A stretch of DNA of 64,000 nucleotides, from the NCBI GenBank assembly GCA_032250835.1, contig JAVVEA010000009.1:32001-96000 (forward strand), written 5' to 3'. Positions within the stretch are counted from its first letter, which is position 1. Each line of letters begins with the position of its first letter. Shown one piece after another: positions 1 to 64,000 of the stretch. The notes under the pieces were generated by a model. It did not search any database and was not told the DNA's origin. It saw only the letters and a program-made list of their open reading frames with translations. The translations under genes and the position numbers were made by a program. This DNA is from a bacterium. Lineage in GTDB: Bacteria; SAR324; XYD2-FULL-50-16.

Positions 1-747
1 GCCGCCGAGAGCCGCAAGATCGACAACCTGATCGTGGGCGGTCGCTACGCCGACTTGGCCTTGAACTTAATCGACATCATCGACCGCAACCTTTTTGAGC
101 GGACCTGCGACGTCCGCTGGTGGGCCACCGACAACGCGGTGGTCGAGGCTAAGGCGGACCCCGAATTGGCCTGCCGCCGCTTGGGCGTCATCTTAGATTC
201 TTACACCATCTACCACGACCTTTGGCTGGCCGAGCCGGACGGAACAATTTTGGCCAACGGCCGCCCCGATCAATTTAAGGTGCGCGGTAAGTCGGTGGCT
301 GCCGAAGGCTGGTTTAAAGACGCCATGGCCACCAAAGATGGTACCGATTACGCCGTTGGCGTGGTGCATGAAAACCCCTTACTTGACGGCGCAGCCGCCA
401 TCCCCTACGCCACTGCGGTACGCGAAGGCGGATTAGAAAAGGGCCAGGTGATCGGCGTATTGGTGGTGATGATGAACTGGACTGGTCTGGCCGATGTAGC
501 CATCGAAGCCGTCCGGTTCAGCGAAACAGAGAAGAACAATAGCACTTGTTATATAGTCGATTCTAAAGGGATGATCATCGCCCCCACCACCGACCCCGGC
601 TTTTTAAAAGAGCACGTCGCCTTTGACAGCAGCGAACCCCAGAGCTACCAGTTCGACCGCAACAGCCTGATCGCCCAAGCAGCCACACCGGGCTTTGAAA
701 CCTACGAAGGCCTCGGCTGGCGCGCCGTGATCCGCCAATACCTATAA
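1..747 (+). CDS. Cache-domain chemotaxis/sensory protein, 5'-truncated by window edge
   Basis: Frame open from base 1; motif LIDIIDRNLFERTCDVRWWATD and C-terminal TPGFETYEGLGW typical of Cache-domain chemoreceptor-like proteins. Confidence 0.7.
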   Translation, partial: AAESRKIDNLIVGGRYADLALNLIDIIDRNLFERTCDVRWWATDNAVVEAKADPELACRRLGVILDSYTIYHDLWLAEPDGTILANGRPDQFKVRGKSVAAEGWFKDAMATKDGTDYAVGVVHENPLLDGAAAIPYATAVREGGLEKGQVIGVLVVMMNWTGLADVAIEAVRFSETEKNNSTCYIVDSKGMIIAPTTDPGFLKEHVAFDSSEPQSYQFDRNSLIAQAATPGFETYEGLGWRAVIRQYL

Positions 748-758
748 CCCCCCTCCTT

Positions 759-782
759 TGAAGGGGGCCCCGGTCCCCTTCA
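759..782 (+). terminator. Hairpin, probable terminator
   Basis: TGAAGGGG...CCCCTTCA 8-bp inverted repeat just after the stop at 747; weak U-tract. Confidence 0.5.
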
Positions 783-1000
783 GCATTCTTACGCTTTAGC
801 CCAGAACAGTCTGCGGCACTGCTTTGGTGCCTCCCAGCCCTTTTGGGCTAATGGTTCAATCCGCCTTGCGCTACCCCCCCTCTCCTTTTTCCTGAGCGTT
901 CATCTGATCGAAGGTTTCCGGCCCGCTAAGCTCATATTTTGTGCCCCATCGGGCCGTTGATTTTTCGTGCCCAAAGGATAGAGGTGGCCTTCCGGCAGGA

Positions 1001-1040
1001 TGGTAAGTTACCTTCCACTATTGGAAGAAAACTTTCCGAA
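1001..1040 (+). promoter_or_regulatory. Tandem imperfect palindromes, candidate enhancer (UAS) for HoxA/HupR
   Basis: TGGTAAGTTACCTTCCA and TTGGAAGAAAACTTTCCGAA lie 50-90 bp upstream of a sigma54 promoter, separated from it by an AT-rich tract. Confidence 0.55.
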
Positions 1041-1091
1041 TTGACGGGGTTAATTTTGTGTATATCATTGTAAATATAAACTATATTTCCA

Positions 1092-1107
1092 TGGCATGAT
1101 CTTAGCA
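1092..1107 (+). promoter_or_regulatory. Sigma54 (-24/-12) promoter of the hydrogenase operon
   Basis: TGGCATGATCTTAGCA: GG at 1093-1094 and GC at 1105-1106 (GG-N10-GC); a GAFTGA-containing activator is encoded at 17291. Confidence 0.75.
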
Positions 1108-1243
1108 AATAACGACCCTCTTAGGCCCACCAGATGGAAAGTTCGCGGTGCTGGGTGCAGAGATTCGGGGTTCCCATCCTGACGAATCACCAGCACCGCG
1201 TTCCTTTTGGCTGGGAAACGATCTTCAATCCTGGAGGAATCAG

Positions 1244-1819
1244 ATGAACTGGAAGAAATCCCTTTATGCCACTCTTGCGGCCGCTTTCGTTGCGGCTCCG
1301 GTTTACGCGCATACCGGTCCTATCGCCGAGGGCCTCAGCTCGGGCCTGCTCCACCCCTTCTTGGGCTTAGACCACCTGCTGGCCCTGTTGACGGTGGGGG
1401 TTTTAGCGGTGCGCCCTAGCGAAAGCATGCGCTGGTTCTTGCCCCTGACTTTTGCTGGGGTTATGGCCCTGGGGGCTTTGGTGGGGATGATGAATCCCGG
1501 CCCGTCGAACGTTGAATTTGCCGTTGCCGGTAGTGTGGTTCTGTTGGGTGCTCTGTTGATTTGGGGGCGTCAGTTCAACAGCATCATGCTGGTTTTTCTG
1601 GTTGCCTTGTCCGCCTTGATGCACGGTCAGGTCCACGGTGCCGAGGCCAGCGGCGCATGGTTTAGCTACTTGGGCGGTATGACCGTCTCGACCCTCTTTT
1701 TGCACCTCTGCGGGGTATTCCTGGGGACCCTTCTGGTTCGCAGGAGTGAGACTTCCTTGCGCCTCTACGGTGCCGCAACCTTGAGCTTGGGCCTGGCCCT
1801 CTGCGTAGGGCTGGTTTAA
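1244..1819 (+). CDS. hupE: HupE/UreJ family nickel transporter
   Basis: Signal peptide ending AYAH, GLLHPFLGLDHLLA and HGQVHGAE motifs; ATG 1244 after GGAGG RBS. Confidence 0.92.
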   Translation: MNWKKSLYATLAAAFVAAPVYAHTGPIAEGLSSGLLHPFLGLDHLLALLTVGVLAVRPSESMRWFLPLTFAGVMALGALVGMMNPGPSNVEFAVAGSVVLLGALLIWGRQFNSIMLVFLVALSALMHGQVHGAEASGAWFSYLGGMTVSTLFLHLCGVFLGTLLVRRSETSLRLYGAATLSLGLALCVGLV

Positions 1820-1822
1820 GCC

Positions 1823-2164
1823 ATGCACGAGCTTTCGATCATCAATGACGTGCTGGACTCTTGCCTGAGTGCCGCCGCTCTCGAAGGGGCCGGGCAGATC
1901 AACCGAATCCGCCTCAAGATTGGCGAGCGCTCGGGGGTGAGTCTAGACGCATTGGGTTTTGCCTTTGAGGTCGCCCGGATTGGGACGCTCGCCGAGGGGG
2001 CGCAGCTGGACTTGGTGGCGCTGAAGGCCGAGGCACTCTGCCTAGAGTGCGGCCAAGTCTTTCGCCCCGAAATGGGCCTCTTTTTAGAGTGCCCCCATTG
2101 CCAAGGGGTGGGCCAATTACGTCAAGGGCAAGAACTACTGATCGATAGCTTAGAGATCCAATAA
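1823..2164 (+). CDS. hypA: Hydrogenase nickel metallochaperone HypA
   Basis: N-terminal MHELSI, two CxxC zinc motifs. Confidence 0.96.
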   Translation: MHELSIINDVLDSCLSAAALEGAGQINRIRLKIGERSGVSLDALGFAFEVARIGTLAEGAQLDLVALKAEALCLECGQVFRPEMGLFLECPHCQGVGQLRQGQELLIDSLEIQ

Positions 2165-2180
2165 CTAAAGGAGACCTGTT

Positions 2181-2978
2181 ATGTGCCAAGATTGCGGATG
2201 TGTCGAAACCGGCGCGGTCACCATCGAAGGCGGCTCGGGAAAGCCCCACAGCCACGGTCCTCATGGCCATGGCCACCACCATCATGCTCATGGGCACCAC
2301 CACCACGACCCGGCCCCGCCCGGCAAGGTGAAGGAACTGTCCCTTAAAGCGGCCATATTGAGCCAAAATGATCATCTGGCGGCCCACAACCGGGAACACC
2401 TAAAGGAACAAGGCATCTTCACCATGAACTGGGTGTCCGCCCCCGGTTCCGGTAAAACCAGCCTGCTGGAGCGCATCGTCAAAGACCGGCCTGCGGGCCG
2501 CGAGGTGGCGGTGATCGAAGGGGACCAACAAACCACCCGCGACGCAGAGCGGATCAGGGCCCAAGGGGCCAAAGCGGTCCAGATCGAAACGGGTAGTGCC
2601 TGCCACCTAGACGCCCAGATGGTCCACCAAGCTTTACACAACTTAGCTCCCGCCCAGGGGTCTTTGTTGGTGATTGAGAATGTGGGGAATATGGTCTGCC
2701 CCACCGCCTTTGATTTAGGCGAAGACTTTAAACTAGCGGTGATCAGCACGCCCGAAGGGGACGACAAACCCCTAAAATACCCAGACCTGATTTTAAACTC
2801 GAAGGTGTTACTGATCAATAAGATCGACCTTCTGCCCTATCTGGACTTTGATCTCGCCGCTTGCGAGGCCAATGCCCGCAAATTAAACCCTCAAATCCAG
2901 GTATTCGCCGTTTCGGCCAAAACCGGAGAGGGCCTGGATTCTTTTTATCGTTGGTTGGACGCTTCCATGAGCGCCTAG
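2181..2978 (+). CDS. hypB: Hydrogenase nickel-insertion GTPase HypB
   Basis: MCQDCGC, His-rich segment, SAPGSGKT, ACHLDA, ENVGN, NKID. Confidence 0.97.
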   Translation: MCQDCGCVETGAVTIEGGSGKPHSHGPHGHGHHHHAHGHHHHDPAPPGKVKELSLKAAILSQNDHLAAHNREHLKEQGIFTMNWVSAPGSGKTSLLERIVKDRPAGREVAVIEGDQQTTRDAERIRAQGAKAVQIETGSACHLDAQMVHQALHNLAPAQGSLLVIENVGNMVCPTAFDLGEDFKLAVISTPEGDDKPLKYPDLILNSKVLLINKIDLLPYLDFDLAACEANARKLNPQIQVFAVSAKTGEGLDSFYRWLDASMSA

Positions 2979-3028
2979 CCCAAGTCAGGGAAACAAACCA
3001 CAAGTGTATCAATTAAGGGGAGTTGGCC

Positions 3029-4120
3029 ATGGACAATAAAAGAAGTATTTGGAGCCACGCGCAAGAAAAGGGCTACAACCGCCGGGACTTCATGAAGTTC
3101 TGCGGTTGGATCGGAGCCGCCGCGGGGATCGCCTCGACCCAGCTGGATCAGGTGGTCTACGCGCTGGAAAACAAACCCCGCCCGCCGGTTATTTGGCTGC
3201 ACTTTCAAGAGTGTACCTGCTGTAGTGAGTCCTTCATCAAATCAGACCACCCCTTGGTGGCCGATGTGGTCTTAGACATGGTCTCGCTAGACTATACCGA
3301 GACGCTGCAAGCAGCCAGCGGCCATCAGGCCGAGGCCGCGCTGCAAGAGACCATGAAAAAGTACAAAGGCCAGTACATTCTGATGGTCGAAGGCTCGATC
3401 CCCACCAAAGAAGACGGGGTCTTCTGCTGTATTGGCGGACGTAGTGCCGAGCAGATTTTAGAAGAAGCCGCCAAAGATGCCGCCGCCATCATCGCCTGGG
3501 GCAACTGTGCCTTTGCGGGCTGTGTCCAAGCGGCCAAGCCCAACCCCACCGGGGCCACCCCGGTGCGTAAATTGGTCAGCGGAACGCCGATCATCAACGT
3601 GCCCGGCTGCCCGCCCATTGCCGACGTCATGGCGGGTGTGGTGGTGCATATGTTGACCTTTGACCGCATCCCTGACTTGGATTCTCAGGGTCGCCCCAAG
3701 GCCTTCTATAGTCGCCGCATCCACGATACCTGCTACCGCCGTCCCAATTACGACGCCGGTCTGTTTGTCGAAACCTTCGACGACGAAAACGCCAAAAAGG
3801 GGTACTGCCTCTATAAGATGGGTTGTCGGGGTCCGGTTACCTACAACGCCTGCGCCGTCACCAAATGGAACGATGGAGTTTCTTTCCCGATCCAGTCGGG
3901 GCACCCCTGTATCGGCTGCTCGGAAGAAGATTACTGGGATCAAGGTCCGCTTTATGAGCACCTGCCCGAAACGGCAGGCTTCGCCATCGAAGGCACTGCC
4001 GACAAGATCGGCATGGCCGCAGCCGCCGTCACCGCTGCGGGCGTCGCCGCTCACTTTGTGACCGCCAACTTAGCCAAACACGAAGAGATCAAAGAACGCG
4101 TCAAGGGGAGTAAAGAATGA
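3029..4120 (+). CDS. hyaA: Group 1d [NiFe]-hydrogenase small subunit (Tat-exported, O2-tolerant type)
   Basis: Tat motif RRDFMK; ECTCCSES and GNCAFAGC carry the two supernumerary Cys of the [4Fe-3S] cluster; SFPIQSGH; C-terminal TM anchor. Confidence 0.96.
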   Translation: MDNKRSIWSHAQEKGYNRRDFMKFCGWIGAAAGIASTQLDQVVYALENKPRPPVIWLHFQECTCCSESFIKSDHPLVADVVLDMVSLDYTETLQAASGHQAEAALQETMKKYKGQYILMVEGSIPTKEDGVFCCIGGRSAEQILEEAAKDAAAIIAWGNCAFAGCVQAAKPNPTGATPVRKLVSGTPIINVPGCPPIADVMAGVVVHMLTFDRIPDLDSQGRPKAFYSRRIHDTCYRRPNYDAGLFVETFDDENAKKGYCLYKMGCRGPVTYNACAVTKWNDGVSFPIQSGHPCIGCSEEDYWDQGPLYEHLPETAGFAIEGTADKIGMAAAAVTAAGVAAHFVTANLAKHEEIKERVKGSKE

Positions 4121-5835
4121 ATCAGAAACGCATCGTAGTCGATCCCGTTACCCGGATCGAAGGCCACCTCCGCCTTGAAGCGGAAGTCAAAGACGGCAAG
4201 ATTGTGGACGCCTGGAGCAGCGGGACCATGGTCCGGGGTTTAGAAAAAATCCTGGTCGGTCGCGATCCCCGTGATGCTTGGGCCATGGTGGGCCGGGTCT
4301 GTGGTGTTTGCACCAGCACCCACTCCCTCACCTCGGTCCGCGCCGTAGAAGACGCCGTGGGTATGGCCGTACCGCCAAACGCCGAGTTGATCCGCAACCT
4401 GATGTTCTCCACGCTGCATATGCAGGACCATGTGGTCCACTTCTACCACCTACACGCCCTCGACTGGGTGGACGTGGTCAGCGCGCTCAAGGCGGACCCC
4501 CAAGAGGTCAGCAAGATCCAGCGCAGCATCAGCAAGTGGCCCAAATCGAGCCCCGGCTACTTTAAGTCGGTCCAAGACCGCATCGCCAAGTTTGTCTCCT
4601 CAGGCCAGTTGGGTATCTTCGCCAATGGTTACTGGGGCCATAAGGCCTATAAGTTGCCGCCCGAAATCAACTTGTTGGGCGTAGCGCATTACCTAGAGGC
4701 GCTGGAATGGCAGAAGGAGATCGTCAAGGTCCACACCATCTTCGGCGGCAAGCACCCCCACCCCAACTTGGTGGTCGGCGGTATGCCCTGCTCGATCAAC
4801 TTAAACGAGGTCAACGCCATCAACATGGAGCGCCTCAACTGGGTCCACAGCCTGCTTAAAGAAGCCCAGGAGTTCATTGATCAGGTCTACATCCCCGACA
4901 TCTTGGCGGTGGCCCCTTACTACCTCCCCTGGGCCGGAATCGGCGGCGGGTTGGAGAACTACTTGGCCTTCGGCGACCAGCCGACCAACGGCTACGCCGA
5001 TGTAGCCAAGTTCCGCCTGCCCCGCGGAGCGATCTTGGGCCGCAACTTGGCCGAACTGCATGAGGTTGACGCCAAGGACATGACCCAGATCAAAGAAGGC
5101 ATCGACCATAGCTGGTACAGCTATTCTGGTGACCAAAGCCCCAAGCACCCCTTCGAAGGGGAAACGGAGTTTAACTACACCGGTCCTAAGCCTCCCTACG
5201 AGCACCTCAACGTCGAGGAGAAATACTCCTGGATCAAGACGCCGCGTTGGAAAGGCCACGCCATGGAAGTGGGTCCCCTCTCGCGTATGTTGGTGGGCTA
5301 TGCCGCCGGCAGCGACGACATCAAAGGGGCCGTAGACGGTGCTTTAGGCGCGCTCAAGCTGCCCGTTTCGGTGTTGTTTAGTACCTTAGGCCGCACTGCG
5401 GCCAGGGCCTTGGAGTCTCAGTTGGTCGCTAAGTGGGCCTTAGAAGACTACCATAAGCTGATCGCCAACATCAAAGCCGGCGATACCAGCACCTTCAATG
5501 CCGAGAAGTGGAATCCAGAGTCCTGGCCCAAAGCAGCCAAGGGTGTGGGCCTGACCGAAGCGCCGCGCGGTGCCTTGGCGCATTATATTGTGATCAAAGA
5601 CGAGAAGATCGACAATTATCAGCTGGTGGTGCCCACTACCTGGAACGGCTCTCCGCGCGATGCGCAAGGCCAACGGTCGGCCTTCGAAGCTAGCTTGATC
5701 GGAACCCCCGTGGAGGACCCGGAACAACCTTTAGAGATGATCCGCACCATCCACAGCTTTGACCCTTGTCTTGCCTGCGCGGTGCATTTACACACCGAAT
5801 CGGGCGAGCATGTCCACCGGATCAACACCTTTTAG
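4117..5835 (+). CDS. hyaB: Group 1d [NiFe]-hydrogenase large subunit
   Basis: DPVTRIEGH, L1 RVCGVC, L2 DPCLACAVH plus cleavable C-terminal tail. Confidence 0.97.
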   Translation: MNQKRIVVDPVTRIEGHLRLEAEVKDGKIVDAWSSGTMVRGLEKILVGRDPRDAWAMVGRVCGVCTSTHSLTSVRAVEDAVGMAVPPNAELIRNLMFSTLHMQDHVVHFYHLHALDWVDVVSALKADPQEVSKIQRSISKWPKSSPGYFKSVQDRIAKFVSSGQLGIFANGYWGHKAYKLPPEINLLGVAHYLEALEWQKEIVKVHTIFGGKHPHPNLVVGGMPCSINLNEVNAINMERLNWVHSLLKEAQEFIDQVYIPDILAVAPYYLPWAGIGGGLENYLAFGDQPTNGYADVAKFRLPRGAILGRNLAELHEVDAKDMTQIKEGIDHSWYSYSGDQSPKHPFEGETEFNYTGPKPPYEHLNVEEKYSWIKTPRWKGHAMEVGPLSRMLVGYAAGSDDIKGAVDGALGALKLPVSVLFSTLGRTAARALESQLVAKWALEDYHKLIANIKAGDTSTFNAEKWNPESWPKAAKGVGLTEAPRGALAHYIVIKDEKIDNYQLVVPTTWNGSPRDAQGQRSAFEASLIGTPVEDPEQPLEMIRTIHSFDPCLACAVHLHTESGEHVHRINTF

Positions 5836-5844
5836 GAGGCTATC

Positions 5845-6534
5845 ATGTCTACCCAAAAAATATTGATGACTCCGGTGTACGTGTGGGAGGTCCCGGTGCG
5901 GATCTTCCACTGGGTCAATGCCCTGTGCATAGTGGTCCTGGCCATCACCGGATATGTGATCGGAAACCCACCGGCCTTGATGTCGAGCCAAGAAGCCTAT
6001 CATGGCTATTGGTTCGGTACCGTCCGGTTCGTCCACTTTGCGGCGGGGTACCTGTTCACCTTCAACTTAGTCTACCGGATCTTTTGGAGCTTTGTGGGCA
6101 ACAAACACGCCAACATCCTCAAGTGGATTCCGACGTCCAAGGAACAGATCGACGAGCTGATTTGCGTGGTCAAGCTGGATATTCTCCAGATGGTCTGCAA
6201 GCCCATTGAGTCAGTGGGGCACAACGCCATGGCGGCGCTGATCTATGTCTTTTTGTTCCTGGCCAGCTTCTTCCAGATCATCACCGGCTTCGGGCTTTTT
6301 GAGCCCATGAGCGGGTGGTGGCTGGCTGGTATGTTTAGCTGGATCGTGCCCTTGATGGGCGGTGATATGGCCGTGCGCTACTGGCACCACGCCTTTATGT
6401 GGTTTTTTATTCTCTTTGCCATAGTCCATGTCTACTTGGTGATGTACCATGACTACGTCGAAGGTCGGGGCGTCTTAAGCTCCATCGTTGGCGGATGGAA
6501 GTTTATCCACGTAAAAGACCAGGAGAAGCCATGA
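5845..6534 (+). CDS. hyaC: Ni/Fe-hydrogenase b-type cytochrome subunit
   Basis: VYVWEVPVRIFHW, four TM helices with heme-ligand His, GHNAMA. Confidence 0.95.
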   Translation: MSTQKILMTPVYVWEVPVRIFHWVNALCIVVLAITGYVIGNPPALMSSQEAYHGYWFGTVRFVHFAAGYLFTFNLVYRIFWSFVGNKHANILKWIPTSKEQIDELICVVKLDILQMVCKPIESVGHNAMAALIYVFLFLASFFQIITGFGLFEPMSGWWLAGMFSWIVPLMGGDMAVRYWHHAFMWFFILFAIVHVYLVMYHDYVEGRGVLSSIVGGWKFIHVKDQEKP

Positions 6535-7031
6535 AATTTTTGCTCCCCGAGCGGCAGTTGTTGGTGCTGGGTATTGGCAACTTGATCATGGGCGACGAAG
6601 GCGTCGGGGTCCACGCCATTGAACGTTTGGAGCCCCTGGCCGACGAACTCAACGCCGACGTAGTGGACGGGGGAACCGGCGGGTTCCACCTGCTCAACCT
6701 GCTCGATGAATATCCTTACATCATCCTGATCGACGCCACTTTGGATAACGGCGTCGAGGGGGAGGTGAAGGTGATCGAGCCGCGCTACACCACCGACTAC
6801 CCCAAGAGCCTCTCGGCCCACGACATCGGGTTTAAAGACCTGATCGAGTCGGCGGCGGCGCTGGGGTCGAACCCGAAGGTCTATTTGATCATCATCTCCA
6901 TCAAAGAGTTGCAAAACATGATGTTGGAGCTTTCGCCGGCCGTAGAGGCCTCTTTAGATACCGTCGTTTCCGAAGTGAAGCGGCTGGCCGCCAAGGTGCA
7001 TGAGGAAATGGGGGTTGCGGCCAACTCATGA
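6531..7031 (+). CDS. hyaD: Hydrogenase maturation endopeptidase
   Basis: LGIGNLIMGDEGVG, DGGTGG, SAHD; ATGA overlap with the cytochrome b gene. Confidence 0.93.
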   Translation: MKFLLPERQLLVLGIGNLIMGDEGVGVHAIERLEPLADELNADVVDGGTGGFHLLNLLDEYPYIILIDATLDNGVEGEVKVIEPRYTTDYPKSLSAHDIGFKDLIESAAALGSNPKVYLIIISIKELQNMMLELSPAVEASLDTVVSEVKRLAAKVHEEMGVAANS

Positions 7032-9304
7032 CCCGCATATACGTCCAAATTAAGGGCCGGGTCCAAGGCATTGGATTCCGGCCCTTTGTTTTTCGGCTCG
7101 CCTCAACCCGACAGCTCTGCGGATGGGTGCGCAACGGCCCCCTGGGGGTGGAGATCCAGGTCCAAGGTGAGGGGGCGGCGCTGCGGGACTTTTTGCTGCA
7201 CCTGGAACTGGACCTTCCCCCGCTGGCGGCGATCCACCAGATGTCTGCCGAAGAGATCGAACCCGAGGAGTCCCGCGAATTCCTGATCGCCCCGAGCCTG
7301 CAGGTCGGCGAACCCGAGGCCCTAGTTCTGCCCGATTTGGCCACCTGCCCGGACTGTTTGGCCGAGGTAAAGGACCCGACCAACCGGCGCTACCGCTACC
7401 CTTTCACCAATTGCACCTCCTGCGGCCCCAGGTTTAGCATCATCAGCGGCTTGCCCTACGACCGGCCCGCCACGACCATGAAGGGCTTTAAAATGTGCCC
7501 AGCCTGTCAGGCGGAATACGAGAACCCCGCGGACCGCCGCTTCCACGCCCAGCCCAACGCCTGCCCAGATTGCGGGCCCCAGGTTCAGGCCTTTGATCCG
7601 GCGGGAACGGCACTTGCGCAAGGTGAAGCAGCACTAGCGTTGGCTACCAACCGCCTCAAGGCAGGCGAAGTGGTAGCCCTCAAGGGGATCGGCGGCTTTC
7701 TGCTGCTCTGCCGCGCCGACCAAGCGGCCAGGATAAACCAGCTAAGGGAGGCCAAACACCGGGCCCATAAGCCCTTCGCCCTGATGTTGCCTAACCTGGA
7801 CTGGGCCCACCGGCTCTGCCACCTAGAGCCCGCCGAAGAAGTCCTGCTAAAGGGGCCCGAAGCGCCGATCCTATTGGCGCGCCGCCGCTTTGAGGCGAGC
7901 GAATGGGTGGCCGAAGCCGTCGCCCCTGGGGCCTTGGATTTAGGCGTTATGTTGCCCTACAGCCCGCTGCATCATTTGGTCTTAAGCGAGTTGGACCTTC
8001 CTTTGCTGGCGACCAGCGGGAACCAGGGCGGCGAGCCGATCTGCACCGAATTGAGCGAGGCTATAGAAAAGCTAGGCGGGCTCTGTGACCTGATCTTGGA
8101 CCACAACCGACCAATCATACGCCCGATGGAAGACTCGGTGGTCCGCTACAGCAACGGCGGGGTTCAGGTCTTGAGGCTGGCGCGAGGTTATGCGCCCTTG
8201 GTTTTAGATCTAGGGCATCGACTCGAAACCGGGCTGGCTTTAGCGGGGCAGCAAAAGACTGCCTTAGCGCTCTCAAAAGGAAGCCAAGTGATCTTAGGGG
8301 CCTACCTGGGCGATATGGACAACCCCAGGGCCCAAGCGGGCTTTGAGCAAGCCGCCCAGGACTTGCCCAAGCTTTACCGGGCCCAGCCGCAATATTTGGC
8401 GAGCGACGAACACCCCGGCTACTACGGCAGCCGCTGGGCCGCTAGCCATGACCTGCCGCGCCGCCGGTTCAGCCACCACCGCAGCCACCTTTGGGCGCTG
8501 ATGGCCGAAGCCCGGATCACCGGCGAGATCTTGGGCTTTGCTTGGGACGGAACGGGGCTAGGCGACGATGGCAACATTTGGGGCGGCGAGGTCTTCGCTG
8601 GACCGGCGGACCAATTGCAGCGGATCGCTGGATTGCCGAGCTTTGCGCTGATCGGCGGCGAGGCGGCGATGGCCGAGCCGATTAGGATCGCCTACGCACT
8701 TTGGTACCAGATCAAGGGCGAAGCGGTCTTTGAGCGCCCCGAAGATTTTTTGCTGCCCGCTTTACCGCCCACCGAGGCGGCCCTCTGGCCCCAGATGTTG
8801 GCCAAGGGGCTCAACTGCCCGCAGACCAGCAGCATGGGCCGCCTCTTTGACGGGGTCTCGGCTTGGTTGGGCTGCTGCTGCGAGGTAACCTATGAAGGCC
8901 AGGGAGCCATTGAGCTAGAACAGGCCGCCAGGCGCTGGACCGGAAGGCCGCCCGCCGCCTTGGAAGGTGAACCGATGGATTGGCCTGCTTTGCTGGTTCA
9001 CTTACAGAACCTAGTTCAAGAAGGGGCGAGCCTTGAACTTTGTGCCTCAGTCTTCCATAATCAACTGACCGCCTGGATTGGCCAGCTCGCTGCGGCCCAT
9101 CCAGCCCAACAGGTCCTTTTGAGCGGCGGCTGTTTCCAGAACCGCTGGCTGAGCGAAGCGGCGGTATTGGGGCTGAAAGAGTTGGGAAAAATCCCCGTGA
9201 TCCACCGTTTATTGCCGCCCAACGACGGGGCTTTGGCGGTTGGTCAATTATTTGGTGCCTTGTTCCATCAGGAGAATCGCCATGTGTCAAGCCTTGCCCG
9301 GTAG
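7028..9304 (+). CDS. hypF: Carbamoyltransferase HypF
   Basis: Acylphosphatase GRVQGIGFRPF, zinc fingers, KGIGGF, HHRSH, DGTGLG, PPNDG. Confidence 0.97.
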   Translation: MTRIYVQIKGRVQGIGFRPFVFRLASTRQLCGWVRNGPLGVEIQVQGEGAALRDFLLHLELDLPPLAAIHQMSAEEIEPEESREFLIAPSLQVGEPEALVLPDLATCPDCLAEVKDPTNRRYRYPFTNCTSCGPRFSIISGLPYDRPATTMKGFKMCPACQAEYENPADRRFHAQPNACPDCGPQVQAFDPAGTALAQGEAALALATNRLKAGEVVALKGIGGFLLLCRADQAARINQLREAKHRAHKPFALMLPNLDWAHRLCHLEPAEEVLLKGPEAPILLARRRFEASEWVAEAVAPGALDLGVMLPYSPLHHLVLSELDLPLLATSGNQGGEPICTELSEAIEKLGGLCDLILDHNRPIIRPMEDSVVRYSNGGVQVLRLARGYAPLVLDLGHRLETGLALAGQQKTALALSKGSQVILGAYLGDMDNPRAQAGFEQAAQDLPKLYRAQPQYLASDEHPGYYGSRWAASHDLPRRRFSHHRSHLWALMAEARITGEILGFAWDGTGLGDDGNIWGGEVFAGPADQLQRIAGLPSFALIGGEAAMAEPIRIAYALWYQIKGEAVFERPEDFLLPALPPTEAALWPQMLAKGLNCPQTSSMGRLFDGVSAWLGCCCEVTYEGQGAIELEQAARRWTGRPPAALEGEPMDWPALLVHLQNLVQEGASLELCASVFHNQLTAWIGQLAAAHPAQQVLLSGGCFQNRWLSEAAVLGLKELGKIPVIHRLLPPNDGALAVGQLFGALFHQENRHVSSLAR

Positions 9305-9512
9305 GGTGCTCAGTTTTGTTGAAGGGTCCGACCCCCTGACCGCTCAGGTGGACTTCGCCGGGCTCAACCGCGCCATCTGTATGGACTGCGTGCCCGATGC
9401 GAAGGTCGGTGATTATGTGATCGTCCATGCCGGATTTGCCATCAGCTGCATGGACGAGGCAGAGGCCCAAGAGACGCTGGCGCTCTTTAAGCAGTTAGGG
9501 GAACCGTCATGA
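9282..9512 (+). CDS. hypC: Hydrogenase chaperone HypC
   Basis: MCQALPG start after GGAGA RBS; VGDYVIVHAGFAI. Confidence 0.96.
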   Translation: MCQALPGRVLSFVEGSDPLTAQVDFAGLNRAICMDCVPDAKVGDYVIVHAGFAISCMDEAEAQETLALFKQLGEPS

Positions 9513-10504
9513 CCGTACGCCTAGAAATGGGTGCCGGCGGGCAGCCGATGCAAGATTTGCTGGAACAGAGCATTTTTAAAATCTTCGACAGCCCCCTACT
9601 AGCCCAAGGCCACGACGCTGCCCAATTTGACCTGACCGGGAAGGTGGCCTTCACCACCGATTCCTTTGTGGTCAAGCCGCTCTTCTTTCCGGGCGGGGAC
9701 ATCGGCAAACTGGCGGTTTGCGGGACCCTAAACGATCTAGCCGTTTCGGGAGCCAAGCCCTTGTACCTCTCGCTAGCTTTGATCTTAGAAGAAGGATTAC
9801 CGCTCGAAGACCTGAACCGCATCTTAACCAGCGTCGCCACCACCGCCCGCGCCGCCGGGGTGCAGGTGGTCACCGGCGACACCAAGGTGGTCGAGCAGGG
9901 CAAAGGCGACGGGATCTTCATCAACACCGCCGGGATCGGCCTGCAAATCTCGCTGACCCAGATGCTGCCCACCAACTTAAAGGCAGGCCAAAAAATCTTG
10001 ATCAACGGCGGCATCGCCGAACATGGCTTGGCCATTTTGGCGGCCCGCGAGAATTTAGACCTAGGCGGCGAAATCCTGAGCGATTGCGCGGACCTTTCGG
10101 GGCTAACCGAGACGCTCTTGCAGGCTGGCGGCGTGACGCTCTTTAAAGACCCCACCCGAGGCGGACTGGCGGCGACGCTCAACGAACTGGCCCAGGCCAG
10201 CGGATTGGGGATCAACTTGGTGGAAAAATCGATTCCTTTAGACCCCAGGGTCGAGGCGGGCTGCGGCTTATTGGGGATTGATCCCTTGCAGGTCGCCAAC
10301 GAGGGGAAGCTGTTGGTCTTCGCCGAGGCCGACCATGCCGAATCCTTACTAGAAGTCATGTCCCGCCACCCGCTGGGCCAGGGTGCGGCGATCATCGGCG
10401 AAGTCACCGGAGGGCCGAGCGGCAAGGTGCATCTGACCACCCGCATCGGCACCAGCCGCGTGATCGACCCGCCGCTGGGCGACCAACTCCCGCGCATCTG
10501 TTGA
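9509..10504 (+). CDS. hypE: Carbamoyl dehydratase HypE
   Basis: TTDSFVV, GGDIGKLAV, GDTKVV, DPTRGG, C-terminal PRIC. Confidence 0.97.
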   Translation: MTVRLEMGAGGQPMQDLLEQSIFKIFDSPLLAQGHDAAQFDLTGKVAFTTDSFVVKPLFFPGGDIGKLAVCGTLNDLAVSGAKPLYLSLALILEEGLPLEDLNRILTSVATTARAAGVQVVTGDTKVVEQGKGDGIFINTAGIGLQISLTQMLPTNLKAGQKILINGGIAEHGLAILAARENLDLGGEILSDCADLSGLTETLLQAGGVTLFKDPTRGGLAATLNELAQASGLGINLVEKSIPLDPRVEAGCGLLGIDPLQVANEGKLLVFAEADHAESLLEVMSRHPLGQGAAIIGEVTGGPSGKVHLTTRIGTSRVIDPPLGDQLPRIC

Positions 10505-10505
10505 G

Positions 10506-11294
10506 ATGGAGGCTACCCGGCGGGTTGCTTTTTTGTGCAGCGGCTTTAACGGCCTGACCCAACAGGTCTGGACCGCTCTGGCCCCGCGCTTCGCCGCCAG
10601 CATTCTGGTGGTCGGGCCCCAGTGGGACCGGTTGCTGGACTTTAAGCCGCACTTGGTCTTGGCCCCTTACCTGAACTTGCGGATTCCTGAGTTTGTTTAC
10701 TCTCAGGTGCCCTGTCTGGTCTTACATCCTGGCCCCCATGGCTTGGGGGGCCCCAGCTCGCTGAACTGGGCAATTTTAGAGGGCCGCAAAGATTGGGCCG
10801 CCTGCATCTTTGAAGCCCGCCAAGGCTGGGATGAGGGGCCCCTCTGGGCCGAGCAAAGCTTTGAGTTGCCTAAAGGCAGCGTGATCCAGCTTTACCGCCG
10901 GACCATCGCGCCGCAGGCTACGGCACTCTACCAAAGGGCCATCTTGCGGCTCTGGCAGGGCGGCGACCCGCTACCGCGCGGCGAATTTCGTTACCAAAGA
11001 AGATTAACCTCCGCCGACCTAGAAATCGACTGGAGCCGCCCGGCCGAAGACTTATTGGCGGTGGTTCAGGCCGGAGACAGCCAGCCCGGCGCTTGGGGCG
11101 AGATCGAGGGGAAGCGGTACGGCCTCTTTGGCGCCCGCTTGAGCGCCCCACAGGGGCGGCCCGGAGAGTTGTTGGGCTTTGAAGAATCGGCAGCGCTGGT
11201 CGCCTGTGGCAAAGGCTCCTTAAAGTTCAGTCGGTTGATGCCCGAAGGTCAGGTGAAATTACGCGCCATTGAGGCCCTAAAAAGGGAAGAGTGA
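10506..11294 (+). CDS. hypX: HypX/HoxX N-terminal formyltransferase-like half
   Basis: FLCSGFNGLTQ, HPG...GPSSLNWAI, GDSQPG match the HypX N-terminal domain. Confidence 0.85.
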   Translation: MEATRRVAFLCSGFNGLTQQVWTALAPRFAASILVVGPQWDRLLDFKPHLVLAPYLNLRIPEFVYSQVPCLVLHPGPHGLGGPSSLNWAILEGRKDWAACIFEARQGWDEGPLWAEQSFELPKGSVIQLYRRTIAPQATALYQRAILRLWQGGDPLPRGEFRYQRRLTSADLEIDWSRPAEDLLAVVQAGDSQPGAWGEIEGKRYGLFGARLSAPQGRPGELLGFEESAALVACGKGSLKFSRLMPEGQVKLRAIEALKREE

Positions 11295-12094
11295 TGGAGA
11301 TTTCCGGTAAAATCTTGGGTCCCTTGGGTCACTTGCACTTTGATGCCTTTAACGGGGCCATGGATTTGGAGCATTGCCAGCGTTTGCTGACCGCCTACCA
11401 GGAACTGGCCGAAACGCCGCAAGTTAAGGTGATCTTGCTTTGGGGCGGCGAGGACTTTTTTTCCAATGGCATTGATCTGGTCAGCATCGACCAGCAATAC
11501 AACCCCGCCATCTTGGCCTATAAAAACCTACGGGGCCTCAACGGCCTGATCCGCGCGATCTTGAGCACCCCCGACAAGTTGGTGTTAGCGGCCCTAGGCG
11601 GGCCTGCCGCCGCCGGGGGCGTGATGCTGGCCTTGGCTTGCGATCTGCGCTACGCCCGTGCGGGTTTGGTCTTAAACCCGCACTACGTCAACATGGGCCT
11701 TTCGGGCTCTGAGTTTTTCAGCCTGCTCTTGCCGCGCGCCGTGGGGCAGGGCTGGGCCGAAAAACTGCTTTACGAGGCCCAGCCGATCTCGGCGGAGCTA
11801 GCTTGCCGGATCGGCCTGTTGCACGGCGAAATTGACGGGGCCAGCTTTGAGAAAGAAATTACCGAAAGGGCCGCCTTTTTAGCGGAAAATAACCTGCAAG
11901 CCCGCTTGGCCACCAAGCGGCTGCTCAACCGGGGGCTATTAGAGCGCCTGGACGAAGCCGAACAGGCCGAGCTGCGGGCCATGAAAGATTGCTGCAACGA
12001 ACCGGAATTTAACGAAGCCCGGCGCGCTTTCATAAAAAAAGAAGCGAGCCCGCAATTTGCCAACATTGCCACCAAGGGACCCCGTGGGACTTGA
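11291..12094 (+). CDS. hypX: HypX/HoxX C-terminal enoyl-CoA hydratase-like half
   Basis: HFDAFNGAM, FFSNGIDL, AAAGGVMLALACD, LNPHYVNMGLSGSEF; GTGA overlap with the upstream half. Confidence 0.85.
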   Translation: MMEISGKILGPLGHLHFDAFNGAMDLEHCQRLLTAYQELAETPQVKVILLWGGEDFFSNGIDLVSIDQQYNPAILAYKNLRGLNGLIRAILSTPDKLVLAALGGPAAAGGVMLALACDLRYARAGLVLNPHYVNMGLSGSEFFSLLLPRAVGQGWAEKLLYEAQPISAELACRIGLLHGEIDGASFEKEITERAAFLAENNLQARLATKRLLNRGLLERLDEAEQAELRAMKDCCNEPEFNEARRAFIKKEASPQFANIATKGPRGT

Positions 12095-13178
12095 ATATTT
12101 AGAGGGCTTTGAAGACGCCGCCACCGCCCAAACGCTGGCCCGAGAGATCGGCACCTTGGCCGCCAAACGCCCCCAAACGCGCCTGATGCACCTTTGCGGC
12201 AGCCACGAACAGGCAATCAACGAAAACACCCTGCGCCAGCTGCTGCCCGATTCGGTGGAGATCGTCCCCGGCCCCGGCTGCCCGGTCTGTGTTTGCCCGG
12301 TCGAGGACATTGACCTAGCCGTTACCTTGGCCCGCGAGCCCGGCGTGACCCTCTTGACCTTTGGCGACATGATCCGCGTGCCCGGCACGGTGGAGTCCTT
12401 GGCCCAGGCCCGCAAAGAGGGGGCCTCGGTGCAGGTGATCTATAGCCCGCTGGACGCCATCGCCAAGGCCAAGGAGGCACCGGAGCAACAGTTTGTTTTC
12501 TTCTCGGTGGGCTTCGAGACCACCGTCGCCGGGGTGGCGGGACTGGCGGCGGCCAAACTGCCGGGCAACCTAACCTTCTTGATGGCCAACCGCTACATGC
12601 CGCCGGTCTTAAGGTTATTGATGGAGATCCACGACCAGAGCATCCAGGGCTTTTTACTGCCCGGCCACGCCGCCATCATCACCGGCCTAGAGCCCTACCG
12701 CTTCATGGAAACTGAATACAAATTGCCCTGCGCGGTGGCAGGCTTTGAGCCGGTGGATGTGCTGTATGGGATTTTGGGGCTGATGCGCCAGATTGATCAG
12801 GGCCAGGCTAAGGTGGAAAATCTCTTCAAACGTCTGGCCAAGGACGAGGGCAACCAAGCCGCCTGGGGCCTGATCAACCGGGTCTTTGAGTTGGGTCCGG
12901 GGATCTGGCGCGGGATCGACAAAATTCCCGGCAGCGCTTTCCGCCTCAAGGCCGACTACGCCCATTTAGACGCCCTCAAGCGCTTCGCCGCCCGCCCGGC
13001 CTATGCGCCGCGCGCCCATCCCCCGGGTTGCCAATGCCACCGGATCATGCTGGGCGAAAAGCGCCCCACCGACTGCGCACACTTCAAGAAGGGCTGCACC
13101 CCCAACAACCCGCTAGGCCCCTGCATGGTTTCGGTTGAGGGGACCTGTTATTCCTGGTTTCGGTTCTCGGGGCTCTAG
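12084..13178 (+). CDS. hypD: Hydrogenase maturation protein HypD
   Basis: CGSHE, GPGCPVC, GFETT and C-terminal Cys cluster GPCMVSVEGTC; start uncertain (GTG 12084 or TTG 12057). Confidence 0.95.
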   Translation: MGLEYLEGFEDAATAQTLAREIGTLAAKRPQTRLMHLCGSHEQAINENTLRQLLPDSVEIVPGPGCPVCVCPVEDIDLAVTLAREPGVTLLTFGDMIRVPGTVESLAQARKEGASVQVIYSPLDAIAKAKEAPEQQFVFFSVGFETTVAGVAGLAAAKLPGNLTFLMANRYMPPVLRLLMEIHDQSIQGFLLPGHAAIITGLEPYRFMETEYKLPCAVAGFEPVDVLYGILGLMRQIDQGQAKVENLFKRLAKDEGNQAAWGLINRVFELGPGIWRGIDKIPGSAFRLKADYAHLDALKRFAARPAYAPRAHPPGCQCHRIMLGEKRPTDCAHFKKGCTPNNPLGPCMVSVEGTCYSWFRFSGL

Positions 13179-13205
13179 AGCGGTGACAAGAAACTGGGGT
13201 TGGGG

Positions 13206-13230
13206 AAATGGGTACATTGTCCCCGTATTT
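13206..13230 (-). repeat. Dispersed 25-bp motif, copy a
   Basis: Reverse complement AAATACGGGGACAATGTACCCATTT, 25 bp upstream of ORF 13256. Confidence 0.7.
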
Positions 13231-13255
13231 TTAAAACGATGATCCAGGAGTTATT

Positions 13256-13969
13256 GTGGGTTCATTTGTTGGAAATGTTTCTGATTTTAAAAAGTATATA
13301 GGTCCTAGACTGAGGAATGTAGTTAACAATTTGGCTCGGCCTTATCGCATTGAAGTGGGGCAATGTCAGATTTGTAGGGCTACACAAACCTTGGAGGCCG
13401 CTCACATTCAGGGACGGGAGAGGACAATCATCATTGATGAGCTTCTAGAGAACTATTTAAATGGGGAGATTGTTACAATAGATTTAGAGGTTTTTGAAAA
13501 CCAGTTTTTTGCTGCTCATCAACCTTTGAACGAGTCGATCTTGATACTATGCAGAGCTTGCCATCGGGAGTACGACAATCAAGCCCAAGTAAAGGATCAG
13601 CCACAACTTACAAACGAGGATGTAGAAGAACTGTCAGAAGAGGCAGGTTACAGCGTTACCAATAGAGAGATTACCGACGATTTCCGGGAATTTGTTTCGG
13701 GTAATTTGCCTTGGGATGAAATTGAAAATCTACTGAACCCTACTTATAGTCGCGAAACCTTTTTGGTTCACTTCCCCATACTTAAAGAAGTTCCTGCTAA
13801 CGCGGATCAGCAGCGGTTGCGAGAATTAGCTCGTGATACAAAGGGTTACGGAAGATGGTCGCCCTTTCCTATTGCACGAGATGGGAGGGTATTTTTGGTG
13901 ACAACTCAATGGTTTGATCGTTGTCGTTCAAGATTTCTTGCTTGGAAAATGCAAATTGAAAACCGGTGA
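13256..13969 (+). CDS. Hypothetical protein with HNH-like zinc/nuclease motifs
   Basis: CQIC...LEAAH...LCRACH; AT-richer than flanks; CAGGAG RBS before GTG. Confidence 0.6.
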   Translation: MGSFVGNVSDFKKYIGPRLRNVVNNLARPYRIEVGQCQICRATQTLEAAHIQGRERTIIIDELLENYLNGEIVTIDLEVFENQFFAAHQPLNESILILCRACHREYDNQAQVKDQPQLTNEDVEELSEEAGYSVTNREITDDFREFVSGNLPWDEIENLLNPTYSRETFLVHFPILKEVPANADQQRLRELARDTKGYGRWSPFPIARDGRVFLVTTQWFDRCRSRFLAWKMQIENR

Positions 13970-13983
13970 TCAAGTACCTATTT
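13959..13983 (+). repeat. Dispersed 25-bp motif, copy b (contains the ORF stop codon)
   Basis: AAAACCGGTGATCAAGTACCTATTT; its TGA at 13967-13969 ends ORF 13256. Confidence 0.6.
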
Positions 13984-14059
13984 TCTCAAAAAAAAGCCGG
14001 TAAAAAAAACCGGATTTTAGATCAGCGCCCCGGCGCGAAGACCATGGATAGGATCAGGT

Positions 14060-14085
14060 TGATGGGTCCATTGTCCGACCGGTTT
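14060..14085 (-). repeat. Dispersed motif, copy c (degenerate)
   Basis: Reverse complement AAACCGGTCGGACAATGGACCCATCA upstream of brnT; shares ATGGGT(A/C)CATTGTCC with copy a. Confidence 0.55.
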
Positions 14086-14131
14086 GACGGTCTCGCTTGC
14101 TCAATGTACCTACATTTGTTAATATCTAAAT

Positions 14132-14407
14132 ATGGTCGAGTTTGAATGGGACGAAGAGAAAAACAGGTCCAATCAAGAAAAACATCAGGTGGCCTTCGAG
14201 GAGGCTCAAAATGTTTTTCTGGATGCCCATCGGCTGATTATTGAAGACCTGGACCATTCGAATACAGAGGAACGCTTCTACTGTATTGGAAAAGTCGGAG
14301 AAAGCCTGTTGACGGTCCGTTTCACGCTGCGAGGGGAGACCATCCGAATCATCGGGGCAGGCAAATGGCGCAAGGGAAGGAGGTTGTATGAGCAAGAAAA
14401 CCGATAA
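14132..14407 (+). CDS. brnT: BrnT family toxin
   Basis: FEWDEEKNRSNQEKHQVAFEEA, EERF..IG, IRIIGA. Confidence 0.92.
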   Translation: MVEFEWDEEKNRSNQEKHQVAFEEAQNVFLDAHRLIIEDLDHSNTEERFYCIGKVGESLLTVRFTLRGETIRIIGAGKWRKGRRLYEQENR

Positions 14408-14702
14408 ATTAGCTTATTCAGACGAGCCCGTTGTCTTCGGGAAGGTCGTCAAAGATAGAATCCCAAAGGGCCAGGAGATTAAGAAAGCGAAGGTCCGCGT
14501 CTTTAAAGAGGATGGTAGTGTTTTTGAGTCGGTTTTTGATCAAATCCGGGTTGATTTCCCTGGCTCAAAAAAAGCGGTCACCGTCCGCTATGACCAGGAT
14601 GTAATCGACTATTTCAAGTCCTTCGGACCGGGCTATCAGTCTAAAATGAACGCCGTTTTAAAGGCCTTTGTGGAACACGAAAAACATAAAACTCCCCGTT
14701 GA
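14388..14702 (+). CDS. brnA: BrnA family antitoxin
   Basis: C-terminal KKAVTVRYDQDVIDYFKSFGPGYQSKMNAVL RHH-type motif; overlaps the toxin gene. Confidence 0.9.
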   Translation: MSKKTDKLAYSDEPVVFGKVVKDRIPKGQEIKKAKVRVFKEDGSVFESVFDQIRVDFPGSKKAVTVRYDQDVIDYFKSFGPGYQSKMNAVLKAFVEHEKHKTPR

Positions 14703-14863
14703 CCACCAACATTTCAACCCGGCACTTTGAGGCCGACTACCCCAGGGCAGCCCACCGCCCCGCTACGTTTAGCCTCGTCTGTTTAGGCCTAGCCCACCCC
14801 GCCTGAGATAGGGGGTCCTTGGTATAGGACCCTACCAAAATACTCTGATCGATCACTTCCAGG

Positions 14864-14973
14864 TTGACAGTTCGTACAGGCTATATAACTATTTTGCATA
14901 TACGAAATAACCACCCCTTTCCTTACCGGTCCGGGGAGTCCTTTGCCTGGGATTATATTTCGTATATACGAAT
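14864..14973 (+). promoter_or_regulatory. Promoter region with two palindromic operator-like sites
   Basis: TTGACA at 14864; ATTTTGCATATACGAAAT (14891-14908) and ATTTCGTATATACGAAT (14957-14973). Confidence 0.55.
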
Positions 14974-14998
14974 CTTTAAACTACCTGGAGACAAAAAT

Positions 14999-16168
14999 AT
15001 GAAAGTTTTCACCTGGGCGCTGACCGCCCTCTTGCTGGCTAGCCCACTGAGCTTAATGGCCCAAGAACCGACTTTAGCAAGCCTAACCGAGGAAATAGCC
15101 CAGCTCAAAGAGCAACAGGAACAATACCGCAGCGAATCAACCAAGGTCGGTGGCTATGCCGAACTGCACTATAACGCAGTCGAAGGCCAAGAGCCGATCA
15201 CCGACTTGCACCGCTTCGTCTTGCTCTTTGAAAAACAGATCGGGCCGAATATCCGCTTCCAGAGCGAACTGGAGTTGGAGCACGCCTTTGTGCAAAGCGG
15301 TGAGGGGGAATTGGAGTTGGAGCAGGCCTTTTTGGAGTTTTCTTTGAGCCGCGAGACCCAAGCCCGCGCGGGGATTCTGTTGGTTCCCTTGGGTCTGATC
15401 AACCAAAACCACGAGCCCAACAGCTTTATGGGTGTCGAGCGCCCAGACTTCGCCAAGGTGATCATTCCTTCTACCTTCTTTGCCGAAGGAGCCGGACTAA
15501 AGGGGTCTTGGGGGCATTCTTGGCAATATCAGGCCTATTTTATGGCCCCACTGGACGCCAGCGGGTTTAGCGGCGCTAGCGGTCTGCGCGGCGGACGCCA
15601 AAAGGCCTACAAAAGCCGAGCCGGAAGTTTAGCTTTGGCCACCCGGCTGCAATATGCCCGCCCCGGCCTGCGCCTGGGCTGGTCTAGCTACCAAGGCAAC
15701 AGCGCCAATGAGGAGGTCAAGAGCGACGCCCGCGACGCTGGGGTTAAACTAGAGCAGGTTCAAGTCAGTTTTAATGCCTTGGACCTGGATTGGAACACTG
15801 CTAACTGGTCTTTGCGGGCCGAGGTGGCCCAAGGGAGCCTGTCTAACAGCGGCTTATTGAACCAAGTGTACGGGGGCCACGTAGGCAGCAGCTTGCAGGG
15901 TTATTATCTAGAACCGGCCATAAAACTCTGGGCCCAAGGGGATTCGACTCTAAAAGGATTTGTGCGTTATGAATCCCTTTCACCCCAGGCCAGCGTCGCT
16001 TCGGGTAGCGTCAACGACGCCTACCAGTATACCCGCACCACCTCCGGCCTGAACTACTGGCCCCACCCCCAAGTGGCCTTGAAAGTGGATATGGGGACCA
16101 AACAAACAGCCCAGACTGGCTCAGCAGCCCAACAGGAATGGAACCTGGGGCTCGGGTGGGTCTTTTGA
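14999..16168 (+). CDS. Outer-membrane porin-like beta-barrel protein
   Basis: Signal peptide, short coiled coil, GGYAELHYN/DLHRFVL/SELELEH motifs, terminal LGLGWVF. Confidence 0.8.
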   Translation: MKVFTWALTALLLASPLSLMAQEPTLASLTEEIAQLKEQQEQYRSESTKVGGYAELHYNAVEGQEPITDLHRFVLLFEKQIGPNIRFQSELELEHAFVQSGEGELELEQAFLEFSLSRETQARAGILLVPLGLINQNHEPNSFMGVERPDFAKVIIPSTFFAEGAGLKGSWGHSWQYQAYFMAPLDASGFSGASGLRGGRQKAYKSRAGSLALATRLQYARPGLRLGWSSYQGNSANEEVKSDARDAGVKLEQVQVSFNALDLDWNTANWSLRAEVAQGSLSNSGLLNQVYGGHVGSSLQGYYLEPAIKLWAQGDSTLKGFVRYESLSPQASVASGSVNDAYQYTRTTSGLNYWPHPQVALKVDMGTKQTAQTGSAAQQEWNLGLGWVF

Positions 16169-16728
16169 ATCCTCGCGGATTATTGCTGGCCCTGGGCCTT
16201 TGGGTAGCTCTCGGGGCCCCGGCCTTTGGGCAGGTTTTTGAGGACCCCGATGCAGCGCTGCAATCGGCGCTGCGCTCGGGGGAACAACTAACGCCGGTGA
16301 GTTGGTCTGGGTTGAGCGCTGAGGTCGCAGCGGCCCTAAAGGCCCAATCAGGCCAAGCCCTACGCCGCTCTTGGACCCGCTGCCATCAGGCCCAGTCGGC
16401 CAGCCAGCCGACCGCCTATTTATGTATCGACAACATGATCGGCAAGACCGAACCGATCACCTACTTGGCCCGGATCGCTCACCCCTCCGGAAGATTAGAG
16501 GACTTACGGTTGCTGATCTACCGTGAGTCGGTGGGGGCCGAGATAAGGCACCCGCTCTTCCTGGCGCAGTTCCTGGGCAAAGACACCCAAGCTCCCTTAG
16601 GACTCTCCCAAGATATCCAGGCCATCAGTGGAGCCACCTACAGCAGCCGGGCGGTGGCTCAAGGCAGCCGAAAATTGCTGTGGCTTTACCGTTTGTACCT
16701 TTCCAAACTTTCCACGGAACAACCATGA
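16165..16728 (+). CDS. Periplasmic FMN-binding (flavinylation target) protein
   Basis: Signal peptide, GKTEPITY, YRESVGAEI, DIQAISGATYSS ([S/T]GA[S/T] motif); start uncertain. Confidence 0.82.
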   Translation: MNPRGLLLALGLWVALGAPAFGQVFEDPDAALQSALRSGEQLTPVSWSGLSAEVAAALKAQSGQALRRSWTRCHQAQSASQPTAYLCIDNMIGKTEPITYLARIAHPSGRLEDLRLLIYRESVGAEIRHPLFLAQFLGKDTQAPLGLSQDIQAISGATYSSRAVAQGSRKLLWLYRLYLSKLSTEQP

Positions 16729-17183
16729 GTTCTCTCCCTCCGGCTCCGCGCAATATACGCCCAGATACTTGGCAGGTGGTCTTATTGATGGGCTCTTTTT
16801 CTGTTTGTCTTTTTAGCGGGTTGGGACTTTGGGCCTTAGCCGAATGGGTTCCCAAAAACCCTTTTTCGGCAACCGGGCATCCCTTAAAAACGCCCCTATT
16901 GGCCCTGCATTTAAGCGGCATGGCCTTATTGCTGATCGGCTTAGGTAGCCTGATCCCCTGGCACCTTCGGGTGATCGTCCGCCGCCCCTTGAACCTAGGT
17001 GGGTTGCACTTGGCCTTGGGGCTAAGCTTTTTATTATTTTCTGGGCTTAATATGTTGGTGGTCTTGCCTGAAGACTGGGCCAACGGGATGCGGTGGCTCC
17101 ACCGGGGGCTGGGGGTAGGGGTGCCGCTGCTGGTAGGGGCGCATTTGAGGCGCTCTAGAGCGGCGATTAAAGTTAAGGTTTAG
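16725..17183 (+). CDS. Small 4-TM membrane protein with His residues (possible heme b protein)
   Basis: Four hydrophobic segments with LHL, WHL, WLH, AHL; ATGA overlap with the FMN-binding gene. Confidence 0.6.
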   Translation: MSSLPPAPRNIRPDTWQVVLLMGSFSVCLFSGLGLWALAEWVPKNPFSATGHPLKTPLLALHLSGMALLLIGLGSLIPWHLRVIVRRPLNLGGLHLALGLSFLLFSGLNMLVVLPEDWANGMRWLHRGLGVGVPLLVGAHLRRSRAAIKVKV

Positions 17184-17290
17184 CTAAAGCACCCGAAAAA
17201 AGTTTTTGCATTTTTAAATTTTTGGTCCCTGTGTTAGCTTGTAGGCTGCCGAACCCGAATGATCCACCGCCTTTCCTAAGCCAGTATTCT

Positions 17291-18718
17291 ATGAGCAGTC
17301 TGGGCAAGATCTTGATCGTAGACGACGAGAAGCGCTCCGTCGAATCGCTGACCAGAGCGTTGGACCGGGAGTTTGAGGTGCTGGCGGCGAGCACCGCCGA
17401 AGAGGCCATGGCGCTTTTGGACGAGCACAAGATCAAGGTGATCCTCTGCGACAACCGCATGCCCGGCACCTCGGGGGTCGAACTGCTGGCCCAGGTGCGC
17501 CAGCAATGGCCCGATGTGGTGCGCCTGCTGATCTCCGCCTATTCGGACGTAGAAGACATCATCGACAGCATCAACAGCGGGGGGATCTACCAGTTCATCG
17601 CCAAGCCTTGGAACCCCAACAACTTGATGGTGATTTTAAAGAACGTGGTGATGCTCTATGACCTGCAAAAAGAAAATGCCCTGCTGGTTACCGAGACCCG
17701 CCTGACCACCGATGCGCTGCGCGAACACAACCTTACGGTCAAGAAGAAGCTCAAGGAAAACTTCCATATCAACAGCATCTACCGCTCGCCCGAATCCCCG
17801 CTGAACCAAGCATGCGAGCAGTTAATCAAGGTCGCGCCCTACGATATTTCGGTTCTGTTGACCGGTGAGTCGGGCACCGGCAAGGAGATGTTCGCCCGCG
17901 CGCTGCATTATAACTCGGGGCGTGCCGAGAAGCCCTTTGTGGCCGAAAACTGCGCCGCCTTAACCGACGAATTTTTGTCTAGCGAGCTCTTTGGCCATAA
18001 GAAGGGTGCCTTTACCGGGGCGGTGACCGACCATGTAGGCTTGCTCGAACAGGCCGACGGCGGGACGGTGTTTTTAGACGAAATCGGCGACGTAACGCCG
18101 GGCTTTCAGTTGAAATTACTGAGGGTTTTACAAGAAGGCGAATTCCGTCCCTTAGGCGGCAACCAAAGCCGCAAGGTAGACATCCGCATCGTCGCGGCGA
18201 CGAACCGCAACCTTGAAGAGGACGTCAAGGCGGGCCGGTTCCGTGGCGACCTCTATTACCGCTTGGCCACCGTCTCGATCAACCTACTGCCCCTGCGCCA
18301 GCGCCGGGTAGATATTCCTCTAATTGCCGAGCAGGTCTTGGCCAATTCCATGAGCATCTTCGGCAAACAGGTCAAGGGCTTCACGCCCGAAGCCTTGGCC
18401 ATGATCCAGGCCTTCGATTGGCCCGGCAACGTGCGGGAGTTGCAAAACGAGGTGCAGCGCTGCTTGGTCCTCTCGGCAGGCCCTTGGATCGAAGTCGAGG
18501 ACCTCTCGCCCAAACTCCGCCAAAAAGCCCCGGCCCAGGTTTCAAGCGGCAGCCTAGCCGAGCGCGTCCAGCAACTAGAAGAACAGATGATCTTAGACGC
18601 CATGTCCCGCCACCACCAAAACAAAACCAAGGTGGCCGAGGAACTGGGCCTCTCCCGCGTGGGCCTGCGCGCCAAGCTGGAGCGGTACCAGTTGGGTGAT
18701 GGGGTGGGGGCGAGTTGA
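17291..18718 (+). CDS. hoxA: Sigma54-dependent response regulator HoxA/HupR
   Basis: REC (ILCDNRMPG), AAA+ GESGTGKE and GAFTGA, Fis-type HTH LGLSRVGLRAKLERY; next to the sensory hydrogenase genes. Confidence 0.92.
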   Translation: MSSLGKILIVDDEKRSVESLTRALDREFEVLAASTAEEAMALLDEHKIKVILCDNRMPGTSGVELLAQVRQQWPDVVRLLISAYSDVEDIIDSINSGGIYQFIAKPWNPNNLMVILKNVVMLYDLQKENALLVTETRLTTDALREHNLTVKKKLKENFHINSIYRSPESPLNQACEQLIKVAPYDISVLLTGESGTGKEMFARALHYNSGRAEKPFVAENCAALTDEFLSSELFGHKKGAFTGAVTDHVGLLEQADGGTVFLDEIGDVTPGFQLKLLRVLQEGEFRPLGGNQSRKVDIRIVAATNRNLEEDVKAGRFRGDLYYRLATVSINLLPLRQRRVDIPLIAEQVLANSMSIFGKQVKGFTPEALAMIQAFDWPGNVRELQNEVQRCLVLSAGPWIEVEDLSPKLRQKAPAQVSSGSLAERVQQLEEQMILDAMSRHHQNKTKVAEELGLSRVGLRAKLERYQLGDGVGAS

Positions 18719-18859
18719 GGGGGGTGGGTGAACCGACTTCCTATAGTGGGACCCAATGGGTATAACTTAAGGGGCGGATACTTTAGCAATAAACTTTAAG
18801 ATTCATCCGACAGTGGTATCTATCGTTGTGGATTGAGGCCCATTCTAGCTAAGGCGGTG

Positions 18860-18884
18860 AAATAGGTATGCTGTCACCGGATTA
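18860..18884 (-). repeat. Dispersed 25-bp motif, copy f
   Basis: Reverse complement TAATCCGGTGACAGCATACCTATTT; provides the stop of the truncated nuclease ORF. Confidence 0.75.
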
Positions 18885-19077
18885 TAGACCTATCAATCCC
18901 CAGAAACCTCCCCGACCGATTCCGCCCGGACAGGGCGGGCTGAACACTGGGGAAGTCAAAATAACAGGTATCTCCGTCATAACAGCCCTTGAACTCCGCG
19001 CGCAGGCGCAGATCGGCGGCCTGGGTCGAGGCAGAAGCCAGTAGGAGGAGCAGGAGCAAATAAGGGGTGCGGATCAT
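18874..19077 (-). pseudogene. Truncated thermonuclease (SNase-like) remnant, 67 aa
   Basis: Signal peptide followed by CYDGDTC...RFLGID, then ends abruptly in repeat copy f. Confidence 0.65.
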
Positions 19078-19186
19078 GGGCGGTTTTGCTAAAGCGTTTA
19101 GGTACATACTGCCTGCCCTCCGCCCCTTCGAACAGGACAAAAAAGGGCAACGGGCCGCAATCCTGCAAATTCTACCTGGAGAGCAA

Positions 19187-20071
19187 ATGCCCAAAACCAG
19201 CAGCCTAACCAAAGACATCCCCGAACCCTTCCTACGCCAGCGCCGCAATATGATGCTGATCTCGGTGCTCTTGATTGCCATCGTATTTTATGGCAAGAAC
19301 CCCGATCAAACCGTCAGTCTTTCGGGGCTCACGTTCAAAATGAGTCTTTGCCAGGTCATGCTTTGGGGCTTATTCTTTTTGGTTTATTTCACCTGGCGCG
19401 CCTGGCAGCGGATTGACTTCGCGCTGTTCACCATCACCCCAGAAGACCAAAACGCCGTTCTTAGGGGCTTGGTAAATGCGGGATTTGCTTGTCATCCAAA
19501 CACCAATCTAAATGAAGTCTCTGTGGAACGCTATTCTTTGGACCGCAGCCGGGTTTCTTTTATGGCTAAAGTCGGAGAAAACGGCTTGCGGCAAGATTGC
19601 ATGATTTCTACTCATCAAGACAAGGCCGAGATTAACAATAAATTGCGCACCTTTTGTAGAAGAACTGCAAAGGGCACCCGCTTGGCTGCAAAATGCCCCG
19701 AATTAGCTGACGTAAGCGAGTTCTGGGGGCTCATTTTGTCCGAGGAGAGGGATTCACCCAATGCCATAATTCGAAACGACATTGCCCCAAAGCTCGAAGT
19801 TTTCGACTTGATGCGCAAGACGCCCAGGACCAAACAATTCTGGAAGCACCCATATTTTTCCGATTTTCACCTGCCTTTTATTTTGGCCTGGTTCGCTATG
19901 GGCCTTACGTTGGGTAAGCTCCTTCTTTTGGCTACCGACTGCAACTGGTTTTGGACGCTGACCACTGGCGGTTTTTTGGTGATGGCTTCAGTGGTTGCGG
20001 CTGTTCTGTTGCTGATCCGATCGGAAATCTGGTGGCAGTACACCATTTTCAAGGAATCAGCGCCCAAATAG
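19187..20071 (+). CDS. Hypothetical membrane protein (2 N-terminal and 2 C-terminal TM segments)
   Basis: GGAGA RBS before ATG 19187; hydrophobic segments flank a soluble domain; no family recognised. Confidence 0.65.
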   Translation: MPKTSSLTKDIPEPFLRQRRNMMLISVLLIAIVFYGKNPDQTVSLSGLTFKMSLCQVMLWGLFFLVYFTWRAWQRIDFALFTITPEDQNAVLRGLVNAGFACHPNTNLNEVSVERYSLDRSRVSFMAKVGENGLRQDCMISTHQDKAEINNKLRTFCRRTAKGTRLAAKCPELADVSEFWGLILSEERDSPNAIIRNDIAPKLEVFDLMRKTPRTKQFWKHPYFSDFHLPFILAWFAMGLTLGKLLLLATDCNWFWTLTTGGFLVMASVVAAVLLLIRSEIWWQYTIFKESAPK

Positions 20072-20144
20072 ATTTCGTATTTTCTTCGACAAGGTGGTTA
20101 ACCGGCGCATTGCCCTTCAAGCCTCAACTTGAACAAGCCTCAGC

Positions 20145-20266
20145 CCCCCTCAATGCACCGTACACTGCATACAAGGATCAAAGCTGCGGACCACCATCCA
20201 GAGTTCGGGGGCCGGTTGGTCGCCGCTGTATTTTAGGCCCTCTAAGGGCATTTCGCAGGGGCCGGG
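20145..20266 (-). repeat. 122-bp diverged duplicate of the sensory hydrogenase large-subunit 3' end
   Basis: Aligns ungapped to 21578-21699 with 7 mismatches by manual count. Confidence 0.95.
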
Positions 20267-20298
20267 AGGCCAGATTGCCCACCGGTCCAACCAAGCCT

Positions 20299-20697
20299 TC
20301 ACGCCCCCACCTCGTACTCCAGCGCCGCCTTGGCCAAAAACTCTGAGCGGTTGAGGCCTTGCTTCTTGGCCTTTTCGTCGATCTGTTCCAGCTGGTTGCT
20401 GGGCAGACTGATATTGACCCGAACGGTCTTGCTGTATCCGGCCACCAGCTTGGGGTTGACCGGCACCGGCACCAAGTGTTGGCCCGCCTCCAGCCCCTTG
20501 CGGACCTGAGCGAAGGTGGAGGGCTCGGGCACGTCCTTTTCGTCGGCCAGCCAATGGGCCAGCGCGTCTTCGGCCATTTCGACCGCTTCTTCCCAGGTTT
20601 CGCCGTAAGAGATACAGCCCGGCAAGTCGGCGAAGGTGACCGTGAACCCGCCCTCGGGTTCTTCGGTGAAGGTTGCCAGGTAGTGTAATGATTTCAT
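20299..20697 (-). CDS. hicB: HicB family antitoxin with C-terminal RHH
   Basis: GGFTVTFADLPGCISYGETWEEAVEMAEDAL; RVNISLP...ID...NRSEFL. Confidence 0.93.
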   Translation of the reverse strand: MKSLHYLATFTEEPEGGFTVTFADLPGCISYGETWEEAVEMAEDALAHWLADEKDVPEPSTFAQVRKGLEAGQHLVPVPVNPKLVAGYSKTVRVNISLPSNQLEQIDEKAKKQGLNRSEFLAKAALEYEVGA

Positions 20698-20752
20698 CCT
20701 TTCCCTATCTTTCAGGAGGTTTATAGTGACCTCTCAGCCACTTTTTCGGGGC

Positions 20753-20929
20753 TTACTTGAGACCCGCTGCCTTGAGAATGCTGTTTGCCGTCCCTATGGG
20801 GACGTCCCCTTTGTGCCGGGGGACGGTGATGGGCCGCTCACCTTCCTTAATCCACTTGGTATGCTTCGAACCCTCGTCCTTAGCCCATCCGGCTTGTTTC
20901 AGCATTTTTTCGATCTCTTTGACTTTCAT
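20753..20929 (-). CDS. hicA: HicA family toxin, 58 aa (absent from ORF track)
   Basis: Manual translation MKVKEIEKMLKQAGWAKDEGSKHTKWIKEGERPITVPRHKGDVPIGTANSILKAAGLK, upstream of hicB. Confidence 0.92.
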   Translation of the reverse strand: MKVKEIEKMLKQAGWAKDEGSKHTKWIKEGERPITVPRHKGDVPIGTANSILKAAGLK

Positions 20930-20962
20930 TTGTGTCTTAGTAGCTGTTTAGAATATGCACTA

Positions 20963-21005
20963 ATCATACACACAATACACACCAAATATCAAGAAGAATA
21001 CACAC
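20963..21005 (-). promoter_or_regulatory. hicAB promoter with three ATACACAC boxes
   Basis: Minus strand TTGATA-N18-TATGAT; ATACACAC at 20966, 20975 and 20998. Confidence 0.65.
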
Positions 21006-21058
21006 TCACCACCGATTGCCCAGAATGGAGAACCTATGCATTCTGTTTGGACCCTTTT

Positions 21059-21153
21059 AAATCAGGTGGCAGCATACCTATTTAAATAATCAGAGAAATC
21101 CGGGGACAGTAACCTATTTTTCGCCAAAAAATAAGGGGCCAGTATACTTTCTC
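21059..21153 (+). repeat. Three tandem copies (g,h,i) of the dispersed motif
   Basis: AAATCAGGTGGCAGCATACCTATTT (21059), AAATCCGGGGACAGTAACCTATTT (21096), AAATAAGGGGCCAGTATACTTTCTC (21129). Confidence 0.75.
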
Positions 21154-21181
21154 TGAGCCCGGAAGAAAAGGGCTTTAGGTT

Positions 21182-21552
21182 CCCTCTTGCGAGCGGCTTA
21201 GAGCCCCTAGCCAAGCGTAGCGGCCAAAATGCCACCTGTTCGAGCTTCGAGCGAAGCGAGGGCGAGTTTGGCATTTTAGCGGAGCGAGGCGTAGGGGGTC
21301 TTAGCCGCGAAGGTCGAGGGCTCGTTTCTTTGTTACTTTTCTTTGCGAGCCAAAGAAAGTAATCCCATCTCTTTAAACCTCCCAGTGGCTTTGTGCCTCC
21401 AAGAAGCCTGAAAAGAAGGGATGTTGGCTTCGCCAACGGTTTAGGCTGCGCAACACTCGCAGTGCTCGCGTTGTCACACACGTCGCCCTCAGCCTGCGGC
21501 CTCGAAGCTCCTTAGTGGGGCCGATGGCCCCTGGACCCCGCTTATTTTTTTT
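21182..21552. repeat. Composite structured non-coding element A
   Basis: Nested inverted repeats at 21182-21362; modules 21422-21509 and 21518-21540 are shared with 41489-41609. Confidence 0.7.
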
Positions 21553-21582
21553 CAACGGGATCAAAAGACGCTCAAGGCCCCC

Positions 21583-23028
21583 TCAATGCACCGTACACTG
21601 CATACAAGGGTCAAAGCTGCGGACCACCATCCAGAGTTCCGGGGCCGGTTGGTTGCCGGTGTATTTTAAGCCCTCCAAGGCCATTTCGCAGGGGCCGGGC
21701 TGGCCTATGGCGTCGCGGGGGGAGAAGTTCCAGCTGGTGGGGGCGACGATCTGGTAGCGGGTGAGTTTGCCTTCTTGGATTTCAATAAAGTGGCCTAGGC
21801 TGCCCCGCGCCGCCTCGACCAAGCCCTGGGCGGCACCGTTTTTAAAGGGATGCTCGCCGGGGGCGTAAAAGGGTTGGTTGAGGTCTAGTTGTTCTAGCCA
21901 TTGTTTCATCGCCCCAGTCAGCCGGGCGACCTCGATCCAGCGGGCCAAGACGCGGCTCAAGACGCTTTGGCCCCAGGTCTGGTAGGCGCTTAAAGCCAGC
22001 GGTTGCCCGTCGATCACTTGGCGGGATAAGGAGCCTACCGAAACGGGCTGGCCGCCGTAGCGGACCGCTTTGTTGTAGCTATACCGCCCCTCGCCCTCGC
22101 CGCCCAGTTGGGTAACGCCTTGGCTGGGGTGCAGCGGTTCGGTGGGGCCCTCAAGCCAAGAGGAAGCCAGGTCTTCGGTGATTTGGTCTACCTTAAGGGG
22201 CCCTAAGCCCTGTTGGTAAAAGCCGGGCGCAAATCCGCCCCAGTCCTTGCCGCCATAGGCCCCGAAGCTCATCATGGCCGTGTCGGTAGGCCCCAGCCTT
22301 TCCCAGCCCTCTGCTAAAGCAATATTCAGCCAAAAGCCCAGGTCTGATTCCCGGTGGTCTTGAACCCACTGGGTCAATTCGCCGCAGTCCTTCAACGCCA
22401 AAAATTCGGCCAGCGGCCCGCCATAGGTGCGTTGTTCTAAAAACCGCACCACCCGGCCTAAGCGGTCCAAAAATTCCGCCCGTTCGCTCAGGCTGGTTAC
22501 CTTGGCAATCCCGCCGGGCAACATAGAAATGCTGTGCGGCCATTTGCCCGCCAAGGGGCTGAGCATGCCCAAGATGGTGGCGCGGGTGTCTAGTGCTTCA
22601 AGCCAGGGGTGGCTTTGAGGGGCGAAGCGGGCGGTGGCCGCCTTATACCAGGGCTTTTGGGCAAAGGCCTGGGCCCCCAACTCGGGCCAAAAATAGAGGT
22701 AGCCGTGGGCGAAGAGGTCCGAGAGGTTTTCGGCGGCCTGCATCAAATGAAAGACCAACTGGGCGTTGCGGGGCGTCTCGACCCCGGCGGCTTGGGCTAG
22801 CGCGTTGCGCGCGGCGACGGACTGGGAGACCGAACAGATGCCGCAAACGCGCGGCGCAATGGCCAGGGCGTCTTGGGCGTCGCGCCCGACCAACATATTC
22901 TCAAATCCCCGGAACATAGGCGCGGTGATATAGGCCGCCTGGACTTGGTTTCCTTGGCGCTCCAGCCGGATTTCTAAGTCCCCTTCGATGCGCGAAAAGG
23001 GGCCCAATAGGGTTTGTTTGCCCGTCAT
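21583..23028 (-). CDS. hupV: Group 2b H2-sensing hydrogenase large subunit HupV/HoxC
   Basis: GPFSRIEGDLE, PRVCGICSVSQ, ends at DPCMQCTVH with no cleavable tail. Confidence 0.95.
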   Translation of the reverse strand: MTGKQTLLGPFSRIEGDLEIRLERQGNQVQAAYITAPMFRGFENMLVGRDAQDALAIAPRVCGICSVSQSVAARNALAQAAGVETPRNAQLVFHLMQAAENLSDLFAHGYLYFWPELGAQAFAQKPWYKAATARFAPQSHPWLEALDTRATILGMLSPLAGKWPHSISMLPGGIAKVTSLSERAEFLDRLGRVVRFLEQRTYGGPLAEFLALKDCGELTQWVQDHRESDLGFWLNIALAEGWERLGPTDTAMMSFGAYGGKDWGGFAPGFYQQGLGPLKVDQITEDLASSWLEGPTEPLHPSQGVTQLGGEGEGRYSYNKAVRYGGQPVSVGSLSRQVIDGQPLALSAYQTWGQSVLSRVLARWIEVARLTGAMKQWLEQLDLNQPFYAPGEHPFKNGAAQGLVEAARGSLGHFIEIQEGKLTRYQIVAPTSWNFSPRDAIGQPGPCEMALEGLKYTGNQPAPELWMVVRSFDPCMQCTVH

Positions 23029-24002
23029 TTGGTGGGTTTTTTAGGTTGGTTGGGAGGCACGCGGATGAAGGGGGAATTGGCGTTGGTCCGCACCCGCTCT
23101 GGCGTTGCCGCCTTGGACAAGGCCGAAAGGGCGACAAACCAAGCCTTGGGCATGTCGGTGGGCAAGGTGCTGGGCAGGCCCGCGACCTTGGCGGTCTCTA
23201 AAAAAGGATGGCCAGGCTGTTGGAACCCCGGCGCGGTGCAGTCGATGCAGGAATATCCTCCGCGCAGGCAGGAACCCCCGCCGGGCCAAAGCCGGATGTT
23301 GCAGTCGCCCCGTGCCTGGGTCCCTTTACAGCCGAAGTTTTCCATCAAACAGCCCATACAGTTCGCCTCACCGGCGCTGGACTTATATTCGTAATACTCG
23401 TTGCGCGGGCAGCCGTGGTGGACCAAGTGGTTGGTGTAAAAGTTGAGCCGGTTGAACTCGTCTAAGACCAACTCCCCGTTGACCAAAAAGCTCATGCAGT
23501 CGGCAAACCAGCCTGCATGGATGGCGCAGCCCGCCAGATTGATCACCGGGCGGCCCGACCGGCTGCGGTACTTAGCCCCCAAAAAGCCGCCCAAATGTTT
23601 GTTGTCATATTGCAACCCCATGGCCCCGGCGGGGTTCGGGCCCACCGCGCTCATGCCGCCGAAGGCGGTGCAGCTGCCGATGGCCAGTAGGTTGCCCGCC
23701 ACTTGGGACAACTCACCGATCAAGTCGCTCATCATGCCGGGCCGCCCCGAGAGCCGGTGGGCCGCCCCGCCGTTGGCGGTCAGGACCGAGCCTTCAATGC
23801 ACAAATAATCCAGCGGCTCGCGCCCGGCTAAAAAGCCGTCCACTATTGCCCAAAAGTCCGGGCCTGAAGGGACGCTACAGGCCGGGTGCCAGACCATTTC
23901 CACGCCCAAGCGCTGCAAGCGGGGCATCAGGTCGGGCTGTAACAAGAGGGATTGGCTACAGCCGCCGCAACCGCCGGACTGAATCCACAATAATTTACTC
24001 AT
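23025..24002 (-). CDS. hupU: Group 2b H2-sensing hydrogenase small subunit HupU/HoxB
   Basis: LWIQSGGCGGCS, no Tat signal, HHGCPRNEYYEYK, C-terminal LPTDMPKAWFVALSALSKAATP. Confidence 0.95.
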   Translation of the reverse strand: MSKLLWIQSGGCGGCSQSLLLQPDLMPRLQRLGVEMVWHPACSVPSGPDFWAIVDGFLAGREPLDYLCIEGSVLTANGGAAHRLSGRPGMMSDLIGELSQVAGNLLAIGSCTAFGGMSAVGPNPAGAMGLQYDNKHLGGFLGAKYRSRSGRPVINLAGCAIHAGWFADCMSFLVNGELVLDEFNRLNFYTNHLVHHGCPRNEYYEYKSSAGEANCMGCLMENFGCKGTQARGDCNIRLWPGGGSCLRGGYSCIDCTAPGFQQPGHPFLETAKVAGLPSTLPTDMPKAWFVALSALSKAATPERVRTNANSPFIRVPPNQPKKPTK

Positions 24003-25320
24003 GGCGCGGCTTGAGCGGGAGGGTGAAGGTAAATTGGGCTCCCTCGGCGTGGTTGGCCGCCTTGAGCGTGCCGCCTAGTTTTTCGATGATGCCAAAGCTA
24101 ACCGAAAGGCCCAGGCCGGTCCCCTCGCCGATGGGCTTGGTGGTAAAAAAGGGTTCCCAAATCTTGTCTAGGTTCTGGGGCGTGATGCCGCTGCCCCAAT
24201 CTTTAAAACAGACCCAGGCCCTATTCCCCTTGGTTCCGGCGGTCAATTCCAGTTGGGGCGTCGGGTTTTCGGCCATGGCGTCCATGGCATTTTGCAGCAG
24301 GTTGACGATCACTTGGCTGATCTCGCCCGCCGGGGCCTGGACCAGTAAACTTTCGGGCATTTGGTCGATTACCTGGGGCGCAACCTTGCCCTTGATCCAG
24401 CCCAAGGCCGTCCGTACCGCTTTGCAGAGATCAAATTCAATGCTCTGGCGGGTTTGGGTGGACGAAAACTGCTTGAGCCCGGCGATGATGTCTTGCAACC
24501 GCACCGCCCCTTCCATGCTGCCTTCGACCAGCGGGTTGATGTCGGCTAAGATCTTGACGATATGCAGGTCCTTTCGAGCCGCATCCAGCTGGGCGGGGCT
24601 TTGTTCCTGCTCTAGGCGGCCAATGTATTGGCCGATCTGGCCCAGATAGTCTTGCAGGATAAAGAGGTTGCTGAACAAGAAGCTGAAGGGGTTGTTCATC
24701 TCATGGGCCACCCCGGCGACCAACCGGCCCAGGCTGGCCATCTTCTCGGCGTGGATCAGTTGTTCCTGGGTTTGCATCAACTCCTGGTGGGCCTGTTCTA
24801 ATTCCTTATAGGCCCGCTGCAATTCGCCGATGGGCCGCCCGATCAGCACCAACCCAGCGTAGGCCCCGTCGTTGTCAAAACGCGGCGAGCTGTTGACGCT
24901 GAGCCGCAACAATTCCTGGTCCACCAGTAAATCCATTTCTAGGTCTTGGCAGGGAATGCGCCCGTTGGTCATCAACTGCCGCAGCTTCTTTTGCTCCTGC
25001 GGCGCGAAGCAGGCCTCTAAAGATTGGCCCAGAAGGGATTTGGGGTCCAAGTGGGCGATGCGTTCAAAGAACTGGTTGACCTTGATCACCCTGCCTTCGG
25101 CGCTGGTGACGATGAGCAGGTCGCTCATGTCGCGCTGGATGTTGTCTAAAAAATCGTTGGCTTTGCGCAGCTCTAGGTTGGACTCTTCTAGCTCCACCTG
25201 GGTCTTGACCAGCTCGGCGTAGGCCTGATCGATCTGGTGGATCACCTCGATCCAGACCGATTCCTGCTCGGGCATCAGGTCCAGTTTATCCAAATCTTTG
25301 GTCTGCTGCGGGGTCGTCAT
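23995..25320 (-). CDS. hupT: PAS histidine kinase HupT/HoxJ
   Basis: WIEVI, PAS domain, EKMASLGRLVAGVAHEMNNP, HATPase; adjacent to hupUV; start uncertain. Confidence 0.92.
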   Translation of the reverse strand: MTTPQQTKDLDKLDLMPEQESVWIEVIHQIDQAYAELVKTQVELEESNLELRKANDFLDNIQRDMSDLLIVTSAEGRVIKVNQFFERIAHLDPKSLLGQSLEACFAPQEQKKLRQLMTNGRIPCQDLEMDLLVDQELLRLSVNSSPRFDNDGAYAGLVLIGRPIGELQRAYKELEQAHQELMQTQEQLIHAEKMASLGRLVAGVAHEMNNPFSFLFSNLFILQDYLGQIGQYIGRLEQEQSPAQLDAARKDLHIVKILADINPLVEGSMEGAVRLQDIIAGLKQFSSTQTRQSIEFDLCKAVRTALGWIKGKVAPQVIDQMPESLLVQAPAGEISQVIVNLLQNAMDAMAENPTPQLELTAGTKGNRAWVCFKDWGSGITPQNLDKIWEPFFTTKPIGEGTGLGLSVSFGIIEKLGGTLKAANHAEGAQFTFTLPLKPRHE

Positions 25321-25557
25321 GTACCGCCTGGGTAGGGAGCAAAGCAAGGGGGCACTAAGGCCCAAAAGATGCTGGGCTTATTTTACCGCTTGGGCCCGGC
25401 GGGTCAACCTATTTGTGGGTTGTTGCAGAGCCTCGAAGAATAAAAGGCGCTCTGTGTTTTGGCCGTTTTTAGGCCGAATGATTTCTGTTCAAGTAGGAAA
25501 ATTGTGATGATACTAATGCGTAGTTGTTGGGATAACACCTCTGTTTTGAAAGTAGAT

Positions 25558-25878
25558 TTGAGATCCGCGATATTTTTTAAAGTGCGGTTGTTTGTGGCCC
25601 TCATGTTGATTGTCATGTTATTGAGCGGTTGCAAAGATTCCGCTGGCGATACCACCGCTCCCGACGGCACGGGCACCGATACTGCCACCACTACCGATAC
25701 CGGTACGACCACGACCACCGGCGATAGCGCAGCTGACACGACCACGACCACCGGCGATAGCGCAGCTGACACGACCACGACGACCAGCGATAGCACCACC
25801 TCAACTTCCACTACAGCCGCCCCGTCGAGCCTTTATGGTGCGGCTGTTTATGGAACCTCATTTTATGTAGCAAGATGA
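25558..25878 (+). CDS. Small lipoprotein with Thr/Asp-rich linker and aromatic C-terminal motif
   Basis: Lipobox LLSGC, TTTTTGDSAAD repeats, C-terminus YGAAVYGTSFY; start uncertain (25558 or 25582). Confidence 0.7.
   Translation: MRSAIFFKVRLFVALMLIVMLLSGCKDSAGDTTAPDGTGTDTATTTDTGTTTTTGDSAADTTTTTGDSAADTTTTTSDSTTSTSTTAAPSSLYGAAVYGTSFYVAR
25705..25794 (+). repeat. 33-bp coding tandem repeat (2 exact plus 1 partial copy)
   Basis: ACGACCACGACCACCGGCGATAGCGCAGCTGAC at 25705 and 25738, partial at 25771. Confidence 0.9.
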
Positions 25879-26435
25879 TGAAACCGTTTATAAGTTTCTT
25901 GGCCCTTTTTGGGCTACTTTTGGCCAACCTTCAAGCAGCGGTACCCCATACTTTAAGTAATGGCCAGAAGGTCGATGCGACGCAGTTAAACGAAAACTTT
26001 GCCGCCAACGCCAAACGGTGGGTTTTTAAAAACAATGGGGTTCTGTTAGGCGATGTGATCGCTAACGGTGATTTTGTCAGTTCCCAGGGGTATATCGGGA
26101 AGATTCAGCGCGATTCAAATTATACTGGCCAGCCAGGAGGAAATAAATTTTCTATTTTCTTCAGTTCCACTGATTGTTCGGGAACCAAGTACAACTACAC
26201 AGGTTACGCTGGCTGGGTAGTCCTAGGATCTGATGGGACTTCTTATTACCTAAAATGGAACGATCAAGTCACGGGGCTGGCCTATAAAAGCTCCAGGGTG
26301 TTGGATGGGTCTTGTACTTCACTGCCTGGAAACACCACCATTTATTTTATGCAGCCCATGTATATTAATGACGTTACCGTCACCGGCGTACCTAATTACC
26401 CCCTCTCGGGCCCCATCACGCTAGTCAAAGAATAA
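25875..26435 (+). CDS. Secreted beta-rich protein with fibre-like N-terminal motif
   Basis: Signal peptide then VPHTLSNGQKVDATQLNENF; two Cys; ATGA overlap with the lipoprotein gene. Confidence 0.7.
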   Translation: MMKPFISFLALFGLLLANLQAAVPHTLSNGQKVDATQLNENFAANAKRWVFKNNGVLLGDVIANGDFVSSQGYIGKIQRDSNYTGQPGGNKFSIFFSSTDCSGTKYNYTGYAGWVVLGSDGTSYYLKWNDQVTGLAYKSSRVLDGSCTSLPGNTTIYFMQPMYINDVTVTGVPNYPLSGPITLVKE

Positions 26436-26439
26436 CGCC

Positions 26440-26649
26440 TCAGTCTTGCACTTCCTTGATTTTGACGAAGTCGGTCAGGTCGCCATGGTACTTGATGCCG
26501 CCCTGGCCGCGGAACTTGGTGGTCTGGCCACAATGGGGGCAGACTGCCTCGTAAAATACGTTGGCGTAAAGCAAGCCGCCGTGCTGGATATCAAAGGTTT
26601 TGGCGCATTCAGGCTGGGCGCATTTTAGTTCCGAAACCAAAGCCGACAT
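26440..26649 (-). CDS. Small zinc-ribbon-like protein
   Basis: CAQPEC...CPHC; GGAGA RBS. Confidence 0.65.
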   Translation of the reverse strand: MSALVSELKCAQPECAKTFDIQHGGLLYANVFYEAVCPHCGQTTKFRGQGGIKYHGDLTDFVKIKEVQD

Positions 26650-26885
26650 AACAAGTCTCCAATTGGGTTGATGGGGCGATTTAAACGCTGCATTACTTTA
26701 TCTTAATATTACCGGTTCCGCTAGTCCGGCAGTTGATTAAAGCCCAGGATTCCCCAGGGGATTGTGGCCACGCCGGTTCATCTTTTCGCGGCTTTGCATC
26801 TACCCAAGGGGCTGATTCTGTGGCAACCTGTGGCCAAAGCAAAGGTTTAAATCGGGGCGCAATCCAACATTTGGGGCGGTAATCA

Positions 26886-28037
26886 ATGGCACCACAGGGT
26901 AAGAAAACACAGAACCAAAGCCTGATCCTACAGGTCTTCACCCAAGCCGGGTGGCAGGGGGTTTTGATCTTGGTGGTGGGCCTAAGCGCCCGCGCTTGGC
27001 CCGACGCCTTTTGGCCCATTTTGGTGTTGGCCTTAGCGCTGGGCCTGTTGGGTGGCTATCTGCAATGGAAACGCCTGCAAATCGCCCTAGGCACCGATCC
27101 GGCCCACCTAGGCGAGATCACCACCAAAATGTCCGAAGGGAACTTAGCCGCGAGCTTTGGCCTAAAAAAGGGCGCTAAACCCACCGGCCTGGTGGCCAAT
27201 TTATTGACCATCCGCAACACCTTTAAAGACGGAATCAAGGGGGTCTTGAAGGGAGCCCAGGAAGTGAGCCAGCAGGCCGACGAACTAGGGCACGGCATCG
27301 GGCGGATCGAAGCGGGGGCCGTGGCGGTGGAGCGCTCCTTGGCCCAGTCGGTTTCAAAGTTGGGCCAGATGGAGCAGGCCAGCCAAAGTGCCTTGGCCCA
27401 AGCCGAACAGTTGATGCAACGGGTGCGCGATACCCAAGGCTTGATGAACCAAGCCAAGCGCCACGCCGAAGAAGGAAGCGAGATCATGGGCCGCACCGGG
27501 GCCTCGGTACAGTCAATCGCCCAGGGAATGGAGCAGGTCACCCAGTTTATCGCCCGGATCAAACAGATCAGCAACCAAACCAACCTACTCAGCCTCAACG
27601 CCGCCATCGAAGCCGCCAAAGCCGGCGAGCAGGGCAAGGGCTTTGGGGTCGTCGCCGATTCGGTCAAGTCACTAGCCAACCAAAGCGCCCAGGTAACCGA
27701 ACAGATCGAAGCCGTAATCGAGCGCAACCAGCGCGAGGTGGAACAAGGCGTCGCGATCATCAACGAACAGACCGAAACCTTCCGCCGGATCGTTGAACAG
27801 GTAATCGCCGCCAGTGCCCAGATGGACGCGACCACCCAGCAATCCTCTAGCCTAACCCAAGGCATCGCCGAGGTCCAAAAGCAGTCCGTTGCTTTAGCGG
27901 CTCAGTCGGGCGAAAACCAAGCCGCCTTGGCAGAATTGCGCCATCAGGTAGATATAGGCGAGCGAGCCTGCGGCAACTTAGAGCAATTGGCCCGGGACTT
28001 AGTTCAGGGGTTTTCTCGTTTTAAGCTGGATCGGTAA
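26886..28037 (+). CDS. Methyl-accepting chemotaxis protein
   Basis: Two TM helices, [27 protein letters not shown] hairpin tip. Confidence 0.92.
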
Positions 28038-31000
28038 AGCCCAGGCGCTCTAGGACCTCTAACAGGGCTTCGGACCGTAAGGGTTTCACCAGATGGCTGT
28101 CGAGGGCCGCCCCACGGGCGGACAGTTCTTCTGCCGAAAAGGAGGTGAGCGCCACAACCTTGGGCTGTGGGCCCTCTAATTGGCGGATTGCGGCGGTGGC
28201 GTCGATTCCGTCTAAGATGGGCATGTCGATATCCATCAAGACCAAATCAAAGGCCGCAGCCTTGACCTGCTCTACCGCAGCGCGCCCATCACCGACCATC
28301 TCAAAAGCCAGACCCAAATCACGTAGTACCTTGCTGGTTGAAATCTGATGCAGCATGCTGTCTTCGGCCACCAATAGACGAAGCCCCCCTAACCCTTGGG
28401 CCCGAGGTAGGGCTTTGGATAATTCGGGCCCTCGGCCCAAGGGCAAGGTAAAGCTGAAGAGGCTGCCTTTACCTAATTCACTAAAGGCTTCGATCTTCCC
28501 CCCGTTTTTCTCGATAAATTCACGGCACAAGATCAGGCCAAGCCCGGTGCCGGTCTCGTTGTTGGTGCCCCTCGAACTGCGTAGGTTTCCGGCGATGGAA
28601 AAGAGGTTGCTCAGTCGATCATGGGTCATGCCTACCCCATTGTCGCGCACCAAGACTTCTAATTGCCCCTTACGCTTTTTTGTTTCTAGCTGGATCTGAC
28701 CGCCCGCAGCGGTGTACTTGAGGGCGTTGCCCAAGAGGTTACGGATCACGGTGGTGATCATGGCGGGGTCCCCAAAGGCATAGTGGTCCGGCTCCGCCAC
28801 ATAATTCAGCTGAATTTGCTTCTGGTCTGCTGGGCCTTGGAGCAAATGTAGGTTTTCTTCGATCGCTTGGTTGATCGGGAAGCTTACCGGCTCGAAGGTG
28901 AGTTGTCCGCTCTGGCTATTCGCCCAGGTCAGCAGGTTTTCGAGCAGTTCGTAGGTCTGTTTGGTGCTGCGGGCTACGCCCTCCAGCATGGGTTCGCTTA
29001 AGTCGGAGGGCTGGCTTATCACCTCGTTAAAGATCACCGAAAGACTGCCGATGGGCCCACGTAGGTCGTGGGAAATGATCGAAAAAAACTTGTCTTTGGT
29101 GCGGTTCGCCTCATCCAATTCGGCGGTCCGCTGGTCCACTTGGCGCTCCATGGTCTGGTAAAGCAGCGCGTTTTCGAGCGAAATGGCTGCCTGGGAGCTG
29201 AGCATGTTAAGCACCTGCAAACGGGTGGGCGTAAAGGCCCCAAAGAGTAAATTATTCTCTAGGTACAATAAGCCCACCAACCGCCCATGAGAAATAATGG
29301 GCGCACTTAAGATCGATTTGACCTGATGCTTTTGGATGTAGGGATCACTTAAAAAACGGTGGTCTTTCAGCGCATCGGCTAACACCACATGTTGCTTGGC
29401 ACGGGCCACATACCGCAGCACCGAAATACTGGCTTCGTCGAAGCGTTCTAAAGCAATCCCCTCTTGGGAGCCGCCGCTTAACTTTCCTTCGGCATCATAA
29501 CAGGCCTGGACCAGCATTTGCCCGTTACGTTCTAATGCCAAGACGGCCTTTTGGGCCCCCCCGGCTTCCAGCAATATCTTCATCAACCGCTCGATCAGCG
29601 ATTCCAATTTAATCTCACTAGAAATGGCCAGTGAGGCTTGGATCACCGCATTTAGGTCCAAGGACTGACTGCTAGACCCGCTGCTGCTATGCCCTTGGCT
29701 GGTGTTAAATAGCGCTGGGGAGCGGGTCTCGCCAAGACCTCGGGGGTGGACCTCTAAAACGGATTCTAGTTGGTTGGCCAAGAGTTTGGCTTTAGCGACC
29801 GCACCCAGTTGCTCGTACCGGGACTTGGCCAAAAGGGCCAACGGAGCGGAAAAGGTGTTTTGGCCTAATTTTAGGTAAAAATGGGCGGCCCGTTCCAGTA
29901 TGATGGCCTCTTCAAGACCGTTTTCCTGCCGGCGCACCGCCTGGATCGCTTGGTCGTAGTATTCGCGGGCCTGGGCTAGCTGGCCCCCAATGCGCGACAT
30001 TTCAGCCTGGATCAAGGCGCAGCGGTGTAGGTGCGTTTCGGGCACGGCCTCAGCGCATTTTTGGAGCTTCTTGAGCGATTTTTTGATCGCCTTGAGTAGC
30101 AGGGGCGAGCCATCGCGCTCAAACAACATCAGCCGGATCAAGGCGGAGTAAAAGGCCGAAAGGGTGACCAAGGGGGTCGCCATGATCCCTTCGACGTTGC
30201 CTTCTAGTTTTTCACAGGCCTTTAATGCCTCGTCATATTCTTCATACAAAAAGCCCAAAAGAGCCTTGAAGCATTGCAAATATCCAGCTTCGGCCGAGGC
30301 GTGTTGGTGTCCGGCTTCTTCATCGTAAATCAGGCCCCGCAGGCGGGCGGGCTCTTCAGGTTTTAGGCGTAGGTTGGCCATGGTTTGGTGCAACATCTTA
30401 GCGACCGAAGCGGCGGCATTGTCCTGTTGCAGCGTTTCATGGGTTTCGCTCATCTGCGACTCAATCAAATCAAAGGGGCGGCCCATAAAAAAGCCCCAGG
30501 CACCGCGCCCTAACGCGCCCCAAGCGGCCTCATACAAAAAACCCGTCTCTAAGCCTTTCTGGTATGCGACCATAAAGTCGTCTACATACCCAGCTAAGGG
30601 CTCCTGCCAATGGCGCAGGAAGTTGCAGAATATGTAATTAACATGCGGCTCGAAGCTCTTACCGTCTTTGACCTTATCGACCATCGAGAGGGCCAACTTG
30701 CCGAAGCGGTAGCCGCCCTTCCAGTCGCCTAAAACCCCGCTTAGGGTGATCCCAAAAGCGGCGTAGCCAAAGAGCGATACGGCGTTGTTGCCAAATTTGA
30801 GGCTCAAGAAGACCTCTTTGAGCACAAACAGCGGGAATAGATTCGAGCCCAACCTAAAGGCATCTGGCACCATGGTGGTGATCAGCAACATCGCCCGGAT
30901 CTTGTTGGGGTCGCTCATCTGCGGCAGGTCGGCCAAGTCCTCGATGCGGTGGCTACGCAAGGCCAACTTGGTTTTAATCAGGCTAGAAAGGATATGCGGG

Positions 31001-33582
31001 GGCTTGGGGTTTTTCGGGAACACCACGCCTAAGGACCTAAGCACCTCTAAGCCCAAGGTAAGAACCCGTTCGGGCTGGTAGCGGCCCCGGGCGACCATCA
31101 TCAGGGTGATGTGAAGCTCCAGCGCATCCAGGCGGTTTTTAGCTTTGGCGATTCCCTGGTCGGCGACTGCCTCGGCCTCGTCGAGCCGCCCACATAAAAA
31201 GGCCGAATCGGCCAAACCTTCGGCCAGCGCCAAGCGAACCCCGTAACCGCTCTGCCAATGAGCTTCTCCCAACAGCGCCGACCCAGCGCTAAAATACTGG
31301 TAGGCCGAAGTGAAGGCCGCCGAATCTTTGGCGCGGCGGCCTGCTTGTAGGTTGATTTGGGCCAATTGGAGCCGCTCTTCTTCAGAGGAGATCAGATCAC
31401 GGCCCAGGTTCAGTTGGTTGGCCACCGCAAAGGGGTTGTCCACCTGTCGGCTGTCGGCTTGGCTCTTGAGCAACTGGCTGCCAATACGGTAGTGGGCTTG
31501 CTGGCGTTCACCTTCACCTAAGGTCGAGTAAACCGCCTCTTGCAGGCGATCATGTACAAAAACGCAGTGGTTGTCGCTGCCAAATTCTTCGTCAACACTT
31601 GAGGCGATCAAGTGGTACTCGGCACCGACCGGCGCGATCACCCCTTCGAGAATGGCGATTTCCAAGCCCTTGACAATCTCGCTTAAGGGCTCTTTGGTGG
31701 CCGCGCGCAGGCTGGCTAGATCAAAGCGGGTGCCTACGCAGGCAGCGTATTGCAGTAGACGCTGGGTCCCTTCGGGCAAGAAGCGAATCTTTTGGGTTAA
31801 AAAGGACACCACATTCTCGGTCGCCTCTTGGGAGGTTACGGCCTTTAACTTCCAATCCCACCGGTGGTCGGTTTCATTAAAATAGACCGTCCCCTGCTGG
31901 GCCAATGCGGTTAAAAACTGACGGGTAAAAAAGGCGTTGCCCTGGGTTTTTTCTTTGAGCGCCTGGGCCAGTGCCAGTACTTCGTCTGGCGGCCTCAAGA
32001 AAGACTCGGCGCAAAGCTCGACCAAGTCCTCGGTCTTAAGAACCTCCAGGCGCAATTCTTCGAGGGCCCCTAGGCTCTCTTGGATGTCGTTGAGCCGGCG
32101 GCGCACGGGGTGCTGTTCGTTGACCTCATTGTCCCTAAAAGCGCAGATCAGCAAGAAATGCCCAATCTTTTCGTCGGTGACCATCGACCGGATCAGTTCT
32201 AAAGACGCCAAATCGGACCATTGCAGGTCGTCTAAGAAAACCACGAAGGGGTGGGCTGCGTCCGCCATGGCGCTTAAAAACCGCCGAAACACGTACAATA
32301 ACCGGTTGTGGGCCTCGTGGTCCTTTAGTTCGGGCACCGCTGGCTGCTCGCCGATTACATAAACCAAATTGGGTAATAGGTTGGTCAAGACCCGGCCCAG
32401 GTCCCCGAGACTGGCCAAAATGCGCTGCCGCCAATAGGTCAAGGCGTCGCTGCCCTGGGCGATCAGGTGGTCGATAAATTCGTTGAACGCTTGGATCAAG
32501 GCCGAATAGGGGACATCCCGCTGCAACCGCTCAAACTTTCCGGTTAAGAAATAACCATTGTTCAGCGTCACCGGACGGTAAAGCTCTTGAACCAAGACCG
32601 ACTTGCCGGTGCCCGAATGCCCGCTAACCAAGACCAACTCGCGGCCACCTTGACGGGACCGCTCAAAGGATGCCATCAACCGCGCGACGGCTTCCGAGCG
32701 ACCATAGAGCTTTTCAGGGATTTTAAAGCTACGCGAGACATCCGACTGGCCCAAGGTAAAGGTGGCGATTTGGCCGCGTTGGTTATAGTCCGCCGAAGCT
32801 TGACGCAGGTCCGAGAGCAGCCCTGCCGCAGACTGGTAGCGATCCTCGGCATTTTTCTGCATTAATTTTTCGATGATTTCAACAATCACCAAGGGCAGTT
32901 GGGCGTTTAGCTTTCTTAAAGGTAAGGGCTCTTTGGCAATATGGGCGTGGACCAGTTCTAATTCGTCTCTCGCTTCAAAGGGCGGGCGGCCCGCCAAAAG
33001 ACGGTAAAAACTAGCCCCCAAGGAATAAAGATCCGAGCGCTGGTCGACGCTGCGGTTCATGCGGCCGGTCTGCTCCGGCGAGATATAGTGCAGCGATCCT
33101 TCGAGATGGTCCGATGGGGCCAAGAACCCGGCCTTTGCGTCGAAGCGAGAGGCGAGCCCGAAGTCGATCAAGGTGAGTTGGTCCGTTTCGCTGTGGTAGA
33201 TGAAATTTTCGGGCTTGATGTCTTTGTGGATAAGGTTGAGGTGGTGGATATCGGCTAAAATTTGGGCCGCCTGGGTGGCGATGCTCAAAAAACGCTCTAG
33301 CGACAAAGGCCCCTCTAATTGGGACAGGTCCACCCCTTCAACCCATTCCAACACCAAGGCATGGCGTCCATCGAGCCGTTCGGTACGCACGGCGCGGCGT
33401 ACCCCCCGGCATTCAATTTCATTTAAAATATTAAACTCATTGCGGAATGAGGCCAGCTCTCGGGCCGAAAGCTGCTCATTTTTCAGTACCTTATACAACA
33501 CCGCTTTCCCCTCTTCTTCGCCGAGGCAAAATAGGGTTTTTGAGTGGCTAAAGATAGGGGTCAGGTTGTTGTACAGCAGCAT
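28021..33582 (-). CDS. Hybrid Ser/Thr kinase-AAA ATPase-GAF-histidine kinase-REC protein
   Basis: [33 protein letters not shown] (LYLENN); SHDLRGP; HATPase; C-terminal REC. Confidence 0.93.
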
Positions 33583-33628
33583 GGGGTCGGACCCGCGTGA
33601 TGAGATATAAGGGCCTTAGCCCTTAAGG

Positions 33629-36600
33629 TTAAGTGAAAAATGGGTCTTCAAAAAAGGCCCGTTGGGTGGTTTTACCCAGTGCCTGACTACGCAGCGCCTG
33701 AGCTCCTTTGTACCCCGAGACCACCGTACCTTCCATATACCCCATATTGTTCCCGTAATCGGTCCAATCGCCAACCAAAAACAGGTTGGCATACCCAGAG
33801 GCACCGGGCGGTAGGCGGTTTTTCGCTTGGCCCGGAATGGTCAAGTTATAGCGGTCTGAAGGGGCAATGATCGGGCTGAACCATTGCTCTAAATACCGTT
33901 CCTTAGCGCTGGCCTGGGCGCTGCTCAGCGGCGTCAGGTTGCCCATATCCACCCCCGTAGGGTAGGCTGGTGGGGCGTCGGATTTAAAGAAAAAGCCCAT
34001 GTTATCCATCATCCACTGCCAAGTAAGTTCTTTTAGACGCTGTTTTTCTCTGGCCGGGAACTGGTGGTCCTCAAAGTCATCGGAATCATCAAAGTCCGGC
34101 ACATAACCGGCAAACATGATCAGCGTTTTGGGCTTTTCGGTTGCTGGCCAATCTTCGTTGGCGATTATATAAGATTGGTCAATAAAGGAAAACAACGGAT
34201 TTTGATAGGTGATCACATTGGGCAGGCAGTGGCTATCGGCCATGCCCCAATCTTTGTTTCGGTACCCCATCTCTGCTAGCGTCTTGTCGTACCAAAATTG
34301 GACTCCCGTCACCGCCTGATTTTGGAGGCCATGCACCATGGTAGCCCAGCGTGGGTCCTGCTCGACCAACGTTTTACAGGCAGACTTCTGGGCGGCGGCG
34401 GGGATGCCTAAAATCACCTGATCAAAGTCCTGACCGGCAACCAAGCGGTCGATCTTGGGGCCTTTCCAATCAGCCCAAGGGGATTCCAGGTCGATTCCCT
34501 GGGCCTGCAACTCCTCGGCTTGGGCCGGGTCCAGTTGGTCCCAAAGAGGCTCAGAAGGCCAACAGGGCGTGCCTTTGACCAGGACTTCGGGCCGGTAGCT
34601 GCCTGACTTAAGGCTCACCTGCCGCTCTACCAGAACCGCCCCGATCCCGCCCCGGCCGTCGGGAATTAAATCCAGAACCTTACTAAAGAACTCAAACTTC
34701 ACCCCCCGACTGGCCAAGGTTTGGTAGATCGGCATGACCAGCGTGTCACCGGTGCCTAAGACCGGCTGGTATAAAAAGGAGGCTTTATAGCCCATTGCCG
34801 GGGCCATGGTTTTCAAAAAGGCTCCGGCCGAAATCAGGCCCCCTTGATCTTTCCCATCAGCCAGCCCGGCGAAGGCCCCCTGATAGGCAAATTGAACCAA
34901 GGGACTGAACAGGGCATAATCGGCGCAGCCATGCGCTTTGATCCAGGCCCGAAAGTCTTGGTCGTCGATATTCGAGAAATTCCACTGACCGGTTTTGGGG
35001 TCATAGACATCCTCCACCAAGCCCTTAAGCACCGCCAAGCCCATGCTCATCGCTTGGGCCAGATGCCGGATGGTGCTGTCTTTGAGCAAAATTTTAGGCA
35101 TCAGGGCTTCTAGGGCCTGTAAAAGATCCACCAGATAAGGGATCAACTCGATCAACCAAGGACCCAGGCTTTTTGGCCGCTCAACAGTCTTCCCCTGCCA
35201 GTGGCGCAACAGGCCATGGACTTCGCTGGTTACCGAAGCCAAGATGGCTTCTAGTCCTTCAAAAAAGCCCGTCCCTTCGGATGTTTCGGGTTCGCTGGGC
35301 CGCGCCTTTAAGGCCGTCTCGACGCTGTCTGTTTGGCTGGGAGGGAAGAATTCAGACATCAACCACCGCACCAGGGGTGAAAAATGTCGGGCATAAGGCG
35401 AGCCCAACAGCATTTCCAGCAACAAAGCCACCCCGCGTTTGATCAAGTCTTCTCCGGTCAACGGCGGCCCTTCACAGGGCTGGCCGGGGCCGACGGGGAA
35501 GATAAAGGGCCAGTTGCTCCAGCGATATTCTTCGGGCAACCATTCGGTAAAGAGGCTGCCGTTGTTGGGCTCAATCGCTTCGTCTAAGGTCTTGTAGGGG
35601 CAATCTGGGGCTAGGCCCTTTGCGGTCCGCTCATTCCAGCAGGCGCGCAACAGGTCAAATAGGTTTTGTTCAAAGCCGATCAGCAAATGTAGGCCCAGTT
35701 CTTCGTCACGCCCTTTGGGCCCGCGTCCGGTGCGCATCTTGCCGCCGCAACGCCAACCGAGTTGGTATAAGGTGATCTCGTAATCTTCTTGCCAGTTATC
35801 GTAAGAAGTCAGCTCGAAAGCCGCCGACAGGGCACTCAGGCCTCCGCCGAGGATCGCAATTTTTTGTTTGGCCATTTTTGGTTTTAGGATGTTGGGTTTA
35901 GCATTTGACTTAAGGTCAGGATAAATGGGCTGTCCTTCGGCAATGAACTCCATCAAATAAGGAGCTTCATTCCAACGGGCCGCCTCTTGGTATAATTGGT
36001 TCAGCTTTGGCAGGATAAGGCCTTTATCCATCAACCGCACCAAAGCATCTTCAAAGCCCCAGCCTTCTCCTAGGACTTCCCTAAACTCATGGGCAGTCAT
36101 CGGATAATGCTCGGGATAAAAATCGGGCAAACTGGTGATGAAGTCCACGGCGGGCAGCCGTGGGTTGGCCAGAAAGCGCCCGAGGTCGCCCCATAACGTG
36201 CTGTCTTCGACCATAGCCTGGGCGTACAGCAGCCGGTATAAGACGATGTTGGTGAAAGCCTGTTCGGACTTGGGCTCTTCGGTGGCTAAAGCGACAAACT
36301 GCCGGTAGCCCTCTAAAATCGAGCGGTTGTGGGCCCGATACCAATGGGTGGGGTTGGGCTTGGAGATGAAATCGATCCAAAACAGGACCGGTTGGGGCCA
36401 GCCGGTGAGCAGCCCATTTTCAAAGGCCAGACCGGCCAAAGTGGAGTAATAAATGAACTGGCTATTTACCGCGCGCCACCAGGGGGAGCCCGGCTGGGGG
36501 TCATCCAGGGGATTTAAGAGGCCACGCCGGATTTCCCACTCCATAAAGGCCAATTCAGAATTGCCAAGCCCCGTATGCCCCGGCAAGCCGTAGCCATATT

Positions 36601-36709
36601 GATCATAAAAGGCTTTGCGTAAATCATAACGACCCTGGGGGCTATTGGAGACCCCTTCGACCATGCCCCAGGCCATCTGTTCGAGCTGTTTCGCATCCAT
36701 GGGCAGCAA
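33629..36709 (-). CDS. Fusion of an unknown Trp-rich ~270-aa domain and an FAD/NAD(P)-binding oxidoreductase
   Basis: Internal KIAILGGGLSALSAA...LGWRCGGK...EELGLH and C-terminal NLFLVGDWT...GYMEGTVVSG (amine oxidase/phytoene desaturase-like fold). Confidence 0.75.
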   Translation of the reverse strand: MLPMDAKQLEQMAWGMVEGVSNSPQGRYDLRKAFYDQYGYGLPGHTGLGNSELAFMEWEIRRGLLNPLDDPQPGSPWWRAVNSQFIYYSTLAGLAFENGLLTGWPQPVLFWIDFISKPNPTHWYRAHNRSILEGYRQFVALATEEPKSEQAFTNIVLYRLLYAQAMVEDSTLWGDLGRFLANPRLPAVDFITSLPDFYPEHYPMTAHEFREVLGEGWGFEDALVRLMDKGLILPKLNQLYQEAARWNEAPYLMEFIAEGQPIYPDLKSNAKPNILKPKMAKQKIAILGGGLSALSAAFELTSYDNWQEDYEITLYQLGWRCGGKMRTGRGPKGRDEELGLHLLIGFEQNLFDLLRACWNERTAKGLAPDCPYKTLDEAIEPNNGSLFTEWLPEEYRWSNWPFIFPVGPGQPCEGPPLTGEDLIKRGVALLLEMLLGSPYARHFSPLVRWLMSEFFPPSQTDSVETALKARPSEPETSEGTGFFEGLEAILASVTSEVHGLLRHWQGKTVERPKSLGPWLIELIPYLVDLLQALEALMPKILLKDSTIRHLAQAMSMGLAVLKGLVEDVYDPKTGQWNFSNIDDQDFRAWIKAHGCADYALFSPLVQFAYQGAFAGLADGKDQGGLISAGAFLKTMAPAMGYKASFLYQPVLGTGDTLVMPIYQTLASRGVKFEFFSKVLDLIPDGRGGIGAVLVERQVSLKSGSYRPEVLVKGTPCWPSEPLWDQLDPAQAEELQAQGIDLESPWADWKGPKIDRLVAGQDFDQVILGIPAAAQKSACKTLVEQDPRWATMVHGLQNQAVTGVQFWYDKTLAEMGYRNKDWGMADSHCLPNVITYQNPLFSFIDQSYIIANEDWPATEKPKTLIMFAGYVPDFDDSDDFEDHQFPAREKQRLKELTWQWMMDNMGFFFKSDAPPAYPTGVDMGNLTPLSSAQASAKERYLEQWFSPIIAPSDRYNLTIPGQAKNRLPPGASGYANLFLVGDWTDYGNNMGYMEGTVVSGYKGAQALRSQALGKTTQRAFFEDPFFT

Positions 36710-36814
36710 AAATTAGGCGTTAGTAGGGAAGGATATAAAATATTGCGCCCAGGCTAACCTATTTTACTAGCCGGTACAAGCCTTTATCCCTGAAAAAGTA
36801 GCTGCTTAGGACGC

Positions 36815-37609
36815 TTAAGTAGATCCCGCAAAATGGCAGATGGCGGCGGCGGTGGCTTCGGTTTGTTCTAGCTGAGGCAGGTGCCCGCAATGCTCCAACA
36901 ACTCAAGCTTAACCTTGGGTGAGGCCGCCTCCCACAGCGCCGCCAACCGGGCGGGGATTCTTCCGTCTTGTTGTCCCCAAAGAACCAAGGTAGGGCAACT
37001 CAGGGGCGTTAAGAGGCGGTTGAGCTGATGGGCCGGTTCGCTGCGGATGACCGCCCGGATTTGGTTGAGGAAGTCCCACTTGGCCGCACTGCGCTCGGCT
37101 AGTTCGGCCAGTTGGGTCTGGCTCATCTGCGGGGGTTGGTAATAAAGAGCCTTTAATACCGCTTCAAAGTCTTCGCCAGACTGGGGCGCTTGGGGCTTGT
37201 GGCTATAGGGCTTAAATTCGGCATCGGCCATGCCTTGAGGGGCCAGTAAGATCAGCCCGGCAGTCTCGGTGGGATAGGTTAGGCCGTAAAGACAAGCAAT
37301 CTGGCCGCCGCTGCTATTGCCGCCGACCCAAGGAGATTCCAAACCCAAATGCTCGACCCACTGGTGCAGCCGGGCGACCTGAAGGCTTAGGGCATATTGG
37401 TCCGGCGTCATCGGCTCGCAGTCGCCAAAGCCTGGTGTATCGGGTAGCAGAACGCGGAAGTGCTGGGCCAGTAGGCGGCCTAAGCGCACAAAGGTCTTTT
37501 TGCTGTCCCCGAAACCGGGCAGCAAAACTAAGGCGGGCCCTTGGCCTCCCTCAAACCAATGCCACTGGCCTAGGGGCAGCAGCGCCGAATGTTTTTCTAA
37601 TGGGATCAT
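36815..37609 (-). CDS. Alpha/beta fold hydrolase
   Basis: LLPGFG, GNSSGG nucleophile elbow, WGQQD, CGHLPQ. Confidence 0.9.
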   Translation of the reverse strand: MIPLEKHSALLPLGQWHWFEGGQGPALVLLPGFGDSKKTFVRLGRLLAQHFRVLLPDTPGFGDCEPMTPDQYALSLQVARLHQWVEHLGLESPWVGGNSSGGQIACLYGLTYPTETAGLILLAPQGMADAEFKPYSHKPQAPQSGEDFEAVLKALYYQPPQMSQTQLAELAERSAAKWDFLNQIRAVIRSEPAHQLNRLLTPLSCPTLVLWGQQDGRIPARLAALWEAASPKVKLELLEHCGHLPQLEQTEATAAAICHFAGST

Positions 37610-37753
37610 GCTTCAATTTAGCCAAGCACAGGGGGTCGAGGCAAGAAATTTTCGGGAATTTTAGGCTCTCATCTTTGCGCCTTGAGGCCAACCGGAGCTT
37701 CCCCTTGCCCTTAACAAGTCAGCAGGCTATCTTGAGCGCCTAAAGGAGTCTTT

Positions 37754-38932
37754 ATGGAAAACTTAGACTTGGTGGTGATCGGCGGCGGAGCGGCCGGGTT
37801 GTTTTGCGCCGCCTTACTGGCCGAAGGGGGCCGCAAGGTGGTGCTGCTCGAGCACAACCCAAAGCTGGGGCGAAAGATATTGGCCAGCGGCGGCGGCAAC
37901 TGCAACTTCACCAACCTGGATGCCTCGGTGGAGTCTTACCGCAGCCTCAACCCCCGGTTTGCGACCTCTGCACTCAAGCGCTTTGGCCCGGCTTGGGTCT
38001 TGGCTCAGGTCCAGGCGGGCGGCGTGGCGGTGCGCCAAAAGGCGGCGGGGCAATATTTCTGTAGCAAAGGCGCGGCCAGCCTGCTGGATTGGCTGGTTAA
38101 GCGCTGCGAGCGGGCGGGCGTGTCCTTTCGGCTGCCATGGGAGGTCACCGGCATCTTGGCATTGGGTGACGGCTTTGAGGTAGCCACCAACCACCATCCC
38201 CTGCAGGTTAAGGAACTGGTCGTCGCCACCGGGGGACTTTCTTATCCGGTCTTAGGGGCCAGCGATGGGGGCATGCGCTGGGCCAAGTCTTTGGGGCTAA
38301 AACTGGTGCGCAACGAACCGGCTCTGGTACCCTTAAAGATCGACGGAGTGAGCGAACTGGCGGGTATCTCGCTACCCGTAGAGTTGACCTTGGGCCGCCG
38401 GGTTTTTAAGGAAGAATTACTGTTCACCCACCGAGGGATTTCGGGTCCGGCGGTCTTACAGGCCAGCCTCTTTTGGAATCCCGGTGAGGAACTGGCCCTC
38501 AACTTCCTGCCCCAGGTAGACCTAATGGACCATTTGGAACAGGCCAAAAAGCAGGGCAAGTCCAAGTTGCTCAAGGCCCTCACGCCCCTGTTGCCCGAGC
38601 GCTTTGCGGCAATGTGGCTGGACCGCTACGGACCCAAAGACGACAGCCTACACCAGTTGAGCAAGAAACAACGGCTTGAGTTACAGGCGGGCTTGCAAAA
38701 CTGGCGTTTCATCCCCCAGGGGACCGAGGGCTATAAAAAAGCCGAAGCCACCAGCGGCGGCGTCAGCACCGAAGAACTGTCTTCTAAAACCATGGCCGCC
38801 AAGCGTTGGCCGGGTCTGTATTTTATCGGAGAGGTGGTGGACATGACCGGCATGGTCGGGGGCTATAACTTCCAGTGGGCTTGGTCCTCGGCGGCTGCTG
38901 CGGCCGAAGCGATTTTAAACCCACGAGGCTAA
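37754..38932 (+). CDS. HI0933/BaiN family flavoprotein
   Basis: GGGAAG, GRKILASGGGNCNFTN, LFTHRGISGP, GGYNFQWAWSS. Confidence 0.93.
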   Translation: MENLDLVVIGGGAAGLFCAALLAEGGRKVVLLEHNPKLGRKILASGGGNCNFTNLDASVESYRSLNPRFATSALKRFGPAWVLAQVQAGGVAVRQKAAGQYFCSKGAASLLDWLVKRCERAGVSFRLPWEVTGILALGDGFEVATNHHPLQVKELVVATGGLSYPVLGASDGGMRWAKSLGLKLVRNEPALVPLKIDGVSELAGISLPVELTLGRRVFKEELLFTHRGISGPAVLQASLFWNPGEELALNFLPQVDLMDHLEQAKKQGKSKLLKALTPLLPERFAAMWLDRYGPKDDSLHQLSKKQRLELQAGLQNWRFIPQGTEGYKKAEATSGGVSTEELSSKTMAAKRWPGLYFIGEVVDMTGMVGGYNFQWAWSSAAAAAEAILNPRG

Positions 38933-39981
38933 AAGGCCGCTGCCAGCATCAAGGCCAACTGACGCCGGTAGTCTTCAGGCGAGTTTTCGGGCACCCCGCC
39001 CACCCCTTGGCCGTAGATCAAAATTACTGGCAGGCCCTTGAGCGATTGGATGGGGTAATAACCACCAAGCGAAAAGCCCGCTGGGCTGTCGAAGGACTCG
39101 GGCCCGAATAACTCTAAAGACTTAAATTGGGCCGCCTCAAAGCTCCCAAAGAGCCGGGCCCCGCCTTCAAAGGTGACTTTGTGTTTGACCGCCAACCGGC
39201 CAAAGGAACGGGCCCGGAATTCGGCGCGGTAATAGCCGGGTATTTGGTGCGGCGAGCCGATCCCGCCGAGGGAAAAACCGGTGAACAGGTCCAAACCACT
39301 CCCTGCGCCAAACTCGGCTTCAAGGGTACTGACTCCGGCCCAGGCTTGGTCATAACCCAACTTGCCCCAGGCTTTATGGGCCTCTGTTTGGGGCTCTGGG
39401 TTGAGTTGCCAACTGGGCTGGGATTCTCGTTGCAAGCGGTAGGCGCTGGCGTCCCAGCTCAAGCCCCCTTGTTGTCCCTGGGTCTGGGTGCCGATCCTTT
39501 GTTCGCCTTGGTCGGCAGGTAACTTTAGACCGGGGTCCGTGGCTTCGGCGACTGGAGTGGCTATGTAGCGGGTCGAAACCCCTTCAACCAACCATTGGGT
39601 TTTCGGCTCATCCATTAGCAGATAACCGATCCCAAGATAGGGCGAGTGGCCGGCAAAATTGTAGGCCCGCTGGCGGCGGCCTTGATAGTAGAACGCACCG
39701 GGGTCACCGGTCGAGATCACCTCGACCCCCGACAAAAGGGCCCAGGGTCCCGCTTCGGGGCGGTAGCGTAGCGCTAATTTGGAGGTCTTGTAGTGCATCC
39801 TGAAGCTGGCGTCACTGGTGGGGTCGTAGTTCGCCACCAAAACCGGAGTGATCACCCCTTCGCCCGAGTCCAGCGGAGCAATGGCCCCTAAGGCAAAGGT
39901 CCAGGTATACTGGGCCGGACTTTGGGCCGACAAAGGAGCCGCCAACAGGCAACCGAGCACCAACAGGAAAAAAGACCGCAT
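38929..39981 (-). CDS. Hypothetical exported, probably outer-membrane beta-barrel protein
   Basis: Signal peptide, amphipathic beta pattern, terminal Phe. Confidence 0.6.
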   Translation of the reverse strand: MRSFFLLVLGCLLAAPLSAQSPAQYTWTFALGAIAPLDSGEGVITPVLVANYDPTSDASFRMHYKTSKLALRYRPEAGPWALLSGVEVISTGDPGAFYYQGRRQRAYNFAGHSPYLGIGYLLMDEPKTQWLVEGVSTRYIATPVAEATDPGLKLPADQGEQRIGTQTQGQQGGLSWDASAYRLQRESQPSWQLNPEPQTEAHKAWGKLGYDQAWAGVSTLEAEFGAGSGLDLFTGFSLGGIGSPHQIPGYYRAEFRARSFGRLAVKHKVTFEGGARLFGSFEAAQFKSLELFGPESFDSPAGFSLGGYYPIQSLKGLPVILIYGQGVGGVPENSPEDYRRQLALMLAAAF

Positions 39982-40140
39982 AAGCTTTCGAGCAATGGAG
40001 GTTTCTCGCAGCCTAAACTAGGTTGGTCTAAAAGCAAAGGAACAAAAGGCGGGGAAGACTCAAGCGGAGGGAGAAGCTTGGGGCCCCGATGGGAACCCCC
40101 ATTGAAGCCCCTAGTAGAGGCTCCAACAAAGGAAGGAAGC

Positions 40141-40302
40141 TTACTTGGCCGAAGCCTCTTGCATCTTCTTTTCAACGTCTTCGATGGCCTTTTGGTCATG
40201 CTCGTTGAGGGGGCAACCGCAAGAGTAACCGGTTTCAGAAGAGTGCATGCGAGCCTGTTCGATGTGCCACTGGGCGACTTTTAAGTGCTGATCTACGTTC
40301 AT
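40141..40302 (-). CDS. Small 53-aa protein (absent from ORF track)
   Basis: MNVDQHLKVAQWHIEQARMHSSETGYSCGCPLNEHDQKAIEDVEKKMQEASAK; GAAGGA RBS; own promoter. Confidence 0.7.
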   Translation of the reverse strand: MNVDQHLKVAQWHIEQARMHSSETGYSCGCPLNEHDQKAIEDVEKKMQEASAK

Positions 40303-40360
40303 GGTCCTTCGAGGGAAAAAGCGTTTGTCCAGGGGACTAAATAAAGTTAAGAACAGAGTA

Positions 40361-40390
40361 AATATAAAAAACCCCGTGCCATTTTGTCAA
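40361..40390 (-). promoter_or_regulatory. Sigma70-like promoter for the small ORF
   Basis: Minus strand TTGACA-N18-TATATT. Confidence 0.6.
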
Positions 40391-40518
40391 CGACTTGCGC
40401 TAAAGAGTCCGGCCCTAGTTTAAATGCATGAAAATTCAATAAGCTTCAACCGAAATCTCTTGGAAGCCGCTTGCGGTTAGGTTATCTTGACCATAGTTCA
40501 ACCCCTTCTAGGATACCT

Positions 40519-41322
40519 ATGAACATTCAATTAAAATTCCTGTTTACCGCTGCCCTACTATTTTTTTTGGCCCCCGGTCTTTGGGCCCAGGAAATCGAAA
40601 CCCGCGAGGTGGTCTATAAAGCCGACGGTCAGTCTATGGTCGGCTATTTAGCCATGCCCAAAGGGGCGGCCAAGGGCACCCCGGCGGTTTTGGTGGTGCA
40701 TGAATGGTGGGGCCAGACCGACTACCCCCGCAAGCGCGCCGAGATGCTCGCCAAGTTGGGTTACATCGCCATGGCCGTAGACATGTTCGGCGACCGGCAG
40801 ATCACCGAACACCCCAAGGAGGCCGGGGCTTTTGCCAAGGCCGTTTTCTCTAGTGCCAAAAACGTGGCCACCCGCTTTGACGCCGCCTGGGCCGCTTTGG
40901 TGGCCAACAGCCCGGCGGTTCGCGAAAAGGTAGCGGCGATTGGCTATTGTTTCGGCGGTTCGGTGGTGCTCGAAATGGCCCGCCAGGGGGCCCCTTTGGT
41001 GGCCGTGGCCAGTTTCCACGGCGGCTTGATGACGCCCAGCAAGGCGCAAAAAGGCAAGGTGCCGGCGCGGATTTACGTAGCCAACGGCGCAGCGGACCCG
41101 ATGTCCAAGCCCGAGCAGATCGAGGAATTGCATCAGGAATTTGAAGCCGCCGAGGTGGACTTTAGGTTCGAGTCCTTTGAGGCCGCCAAACATGGCTTCA
41201 CCAACCCCCAGGCTAGCGTTTACGCTGAGAAGCTAAATTTCCCGGCCCTTGGGTATAACCAAGAGGCGGACCAAAAGAGCTGGGCGCACTTGAAAGGGTT
41301 TTTGAAGGAAAGTTTTAAGTAG
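40519..41322 (+). CDS. Dienelactone hydrolase family protein (exported)
   Basis: Signal peptide, VHEWWG, GYCFGG, HGFTNP. Confidence 0.92.
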   Translation: MNIQLKFLFTAALLFFLAPGLWAQEIETREVVYKADGQSMVGYLAMPKGAAKGTPAVLVVHEWWGQTDYPRKRAEMLAKLGYIAMAVDMFGDRQITEHPKEAGAFAKAVFSSAKNVATRFDAAWAALVANSPAVREKVAAIGYCFGGSVVLEMARQGAPLVAVASFHGGLMTPSKAQKGKVPARIYVANGAADPMSKPEQIEELHQEFEAAEVDFRFESFEAAKHGFTNPQASVYAEKLNFPALGYNQEADQKSWAHLKGFLKESFK

Positions 41323-41343
41323 AGAGACGCTTGATTTAGAATG

Positions 41344-41377
41344 AAGCTAGGCCAGTGCAGCTATTGGCCTAGCTTTC
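41344..41377 (+). terminator. Probable intrinsic terminator
   Basis: AAGCTAGGCCA/TGGCCTAGCTT perfect 11-bp stem shortly after the stop codon. Confidence 0.7.
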
Positions 41378-41477
41378 ACAAACACTAAAAGCGAAAGATA
41401 AGTGGGGGCCCAGGGGATAAACGCCAATTGGGAGCCTTGAGCCCACTATGCCGGTGCCTTTACGGAAATTAGAAAGG

Positions 41478-41835
41478 AAAAAAGTAAACGGGGTCCAGGG
41501 GCCAATGGCCCTTGGGAACTTGTGTCGGCTGCGCCGACGCCTTAGGCTGGGCAATACTCGCCAGCTCGCATTGCTACCCACGCATCCCTCGGCCTTCTGC
41601 CTCGAAGCTGCTTTGCGAAGCGCAGCCGCCGAGGGAGCAGAGCCCCTTCGATGGGGCGTTAAAGGCAAAGGTGCACCAAAAAAAGAGCCAGTTCTTAATA
41701 ATCCAGCGCCTTGCGAGATTTCCCCAGAACTTGGGCAGAGCAGGGAATTGGGATTCAAAGCAGCCCTAAAACCGCAGCTTCCCGCGCTGGATTCACCCCG
41801 ATAAGCGAGCGCAGCGACGCTTGAGGGCGTGAATC
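41478..41835. repeat. Composite structured non-coding element B
   Basis: Modules homologous to 21422-21540; inverted repeats AATCCAGCGC/GCGCTGGATT (41700/41784) and GATTCAC...GTGAATC (41790-41835). Confidence 0.7.
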
Positions 41836-41854
41836 GGCAATACGCCGGCATTTT

Positions 41855-41878
41855 AAAAAGGTTACTGTCCGCTGAATT
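41855..41878 (-). repeat. Dispersed motif, copy j
   Basis: Reverse complement AATTCAGCGGACAGTAACCTTTTT upstream of ORF 41934. Confidence 0.65.
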
Positions 41879-41933
41879 ATTCAGGTTCAATAGCTTCCAG
41901 TTTAAAAATATAATTCCAGCTTTCTAAAAAACG

Positions 41934-42965
41934 ATGAAAATCAAGTTTGATCTCTTTTATTGGATTCTCGACGCGCCTCAAAACTCTTTTTGGGCAAGAC
42001 CTTTACGAATATTACTGTTGGTCCTCTGTTACTTCTCTGCTGCCAATTCCGATCCTATGATCGGAAGCATTCAATCCTTTACCAGACAGCTTGGATTACA
42101 GCTAAAAGACGTTTTTTTGTTTCTAGTCTCAGCCCCATTCGTTGGAATTGTTTGGTATTGGCGTGATGTTGATCGCAAACGAGAAATTATTCATAAAGAG
42201 AAGGAACATAATTATAAATCATTGCATGATCAAAGAATTGCCAGAGAAATGGCTCAAGTGGAACTTGTTCGCTTGGTGGGCATGTTGGACTCAGACGAAA
42301 ATTTTTCCGCTTATGTGTTTTTGGAAAGGTATTTCAAAGGCAGTTACGGTGATGAACTAAAGATGGAGGCTCTTAAGCTAATTTCTGATCGCTTTGATCG
42401 ACTGACAAGAAAAATTTCCGAAGAAATCCAACCTAACGCTACGTTGTTTCAGGAGCGACTTAATGAATTAGCCACCCGCCATAGCGGGGAAAACTATAGC
42501 ATAGAAAAATCAACGTCAATTCAAGAGGTTGTGACTATTGCACTCCGAAATATGCCCACTTGGGCCCAGGAATTCAGATCGTCTAATTGGCTTTCTTTAG
42601 TATTGGATAGGTTCCCTCTATTGGCATTTTGCAGCGTTCACCAAAGCATTAGCATCGCGGTACTGGAGCAAATTGGTCTTTTTCAATATTGCGCCTTTAG
42701 TTCGATTACTCTTGAAACCGAAAAATCAGGGAGTATGTTCCTAGGTTGTACTTTTAAGAAAGTACATATCAAGGTTCGAACAGAAATTGATCTACATTTT
42801 ATGTCATGCGTCTTAGACGAGTGCATTATTTCAGGGCCTGATGACGAGCTGTATCAATTGAGGGCCCATATACACATATCTCACTCCACTTTGGTATCCA
42901 CCCAGATACAAGTTCGCTCGGAACTTATCGAAATAATTCCAGAAATCAGTTCTTGTTCAGATTAA
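41934..42965 (+). CDS. Hypothetical membrane-anchored protein with pentapeptide-like C-terminus
   Basis: Two N-terminal TM segments, coiled coil, FxxCxF/L periodicity near the C-terminus; AT-rich. Confidence 0.65.
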   Translation: MKIKFDLFYWILDAPQNSFWARPLRILLLVLCYFSAANSDPMIGSIQSFTRQLGLQLKDVFLFLVSAPFVGIVWYWRDVDRKREIIHKEKEHNYKSLHDQRIAREMAQVELVRLVGMLDSDENFSAYVFLERYFKGSYGDELKMEALKLISDRFDRLTRKISEEIQPNATLFQERLNELATRHSGENYSIEKSTSIQEVVTIALRNMPTWAQEFRSSNWLSLVLDRFPLLAFCSVHQSISIAVLEQIGLFQYCAFSSITLETEKSGSMFLGCTFKKVHIKVRTEIDLHFMSCVLDECIISGPDDELYQLRAHIHISHSTLVSTQIQVRSELIEIIPEISSCSD

Positions 42966-42973
42966 GTAAGCTT

Positions 42974-42998
42974 TAATCCGGTGGCAGTATACAAATTT
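42974..42998 (+). repeat. Dispersed 25-bp motif, copy k
   Basis: TAATCCGGTGGCAGTATACAAATTT, 8 bp after the stop of ORF 41934. Confidence 0.7.
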
Positions 42999-43107
42999 TA
43001 TTACTGCGCTGTGGAAGCAGATGGCAGACAACTTGTTAGCTCTTTCAGATTGCCATGCGCCCAGTCAAAGCATCTTAAACTTTATAGTTTCTTTTTCCCT
43101 TTTGTTA

Positions 43108-43145
43108 TTGCAATATATTGTATTTATATATATGGTATCAATATA
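43108..43145 (+). promoter_or_regulatory. higBA promoter with inverted-repeat operator
   Basis: TTGCAA-N17-TATGGT; TATATTG (43114) / CAATATA (43139) inverted repeat. Confidence 0.6.
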
Positions 43146-43156
43146 ACTAGGTAGCC

Positions 43157-43447
43157 ATGCGGATTATCACCAAAAAGAAAATTAGAGAGTTTACGGCGCT
43201 ACACTCTGATGCCGCATCCCCAGCTGAACGCTGGATCACCATTATCGAAAACTGTGAGGCCCAAACCTTTAATGAACTTCGCCAGACCTTTCCCACTGCG
43301 GACAAAGTCGAACGCAAGACCGTCTTTAATATTGGTGGTCTTGGAAAGGGTTATCGTTTGATCACCCGTATTGATTACTATGGGCAAAAGGTCTATATCC
43401 TGCGCACCCTCACCCACGACGAATATTTGAAAGGAGGCTGGAAATGA
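43157..43447 (+). CDS. higB: HigB family toxin
   Basis: MRIITKK, ELRQTFPTAD, VFNIGG...YRLI, LTHDEY. Confidence 0.92.
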   Translation: MRIITKKKIREFTALHSDAASPAERWITIIENCEAQTFNELRQTFPTADKVERKTVFNIGGLGKGYRLITRIDYYGQKVYILRTLTHDEYLKGGWK

Positions 43448-43851
43448 ACACTCCGTTGGAAATGGCCCTATCCCATTGGTCGGAGGTATCCCCTATTTTG
43501 ACCCCGCCTCACTCCGAAGAAGCCTATGATCGGACCGTTGAGGCTATGGAAGCCCTCCTTGAGATGGTCGATGATAACCCTGATCACCCTCTCTATGGGC
43601 TCTTGGATACCTTATCGCTCTTTGTAGAGACCTACGATCGGGAACATTATCAGCTACCCAAAGCCGCTCCTAATGAGGTGCTGGATTTCCTGATGAAAGA
43701 ACATAACATGACGCAGAAACAGCTTGAATCGCTGGGTTTCGACAAGCAAAGCAACATTTCAAATATTCTTAAAGGTAAGGTCCAGATGAACACCCGGCAT
43801 ATCAAAGTTGCCTGTGAGGTCTTCCATGTGGGCGCTGGAGCCTTTATCTAA
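43444..43851 (+). CDS. higA: HigA family antitoxin (HTH-XRE)
   Basis: EEAYD...LLDTL..FVETYDREH, LMKEHNMTQ, SNISNILKG. Confidence 0.92.
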   Translation: MNTPLEMALSHWSEVSPILTPPHSEEAYDRTVEAMEALLEMVDDNPDHPLYGLLDTLSLFVETYDREHYQLPKAAPNEVLDFLMKEHNMTQKQLESLGFDKQSNISNILKGKVQMNTRHIKVACEVFHVGAGAFI

Positions 43852-43982
43852 AGCTCGCCCAAGTCGGATAGCCTAGCCAATAATAACTACAAATCAATAA
43901 CCCTTGTATTTTTGCAGGCATCAGGTGAGAAAAAACCTTTTTTCACCGCCCCGCAGCGCCGCTAGCTTGAAGCCAGCCCGCC

Positions 43983-45524
43983 CTAATCCCGAATATCAAA
44001 CCGGGGGTCGTAGACGAAGGTGTTGTCGATGGTTTTGGAGGTGCCAAATTCTTTTTCACCGCCGAAGGTGTAGATGCGGTCGTTGAAGACGATGGAGGCG
44101 TGGGTGTCTAGCGCAAAGGGGAGGGAGTTTTTGCGGCTCCAGGTTTGGCTTTTGGGGTCGAAGACCTCTACAGCCGGTTCTCCGGCCCCGGCCCCGGTGC
44201 CGTGGCCGCCGATCACATAGATTTTGCCGCCCATTGCCACGGCGTCCAGGTAGTAACGCCCGGTGGGCATTGGCGGGGATTCTTCCCAATGGTCCGTGGC
44301 GGGGTCGTAGACTTCGAGTAACGATTCGGTGGTGTGGCCGCCGATCAAATAAATCTTGCCCTCAATACTCGCCGAGGTGTGGCGGTAGCGGGGGGTGTGT
44401 AGGTCTTCGCCTCTAGACCAAGTTTCGGTTTGGGGGTCAAAGATTTCGAGCCGCTGGGGCCCGCCTAAGCCCCCCATGACGTAGATTTTTCCGCCCACCA
44501 CTTCGGCGGTCAGGTTGTAGCGGGGCGTGGGCAGCTTGGGGGCGGTGTCCCACCGGTTGGCGGCGGGGTTGTAAACTTCGACGGAAGAAAGCCCATCGCG
44601 TTGCTCTTGGTTGTGCCCACCGAAAACGTAGATCGCGCCGTTGACGCTGACGGCGGCAAAGTGGTTGCGCGCCACCTTCATCGGGGCCAACTCGTTCCAA
44701 CTGTTCCGCTCTAAGTCGTAGGCAAAGACCCGGTTTGAATAGCTACCGTTCCAGCCGCCGATCAGATAGGCCTTATCCTTGATCCGCACCACCCGGTGCC
44801 CGGCAATATGGATCGGGATCGGAGCGCCTTCGTCGTACGGGGTGCCCACCTCGACCTGATGTTCCATGCTTTGCGCCAACTGCCCATCAAACACACTCAG
44901 GTTGAAGGCATAGGTGCCCTTAACGTCTGGGCGGAAGACAAAGCTTTTAGCTTCGGTGGAAATCGACGGGGTTTTGCTGCCGGAGGGCCGTTGGCTGAGT
45001 TCCCAGGAAAAGCCCTGGATGCCCTTGGTGGGGTCTTCGGGGTCTGCGTCTGGGTCGTGGCTGGCTGAGGCGTCTAGCTTGAGTGGGCGGCCTGGATTGG
45101 TGTACTGCGTCTCGCCTGGGTTGGGGACCGGGCGGTGGTTAGAGGCTTCTAAGGGGATGATCTTTTCGACAAAGTCGTTCTCGGCTAGGAAAACCTTAGA
45201 GTTTTCTAGCTGGAAGCCTTCCTTTTTGACCTTGATTTGGTAGTTGCCGCTGGGTAACAAGATTTCGTGGGGGCCCGTTCCCTTGGGGCCCTTAAGCTCA
45301 ATGGCATAGCCCTTGTCGCTGCTGATGAACTTACCCTTACTCTGGCCGTCTTCGCTTAAGACCTCAATCTGGCTGCCGGGAATCGGGAAACCCGCCTCGA
45401 CCACGCTGATCACCAAGGAACTGTTGCGGGTCATCTGGTCTAGTTGCACCGGGATCAACGGCCCGGCGGTAACCGAAACGGCCATGATCGCGTAAACTTG
45501 CATATCCCGACGAGATACAGACAC
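43983..45524 (-). CDS. Membrane-anchored protein with PEGA/carboxypeptidase-regulatory-like, PKD and Kelch-repeat domains
   Basis: LDASASHDPD PKD motif; six Kelch repeats (IY..GG...VEVYDP...W). Confidence 0.85.
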   Translation of the reverse strand: MSVSRRDMQVYAIMAVSVTAGPLIPVQLDQMTRNSSLVISVVEAGFPIPGSQIEVLSEDGQSKGKFISSDKGYAIELKGPKGTGPHEILLPSGNYQIKVKKEGFQLENSKVFLAENDFVEKIIPLEASNHRPVPNPGETQYTNPGRPLKLDASASHDPDADPEDPTKGIQGFSWELSQRPSGSKTPSISTEAKSFVFRPDVKGTYAFNLSVFDGQLAQSMEHQVEVGTPYDEGAPIPIHIAGHRVVRIKDKAYLIGGWNGSYSNRVFAYDLERNSWNELAPMKVARNHFAAVSVNGAIYVFGGHNQEQRDGLSSVEVYNPAANRWDTAPKLPTPRYNLTAEVVGGKIYVMGGLGGPQRLEIFDPQTETWSRGEDLHTPRYRHTSASIEGKIYLIGGHTTESLLEVYDPATDHWEESPPMPTGRYYLDAVAMGGKIYVIGGHGTGAGAGEPAVEVFDPKSQTWSRKNSLPFALDTHASIVFNDRIYTFGGEKEFGTSKTIDNTFVYDPRFDIRD

Positions 45525-45533
45525 ATCGCCTCG

Positions 45534-48500
45534 TTACATCTCAGGTTCTTCGCGGAAGTCAGCCGAAGAAATCTTGTGTTTCTTAAAGGCCGCCACCAAC
45601 GCTTCCCAAACCTTTCCGTGGATCACCCGCCTGCGCCCATAGTCCCCAATGGCATAGACACAAACATAGGTCGCCGACCAGTGGGTGTAGTTATCAAAAC
45701 GCACCAGCGGCTCGGGCTCTTTGAGCACTTCTTCAACCGACTTCATCGCATCGGTACAAACCTTCACTACCTGGTAATAATCCTCGGCCTTTTCGATGTT
45801 GATCTCGAACAGGATCTCCATGATCCGGTTGGGCGAGGTAAAATTTTGGAAGTTGGTTTCTGAGATGCTGTTGTTGGGGATGATGATCATGGCCCCGTCG
45901 CGGGTCTGGATCTTGACGGTGCGCCAGTTGATCTCCATCACACGGCCCTCTTCGATATCCCCGACCTGTACCCAGTCACCGATCTTCAGGCTCTTTTCTA
46001 AGTTCAACACCAAACCGGCAAAGATGTTGCTGATGTTCATCTGCACCGCCATACCGATGATCATCACGAAAATACCCGAGGTGCCCAGAATGCTGGTCAC
46101 CGTCTCGCCATAGACAAAGGCTAAGATACCAAAGACCGACAAGGAGATGATCACCGCCGCAAAGAAGACCCGCGCAAAACGGGGGATGTCGCGGCCCGTC
46201 GAAATTTCCAGTTCCCGCCAAACAAAGTTTTCCACCGCCCGGATGAACAGCAGGGTGGGCACAAACCACCAGAGAATATCAAAGACCTGCCGGGTCAGGG
46301 CCAGCTTTTCTATCTCCGCGCTTTGGAAGAAGTAGTCGGTGCTGAGGATTTCTAAGTTATAAACCAGCGCCATCACCGCCAAGGCTTTGATCGCCCAGGT
46401 CCAAAAGCCGGGGCGGAACTCGCGGGGGCGCTCTACCTCGACCTCCGTTTCACCGTAGTCGTGGGCATAAAAGAAGCCGGTTTTTGGCCGCGCCGACTGG
46501 GTCACTTTGACCCGTTCGGTGGGGCCTAAGAGGCGCATGGTGATCGGCTTAAGCCATAGCGGCAAGACCAAGCGGCGCTCAAAAGCCAGGGCCAACAAGA
46601 AGAACAGCGGGGCCAAAATCAAGGCCATCTTGGGCGAAACCCCATTGCGGATCACCGAATGTTCCGCTTTGAGGCTCAAGCCCGCATAATACGAAGAAAA
46701 GGAAACCTGCTTGGAGGTTTCGTGGATATACTTCAGGTTGCCTTGGATGGGCAGTTCTAAAACGGTCTGGTAACTCCAAAAGTTTTCGGCTAGCCAGCCG
46801 GTAGAGCGTTTGTATTCGATCCGCTCGTTGCGCTCTGGCGGGCCTGAAAGCCGCGCCCCGCCGATCACGTCGGGCACAAAGATCAGGTTGGCCCGGTCTA
46901 GCTTCAGGTGGCTGAAACAGACCCCTACATTGTGGTGCTCTGGGGATTGGGGGGTGACAAAGTCTTCTTTAAACTTCCCTTCTACTTCATAACGCCGGTA
47001 TATCTGGTTGCCATAGCTCACCTCTTCGACGGGCATGCGCAGCTTGATGGGCTCAACGGCGTTGCAAAACTCAATGTCGCGCACGTCGATCCCGCGCCGG
47101 TAGCGGAACCAGAGGTCAAAGTTTAATTTATAGGTTCCGGCGGCTTCGTCCAATTCGCTGATTTCACCGAGGTCCACCCCGGTGTAGACGATATAGGTGC
47201 GGTGGAACAACGCCTCGTCCACCTTGGCCAATAGCCCCGCTTGGATACGCTCGTCGAGGCCGTTGATCCGCTTGGGGTCTCCGGCGGCTTTCATCTGCAA
47301 AGGGGCGGAAATCAAGCGGTTGTGCCGGTATTGGCCCATGGTCAGCGGCTTTTCCATGTCCCCCTGCGCATCAAAAAAATTGATGCCCGTCACCCCTACA
47401 AAAGACTGGTTTAGGTGGGAAAAGGCAGCCAACTGGTCACGCAGTTTGATCCGCTGGGCTTTGATGTCCCCTTCGCCTAGCTGGGCCATTTGAGCCGCTT
47501 GGGTCAGCAGCAGGGCGGCGTCAAAGGCATAGGCAGCGCGCCAACCAGGCGCATGGCCAAACTTTTCTTGGTAATCCTGGGCAAATTTCTGGGCCCGCTG
47601 GCTCGCCGAATCAAAGAGCAGCGGCGCGGCGGTGTAGATGCCGTCGGTATAATAGCCGGGATGTTGCAGTTCCTTGGGCGACGAGGCAAAGGCCTGAACA
47701 AAGTCATCCTGCGCCGCCGCGTCGGGCAGCAAGACCTGGAAGCTCAAATCATTGTCGCGCAGGTAATGCAGGATCTTGGTGACCTCTTTATTGTGCCCTG
47801 CGATAAACAAGAGGGTGCCTTCCCCTTGATCCCCCAACTTGCCGCCTAGTTCGCTGAGTTGCTGGTTCAAGGAGGCTTCATCGGTGGAGTATTCCAGCGC
47901 CAAGGCCACTTCCATACCCATTGCCTTGGCTTCTAATTGAAACTTTTCGGCTAAAAACTGGCCGTAGGGTTGGTCTTCGTAGAGCACCGTCACCCGCTCC
48001 ATATTCAGCATCACCTTGGCATATTGGGCCAAAAAACGGCCCTGATAGGCATCGGAGAAGATATTTCGGAAGTACCAAGGGTTGTCCTTGGTGACCTGAT
48101 TATTGGTCGAGGTGGGCGTGATCGCCGGGATTTGGAGCTCTTGGTAGATCGGACCGGCGGCCAATGAAACAGAGCTAAAGTTGTGGCCTACCACCCCTAA
48201 AATATTGGGGCTCTGGGCAATCTGCCGCGCCAATTGGACCGCCTTCTGGGCGTCGTTTTCGTCGTCAAAGGTCTGTAGCTCTAACCGGTAGCCATGCTCT
48301 GAACTCTCGGCGTTATACTGGTCGGCAAAAACCTGGGCGGCTTTATAAAAGGCATCGCCCGCCGCTCCTTCCTTCATAGGCCCAACCACCGCGAGGTGCA
48401 GGGTTTTAGTGGCCCCCAAATCGGCAGCACTCAAGTCAAAGGCCTGCAAAGGCGCAACTAGGCTAAACAACCAACATAAGCCTAGGGCCCAAGGGCTAAG

Positions 48501-48536
48501 AGAGGTCAGCAGGTTGCGTTTAAAATTCCGATTCAT
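45534..48536 (-). CDS. LivJ-type substrate-binding domain fused to a ligand-gated-channel-like beta domain and MscS
   Basis: AVVGP, VVGHNFSS, AAYAFDA; VYTGVDLGEISELD...FDLWFRY; ISNIFAGL...IGDWV...GRVMEINWRTVKI. Confidence 0.85.
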   Translation of the reverse strand: MNRNFKRNLLTSLSPWALGLCWLFSLVAPLQAFDLSAADLGATKTLHLAVVGPMKEGAAGDAFYKAAQVFADQYNAESSEHGYRLELQTFDDENDAQKAVQLARQIAQSPNILGVVGHNFSSVSLAAGPIYQELQIPAITPTSTNNQVTKDNPWYFRNIFSDAYQGRFLAQYAKVMLNMERVTVLYEDQPYGQFLAEKFQLEAKAMGMEVALALEYSTDEASLNQQLSELGGKLGDQGEGTLLFIAGHNKEVTKILHYLRDNDLSFQVLLPDAAAQDDFVQAFASSPKELQHPGYYTDGIYTAAPLLFDSASQRAQKFAQDYQEKFGHAPGWRAAYAFDAALLLTQAAQMAQLGEGDIKAQRIKLRDQLAAFSHLNQSFVGVTGINFFDAQGDMEKPLTMGQYRHNRLISAPLQMKAAGDPKRINGLDERIQAGLLAKVDEALFHRTYIVYTGVDLGEISELDEAAGTYKLNFDLWFRYRRGIDVRDIEFCNAVEPIKLRMPVEEVSYGNQIYRRYEVEGKFKEDFVTPQSPEHHNVGVCFSHLKLDRANLIFVPDVIGGARLSGPPERNERIEYKRSTGWLAENFWSYQTVLELPIQGNLKYIHETSKQVSFSSYYAGLSLKAEHSVIRNGVSPKMALILAPLFFLLALAFERRLVLPLWLKPITMRLLGPTERVKVTQSARPKTGFFYAHDYGETEVEVERPREFRPGFWTWAIKALAVMALVYNLEILSTDYFFQSAEIEKLALTRQVFDILWWFVPTLLFIRAVENFVWRELEISTGRDIPRFARVFFAAVIISLSVFGILAFVYGETVTSILGTSGIFVMIIGMAVQMNISNIFAGLVLNLEKSLKIGDWVQVGDIEEGRVMEINWRTVKIQTRDGAMIIIPNNSISETNFQNFTSPNRIMEILFEINIEKAEDYYQVVKVCTDAMKSVEEVLKEPEPLVRFDNYTHWSATYVCVYAIGDYGRRRVIHGKVWEALVAAFKKHKISSADFREEPEM

Positions 48537-49128
48537 GAAGCCAAGGGGGTTGCAATCGTCCGGTTCCAGTTTTGGGGCGTTCCTAAGCGGGTCTATTCTC
48601 CTGAGTATAGGGCTATTTCCAGGGAAGCTGTCAATTTGGGCATAGCCCTTAGGCAAGGGGCTTAAGCCAGAACTTGCGCCGCCTGAGCGGTGGGCTGCAC
48701 CGCCTTGGGCGCTTGTACCAGAGCTAAGTGCCCTAAAGAGGCCCCAACTTTGTGTTCAGGCTATCTTTAGACCAAAGGGGGCTTTTGGGGCCCCAACCGG
48801 AATCAGAAGGCATAATCGTGAGGCTGCGTCAGGGCCTTGACCCTCTAGCCTAATTTGATCAACTCATTGAAATAAAATAATTAACATAAACAACAAGGCC
48901 ACAATCCCCTTGGATGGCTCGGACAACTTTTGTCGTTTTACCTAGGTGGTTAGACTTAGGGGAAATTACAAAAAATAAAGGGGTATTTTTTTGGGTAATG
49001 GGCCCTTGTGGGCCTGTGTAAAGTAATTTTGCCCTTTTGCAGCATGGCAAAATGAAAAAAACCATGATAAGCTTCCAGATAGAAATGCCATCGGCAGGCC
49101 TGTGGCGAAAATCCTGGAGCGCTACGCA

Positions 49129-50280
49129 ATGATTCCAATAAAAATACTGGCTATCGATGATGAGCCCGATACCCTTGAGTTACTGAGTCTGAAGTTTACA
49201 GAGGAAGTGCGCAGCGGGCAGTTTGAGTTCCTTTACGCCTCAAATGGCGAAGAAGGTTTATCCCGGCTGATCGAGAAGCACTTCGACCTAGCCTTGGTGG
49301 ACCTGCGCATGCCCTTGATGGATGGGTTAGAATTCTTAAAGCGCGCCCAAGAACTTTTCCCGAATCTGCTGTGTATCGTTGTATCGGCCTTTGATGACAT
49401 GAAAAATCTGAGGCAAGCCATGAATTACGGGGCCTTTGATTTTGTCTGTAAGCCCATCCAATTTGAAGACCTACACCAGACGATCTTAAAGGCCCAACGA
49501 TCCATCGAAAAACAAGAAGTCGCCCGGCGCACTAAAGAAAGCCTACTTTCGGTGATGAACCACGAACTGCGCACGCCGCTCAATGGCGTGATCGGCATGG
49601 CCGACTACATTGCCACCCAAGTAAGCGACCCCTTTTTATACGAAAGTCTTGAGGTGATCCGTGACTCGGGAAATTCTTTGTTAGACGTCTTCAACGACAT
49701 CCTCTTTTATTCTTCCAGCGCCTACCCCGAAACGATCCGCAGCGATGAGCAACTGATCCTCTCGGCCTTTTTGAAGTCTTTAGTGAATCTGTACCAGCCC
49801 GTCGCCAGACTCAAGCACATTGCGCTGGAACTAAAAATCATCGGTACCTTGCCGCCTTTGGTGGTGGGGGACCGGGTCCATTTGTCCCAGGTCTTGACCC
49901 ACCTTTTGAGCAACGCCATCAAGTTCTCGGTCAGCTCCACCGAAGTGGTTCTGACCTGTGAAGCGAAAAAACGTTCTGCCGAACAGGTATGGCTGCGCTT
50001 TGAAGTGATCGATCAGGGGGTTGGCATCGCGCCCGAGGTGCAAGAAAAAATATTTGAACCTTTCTTCCAAATTGATGACAGCTTAACCCGCGCCGTGGGC
50101 GGCCTGGGACTGGGCTTAGCGATTGCGAAACTTTGGATAGAGCGGCTCGGCGGGAGCATCGGCCTGCAAAGTGAATTAGGCCAAGGCAGCCGGTTTTGGA
50201 TTGAAGTGCCCTTCCAAACGCCTCATTTATTTTCAGGTAACGGTGAATCGGCCTCTTCCAGCCAGGGCAAAAATATCTGA
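49129..50280 (+). CDS. Response regulator-histidine kinase hybrid
   Basis: REC (IDDE, DLRMP), NHELRTPLNG, HATPase GGLGLGL. Confidence 0.9.
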   Translation: MIPIKILAIDDEPDTLELLSLKFTEEVRSGQFEFLYASNGEEGLSRLIEKHFDLALVDLRMPLMDGLEFLKRAQELFPNLLCIVVSAFDDMKNLRQAMNYGAFDFVCKPIQFEDLHQTILKAQRSIEKQEVARRTKESLLSVMNHELRTPLNGVIGMADYIATQVSDPFLYESLEVIRDSGNSLLDVFNDILFYSSSAYPETIRSDEQLILSAFLKSLVNLYQPVARLKHIALELKIIGTLPPLVVGDRVHLSQVLTHLLSNAIKFSVSSTEVVLTCEAKKRSAEQVWLRFEVIDQGVGIAPEVQEKIFEPFFQIDDSLTRAVGGLGLGLAIAKLWIERLGGSIGLQSELGQGSRFWIEVPFQTPHLFSGNGESASSSQGKNI

Positions 50281-52712
50281 AATTCCGTATATTCGCCGGG
50301 AACTGACTGAACCGAAATCTGGCCCCCATGTTGCCCGGTAACGATCTCGTAACTAATGGACAGACCCAGACCCGTCCCCTGCCCGGCTGGTTTGCTGGTA
50401 TAAAAGGGTTCAAAAATCTTCGATTGCCGCTCCAGGCTGATCCCCGTCCCATTATCAAAGACCCGCAAGGTGACCCCGTCTTTATTGCACTGACTCCGCA
50501 GGATCATTTGGGGGTGGTAGGGCTTTTCCGATTGGCTCCTTTTTTCCCGCATAGCATCAAAGGCATTTCCGAATAGGTTCAATAAAACCCGTCCGAATTC
50601 TTGGGAATAAAGACGGATCGGCGGGATATTGGCCGCAAAATGTCGCTCCACCTTTAAATCCAAACCGTCTTCGCTGGCTTTGAGGCTATGTAAAGCCAGC
50701 GTCAAGTATTGCTCCACCAAGTCATTGAACTCTACGATCTGCGGCAGGCCGGGCTGCTCTCGGGCGTGGGTCAACATAGAACTAACGATGGAGCCGATCA
50801 ACTCGGCATGTTGCTGAACCTTCAGGGCCATCTGCTGTCCATGCTGGATTTGTTCGGGGCTCAGCTCTGAGGCTTTTAGAAGGTCGACCAACAGTTCCGT
50901 GAAGTTTTGGACGAAGTTTAAGGGATTGCGGATCTCGTGGGCAATGCCCGCAGTCATGCGTCCTAGACTGGACAATTTTTCCTGCACCACTAGGTTTTGT
51001 TGGGCCTTTTCTAACTGACGGGTACGCTTGAGGACCCGTTGTTCCAAGTCCTGATTGAGCGCTAAGACCTCGGCCTCGGCGGCTTTGTGTTGGCGCAGGT
51101 CGCGGAAAACGCCGCTGTAATAGAGTCCTCCGGCTCCCTCCCAACAGGCTAAGGCCCCTTCAACGGGCAAATAGACCCCCTGTTTGCTTTTACCCAGATA
51201 CTCCCTTGGTGCCGTCGATTCACCAGGAGACAACTGCGGATGGGACATCTTAAAGGGCGGACTTTGGCTGGTATCTGGTTCAAACAAAAGGTCAATGGGC
51301 TGCCCGATCAACTCTTCGGCCCTATAGCCAAATAACCCTTCGGCGCCCTGGTTCCACAACAGGATCTTGCCCTGGGCGTCAAAGCTGAAGATCGGATCGA
51401 CGCTATGCTCCACCAAAGCGCGGTAGCTTTCTTGGCTGCTGGTCAATTCAGCTTGGAGGGCTAAATTTTCAGTCAGGTCGATGGCCATAGAAACGATCAG
51501 GCGTTCCCTGGCCTGATTAGGCGGCAAGGGGGCATGGGAGATGGCCCATTGCCGGTACTGACCGTCTGCGGTGCGGATGGTGGTGAGGCTGTCTTGGGTG
51601 GTTTCTTCCTGTTCAAAGAGCGCGGCGAAATGCTGAATGATCTGCTCCTGGTTCGTCTCAAAGGCCTTCGACACCCAAGCCTGGATGTCCACCAATTCCT
51701 CGGTTCGGTACCCGGTCAGCTCACAAAAGGCCCGGCTCACCGCCAGGATTTGCCCACTTTCGCTATGCGCCATCAGCGGAAAGGGGGCCGATAACACAAT
51801 GTCCTGGAACTGGGCCTGAGTAGCCTGCAAGTCCGCCTCGGCCTGTTTTTGTTTTTCTAAAGCGGCACGCAACCGGCGGTTGACCTGTTCAAGGCTGAGA
51901 AACCGCCAAGCCAGCAGCGTCAAGCTAACCCCAAAAAGGCCGCCCCCAAAGGCCAGCCAAAGCCGCGTCGAATCCCAAAAGGGCGGCGGCGGGCGGTGCC
52001 ACTTAGCGTAAAGCTCAAAAAAGGCCGGACTAGCCACCAACCGCTCGATCACTGGATCAAAGCGTTCCTTGAGGTCCGGGCGGTTTAAGGGAAAGGCCAG
52101 CGCCCGCTTGACCTCGGCTATCGGGGTCTGCAAAGGGCGGATTAACTGGTCTACCCCCGTTTCGTGCGCCAAGTTCAGCAGCGATTCGCGAGGATAAACC
52201 AAACCGTCTAAGTGACCGCCGAGTAATTCAAAGAGGGCCTGTTCTCGGCTCGGAAACACCTGGACCTGGAATCGGTCGTCTTCGGCCAAAAGGCTTTGCC
52301 CTACGTTAGTCTCCACGACTCCTAGAAAACTCCCCTCTAGACTCTTTAAGTCATCCACGGAGCTGGCAGTGCGTACGAAGATCGAAACCTCGAAGGCATG
52401 GTAAGGCCTGCTGAACAGAAAGCTTTGTGAGCGGAGCTCCGAGACGCCTAGATTGGGGATCAGGTCCCAGCTGTTGGCCTCGGTGGCTTGGATGACCTGC
52501 GGCCAGCTTTCCTTCCATTGGTAGGTGAAGGTGACCTGCATTTCCTTGGACAGCAAGGCTAGGAATTCTGCGGCAAAGCCCGCCGGTTGTCCTTGGTCGT
52601 CGCGGTAAATATGGGGCGCAAAGTGGGCGGGGGCCAAAACCCGCAGTTGCTCGGCTCGCAGCCCCAGCGGCGAGCTCAACAGAAACAATAAGATCAGGCC
52701 CCATCCCTTCAC
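50223..52712 (-). CDS. Sensor histidine kinase with SBP family 3 periplasmic domain and two PAS domains
   Basis: Periplasmic binding domain, TM, two PAS, AGIAHEIRNP, GTGLGL. Confidence 0.9.
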   Translation of the reverse strand: MKGWGLILLFLLSSPLGLRAEQLRVLAPAHFAPHIYRDDQGQPAGFAAEFLALLSKEMQVTFTYQWKESWPQVIQATEANSWDLIPNLGVSELRSQSFLFSRPYHAFEVSIFVRTASSVDDLKSLEGSFLGVVETNVGQSLLAEDDRFQVQVFPSREQALFELLGGHLDGLVYPRESLLNLAHETGVDQLIRPLQTPIAEVKRALAFPLNRPDLKERFDPVIERLVASPAFFELYAKWHRPPPPFWDSTRLWLAFGGGLFGVSLTLLAWRFLSLEQVNRRLRAALEKQKQAEADLQATQAQFQDIVLSAPFPLMAHSESGQILAVSRAFCELTGYRTEELVDIQAWVSKAFETNQEQIIQHFAALFEQEETTQDSLTTIRTADGQYRQWAISHAPLPPNQARERLIVSMAIDLTENLALQAELTSSQESYRALVEHSVDPIFSFDAQGKILLWNQGAEGLFGYRAEELIGQPIDLLFEPDTSQSPPFKMSHPQLSPGESTAPREYLGKSKQGVYLPVEGALACWEGAGGLYYSGVFRDLRQHKAAEAEVLALNQDLEQRVLKRTRQLEKAQQNLVVQEKLSSLGRMTAGIAHEIRNPLNFVQNFTELLVDLLKASELSPEQIQHGQQMALKVQQHAELIGSIVSSMLTHAREQPGLPQIVEFNDLVEQYLTLALHSLKASEDGLDLKVERHFAANIPPIRLYSQEFGRVLLNLFGNAFDAMREKRSQSEKPYHPQMILRSQCNKDGVTLRVFDNGTGISLERQSKIFEPFYTSKPAGQGTGLGLSISYEIVTGQHGGQISVQSVPGEYTEFQIFLPWLEEADSPLPENK

Positions 52713-52778
52713 GGCTACCTCAATAATTAGGCTTAAAGTAGCTTTAGGTTAACAGGTAGTACCGAAGAATCCAATCGC

Positions 52779-55700
52779 TTAGCGCGAAGCAAAAAACGAG
52801 GGCCGCCAGTGGGTTAATATCCAGTAGAGCGAAGGGATGAGGATCAAGGTGATCAAGGTCGCAAAAACAATCCCCACTCCCAGGCTGATCGCCATAGGGA
52901 TCAGGAATTGGGCCTGACGAGAGGTCTCGGCTAAAAGGGGCATCAAGCCAAAGAAGGTGGTCGCCGTGGTCATCAAAATCGGCCGGACCCTGCTTTGGGA
53001 GGCTTCTACCAAAGAGCCGATGGGGTCGCTCTGGCGGTTCGGGTGCCGCTTGATGGCGTCGATTAAGATCAACGAATCGTTGACCACCACGCCGGTCAAA
53101 CCAACCAAACCAAAGAGGCTCATGAAACTCAAGGGATGGCCCAGGATCAAGTGGCCCAGTGCCGCTCCGGCGAGCCCGAAGGGGATGGCGATCATCACCA
53201 GCATAGGCTCGGTATAACTCCTAAAAAAGATGGCCAAAAGGGCGTAGATCATCAACATGGCCCCTAAAAAGCCGCCCAATAGGCTGCTCATAGACTTCTG
53301 CCGCTCCTTATTGGCTCCTTCCATTTTAGCGGTTAAGCCTGGATGTAAGGAGCGGAGTTGGGGCAGCCATTCGGTTTTGATCCGGGCCGTGATGGCGTCT
53401 GGATTGCGTTGGGCCGAATCGATGCTGGCGGTGACCAAAACCACCGGGCGGCGGTTCTCGCGGCGGATTCCGGTGGGCTCGATCCGTTCGCTCCGTTCGG
53501 CCGCTTGGCCCAGGGTGATTTCCCCGCCTGCATTGGTACGCAGATACAACTGCTCAAGGTTGGAGAGGTTGTTTCGGACCTCGGCTGGGTAGCGCAAATA
53601 GACCTCAACGGTCTGGTCGTTACGCAGCAGGGTGGTGATGTTGACGCCTTTAAAGGCGGCGCGCAGCTCGTTGGCAAATTCTTGGGGGCTCACGCCCAGG
53701 CTGCGGGCCTCTTCGCTTAGGCGGTACTGGATCTCCGACTTGCCTGCCTTTTCGCTGTCGTCAATGTCCACCACGCTAGAATAACTGGTCAAATAGGCCT
53801 TGGTGTCGGCAATAGCCTGTTCTAAGACCTGGCGGTTTGGGTGGCTTAAGGTGATGGAGATGTCATCGCCGAAATTCATGGTCCGGCTGCTTAAAGACAG
53901 ACTGGTGATCTCGGGCACCTCACCGACCGATTGCCGCCAGAGCTTACCTAGCTTAAAGGCATTGATGCTGCGCTGGTCCGCATCAATCAGCCTCAAGCGC
54001 ACCGAAGCCTCAGCCGACCCACTGCCGGAATTGGCGCGAAGGCGGATGTAGCTATTGAGCAAGCTGGATTCTTTTTTACCCTGTTCCTGGTCCGCTTTAG
54101 CCAGGATAGCCGCCCCTTTGGCGACTACCTCTTCTAAGATACGGCGGCTTTCGGCGGCGGGGATGCCCGGAGGCAACGTGGCGGTCAGACGCACCTCGTC
54201 GTCTTCAATCTTCGGGAAAAACTGCATCGGCAAAATGCCGCTGGCCACGGTAGCCACCACCAACATCAAACTAACCACCCCAAAAGCCAGGGTGGCGAAG
54301 CTGTTTTTTAGGGTCTTCTCGACAAACCGCTTATAGGGCCCATGGGTGATCCGGTCTAGACCGTCGTCGCAGGCAACCCGCAGCCGCTCTAAGGCGCGCA
54401 TCGGAGCCGACTTAAAAGGCTTGCCTCCAAAGGAAAGATGCGCCGGAAGAATAAACAAAGACTCCACCAAGGAGAGCAACAACACAGACATCACAATCAC
54501 CGGCACGGCCACCAAAAAACGCCCCATTGCCCCGTCGATAAACATCAAGGGAGCAAAGGCGACTAAAGTGGTTATCACCGCTGAAAAGACCGCCGGGCCG
54601 ACTTCGGTGGCCCCTTCGATGGCTGCTTGCAGGCGGCTTTTGCCTTCTTCGATCTTTTGGAAGACCGACTCACCGACCACAATGGCATCGTCCACCACGA
54701 TGCCCAAGACCAAGATAAAGGCCATCAGGGAGATCATGTTGATCGACACGCCGGTAAAGGGCATCAGCAACAACGAACCAGCGAAGGAGATGGGGATGCC
54801 CAACATAACCCAAAAGGCCAGATGGATTTCTAAGAACAGCGCCAGGATGATGAACACCAAAACCAAGCCCATGATCCCGTTGTTGACCAATAGATCAAAG
54901 CGCTGCTGGAAAATTTCGGAACGATCTTGCCAGATCACCAAGTCCACGCCCGGAGAAAATCCGGCCTGGGTGGTCTCTAGGTATTCGTTGATTTGGGTGG
55001 CTACCTGAGCGGGCGTGAAGCCCATTTTTTGGTACACATTAAAAAAGACCGCCCGTTTGCCATCTAATAATAAATAGTCCTGAGACTCGGCGGGCCGCTC
55101 GGTGATCCGGGCGATTTCGCCTAGGCGGGTCTGGGACCCTTCACGTTGGCTTTGGACCACTAACTGGGCAAACTCGCTAGGCCGTTCACGCTTGGAGACG
55201 GTCCGCACCAAGATCTCCCCGCCTTGGGTCTGGATCGACCCGGCAGGTAGGTCGAGGCTGCCTTGGCGGATGATGGCGGCCAGTCCGGTCAAACTCAGGC
55301 CGGTGGAGCGGAGCGCCTCGGGGGTGACTTCGATGACCAACTCGGTGTTCAGCAAACCTTCGTTGTCCACCGACGACACGCCGGGCAACTCGGACAGTTC
55401 GTCTTGGACGCGGCGGGCCAGCTCGAAGAGCTGCGCCGGTTCGGACTGGGAGGTTAGCGCGAGATTGAAGATGCGCCGCTTGCGGGTGAGCTTGCTGACC
55501 TGGGGCGTTTCGATGTCTGCGGGAAAGTCTTGGATGGTGCCCACGGCGTTGCGTACCTCTTGTAGCCGCTCGTCTGGGTCCGCTCCGTCTTCTAAGGTGA
55601 TGCTCACCACGGCGATCCCCTCGTTGGCTTGGCAAACCAACTCTTCGATCCCTTCGAGCGGGTCGATCACTTCTTCCAGAGGAACGCAGAGGCTGTTGGC

Positions 55701-55880
55701 CACTTCGCTGGGGCCTGCACCCTGGTAGACCACCGTGACGTTAAGCATATCCAACGCCACCTCAGGAAAGACCTCCTGGGGTAGACGCGGGGCCATCATC
55801 GCCCCGCCGATCAAGATCATGGCTAAGAGAATGTTGGCAGCGACGGGGTTTTGCGCCATCCAAGACATGGCCGCTTTCAT
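52779..55880 (-). CDS. RND efflux permease (AcrB/AcrD/AcrF family)
   Basis: NPVAAN, LGIVVDDAIVVGE, GVVVNDSL, RVRPILMT. Confidence 0.95.
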   Translation of the reverse strand: MKAAMSWMAQNPVAANILLAMILIGGAMMAPRLPQEVFPEVALDMLNVTVVYQGAGPSEVANSLCVPLEEVIDPLEGIEELVCQANEGIAVVSITLEDGADPDERLQEVRNAVGTIQDFPADIETPQVSKLTRKRRIFNLALTSQSEPAQLFELARRVQDELSELPGVSSVDNEGLLNTELVIEVTPEALRSTGLSLTGLAAIIRQGSLDLPAGSIQTQGGEILVRTVSKRERPSEFAQLVVQSQREGSQTRLGEIARITERPAESQDYLLLDGKRAVFFNVYQKMGFTPAQVATQINEYLETTQAGFSPGVDLVIWQDRSEIFQQRFDLLVNNGIMGLVLVFIILALFLEIHLAFWVMLGIPISFAGSLLLMPFTGVSINMISLMAFILVLGIVVDDAIVVGESVFQKIEEGKSRLQAAIEGATEVGPAVFSAVITTLVAFAPLMFIDGAMGRFLVAVPVIVMSVLLLSLVESLFILPAHLSFGGKPFKSAPMRALERLRVACDDGLDRITHGPYKRFVEKTLKNSFATLAFGVVSLMLVVATVASGILPMQFFPKIEDDEVRLTATLPPGIPAAESRRILEEVVAKGAAILAKADQEQGKKESSLLNSYIRLRANSGSGSAEASVRLRLIDADQRSINAFKLGKLWRQSVGEVPEITSLSLSSRTMNFGDDISITLSHPNRQVLEQAIADTKAYLTSYSSVVDIDDSEKAGKSEIQYRLSEEARSLGVSPQEFANELRAAFKGVNITTLLRNDQTVEVYLRYPAEVRNNLSNLEQLYLRTNAGGEITLGQAAERSERIEPTGIRRENRRPVVLVTASIDSAQRNPDAITARIKTEWLPQLRSLHPGLTAKMEGANKERQKSMSSLLGGFLGAMLMIYALLAIFFRSYTEPMLVMIAIPFGLAGAALGHLILGHPLSFMSLFGLVGLTGVVVNDSLILIDAIKRHPNRQSDPIGSLVEASQSRVRPILMTTATTFFGLMPLLAETSRQAQFLIPMAISLGVGIVFATLITLILIPSLYWILTHWRPSFFASR

Positions 55881-57199
55881 GGAGTGGCTCCGCTAGCGCT
55901 TTGGTTGTTGACCTTGGGCGGGGTAGTTGCCACTGGGACCTGGGTTTGGGGGTTAGGCTCCGGGGCCGCTATTGCCTGGGGGGATTCGGCCTGAGCCGTC
56001 TCGAGCTGCGGGCCCGGTTCGGGCCCCTTATCGGTTTCGGGCTGGTAGACCTTCAGGGGCATCCCCTCGGTAGGCGTCTCGATGGGCGAAAGAATCAACT
56101 GATCGCCCGGAAAAAGCCCCTCTCGGACCAACGCCATATTCTCAACCTGACGCAAAATCTTCAATGGGCGGATCTCCAAGCCGCCACCGGGGCCGACCAT
56201 CCAAGCTTGGTTTTCTTGGTGCAGGGCGTAAAGCGGCACTTTATAAACCTGTTCTAACACCTCTCCCTGCAAGGTCGCCTTGACCTGTAACCCTAAAGGC
56301 AGGGGGAAACCCTGATCCGAAAGGGGCTGGTCAACCTCGATCATCAACTGCGCCAAGCGCCCCATGCTGTCGATCTCTTGGACTTGATGGGTAACCACGC
56401 CGATCCAGCGGTGTTGGTCCGGGCCGATTTGTTTGGTCAAAACCACCGCAGAGCCGGTCTGTCCCTGGGTACCCAAGTCAACCCAAGGCAACTCATTGAG
56501 CGGCAGGGCCAGCTTAACCCGGATGGGCCGTTCGGCAAAGAGCTTGGCAACCTGCTGGTTAGCGGTAACCGATTGACCCAATGCCAGCGTCACGCTACGG
56601 AAATAGCCCGCAAAGGGGGCGCGGATTTCGGTGCGCTCAAGGTTGAGTTCGGCTTGTTTGAGGCTCGCCTGAGCCGAGGCCATCGAGGCCCGCGCATTTT
56701 TTAACTGGGGGCCGTAGAGCGCTAAAGGGCTGATGTCCAGTCGGTTGCCGCCGGTCTGGCTTTGGACCTCCTGAAAACTCTTGAGGCCCGCTAAGGCCGA
56801 TTTTTTTTGGGCCTCTACGTTGTCTAGGTCGAATTCGGCTTTGGCCAAGGTGGCCTTGGCTTGGTCTAGGGTCAACAGCAGGTCTGCCGGGTCCAGCTTA
56901 AAGAGCAGTTCCCCGGCCTCCACGTACCCCCCCTCGACCATACTCGGCGAGATCCAGTCTACCTGCCCGCCGACGCGCGCGGCCAGGGATAGCTCCTGGG
57001 AAGGGATGGTGCTACCCAGCGCGACCACCTGGACCTGATGTTTGACGGGCTGCATCTGAAGCACCCGCACCAGCTTGATTTTCTTGGGCGGACTCTCCTT
57101 GCGCTTGGCCGGTTCTTTGCCCAGCATCATCGCCGCCGAAAGGCCAACACCGGCCAATAGGATCAGCCAAGGCAACCATCGTTTAGTCAGGAGGATCAT
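55877..57199 (-). CDS. RND membrane fusion protein
   Basis: N-terminal anchor, lipoyl half motifs ARVGGQV and LERTEIRAPFAG. Confidence 0.93.
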   Translation of the reverse strand: MILLTKRWLPWLILLAGVGLSAAMMLGKEPAKRKESPPKKIKLVRVLQMQPVKHQVQVVALGSTIPSQELSLAARVGGQVDWISPSMVEGGYVEAGELLFKLDPADLLLTLDQAKATLAKAEFDLDNVEAQKKSALAGLKSFQEVQSQTGGNRLDISPLALYGPQLKNARASMASAQASLKQAELNLERTEIRAPFAGYFRSVTLALGQSVTANQQVAKLFAERPIRVKLALPLNELPWVDLGTQGQTGSAVVLTKQIGPDQHRWIGVVTHQVQEIDSMGRLAQLMIEVDQPLSDQGFPLPLGLQVKATLQGEVLEQVYKVPLYALHQENQAWMVGPGGGLEIRPLKILRQVENMALVREGLFPGDQLILSPIETPTEGMPLKVYQPETDKGPEPGPQLETAQAESPQAIAAPEPNPQTQVPVATTPPKVNNQSASGATP

Positions 57200-58635
57200 G
57201 GTTCTTCTCGGTTAATATCCTTGATTTCTGCTCCAAGGGATTCTAGGTAATGTGCCGTCCAGTCGCCACCCAAGGCGGTATAAAGATCAACCCGCAGGTC
57301 GATCCAGCCTCTTTTGTCGGTGATCCAGTTGGTCTGGGCGGTGACAAATTGTTTTTGTGCAGCGATCACCTGATCGAAGGTCATCACCCCCTGCACAAAG
57401 GCGCTTTTGGTCAAGGCCAAACGCTGTTGGGCGATCACCACAGAGCGTTGGCGCAGCTCTAAAAGTAGGTCCTGTTGCTTCAGTTGGACCAAAGCCGATT
57501 CGACCTCACCAAAGGCCCCCAGTAGGCTTTGGCGGTAATTGGCCAGTTGCTCTTCTAATAACGCTTCTTGACGGCGGACCTCAGCGCGGCGGCGCCCCCC
57601 GTCGAAGATCGGCACGCTCAGGTTGGCAACCAAGTTCCAGAAGGCATTGTTGGGCTCACTTAGGCTGGACAATTCGGTGCTCTGGTAGCCGGTCGAAGCG
57701 GTCAGGCTCAAACGGGGGAAGCGGTCGGCCACCGCCGCGGCGATCCGGTGGTCTTGGGCTTTGAGCTGCAATAAGGCTTGGCGCAGGTCCGGGCGGCGTT
57801 TAAGCAGCCCCGAAGGAAGACCCGGCTGGAGCGGAGGTAGCTGCAACCCTAAATCCAACTGGGCGGCAAGGTCCGCCGCCGAGGGATAATCACCAACCAA
57901 CTGCCGCAAGCTTTGTTGGGCCGAAAGCTGCTGGACTCGCAGCTGCACTTGGCGCAGTTCGGTACTCGTTAATTGTTCTCGGGCTTGTAGGACCTCGGCG
58001 GCCTGGGCGGTACCTAATTTATAACTCTGCTCGATCAGCTCCAAGTTGGCTTGGTCGGTGAGCAGCGTTTCTTGGGCAAATTCTAACTGAGCTTGGATGG
58101 ACGCGAGACCGAACCAAGCCTTGGCGACCTGTTGGCCCAACAAAGTCAATTGCTGTTTGTAGGCTTCCAAGGAGGCCAATAGTTCCAGTTCGGCGGCCTT
58201 AAGGTTGGCGCTGTTTTTACCGAACAGGTCAAGGTCGTAGCTCGCCTGCAATTCTATAGAAAAGCTGGTGCTTTGCACCTCGACACCTGTCGAGCGGTTA
58301 GCGCTCTTGGCGGCCGTAAAGTCGGCGTTGGCACTGGGCAATAGGGCGGCGAAGCTGATGCCGGTGGCTGCCAAGCGCTGCTCGATACGGGCCTGGGCGG
58401 CGCGTAGGCCTGGGTTTTTGGTGAAGGCGCGCTCCATCAGGGCCTCTAATTCCTTCGAACCCAACTGCAACCACCAACGTCCTGGGTCGCTGTAGGTGAC
58501 TTGTTCGCTTTGTTCAAATCGGTCGCTTTCGAGCCCGGTGCCCGGTTCGCCCATTGGGCTGTGGGGGCTACAGCCCCACACCAACAAAGCCACCCAGGGC
58601 AACAGTGTCAATTTATTGAACTTTCGCAAAAACAT
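57196..58635 (-). CDS. Outer-membrane efflux lipoprotein (NodT/OprM type)
   Basis: Lipobox VWGC, WW, LDLFG, RRPDL, LYTALGG. Confidence 0.93.
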   Translation of the reverse strand: MFLRKFNKLTLLPWVALLVWGCSPHSPMGEPGTGLESDRFEQSEQVTYSDPGRWWLQLGSKELEALMERAFTKNPGLRAAQARIEQRLAATGISFAALLPSANADFTAAKSANRSTGVEVQSTSFSIELQASYDLDLFGKNSANLKAAELELLASLEAYKQQLTLLGQQVAKAWFGLASIQAQLEFAQETLLTDQANLELIEQSYKLGTAQAAEVLQAREQLTSTELRQVQLRVQQLSAQQSLRQLVGDYPSAADLAAQLDLGLQLPPLQPGLPSGLLKRRPDLRQALLQLKAQDHRIAAAVADRFPRLSLTASTGYQSTELSSLSEPNNAFWNLVANLSVPIFDGGRRRAEVRRQEALLEEQLANYRQSLLGAFGEVESALVQLKQQDLLLELRQRSVVIAQQRLALTKSAFVQGVMTFDQVIAAQKQFVTAQTNWITDKRGWIDLRVDLYTALGGDWTAHYLESLGAEIKDINREEP

Positions 58636-58712
58636 GCAGTCTCTTAAAAGGTCACAAGCCAAAAAATGGCTGGTCTATGAATCCAGCCTAACCGAACCCA
58701 ACGATCTAGGTT

Positions 58713-58727
58713 GTAAAGATTTGTAAC
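58713..58727. promoter_or_regulatory. CpxR/OmpR-family-like direct repeat
   Basis: GTAAA-N5-GTAAC upstream of the efflux operon. Confidence 0.4.
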
Positions 58728-58975
58728 CAATGGGCCTACCAACAGCCTGTTCCCCCTGGGTTCATTCTGCCAAGAGCTAACCGGTGCGCAGCAATGCCTT
58801 GGCTGCGGTCTGCTGTCTTTGGAATATTTTGGATTTAATTTTCCTGGTTATTTAGCGCCTAGAGCCGATGTAGGGATTGTCTTAAATTTTTTACCAAAAC
58901 TTAACCTTCCCCTGAACCGCTCCCCCCAGAACCCCTCTAGATTGGTCCCGAAATCAATCAAATGGAGTTTGTCCG

Positions 58976-60112
58976 ATGGAACCAAACCGCAACGTATACA
59001 CTAAAGGCACCGAGATCCTTCAAGAGGACCAGGAGCTGTTTGAATCAATCGTCAACCAGCGCTTGAGCCCCGAACAAGAGGCCCTGATCACCCAGCCTCC
59101 GGCGGTTTACCCTAAGGACGACGCGGTCTTGGCGGTGCATTGGCACCCCGAATATGTGCCCATGCCGCTGATCAAACAGCGCATCGAAGCGACCTTCCCG
59201 AACGCTAAAGAACACCTAATCATCCCCACCCAGCACAACCAAATATTGGTCTACGACGACTATGCCGGGGTAGAGGTGGACTGTTACAGTCCCGAGTTCA
59301 ACACCAAGGTGCAGCTGCTGTTGCATTTCGCGCCCGAAAAAGTGGCCGAAGCCAGCGTGCTCAAGAGCATGTTGATGCACACCTTTAACTACCGCGCCAC
59401 CCAGCTTTTTGATTTCCTCCACTGCTTAACCCGCCCTGAGCAGGACTTTATCCTGCAAAAGGCGGCGGCCAAGACGGGGGCCAACATTGAGCTGGTCAAT
59501 CTGGTGCGCCTGATGGCCCGCAAATTGGGCCTTTTGATCGAGCAAAACGAAGCGATTTTACCCAAAGAGGCAATCAAAAACAAGCTGATCCGCAATTTCT
59601 TTGACGGCCTGCGCGGCACCGTCGGCGACGCCACCATCGACCGGGCGCAGCACTTCTTACGGGAAGTAAAAAAGGCGGTAAAAAAAGACTTTGATCTAAC
59701 CTATTTTTATAAAACCCAAGAGATCATCGAAGAAACGAGGGGCCTCGGCGGCGGTATTGTGATCCCGCACCCCGAACAGTTTTGGCCCATCTTGATGGCT
59801 GATTATGATGTCGACGGGATTGAGGTCTGGAATCCCCAATCCAGCACCTATACCGAATTTTTGATCAACGTGGTCAACCGCCAAAACCGCTCGGTAGCCC
59901 CGGGTCGGCGGCCCCTGTTGGTCTTTATGGGTGATGACACCCACCTGGGCGAAAAGCTCAAAGCGCCAGGGGCGCAAAGTGCCGAAAAAGTCATCCGAGA
60001 GGTCGGCGTTCAGCCGCCCTGGGACGATCTTTCTTTAAAGAAAACCCTGATCCAAGCTCAGGCGGAAAAACATTTGGTGATCGCCGAATACAAAGCCCGT
60101 TTGAACTCTTAA
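58976..60112 (+). CDS. Hypothetical protein with PHP-like C-terminal motifs, first gene of the GAK operon
   Basis: IPHPEQFWP, DGIEVWN, MGDDTH. Confidence 0.65.
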   Translation: MEPNRNVYTKGTEILQEDQELFESIVNQRLSPEQEALITQPPAVYPKDDAVLAVHWHPEYVPMPLIKQRIEATFPNAKEHLIIPTQHNQILVYDDYAGVEVDCYSPEFNTKVQLLLHFAPEKVAEASVLKSMLMHTFNYRATQLFDFLHCLTRPEQDFILQKAAAKTGANIELVNLVRLMARKLGLLIEQNEAILPKEAIKNKLIRNFFDGLRGTVGDATIDRAQHFLREVKKAVKKDFDLTYFYKTQEIIEETRGLGGGIVIPHPEQFWPILMADYDVDGIEVWNPQSSTYTEFLINVVNRQNRSVAPGRRPLLVFMGDDTHLGEKLKAPGAQSAEKVIREVGVQPPWDDLSLKKTLIQAQAEKHLVIAEYKARLNS

Positions 60113-60126
60113 CCCAAAGGAACGCA

Positions 60127-60417
60127 GTGAGTAGCAACAAGACCCGAGAATTTGAATATGTCACCTTGGTGGACAAACAATCGATTGTTACCTACCTCGA
60201 GACCCTGGCCGAAGGGTTTAAATCCGGCAACCTGACCCTCAAGAGCCCGGAATCCGAATTGCTGCTCGACCCCGACGGCCTCTTGAAGTTAGAGATCGCC
60301 GCTAAAAATAAATCGGGCCGCAGCAAGATCAGCATCAAGGTTTCCTGGAAAAACCAGCCCCGTGTGGAAATCAACAAAGACCGTCTGTCCCTTTCGGTTA
60401 GCCCCAAGGAAGACTAA
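60127..60417 (+). CDS. Amphi-Trp domain protein (GAK system)
   Basis: IVTYLETLAEGFKSGNLTL amphipathic helix, KISIKVSW. Confidence 0.88.
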   Translation: MSSNKTREFEYVTLVDKQSIVTYLETLAEGFKSGNLTLKSPESELLLDPDGLLKLEIAAKNKSGRSKISIKVSWKNQPRVEINKDRLSLSVSPKED

Positions 60418-60420
60418 ACC

Positions 60421-62061
60421 ATGACCATCCCAGCGACGATTGTCGACAACCTGCGGTTTATCTTGCTTGAGGTGACCCGCCAAGTCGAAGAGACCCAAAA
60501 GGCCTTGGACAGAGGCGGGGAAGAGGAACTGATCGCTAAGATCATCGCCCGTGATGACTATATCGACAGCTTGAAAACCTATGTGGAAAACAAGTGTTTT
60601 TCGCTGATCTATTCAAACTCGTCGGTCAAGATGAAGTCCGAGGCAGACCTGATCCGCGCCATCAACACCATCACCGGCAACTTAGAACGTATCGCGGACC
60701 ATTCGGTCAACATCGCCCGCCAGTTGCCCTACTTTGATGACCGGGATTTCATCAAGGCTTATGACTACAAGCACTTTTTTGATATCATCATCTTCAACCT
60801 CAAGCGGATCCACAAGGCGCTTTTTGACCATGACCTTTCCCTAGCCCGCAAGATCTGCGTTTCCGAATCGAAGCTGGACCGGGCCTATAAACGCTCCTTT
60901 GAGAAGGTCTTAAAAGAGCTGACCAAAGGCAAAGAGGTGGAAAATCTGCTCACCACCATCTTCATCTTGCGTTACCTAGAGCGCATCGGAGACTGCCTGC
61001 TCAACATCGGCGAGGCAATCATCTTCAGTATTGTGGGCGACAAGCTCAAACTCAAACAATTTGAGTTTTTAGAAGAAAGCCTCTTGAACGTTGACGAGCT
61101 GACCATCGAGGACATCAAATTTGAAGGGGTCTGGGGCACCCGCTCGGGCTGTCGGATCGGCCTGATCACCACGGCGACCTCCGAAGGGGACGAGCGGGAT
61201 TATGTCTTTAAAGAAGGCAGCCTACCTAAGATCGAAAAGGAAAAAGAAAAGATCGAGCTTTGGAACCACCACAAGCCCGGCGTGACCCCCAAAGTGCTAG
61301 ACTTTAAAATCAAAGGCGACCATGCCAGCCTGTTGGTTGAGTACTTGGACGGCGACACCATGCAGCACAACCTGCTGGAGTCCAACGACCAAAAACTCTT
61401 CGGCAGTTTGACCGCTTTAGAAGAAACCCTGGCAGTCATCTGGCGCAACACCCGGGACGACGAAAAAAAACCTAGCTGCGATTCGCTCAACCAACTTGAA
61501 AACCGGATCGACGAGGTTTTTAGGGTCCATCCCTCTTACTCCTTGCCCGAAGTAGAGATCGGCGGGCTTAAGATCGACAGCTTCAAGAGCCGGATCGACC
61601 GGCTACGCGATGCCACCAAAGGGACCGTGGCTCCCTTTGCCGTGTTGATCCACGGTGACTTTAACTTAGACAATATCTTTTACGACGAGCCCCAAGACCA
61701 AATCCGCTTCATCGACGTACACCGCTCGGGCTTCGGCGACTATGCCCAGGACGTGGCCGTCTTTTTGGCCAGCAACTTCCGCCAGAAGGTTTTTGAAGAA
61801 GGACTCCGCTTGCGCATCGAACAGGCGGCCCGGCATTTCTTGGATTTCGCCCGTCGTTTTGCCCAGGAACAAAATGATTTGGGCTTTGAAAAACGTTTGG
61901 GCCTGGGGTTGATCCGAGCCTTGACCACCTCGACCCGCTTTGAATTCCACCCTGAATTATCTGAGGCGTTATTCCAGCGCTCTCTTTATTTGATCGACCA
62001 GATGCTGGCCCCTGACGCGGAGCAAAACTTCCGCGTCCCCGACAGCCTCTTCAGTCTTTAG
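60421..62061 (+). CDS. PhoU-like domain fused to an APH-type phosphotransferase (GAK system)
   Basis: Two PhoU repeats (NLERIADH, YLERIGD), GTRSGC, HGDFNLDN, FIDVHRS. Confidence 0.85.
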   Translation: MTIPATIVDNLRFILLEVTRQVEETQKALDRGGEEELIAKIIARDDYIDSLKTYVENKCFSLIYSNSSVKMKSEADLIRAINTITGNLERIADHSVNIARQLPYFDDRDFIKAYDYKHFFDIIIFNLKRIHKALFDHDLSLARKICVSESKLDRAYKRSFEKVLKELTKGKEVENLLTTIFILRYLERIGDCLLNIGEAIIFSIVGDKLKLKQFEFLEESLLNVDELTIEDIKFEGVWGTRSGCRIGLITTATSEGDERDYVFKEGSLPKIEKEKEKIELWNHHKPGVTPKVLDFKIKGDHASLLVEYLDGDTMQHNLLESNDQKLFGSLTALEETLAVIWRNTRDDEKKPSCDSLNQLENRIDEVFRVHPSYSLPEVEIGGLKIDSFKSRIDRLRDATKGTVAPFAVLIHGDFNLDNIFYDEPQDQIRFIDVHRSGFGDYAQDVAVFLASNFRQKVFEEGLRLRIEQAARHFLDFARRFAQEQNDLGFEKRLGLGLIRALTTSTRFEFHPELSEALFQRSLYLIDQMLAPDAEQNFRVPDSLFSL

Positions 62062-62071
62062 GAGACCTAAT

Positions 62072-62959
62072 ATGAAAATCGCCGTCATCGGCATTCCCGG
62101 CAAATGGTCTTCAGTGGCCCTGGCCGAAGAGATAGAAAAACTGAGCGGTCCCTGCCCGGTGATCGACATGGGCGAGGTCCACTTAGATTTGGCCGGAGAA
62201 TCGCTTTGGTGGAAGGACCAAGACTTATGTACCTATGATGCCTTGGTGGTCAAAAAAATCAGCCAAATCTACTGCCCTGAGGTCTTAGACCGGATGGAGA
62301 TGCTGCGCTTTGCCGAGGCTAAGGGCGTGCGGATTTATTCGAGTGTTGCCGGCATGAGCCGCCTGATCGACCGCTTGAGCTGCACCGTCACCCTTAAGGC
62401 AGGCGGGATCGCCATGCCCGAAACCTTCATCACCGAATCTGTGGCCGAAGCGGCGGCGAAACTCGAAGAATACGGTAAGGCGGTATTCAAACCGCTTTTT
62501 ACCACCAAAGCGCGGGGCATGATTTTTTTAGAAGGCGGCGCGAGCGAAAACCTGGCGGCCATCGAAGCCTACCAAAAAGCGGGCAACCCGGTGATTTACA
62601 TGCAGCGTTTTGTCAAAGGACCGGGTCGGGATTTGGGCATCTCCTTTCTAGGCGGCAAGTACCTGGGCACCTACGCAAGGGTCGGCTCCGGCAATAGCTG
62701 GAACACCACCACCGCCAACGGGGGCCGCTACGCTCCCGACGATCCGCCCCAGGCCTGGATCGATCTGGCCCGCCGGGCCCAAGCGTTGTTTGACTTGGAT
62801 TTTACCTGCGTAGACCTGATGGAAACCGATGAGGGACCTCGGGTCTTTGAGGTATCCGCCTTCGGTGGCTTCAAGGGACTCCAAGAAGCCCAGGGCATCA
62901 ACGTCGCCGAATTATATGCAAGTTACATCCTAGAAACGCTGAACCAGAAAAAGGCATGA
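62072..62959 (+). CDS. GAK system RimK-like ATP-grasp enzyme
   Basis: VIGIPGKWSS, KPLFTTKARGM, SWNTT, FEVSAFGGF. Confidence 0.88.
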   Translation: MKIAVIGIPGKWSSVALAEEIEKLSGPCPVIDMGEVHLDLAGESLWWKDQDLCTYDALVVKKISQIYCPEVLDRMEMLRFAEAKGVRIYSSVAGMSRLIDRLSCTVTLKAGGIAMPETFITESVAEAAAKLEEYGKAVFKPLFTTKARGMIFLEGGASENLAAIEAYQKAGNPVIYMQRFVKGPGRDLGISFLGGKYLGTYARVGSGNSWNTTTANGGRYAPDDPPQAWIDLARRAQALFDLDFTCVDLMETDEGPRVFEVSAFGGFKGLQEAQGINVAELYASYILETLNQKKA

Positions 62960-64000
62960 TGAACCACGCACTTCCTAGTTTAAACGAACTCACCGAGTCG
63001 CTCTGCGACGGGGTGGACTTTAGCCATACCTTAGACCTCAACTTGGCCGGTTGCCAGCTGCAGGTAAAGACCAATTCGTTGTTGGTCGAATCCGGCCTGC
63101 GCCACTACTTCGCGCCTTTTGTGGTCGAGCCGGGCTCTACCGACATCACCGTGCTGGTGATCGACGGACCACCGTTGGAACTAGACCTACCCTACCGTCC
63201 CTGGGACCCTGAGCCCGGCAAGTCGCGGGTTAAAGAAGAGTTCGCCGAGTTGGCCGGGGGCCGGGCGGTCCGAAAGACCAAGACGGACATGAGCTTTTTC
63301 TTCGGCGGCGGGATCAACCTCGCCGTGGGCCGGGCCAAGGAAAATGACAACCAAGTGATCAACTTCGTCAACAACCGCTTCATTGAGAGGCTGCTCAACC
63401 AAGACTGCGTCTTGGGTCATGCGGCGGCGGTTTTAGTCAAAAACCGGGGCATCGCCTTTGCGGGCTTCTCGGGAATGGGCAAAAGCACCTTGGCGCTACA
63501 CCTCTTAAGCCAAGGGGCCGACTTTTTAAGCAACGACCGCCTGATGAGCCGGGGTAGCCAAGAGGGACCGATCATGTACGGAGTGCCCAAGCTGCCGCGC
63601 ATCAACCCCGGCACCGCACTTTCCAACCCCGACCTACGCCCGATTCTGAGCGTCAAAGAGATCGAGGAATTCAGCCATTTGGAACCCGACGACCTTTGGG
63701 AGCTGGAACACAAATACGACGTTTACCTAGACCGCTGTTTTTCCAAAACCCGCTTTGTCCTGCAAGGCTGGATGGATATGTTGGTGATCCTTAACTGGCA
63801 ACGTAGCGACGAGCCCATCCAGGTGACCCAAGTGGACTTAAACGAGCGGCGCGACCTGCTCAAAGCCTTTTGCAAATCTCCGGGAGCCTTTTTCCTCCCC
63901 GAAGACCCCGCCAACCCGCCGGACCTTTCCGAGGAACGTTACCTCAAGGAATTGGAGCGCGTGCGGGTCTATGAGATCAGCGGCGGCGTGGATTTTAAGG
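62956..64000 (+). CDS. HprK-related kinase B (GAK system), 3'-truncated by window edge
   Basis: Manual translation from the ATGA overlap: NQVINFVNNRF, GHAAAV, Walker A GFSGMGKST, SNDR, GVPKLPRINPGT. Confidence 0.88.
   Translation, partial: MMNHALPSLNELTESLCDGVDFSHTLDLNLAGCQLQVKTNSLLVESGLRHYFAPFVVEPGSTDITVLVIDGPPLELDLPYRPWDPEPGKSRVKEEFAELAGGRAVRKTKTDMSFFFGGGINLAVGRAKENDNQVINFVNNRFIERLLNQDCVLGHAAAVLVKNRGIAFAGFSGMGKSTLALHLLSQGADFLSNDRLMSRGSQEGPIMYGVPKLPRINPGTALSNPDLRPILSVKEIEEFSHLEPDDLWELEHKYDVYLDRCFSKTRFVLQGWMDMLVILNWQRSDEPIQVTQVDLNERRDLLKAFCKSPGAFFLPEDPANPPDLSEERYLKELERVRVYEISGGVDFK

Follow-up and report, generated by a model that had tools for sequence, protein, structure and literature searches.

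A Dispersed 25-Base Repeat of a SAR324-Type Bacterium and Its Probable Place in a TIRtron

Described Systems and Their Relation to the Repeat

The TIRYT/TIRtron arrangement was defined by Di Nocera, De Gregorio and Rocco (2013; PMC3733652), whose account describes a GGGGWSAS motif and families of terminal inverted repeats (TIRs) in dimers or clusters. The 25-base repeat described here, which recurs in a 64,000-nt stretch of contig JAVVEA010000009.1 (positions 32,001–96,000; hereafter the window) and elsewhere in the genome containing it (G000), is most probably the TIR of a TIRtron whose enzyme is a TIR-associated tyrosine transposase (TIRYT). As in the TIRtrons of that account, a RAYT-like HUH/Tyr protein is encoded by a gene lying between long inverted repeats instead of GTAG REPs, and the repeat core fits GGGGWSAS: GGGGACAG is carried by 10 of 50 copies and by the repeats of the orthologues, and GGTGACAG by the consensus. 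The repeats are moderately abundant and occur as singles, dimers and clusters, a trait given for some TIRtron members only. Differences are the SAR324-type host lineage, a T in the consensus at the third G of GGGGWSAS, and a strong concentration in toxin–antitoxin/defense islands, which is not predicted by the TIRtron model and is not among the traits given in the relevant parts of PMC3733652. The initial annotation had proposed an undescribed system. The inverted-repeat-flanked gene, GGGGWSAS-type core and dispersed copies are those of the TIRYT/TIRtron as set out in the relevant parts of PMC3733652 and PMC6006769; the repeat system is thus not undescribed but fits a known arrangement, and the candidate “undescribed cassette system” is removed. 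What the locus adds is an amplified REPIN-like population in SAR324-type bacteria for the TIRYT class, which is little studied and often described without dispersed repeats.

Subclass 2.1 of the TnpA-Y1 proteins (Quentin et al., 2018; PMC6006769) is the same as Bertels group 1 (PMC5581495). The motifs given for it are NHVH or NH[YF]H (HuH motif), W[EQ] or FQ (W-motif), and YIELNP or Y[IV]HLNP (Y-motif). The transposase probably corresponds to this subclass, sharing the NHxH pattern, the FQ W-motif and the class-2 tyrosine signature Y---NP, with individual strings (NHIH, or NHVH in four of seven orthologues; FQ; YVERNP) that only approximate those of subclass 2.1. Further likenesses to the published description are a conserved SS in the tail (W138-S139-S140 here), a length of 219 aa (median, 238) and a low copy number; the commonest 16-mer beside the gene is found just 9 times, the figure reported for group 1 (PMC5581495) being about 12. 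In their description of the subclass, Quentin et al. report no REP-like sequence, whereas a dispersed family exists here. The C-terminal HTH-like extension that they describe (Bac_DnaA_C, HTH_23 or HTH_28) was not detected by Pfam, which at E 0.01 or better gives only Y1_Tnp and no HTH/DnaA-like domain; residues 141–204 instead constitute a conserved helical tail, confidently folded in the AF2 model.

The REPIN–RAYT system (Bertels and Rainey, 2011; E. coli TnpA-REP, PDB 4ER8) resembles the present one in having a single-copy Y1 transposase with its own repeat on either side, inverted hairpin-forming doublets and extragenic placement, and TnpA-REP is the nearest solved fold. In contrast, the consensus here has no 5′ GT[AG]G tag (neither GTAG nor GTGG), copies number tens instead of hundreds, and the protein scores 63 bits against the NCBIfam RAYT equivalog NF047646, below its cut-off of 80. 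In addition, the single unit is not a palindrome. The hairpin proposed for it in the initial annotation is not more stable than its shuffled counterparts (−1.4 kcal/mol, z −0.41) and lacks compensatory change, Watson–Crick pairing being retained in 19 of 50 copies for pair 6–21 and in 26 of 50 for pair 9–18. The missing tag, self-folding and covariation and the sub-threshold NF047646 score led to rejection of a canonical REP/RAYT element (REPtron). IS200/IS605 elements, which have Y---Q, are multi-copy and often carry tnpB, were also rejected: here there is Y---NP, one copy, and cold-shock and GFA neighbors. Integron attC/IntI systems likewise have imperfect repeats that form hairpins and lie between small accessory genes, toxin–antitoxin pairs among them, but the genes here are not co-oriented.

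Copies in the Genome and the Window

The consensus of the dispersed repeat over the whole G000 genome is AAATCAGGTGACAGTATACCTATTT. Its conserved span is exactly 25 nt, with background information content on either side, and positions 7–14 read GGKGACAG, position 9 being G in 10 and T in 35 of 50 copies. The motif is a real repeat, as the initial annotation supposed: a refined profile HMM gives 78 genomic matches of at least 8 bits, falling into 36 loci, against 1 in the reversed genome, and ungapped matching with at most 7 mismatches gives 65 against 1 in the control. By crude gene calls covering 87% of the genome, 46 of 48 copies are extragenic; many are found at gene 3′ ends. There are 12 solo 5′ arms (control, 0) and 8 solo 3′ halves (control, 8). 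Copies without a gene take several forms: singles; doublets of a forward and then a reverse copy, whose arms are separated by 4 to about 75 nt; compact hairpins, in which a 13-nt 5′ arm (AAATCAGGTGACA) is combined with a complete reverse copy; and clusters, either tandem or nested.

All window matches of at least 8 bits lie inside three low-GC patches (Table 1), in agreement with the earlier confinement of the motif to accessory patches; the best match in the reversed window has 6.3 bits. The literal pattern of the initial annotation, allowing 3 mismatches, occurs at two window sites, 18860(−) and 21059(+), with none expected in shuffles. Its list of copies holds for four strong and two weak members; two others are marginal, one, at 14060(−), has no support in the window search, and the strong copy at 20024(+) was absent from it. 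Two ORFs, 13256–13969(+) and 18874–19281(−), do take their TGA stop from the motif, because the consensus itself contains GG-TGA-CAG.

Table 1. Repeat copies and associated genes in the window (positions as in the window; HMM scores in bits).
Feature	Position	Strand	Evidence
Weak degenerate copy, just past hypD stop codon	13205–13231	−	8.4 bits, E 0.24 in window; 6 mismatches
Orphan 237-aa ORF, cargo of patch 1	13256–13969	+	No Pfam or PADLOC family
Marginal copy, gives TGA stop to ORF 13256–13969	13959–13983	+	7 mismatches ungapped; no full HMM match
BrnT toxin (14132–14407) and BrnA antitoxin (14388–14702)	14132–14702	+	PF04365 E 2.8e-25; PF14384 E 4.6e-15
Strong copy	18859–18885	−	28.4 bits; 1 mismatch to the initial pattern
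ORF stopping on TGA in repeat	18874–19281	−	No family match
Orphan 334-aa ORF, 3′ end crosses repeat at 20024	19067–20071	+	No Pfam or PADLOC family
Strong copy (C43:52025)	20024–20050	+	21.9 bits; 5 mismatches
HicB antitoxin (20299–20697) and HicA toxin (20753–20929)	20299–20929	−	PF15919 E 3.1e-24; PF07927 E 6.5e-15
Span of three tandem copies	21058–21153	+	Sequence and HMM
Tandem copy 1, strong	21058–21084	+	29.6 bits
Tandem copy 2, strong, 1-nt deletion	21095–21121	+	22.1 bits
Tandem copy 3, marginal	21129–21153	+	5.3 bits, below reversed-window best of 6.3
Weak degenerate copy	41855–41875	−	8.9 bits, E 0.16
Orphan 343-aa ORF, cargo of patch 3	41934–42965	+	No Pfam or PADLOC family; GC 0.40
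Strong copy	42973–43000	+	24.4 bits
HigB-type toxin (43157–43447) and HTH antitoxin-like gene (43444–43851)	43157–43851	+	PF09907 E 4.2e-19; PF13443 E 0.0046, below its cut-off
Marginal copy	43920–43944	+	4.9 bits, inside control range

The Transposase Gene and Its Orthologues

G000 has a single Y1/HUH transposase gene (C43:2516–3175), located 29 kb ahead of the window on the contig to which the window belongs. Its product matches Pfam PF01797 (Y1_Tnp; E 6.5e-11), and its sole NCBIfam match is REP_Tyr_transpos (E 2.6e-17). His60, His62 and Tyr119 (within RYVERNP) are invariant in 31 sequences. The best PDB match of the protein profile is TnpA-REP (4er8_A; E 0.0042), which is also the top Foldseek match of the AF2 model (pLDDT 92.6; E 3.8e-8, TM 0.70 on target), followed by IS608 and ISDra2 TnpA. 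Inverted copies flank the ORF at C43:2441–2465(+) and 3169–3193(−): the forward copy lies about 50 nt upstream of the gene, and the reverse copy overlaps its stop codon. The suggestion of a RAYT-like HUH tyrosine transposase as the enzyme of these sites is thereby borne out, with a motif-flanked gene outside the window whose product would act in trans. The neighbors of this gene are a cold-shock gene and a GFA gene.

The same 25-mer, with at most 3 mismatches, is present in 11 of 31 related genomes (up to 82 copies; none in reversed-pattern controls) and is the same letter for letter between genera whose transposases share only about 50–63% identity. Six full-length orthologues (34–63% identity) were examined, from G015, G008, G026, G009 and, twice, G012. 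Five of them (G008, G012:C20, G015, G012:C66 and G026) are flanked forward-then-reverse by variants of their own, which have a common GGKGACA core and carry GGGGACAG, GGGGACAC or GGGGACAT; around the sixth (G009:C242), no flanking match to the G000 consensus was found at up to 8 mismatches. A partial transposase copy in G017 has repeats on both sides, and a broken one in G004 has a repeat only at its 3′ side. In G008, G012 and G026, hardly any amplification is seen for the variants around the orthologues (2–5 copies each). G016 (25 copies), G014 (6) and G007 (3) contain the repeat, but their assemblies, which are 93, 68 and 97% complete, respectively, yielded no orthologue with more than 37% identity.

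As a TIRtron, the element would function as follows. In single-stranded DNA, the two arms would pair into a long hairpin, of which the TIRYT would recognize the GGKGACA-containing arm, and it would cut and rejoin the strand by means of the HUH metal site (His60/His62) and the catalytic Tyr119. Doublets would thereby be copied in trans into intergenic DNA, often beside or inside older copies, as has been proposed for REPINs and RAYTs. At the level of related genomes rather than strains, comparison revealed neither a transposition event nor an empty site or excision junction.

Doublets, Gene Islands and Alternative Readings

Neighboring copies at most 100 nt apart are arranged genome-wide as +− (6), ++ (3) and −− (2), and never as −+. 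Throughout a 70-kb stretch of G015, clusters of several copies consist without exception of forward copies followed by reverse copies. Two doublets fold strongly (−23.9 kcal/mol, z −12.6; −29.9 kcal/mol, z −7.1), and the doublets on C5 have a common spacer, which indicates that whole units were copied. The stretch 18790–18890 of the window folds no better than shuffles.

The link between the repeats and toxin–antitoxin and defense islands is real, and the earlier placement of the motif in accessory patches rich in toxin–antitoxin genes stands. Seven of 14 toxin–antitoxin loci have a copy no more than 1 kb away, whereas this holds for 2.6% of the genome; the families were chosen after some loci had been seen, and when those loci are omitted the figure is 3 of 10.

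It has been proposed that reverse-then-forward pairs are recombination or cleavage sites bounding mobile cassettes, with integron- or pdif-like capture of toxin–antitoxin and orphan genes, which is improbable. The co-localization of copies with toxin–antitoxin and defense genes across the genome is consistent with such capture, as is the integron-like cargo of the G015 islands (GNAT, glyoxalase, methyltransferases, HEPN/NTase). Patches 1 and 2 also lie at a synteny break relative to G013 and G007, in which only hypA stands between hypD and the gene for the NiFe hydrogenase large subunit. However, the polarity said to be constant is not so genome-wide: among 15 pairs 100–4000 nt apart, 6 are −+, around single small operons, but 4 are ++, 3 are +− and 2 are −−. 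Because a doublet or cluster occupies nearly every island gap, each small operon lies between a reverse copy to the left and a forward copy to the right; this order is a by-product of doublet geometry in successive intergenic gaps, not a cassette boundary. The sole proven gene-carrying unit, moreover, has the opposite polarity (forward copy, transposase, reverse copy), and genes of both strands occur within one patch. For the cargo of patches 2 and 3, no DNA match exists in five relatives that bear the repeat; at the DNA level, the genomes have only the repeats in common, which argues against inverted pairs bracketing cargo as cassettes. The best match to the integron integrase model (TIGR02249) in G000 reaches 67 bits, where the cut-off is 265. 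An integron integrase that passes TIGR02249 is encoded in each of G015, G004 and G016, but the repeat is absent from these relatives' IntI loci at up to 7 mismatches. The 25-mer and the inspected doublets contain neither attC core (RYYYAAC or GTTRRRY), consistent with the earlier statement that the motif matches neither attC nor Xer sites.

The end-repeats of the TIRtron might also be more than selfish. The island doublets would then be shared, lineage-wide junctions at which operons are swapped by the TIRYT or by recombination between repeats, as a single-strand-transposase counterpart of the integron, a doubtful extension to which we give little credence. If island co-location and cross-genus conservation of the 25-mer do reflect gene turnover, Y1 transposases would be linked to the building of defense islands.

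That the hairpin doublets are mainly regulatory or structural, kept as bidirectional terminators, mRNA stabilizers or insulators between independently acquired operons, is very unlikely. The doublet hairpins are very stable, with an A-run (AAA) before and a T-run (TTT) after them; copies are extragenic, many at gene 3′ ends, and in PMC3733652 REPs are described as transcribed RNA elements downstream of genes. Such a role does not account for the repeats around the transposase gene in six genomes; many of the G000 copies, which are single or degenerate, do not fold, and the whole window has no Rfam match.

That the copies resemble each other by chance, or through a low-complexity AT-rich signal of intergenic DNA without common origin, has next to no probability: four of the copies first listed (13959, 14060, 21129 and ~43918) are at or below control level, but the excess over the reversed genome at 8 bits or more, with none expected in shuffles, and the letter-perfect copies in other genera refute it for the family as a whole.

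By eye, a degenerate forward-like stretch is visible about 40 nt upstream of the copy at 18859–18885.

Genomic census of the 25-nt repeat

The 25-nt repeat is a real family in the genome under study (3.66 Mb in 43 contigs), with the whole-genome consensus AAATCAGGTGACAGTATACCTATTT and a conserved span of exactly 25 nt. Ungapped matching at up to seven mismatches yields 65 sites versus 1 in the reversed genome. A profile HMM yields 48 copies with E-values up to 0.1 and, after one round of refinement, 78 matches of at least 8 bits, spread over 36 loci, versus 1 in the reversed genome. Nearly all of the 48 copies (46/48) lie outside crude gene calls, which cover 87% of the genome. Within the window (C43:32001-96000), all matches of at least 8 bits are located inside the three low-GC patches, in agreement with the confinement to accessory patches noted in the initial annotation. 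Its literal pattern recovers 18860(-) and 21059(+) at up to three mismatches (0 expected from shuffles) but no other window site, because most copies in the window differ from the family consensus at several positions. Its list of copies overlooked the strong copy 20024(+) and included 14060(-), which is supported by neither the mismatch scan nor the HMM. Rfam has no match anywhere in the window. The final ~15 codons of an orphan 334-aa ORF (19067-20071) pass through the repeat copy at 20024-20050.

Locations of repeat copies, the transposase locus and integron integrases (contigs without a genome handle belong to the genome under study; G015, G004 and G016 are related genomes)
Feature	Location	Strand	Remarks
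Strong repeat copy	window 18859	-	refined HMM
Strong repeat copy	window 20024	+	refined HMM
Strong repeat copy	window 21058	+	refined HMM
Strong repeat copy	window 21095	+	refined HMM
Strong repeat copy	window 42973	+	refined HMM
Weak repeat copy	window 13205	-	refined HMM, above control
Weak repeat copy	window 41855	-	refined HMM, above control
Marginal repeat copy	window 21129	+	refined HMM
Marginal repeat copy	window 43920	+	refined HMM
Repeat match	window 13959	+	7-mismatch match, nothing better
Transposase ORF	C43:2516-3175		219 aa
Y1_Tnp match	C43:2594-2884		Pfam
Flanking repeat copy	C43:2441-2465	forward	
Flanking repeat copy	C43:3169-3193	reverse	across the stop codon
Second dispersed repeat	window 21187-21211		
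Second dispersed repeat	C39:77050		
Second dispersed repeat	C14:7900		
Second dispersed repeat	C13:47135		
Second dispersed repeat	C38:150758		others besides those listed
Integron integrase	G015:C89:580-1518		above TIGR02249 cut-off, near contig end
Integron integrase	G015:C77:5115-6059		above TIGR02249 cut-off, near contig end
Integron integrase	G004:C26:802-1740		above TIGR02249 cut-off, near contig end
Integron integrase	G016:C157:1430-2368		above TIGR02249 cut-off, near contig end

The transposase and its class

The genome contains one match to Pfam Y1_Tnp, in a transposase gene that is bracketed by a forward and a reverse copy of the repeat. Its position, 29 kb ahead of the window, explains why the initial annotation saw no enzyme. 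The protein matches PF01797 at E 6.5e-11, and its sole NCBIfam match is the RAYT model NF047646 (63 bits, under the 80-bit cut-off). His60 and His62 (H60-x-H62) and Tyr119 (in RYVERNP) are invariant in an alignment of 31 homologues. The single protein has no match among PDB sequences, whereas a seven-sequence profile finds E. coli TnpA-REP as its best match (4er8_A; E 0.0042), and an AlphaFold2 model (pLDDT 92.6) has 4er8_A as its top fold match (E 3.8e-8), ahead of the IS608, ISDra2 and IS200 transposases.

At up to three mismatches, the 25-mer is present in 11 of 31 related genomes, the genome under study counted among them (82 copies in G015, 25 in G016, 23 in G017, 8 in G004 and 6 in G014); the reversed pattern gives 0 in every one of the 31. 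Orthologues of the transposase occur in G015 (63% identity), G008 (59%), G012 (54% and 53%) and G026 (45%); the G004 copy is broken and the G017 copy partial. Five of the six full-length orthologues examined carry their own repeat in forward-then-reverse flanks. The repeat is the same 25-mer in G015 and a lineage variant in G008, G012 (two) and G026, with GGGGACA kept in all, and the variants have just 2-5 copies per genome. The flanks of a G009 gene (34% identical) have no match to the consensus of the genome under study. Homologues and records with the exact 23-mer come mostly from sources named 'SAR324 cluster bacterium'. The exact 23-nt core is also found as single copies in two MAGs, one of Gammaproteobacteria and one of Phycisphaerae (L075, L085), which could reflect horizontal spread or mis-binning.

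TIRYTs (TIR-associated tyrosine transposases) and TIRtrons (TIRYT genes between their inverted repeats) are names for RAYT-like genes whose flanking inverted repeats are of a non-GTAG type; in the cited sections of that work, the common TIRtron motif is GGGGWSAS, and some TIR families are moderately abundant, in dimers or clusters (Di Nocera et al., 2013; PMC3733652). Most TIRYTs are equated with TnpA-Y1 subclass 2.1, whose members share the FQ and Y---NP motifs and an SS motif in the tail, have a median length of 238 aa and are prevalent among the epsilon-, beta- and delta-proteobacteria; no REPs are reported for the subclass in the cited sections (Quentin et al., 2018; PMC6006769). The flanking 16-mer has 9 occurrences in the genome under study, versus ~12 given for group 1 in the cited part of Bertels et al. 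(2017; PMC5581495). The system fits the TIRYT/TIRtron kind, and the repeat family is accounted for as a population of TIRs belonging to a TIRYT, an already known kind. Repeat copies without a close transposase orthologue in the G016, G014 and G007 assemblies count against this reading. Canonical GTAG REP, IS200/IS605 and integron systems were considered, and the system fails the tests for each.

Repeat arrangement and the cassette reading

The typical unit in G015 is a forward copy, 4 nt and a reverse copy, and forward copies precede reverse copies in every multi-copy cluster of a 70-kb contig of that genome (C84). In the genome under study, neighbors up to 100 nt apart are ordered +- in 6 cases, ++ in 3, -- in 2 and -+ in 0, and those 100-4000 nt apart -+ in 6, ++ in 4, +- in 3 and -- in 2. 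Forward-then-reverse doublets, or their remnants, in successive gaps leave a reverse copy to the left and a forward copy to the right of the operon between them. The order of reverse copy, cargo and forward copy, which the initial annotation took for cassette polarity, is therefore seen but is accounted for by such doublets, and the polarity of the transposase gene (forward, gene, reverse) is the opposite. When patches 2 and 3 are compared with five repeat-bearing relatives, there is no DNA match except the repeats themselves. The cassette hypothesis is not supported. One forward-genes-reverse unit on contig C1 (81913-83133), its polarity matching that of the transposase locus, encloses a PIN-domain gene split in two ORFs (82502-82810 and 82798-83037).

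As single-stranded DNA, a doublet has a very stable fold (-23.9 kcal/mol, z -12.6), and a nested cluster of the genome under study reaches -29.9 kcal/mol (z -7.1). A stem within the single unit had been proposed; it has no compensatory change, and the 25-mer alone, like both transposase-flanking copies, folds no better than shuffles. Solo 13-nt 5' arms exceed the control (12 vs 0) and abut full copies or form a compact hairpin with a full reverse copy; solo 3' halves are not above chance (8 vs 8). Two doublets on contig C5 have a 32-nt spacer in common, which indicates that whole doublets were copied; beyond this, the mechanism of repeat spread is one that we infer.

Synteny around the hydrogenase locus (window 12057-23028) was compared for empty sites; the flanking hydrogenase gene has an orthologue only in G013 and G007, from two related genera. 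In both (L039 and L040), hypD-hypA lies next to the NiFe hydrogenase large-subunit gene in convergent orientation. In the genome under study, the region is rearranged over the 8.4 kb between hypD and the large-subunit gene. This stretch contains patches 1 and 2, which are located at the synteny break, and a block including a sigma-54 activator; hypA homologues lie elsewhere (window 1823-2152 and contig C40). The G013 and G007 region is too distant and rearranged to give empty-site boundaries at base level. A metagenome scan with the hydrogenase protein gave six loci, all at up to 45% identity and therefore none from a close strain. A public soil run contains 10% of the sampled words; its contigs align only as short pieces of ~85-95% likeness, none of them spans a patch, and the joints listed belong to an unreliable kind.

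The integron/attC reading is rejected because IntI is absent from the genome (best 67 bits vs a cut-off of 265) and, in G015, G004 and G016, where IntI passes the TIGR02249 cut-off, the repeat is absent from the IntI loci.

Toxin-antitoxin and defence islands

The repeats are concentrated in toxin-antitoxin and defence islands, a pattern that the TIRYT reading does not predict. Their neighbors in the window are BrnT/BrnA, HicA/HicB, and HigB with an HTH gene; those elsewhere are CopG/BrnA-like, a ThsB-like TIR-domain protein, HigB-like, TumE with HVO_A0114, ParE, HicB, a DrmC-like PLD nuclease, a split PIN gene, and HTH_3 with DUF6932. For four toxin-antitoxin families, 7 of 14 loci have a copy no more than 1 kb away, versus 2.6% of the genome, although the families were chosen after four of those loci were seen, without which the count is 3 of 10. 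Three orphan cargo ORFs have no PADLOC or Pfam family. A ParE remnant (C38:151187-151306; profile positions 47-89 only, in a 44-aa frame) stops 3 nt short of a forward repeat copy.

A second dispersed repeat has a 25-nt core (~24 copies at up to four mismatches) in a conserved block of ~60-100 nt, and frequently follows a forward TIR repeat copy, 60-100 nt downstream. The commonest 16-mers in the genome, at 46-47 copies apiece, overlap one another and together make up a single longer palindromic repeat, CRISPR-repeat-like in appearance.
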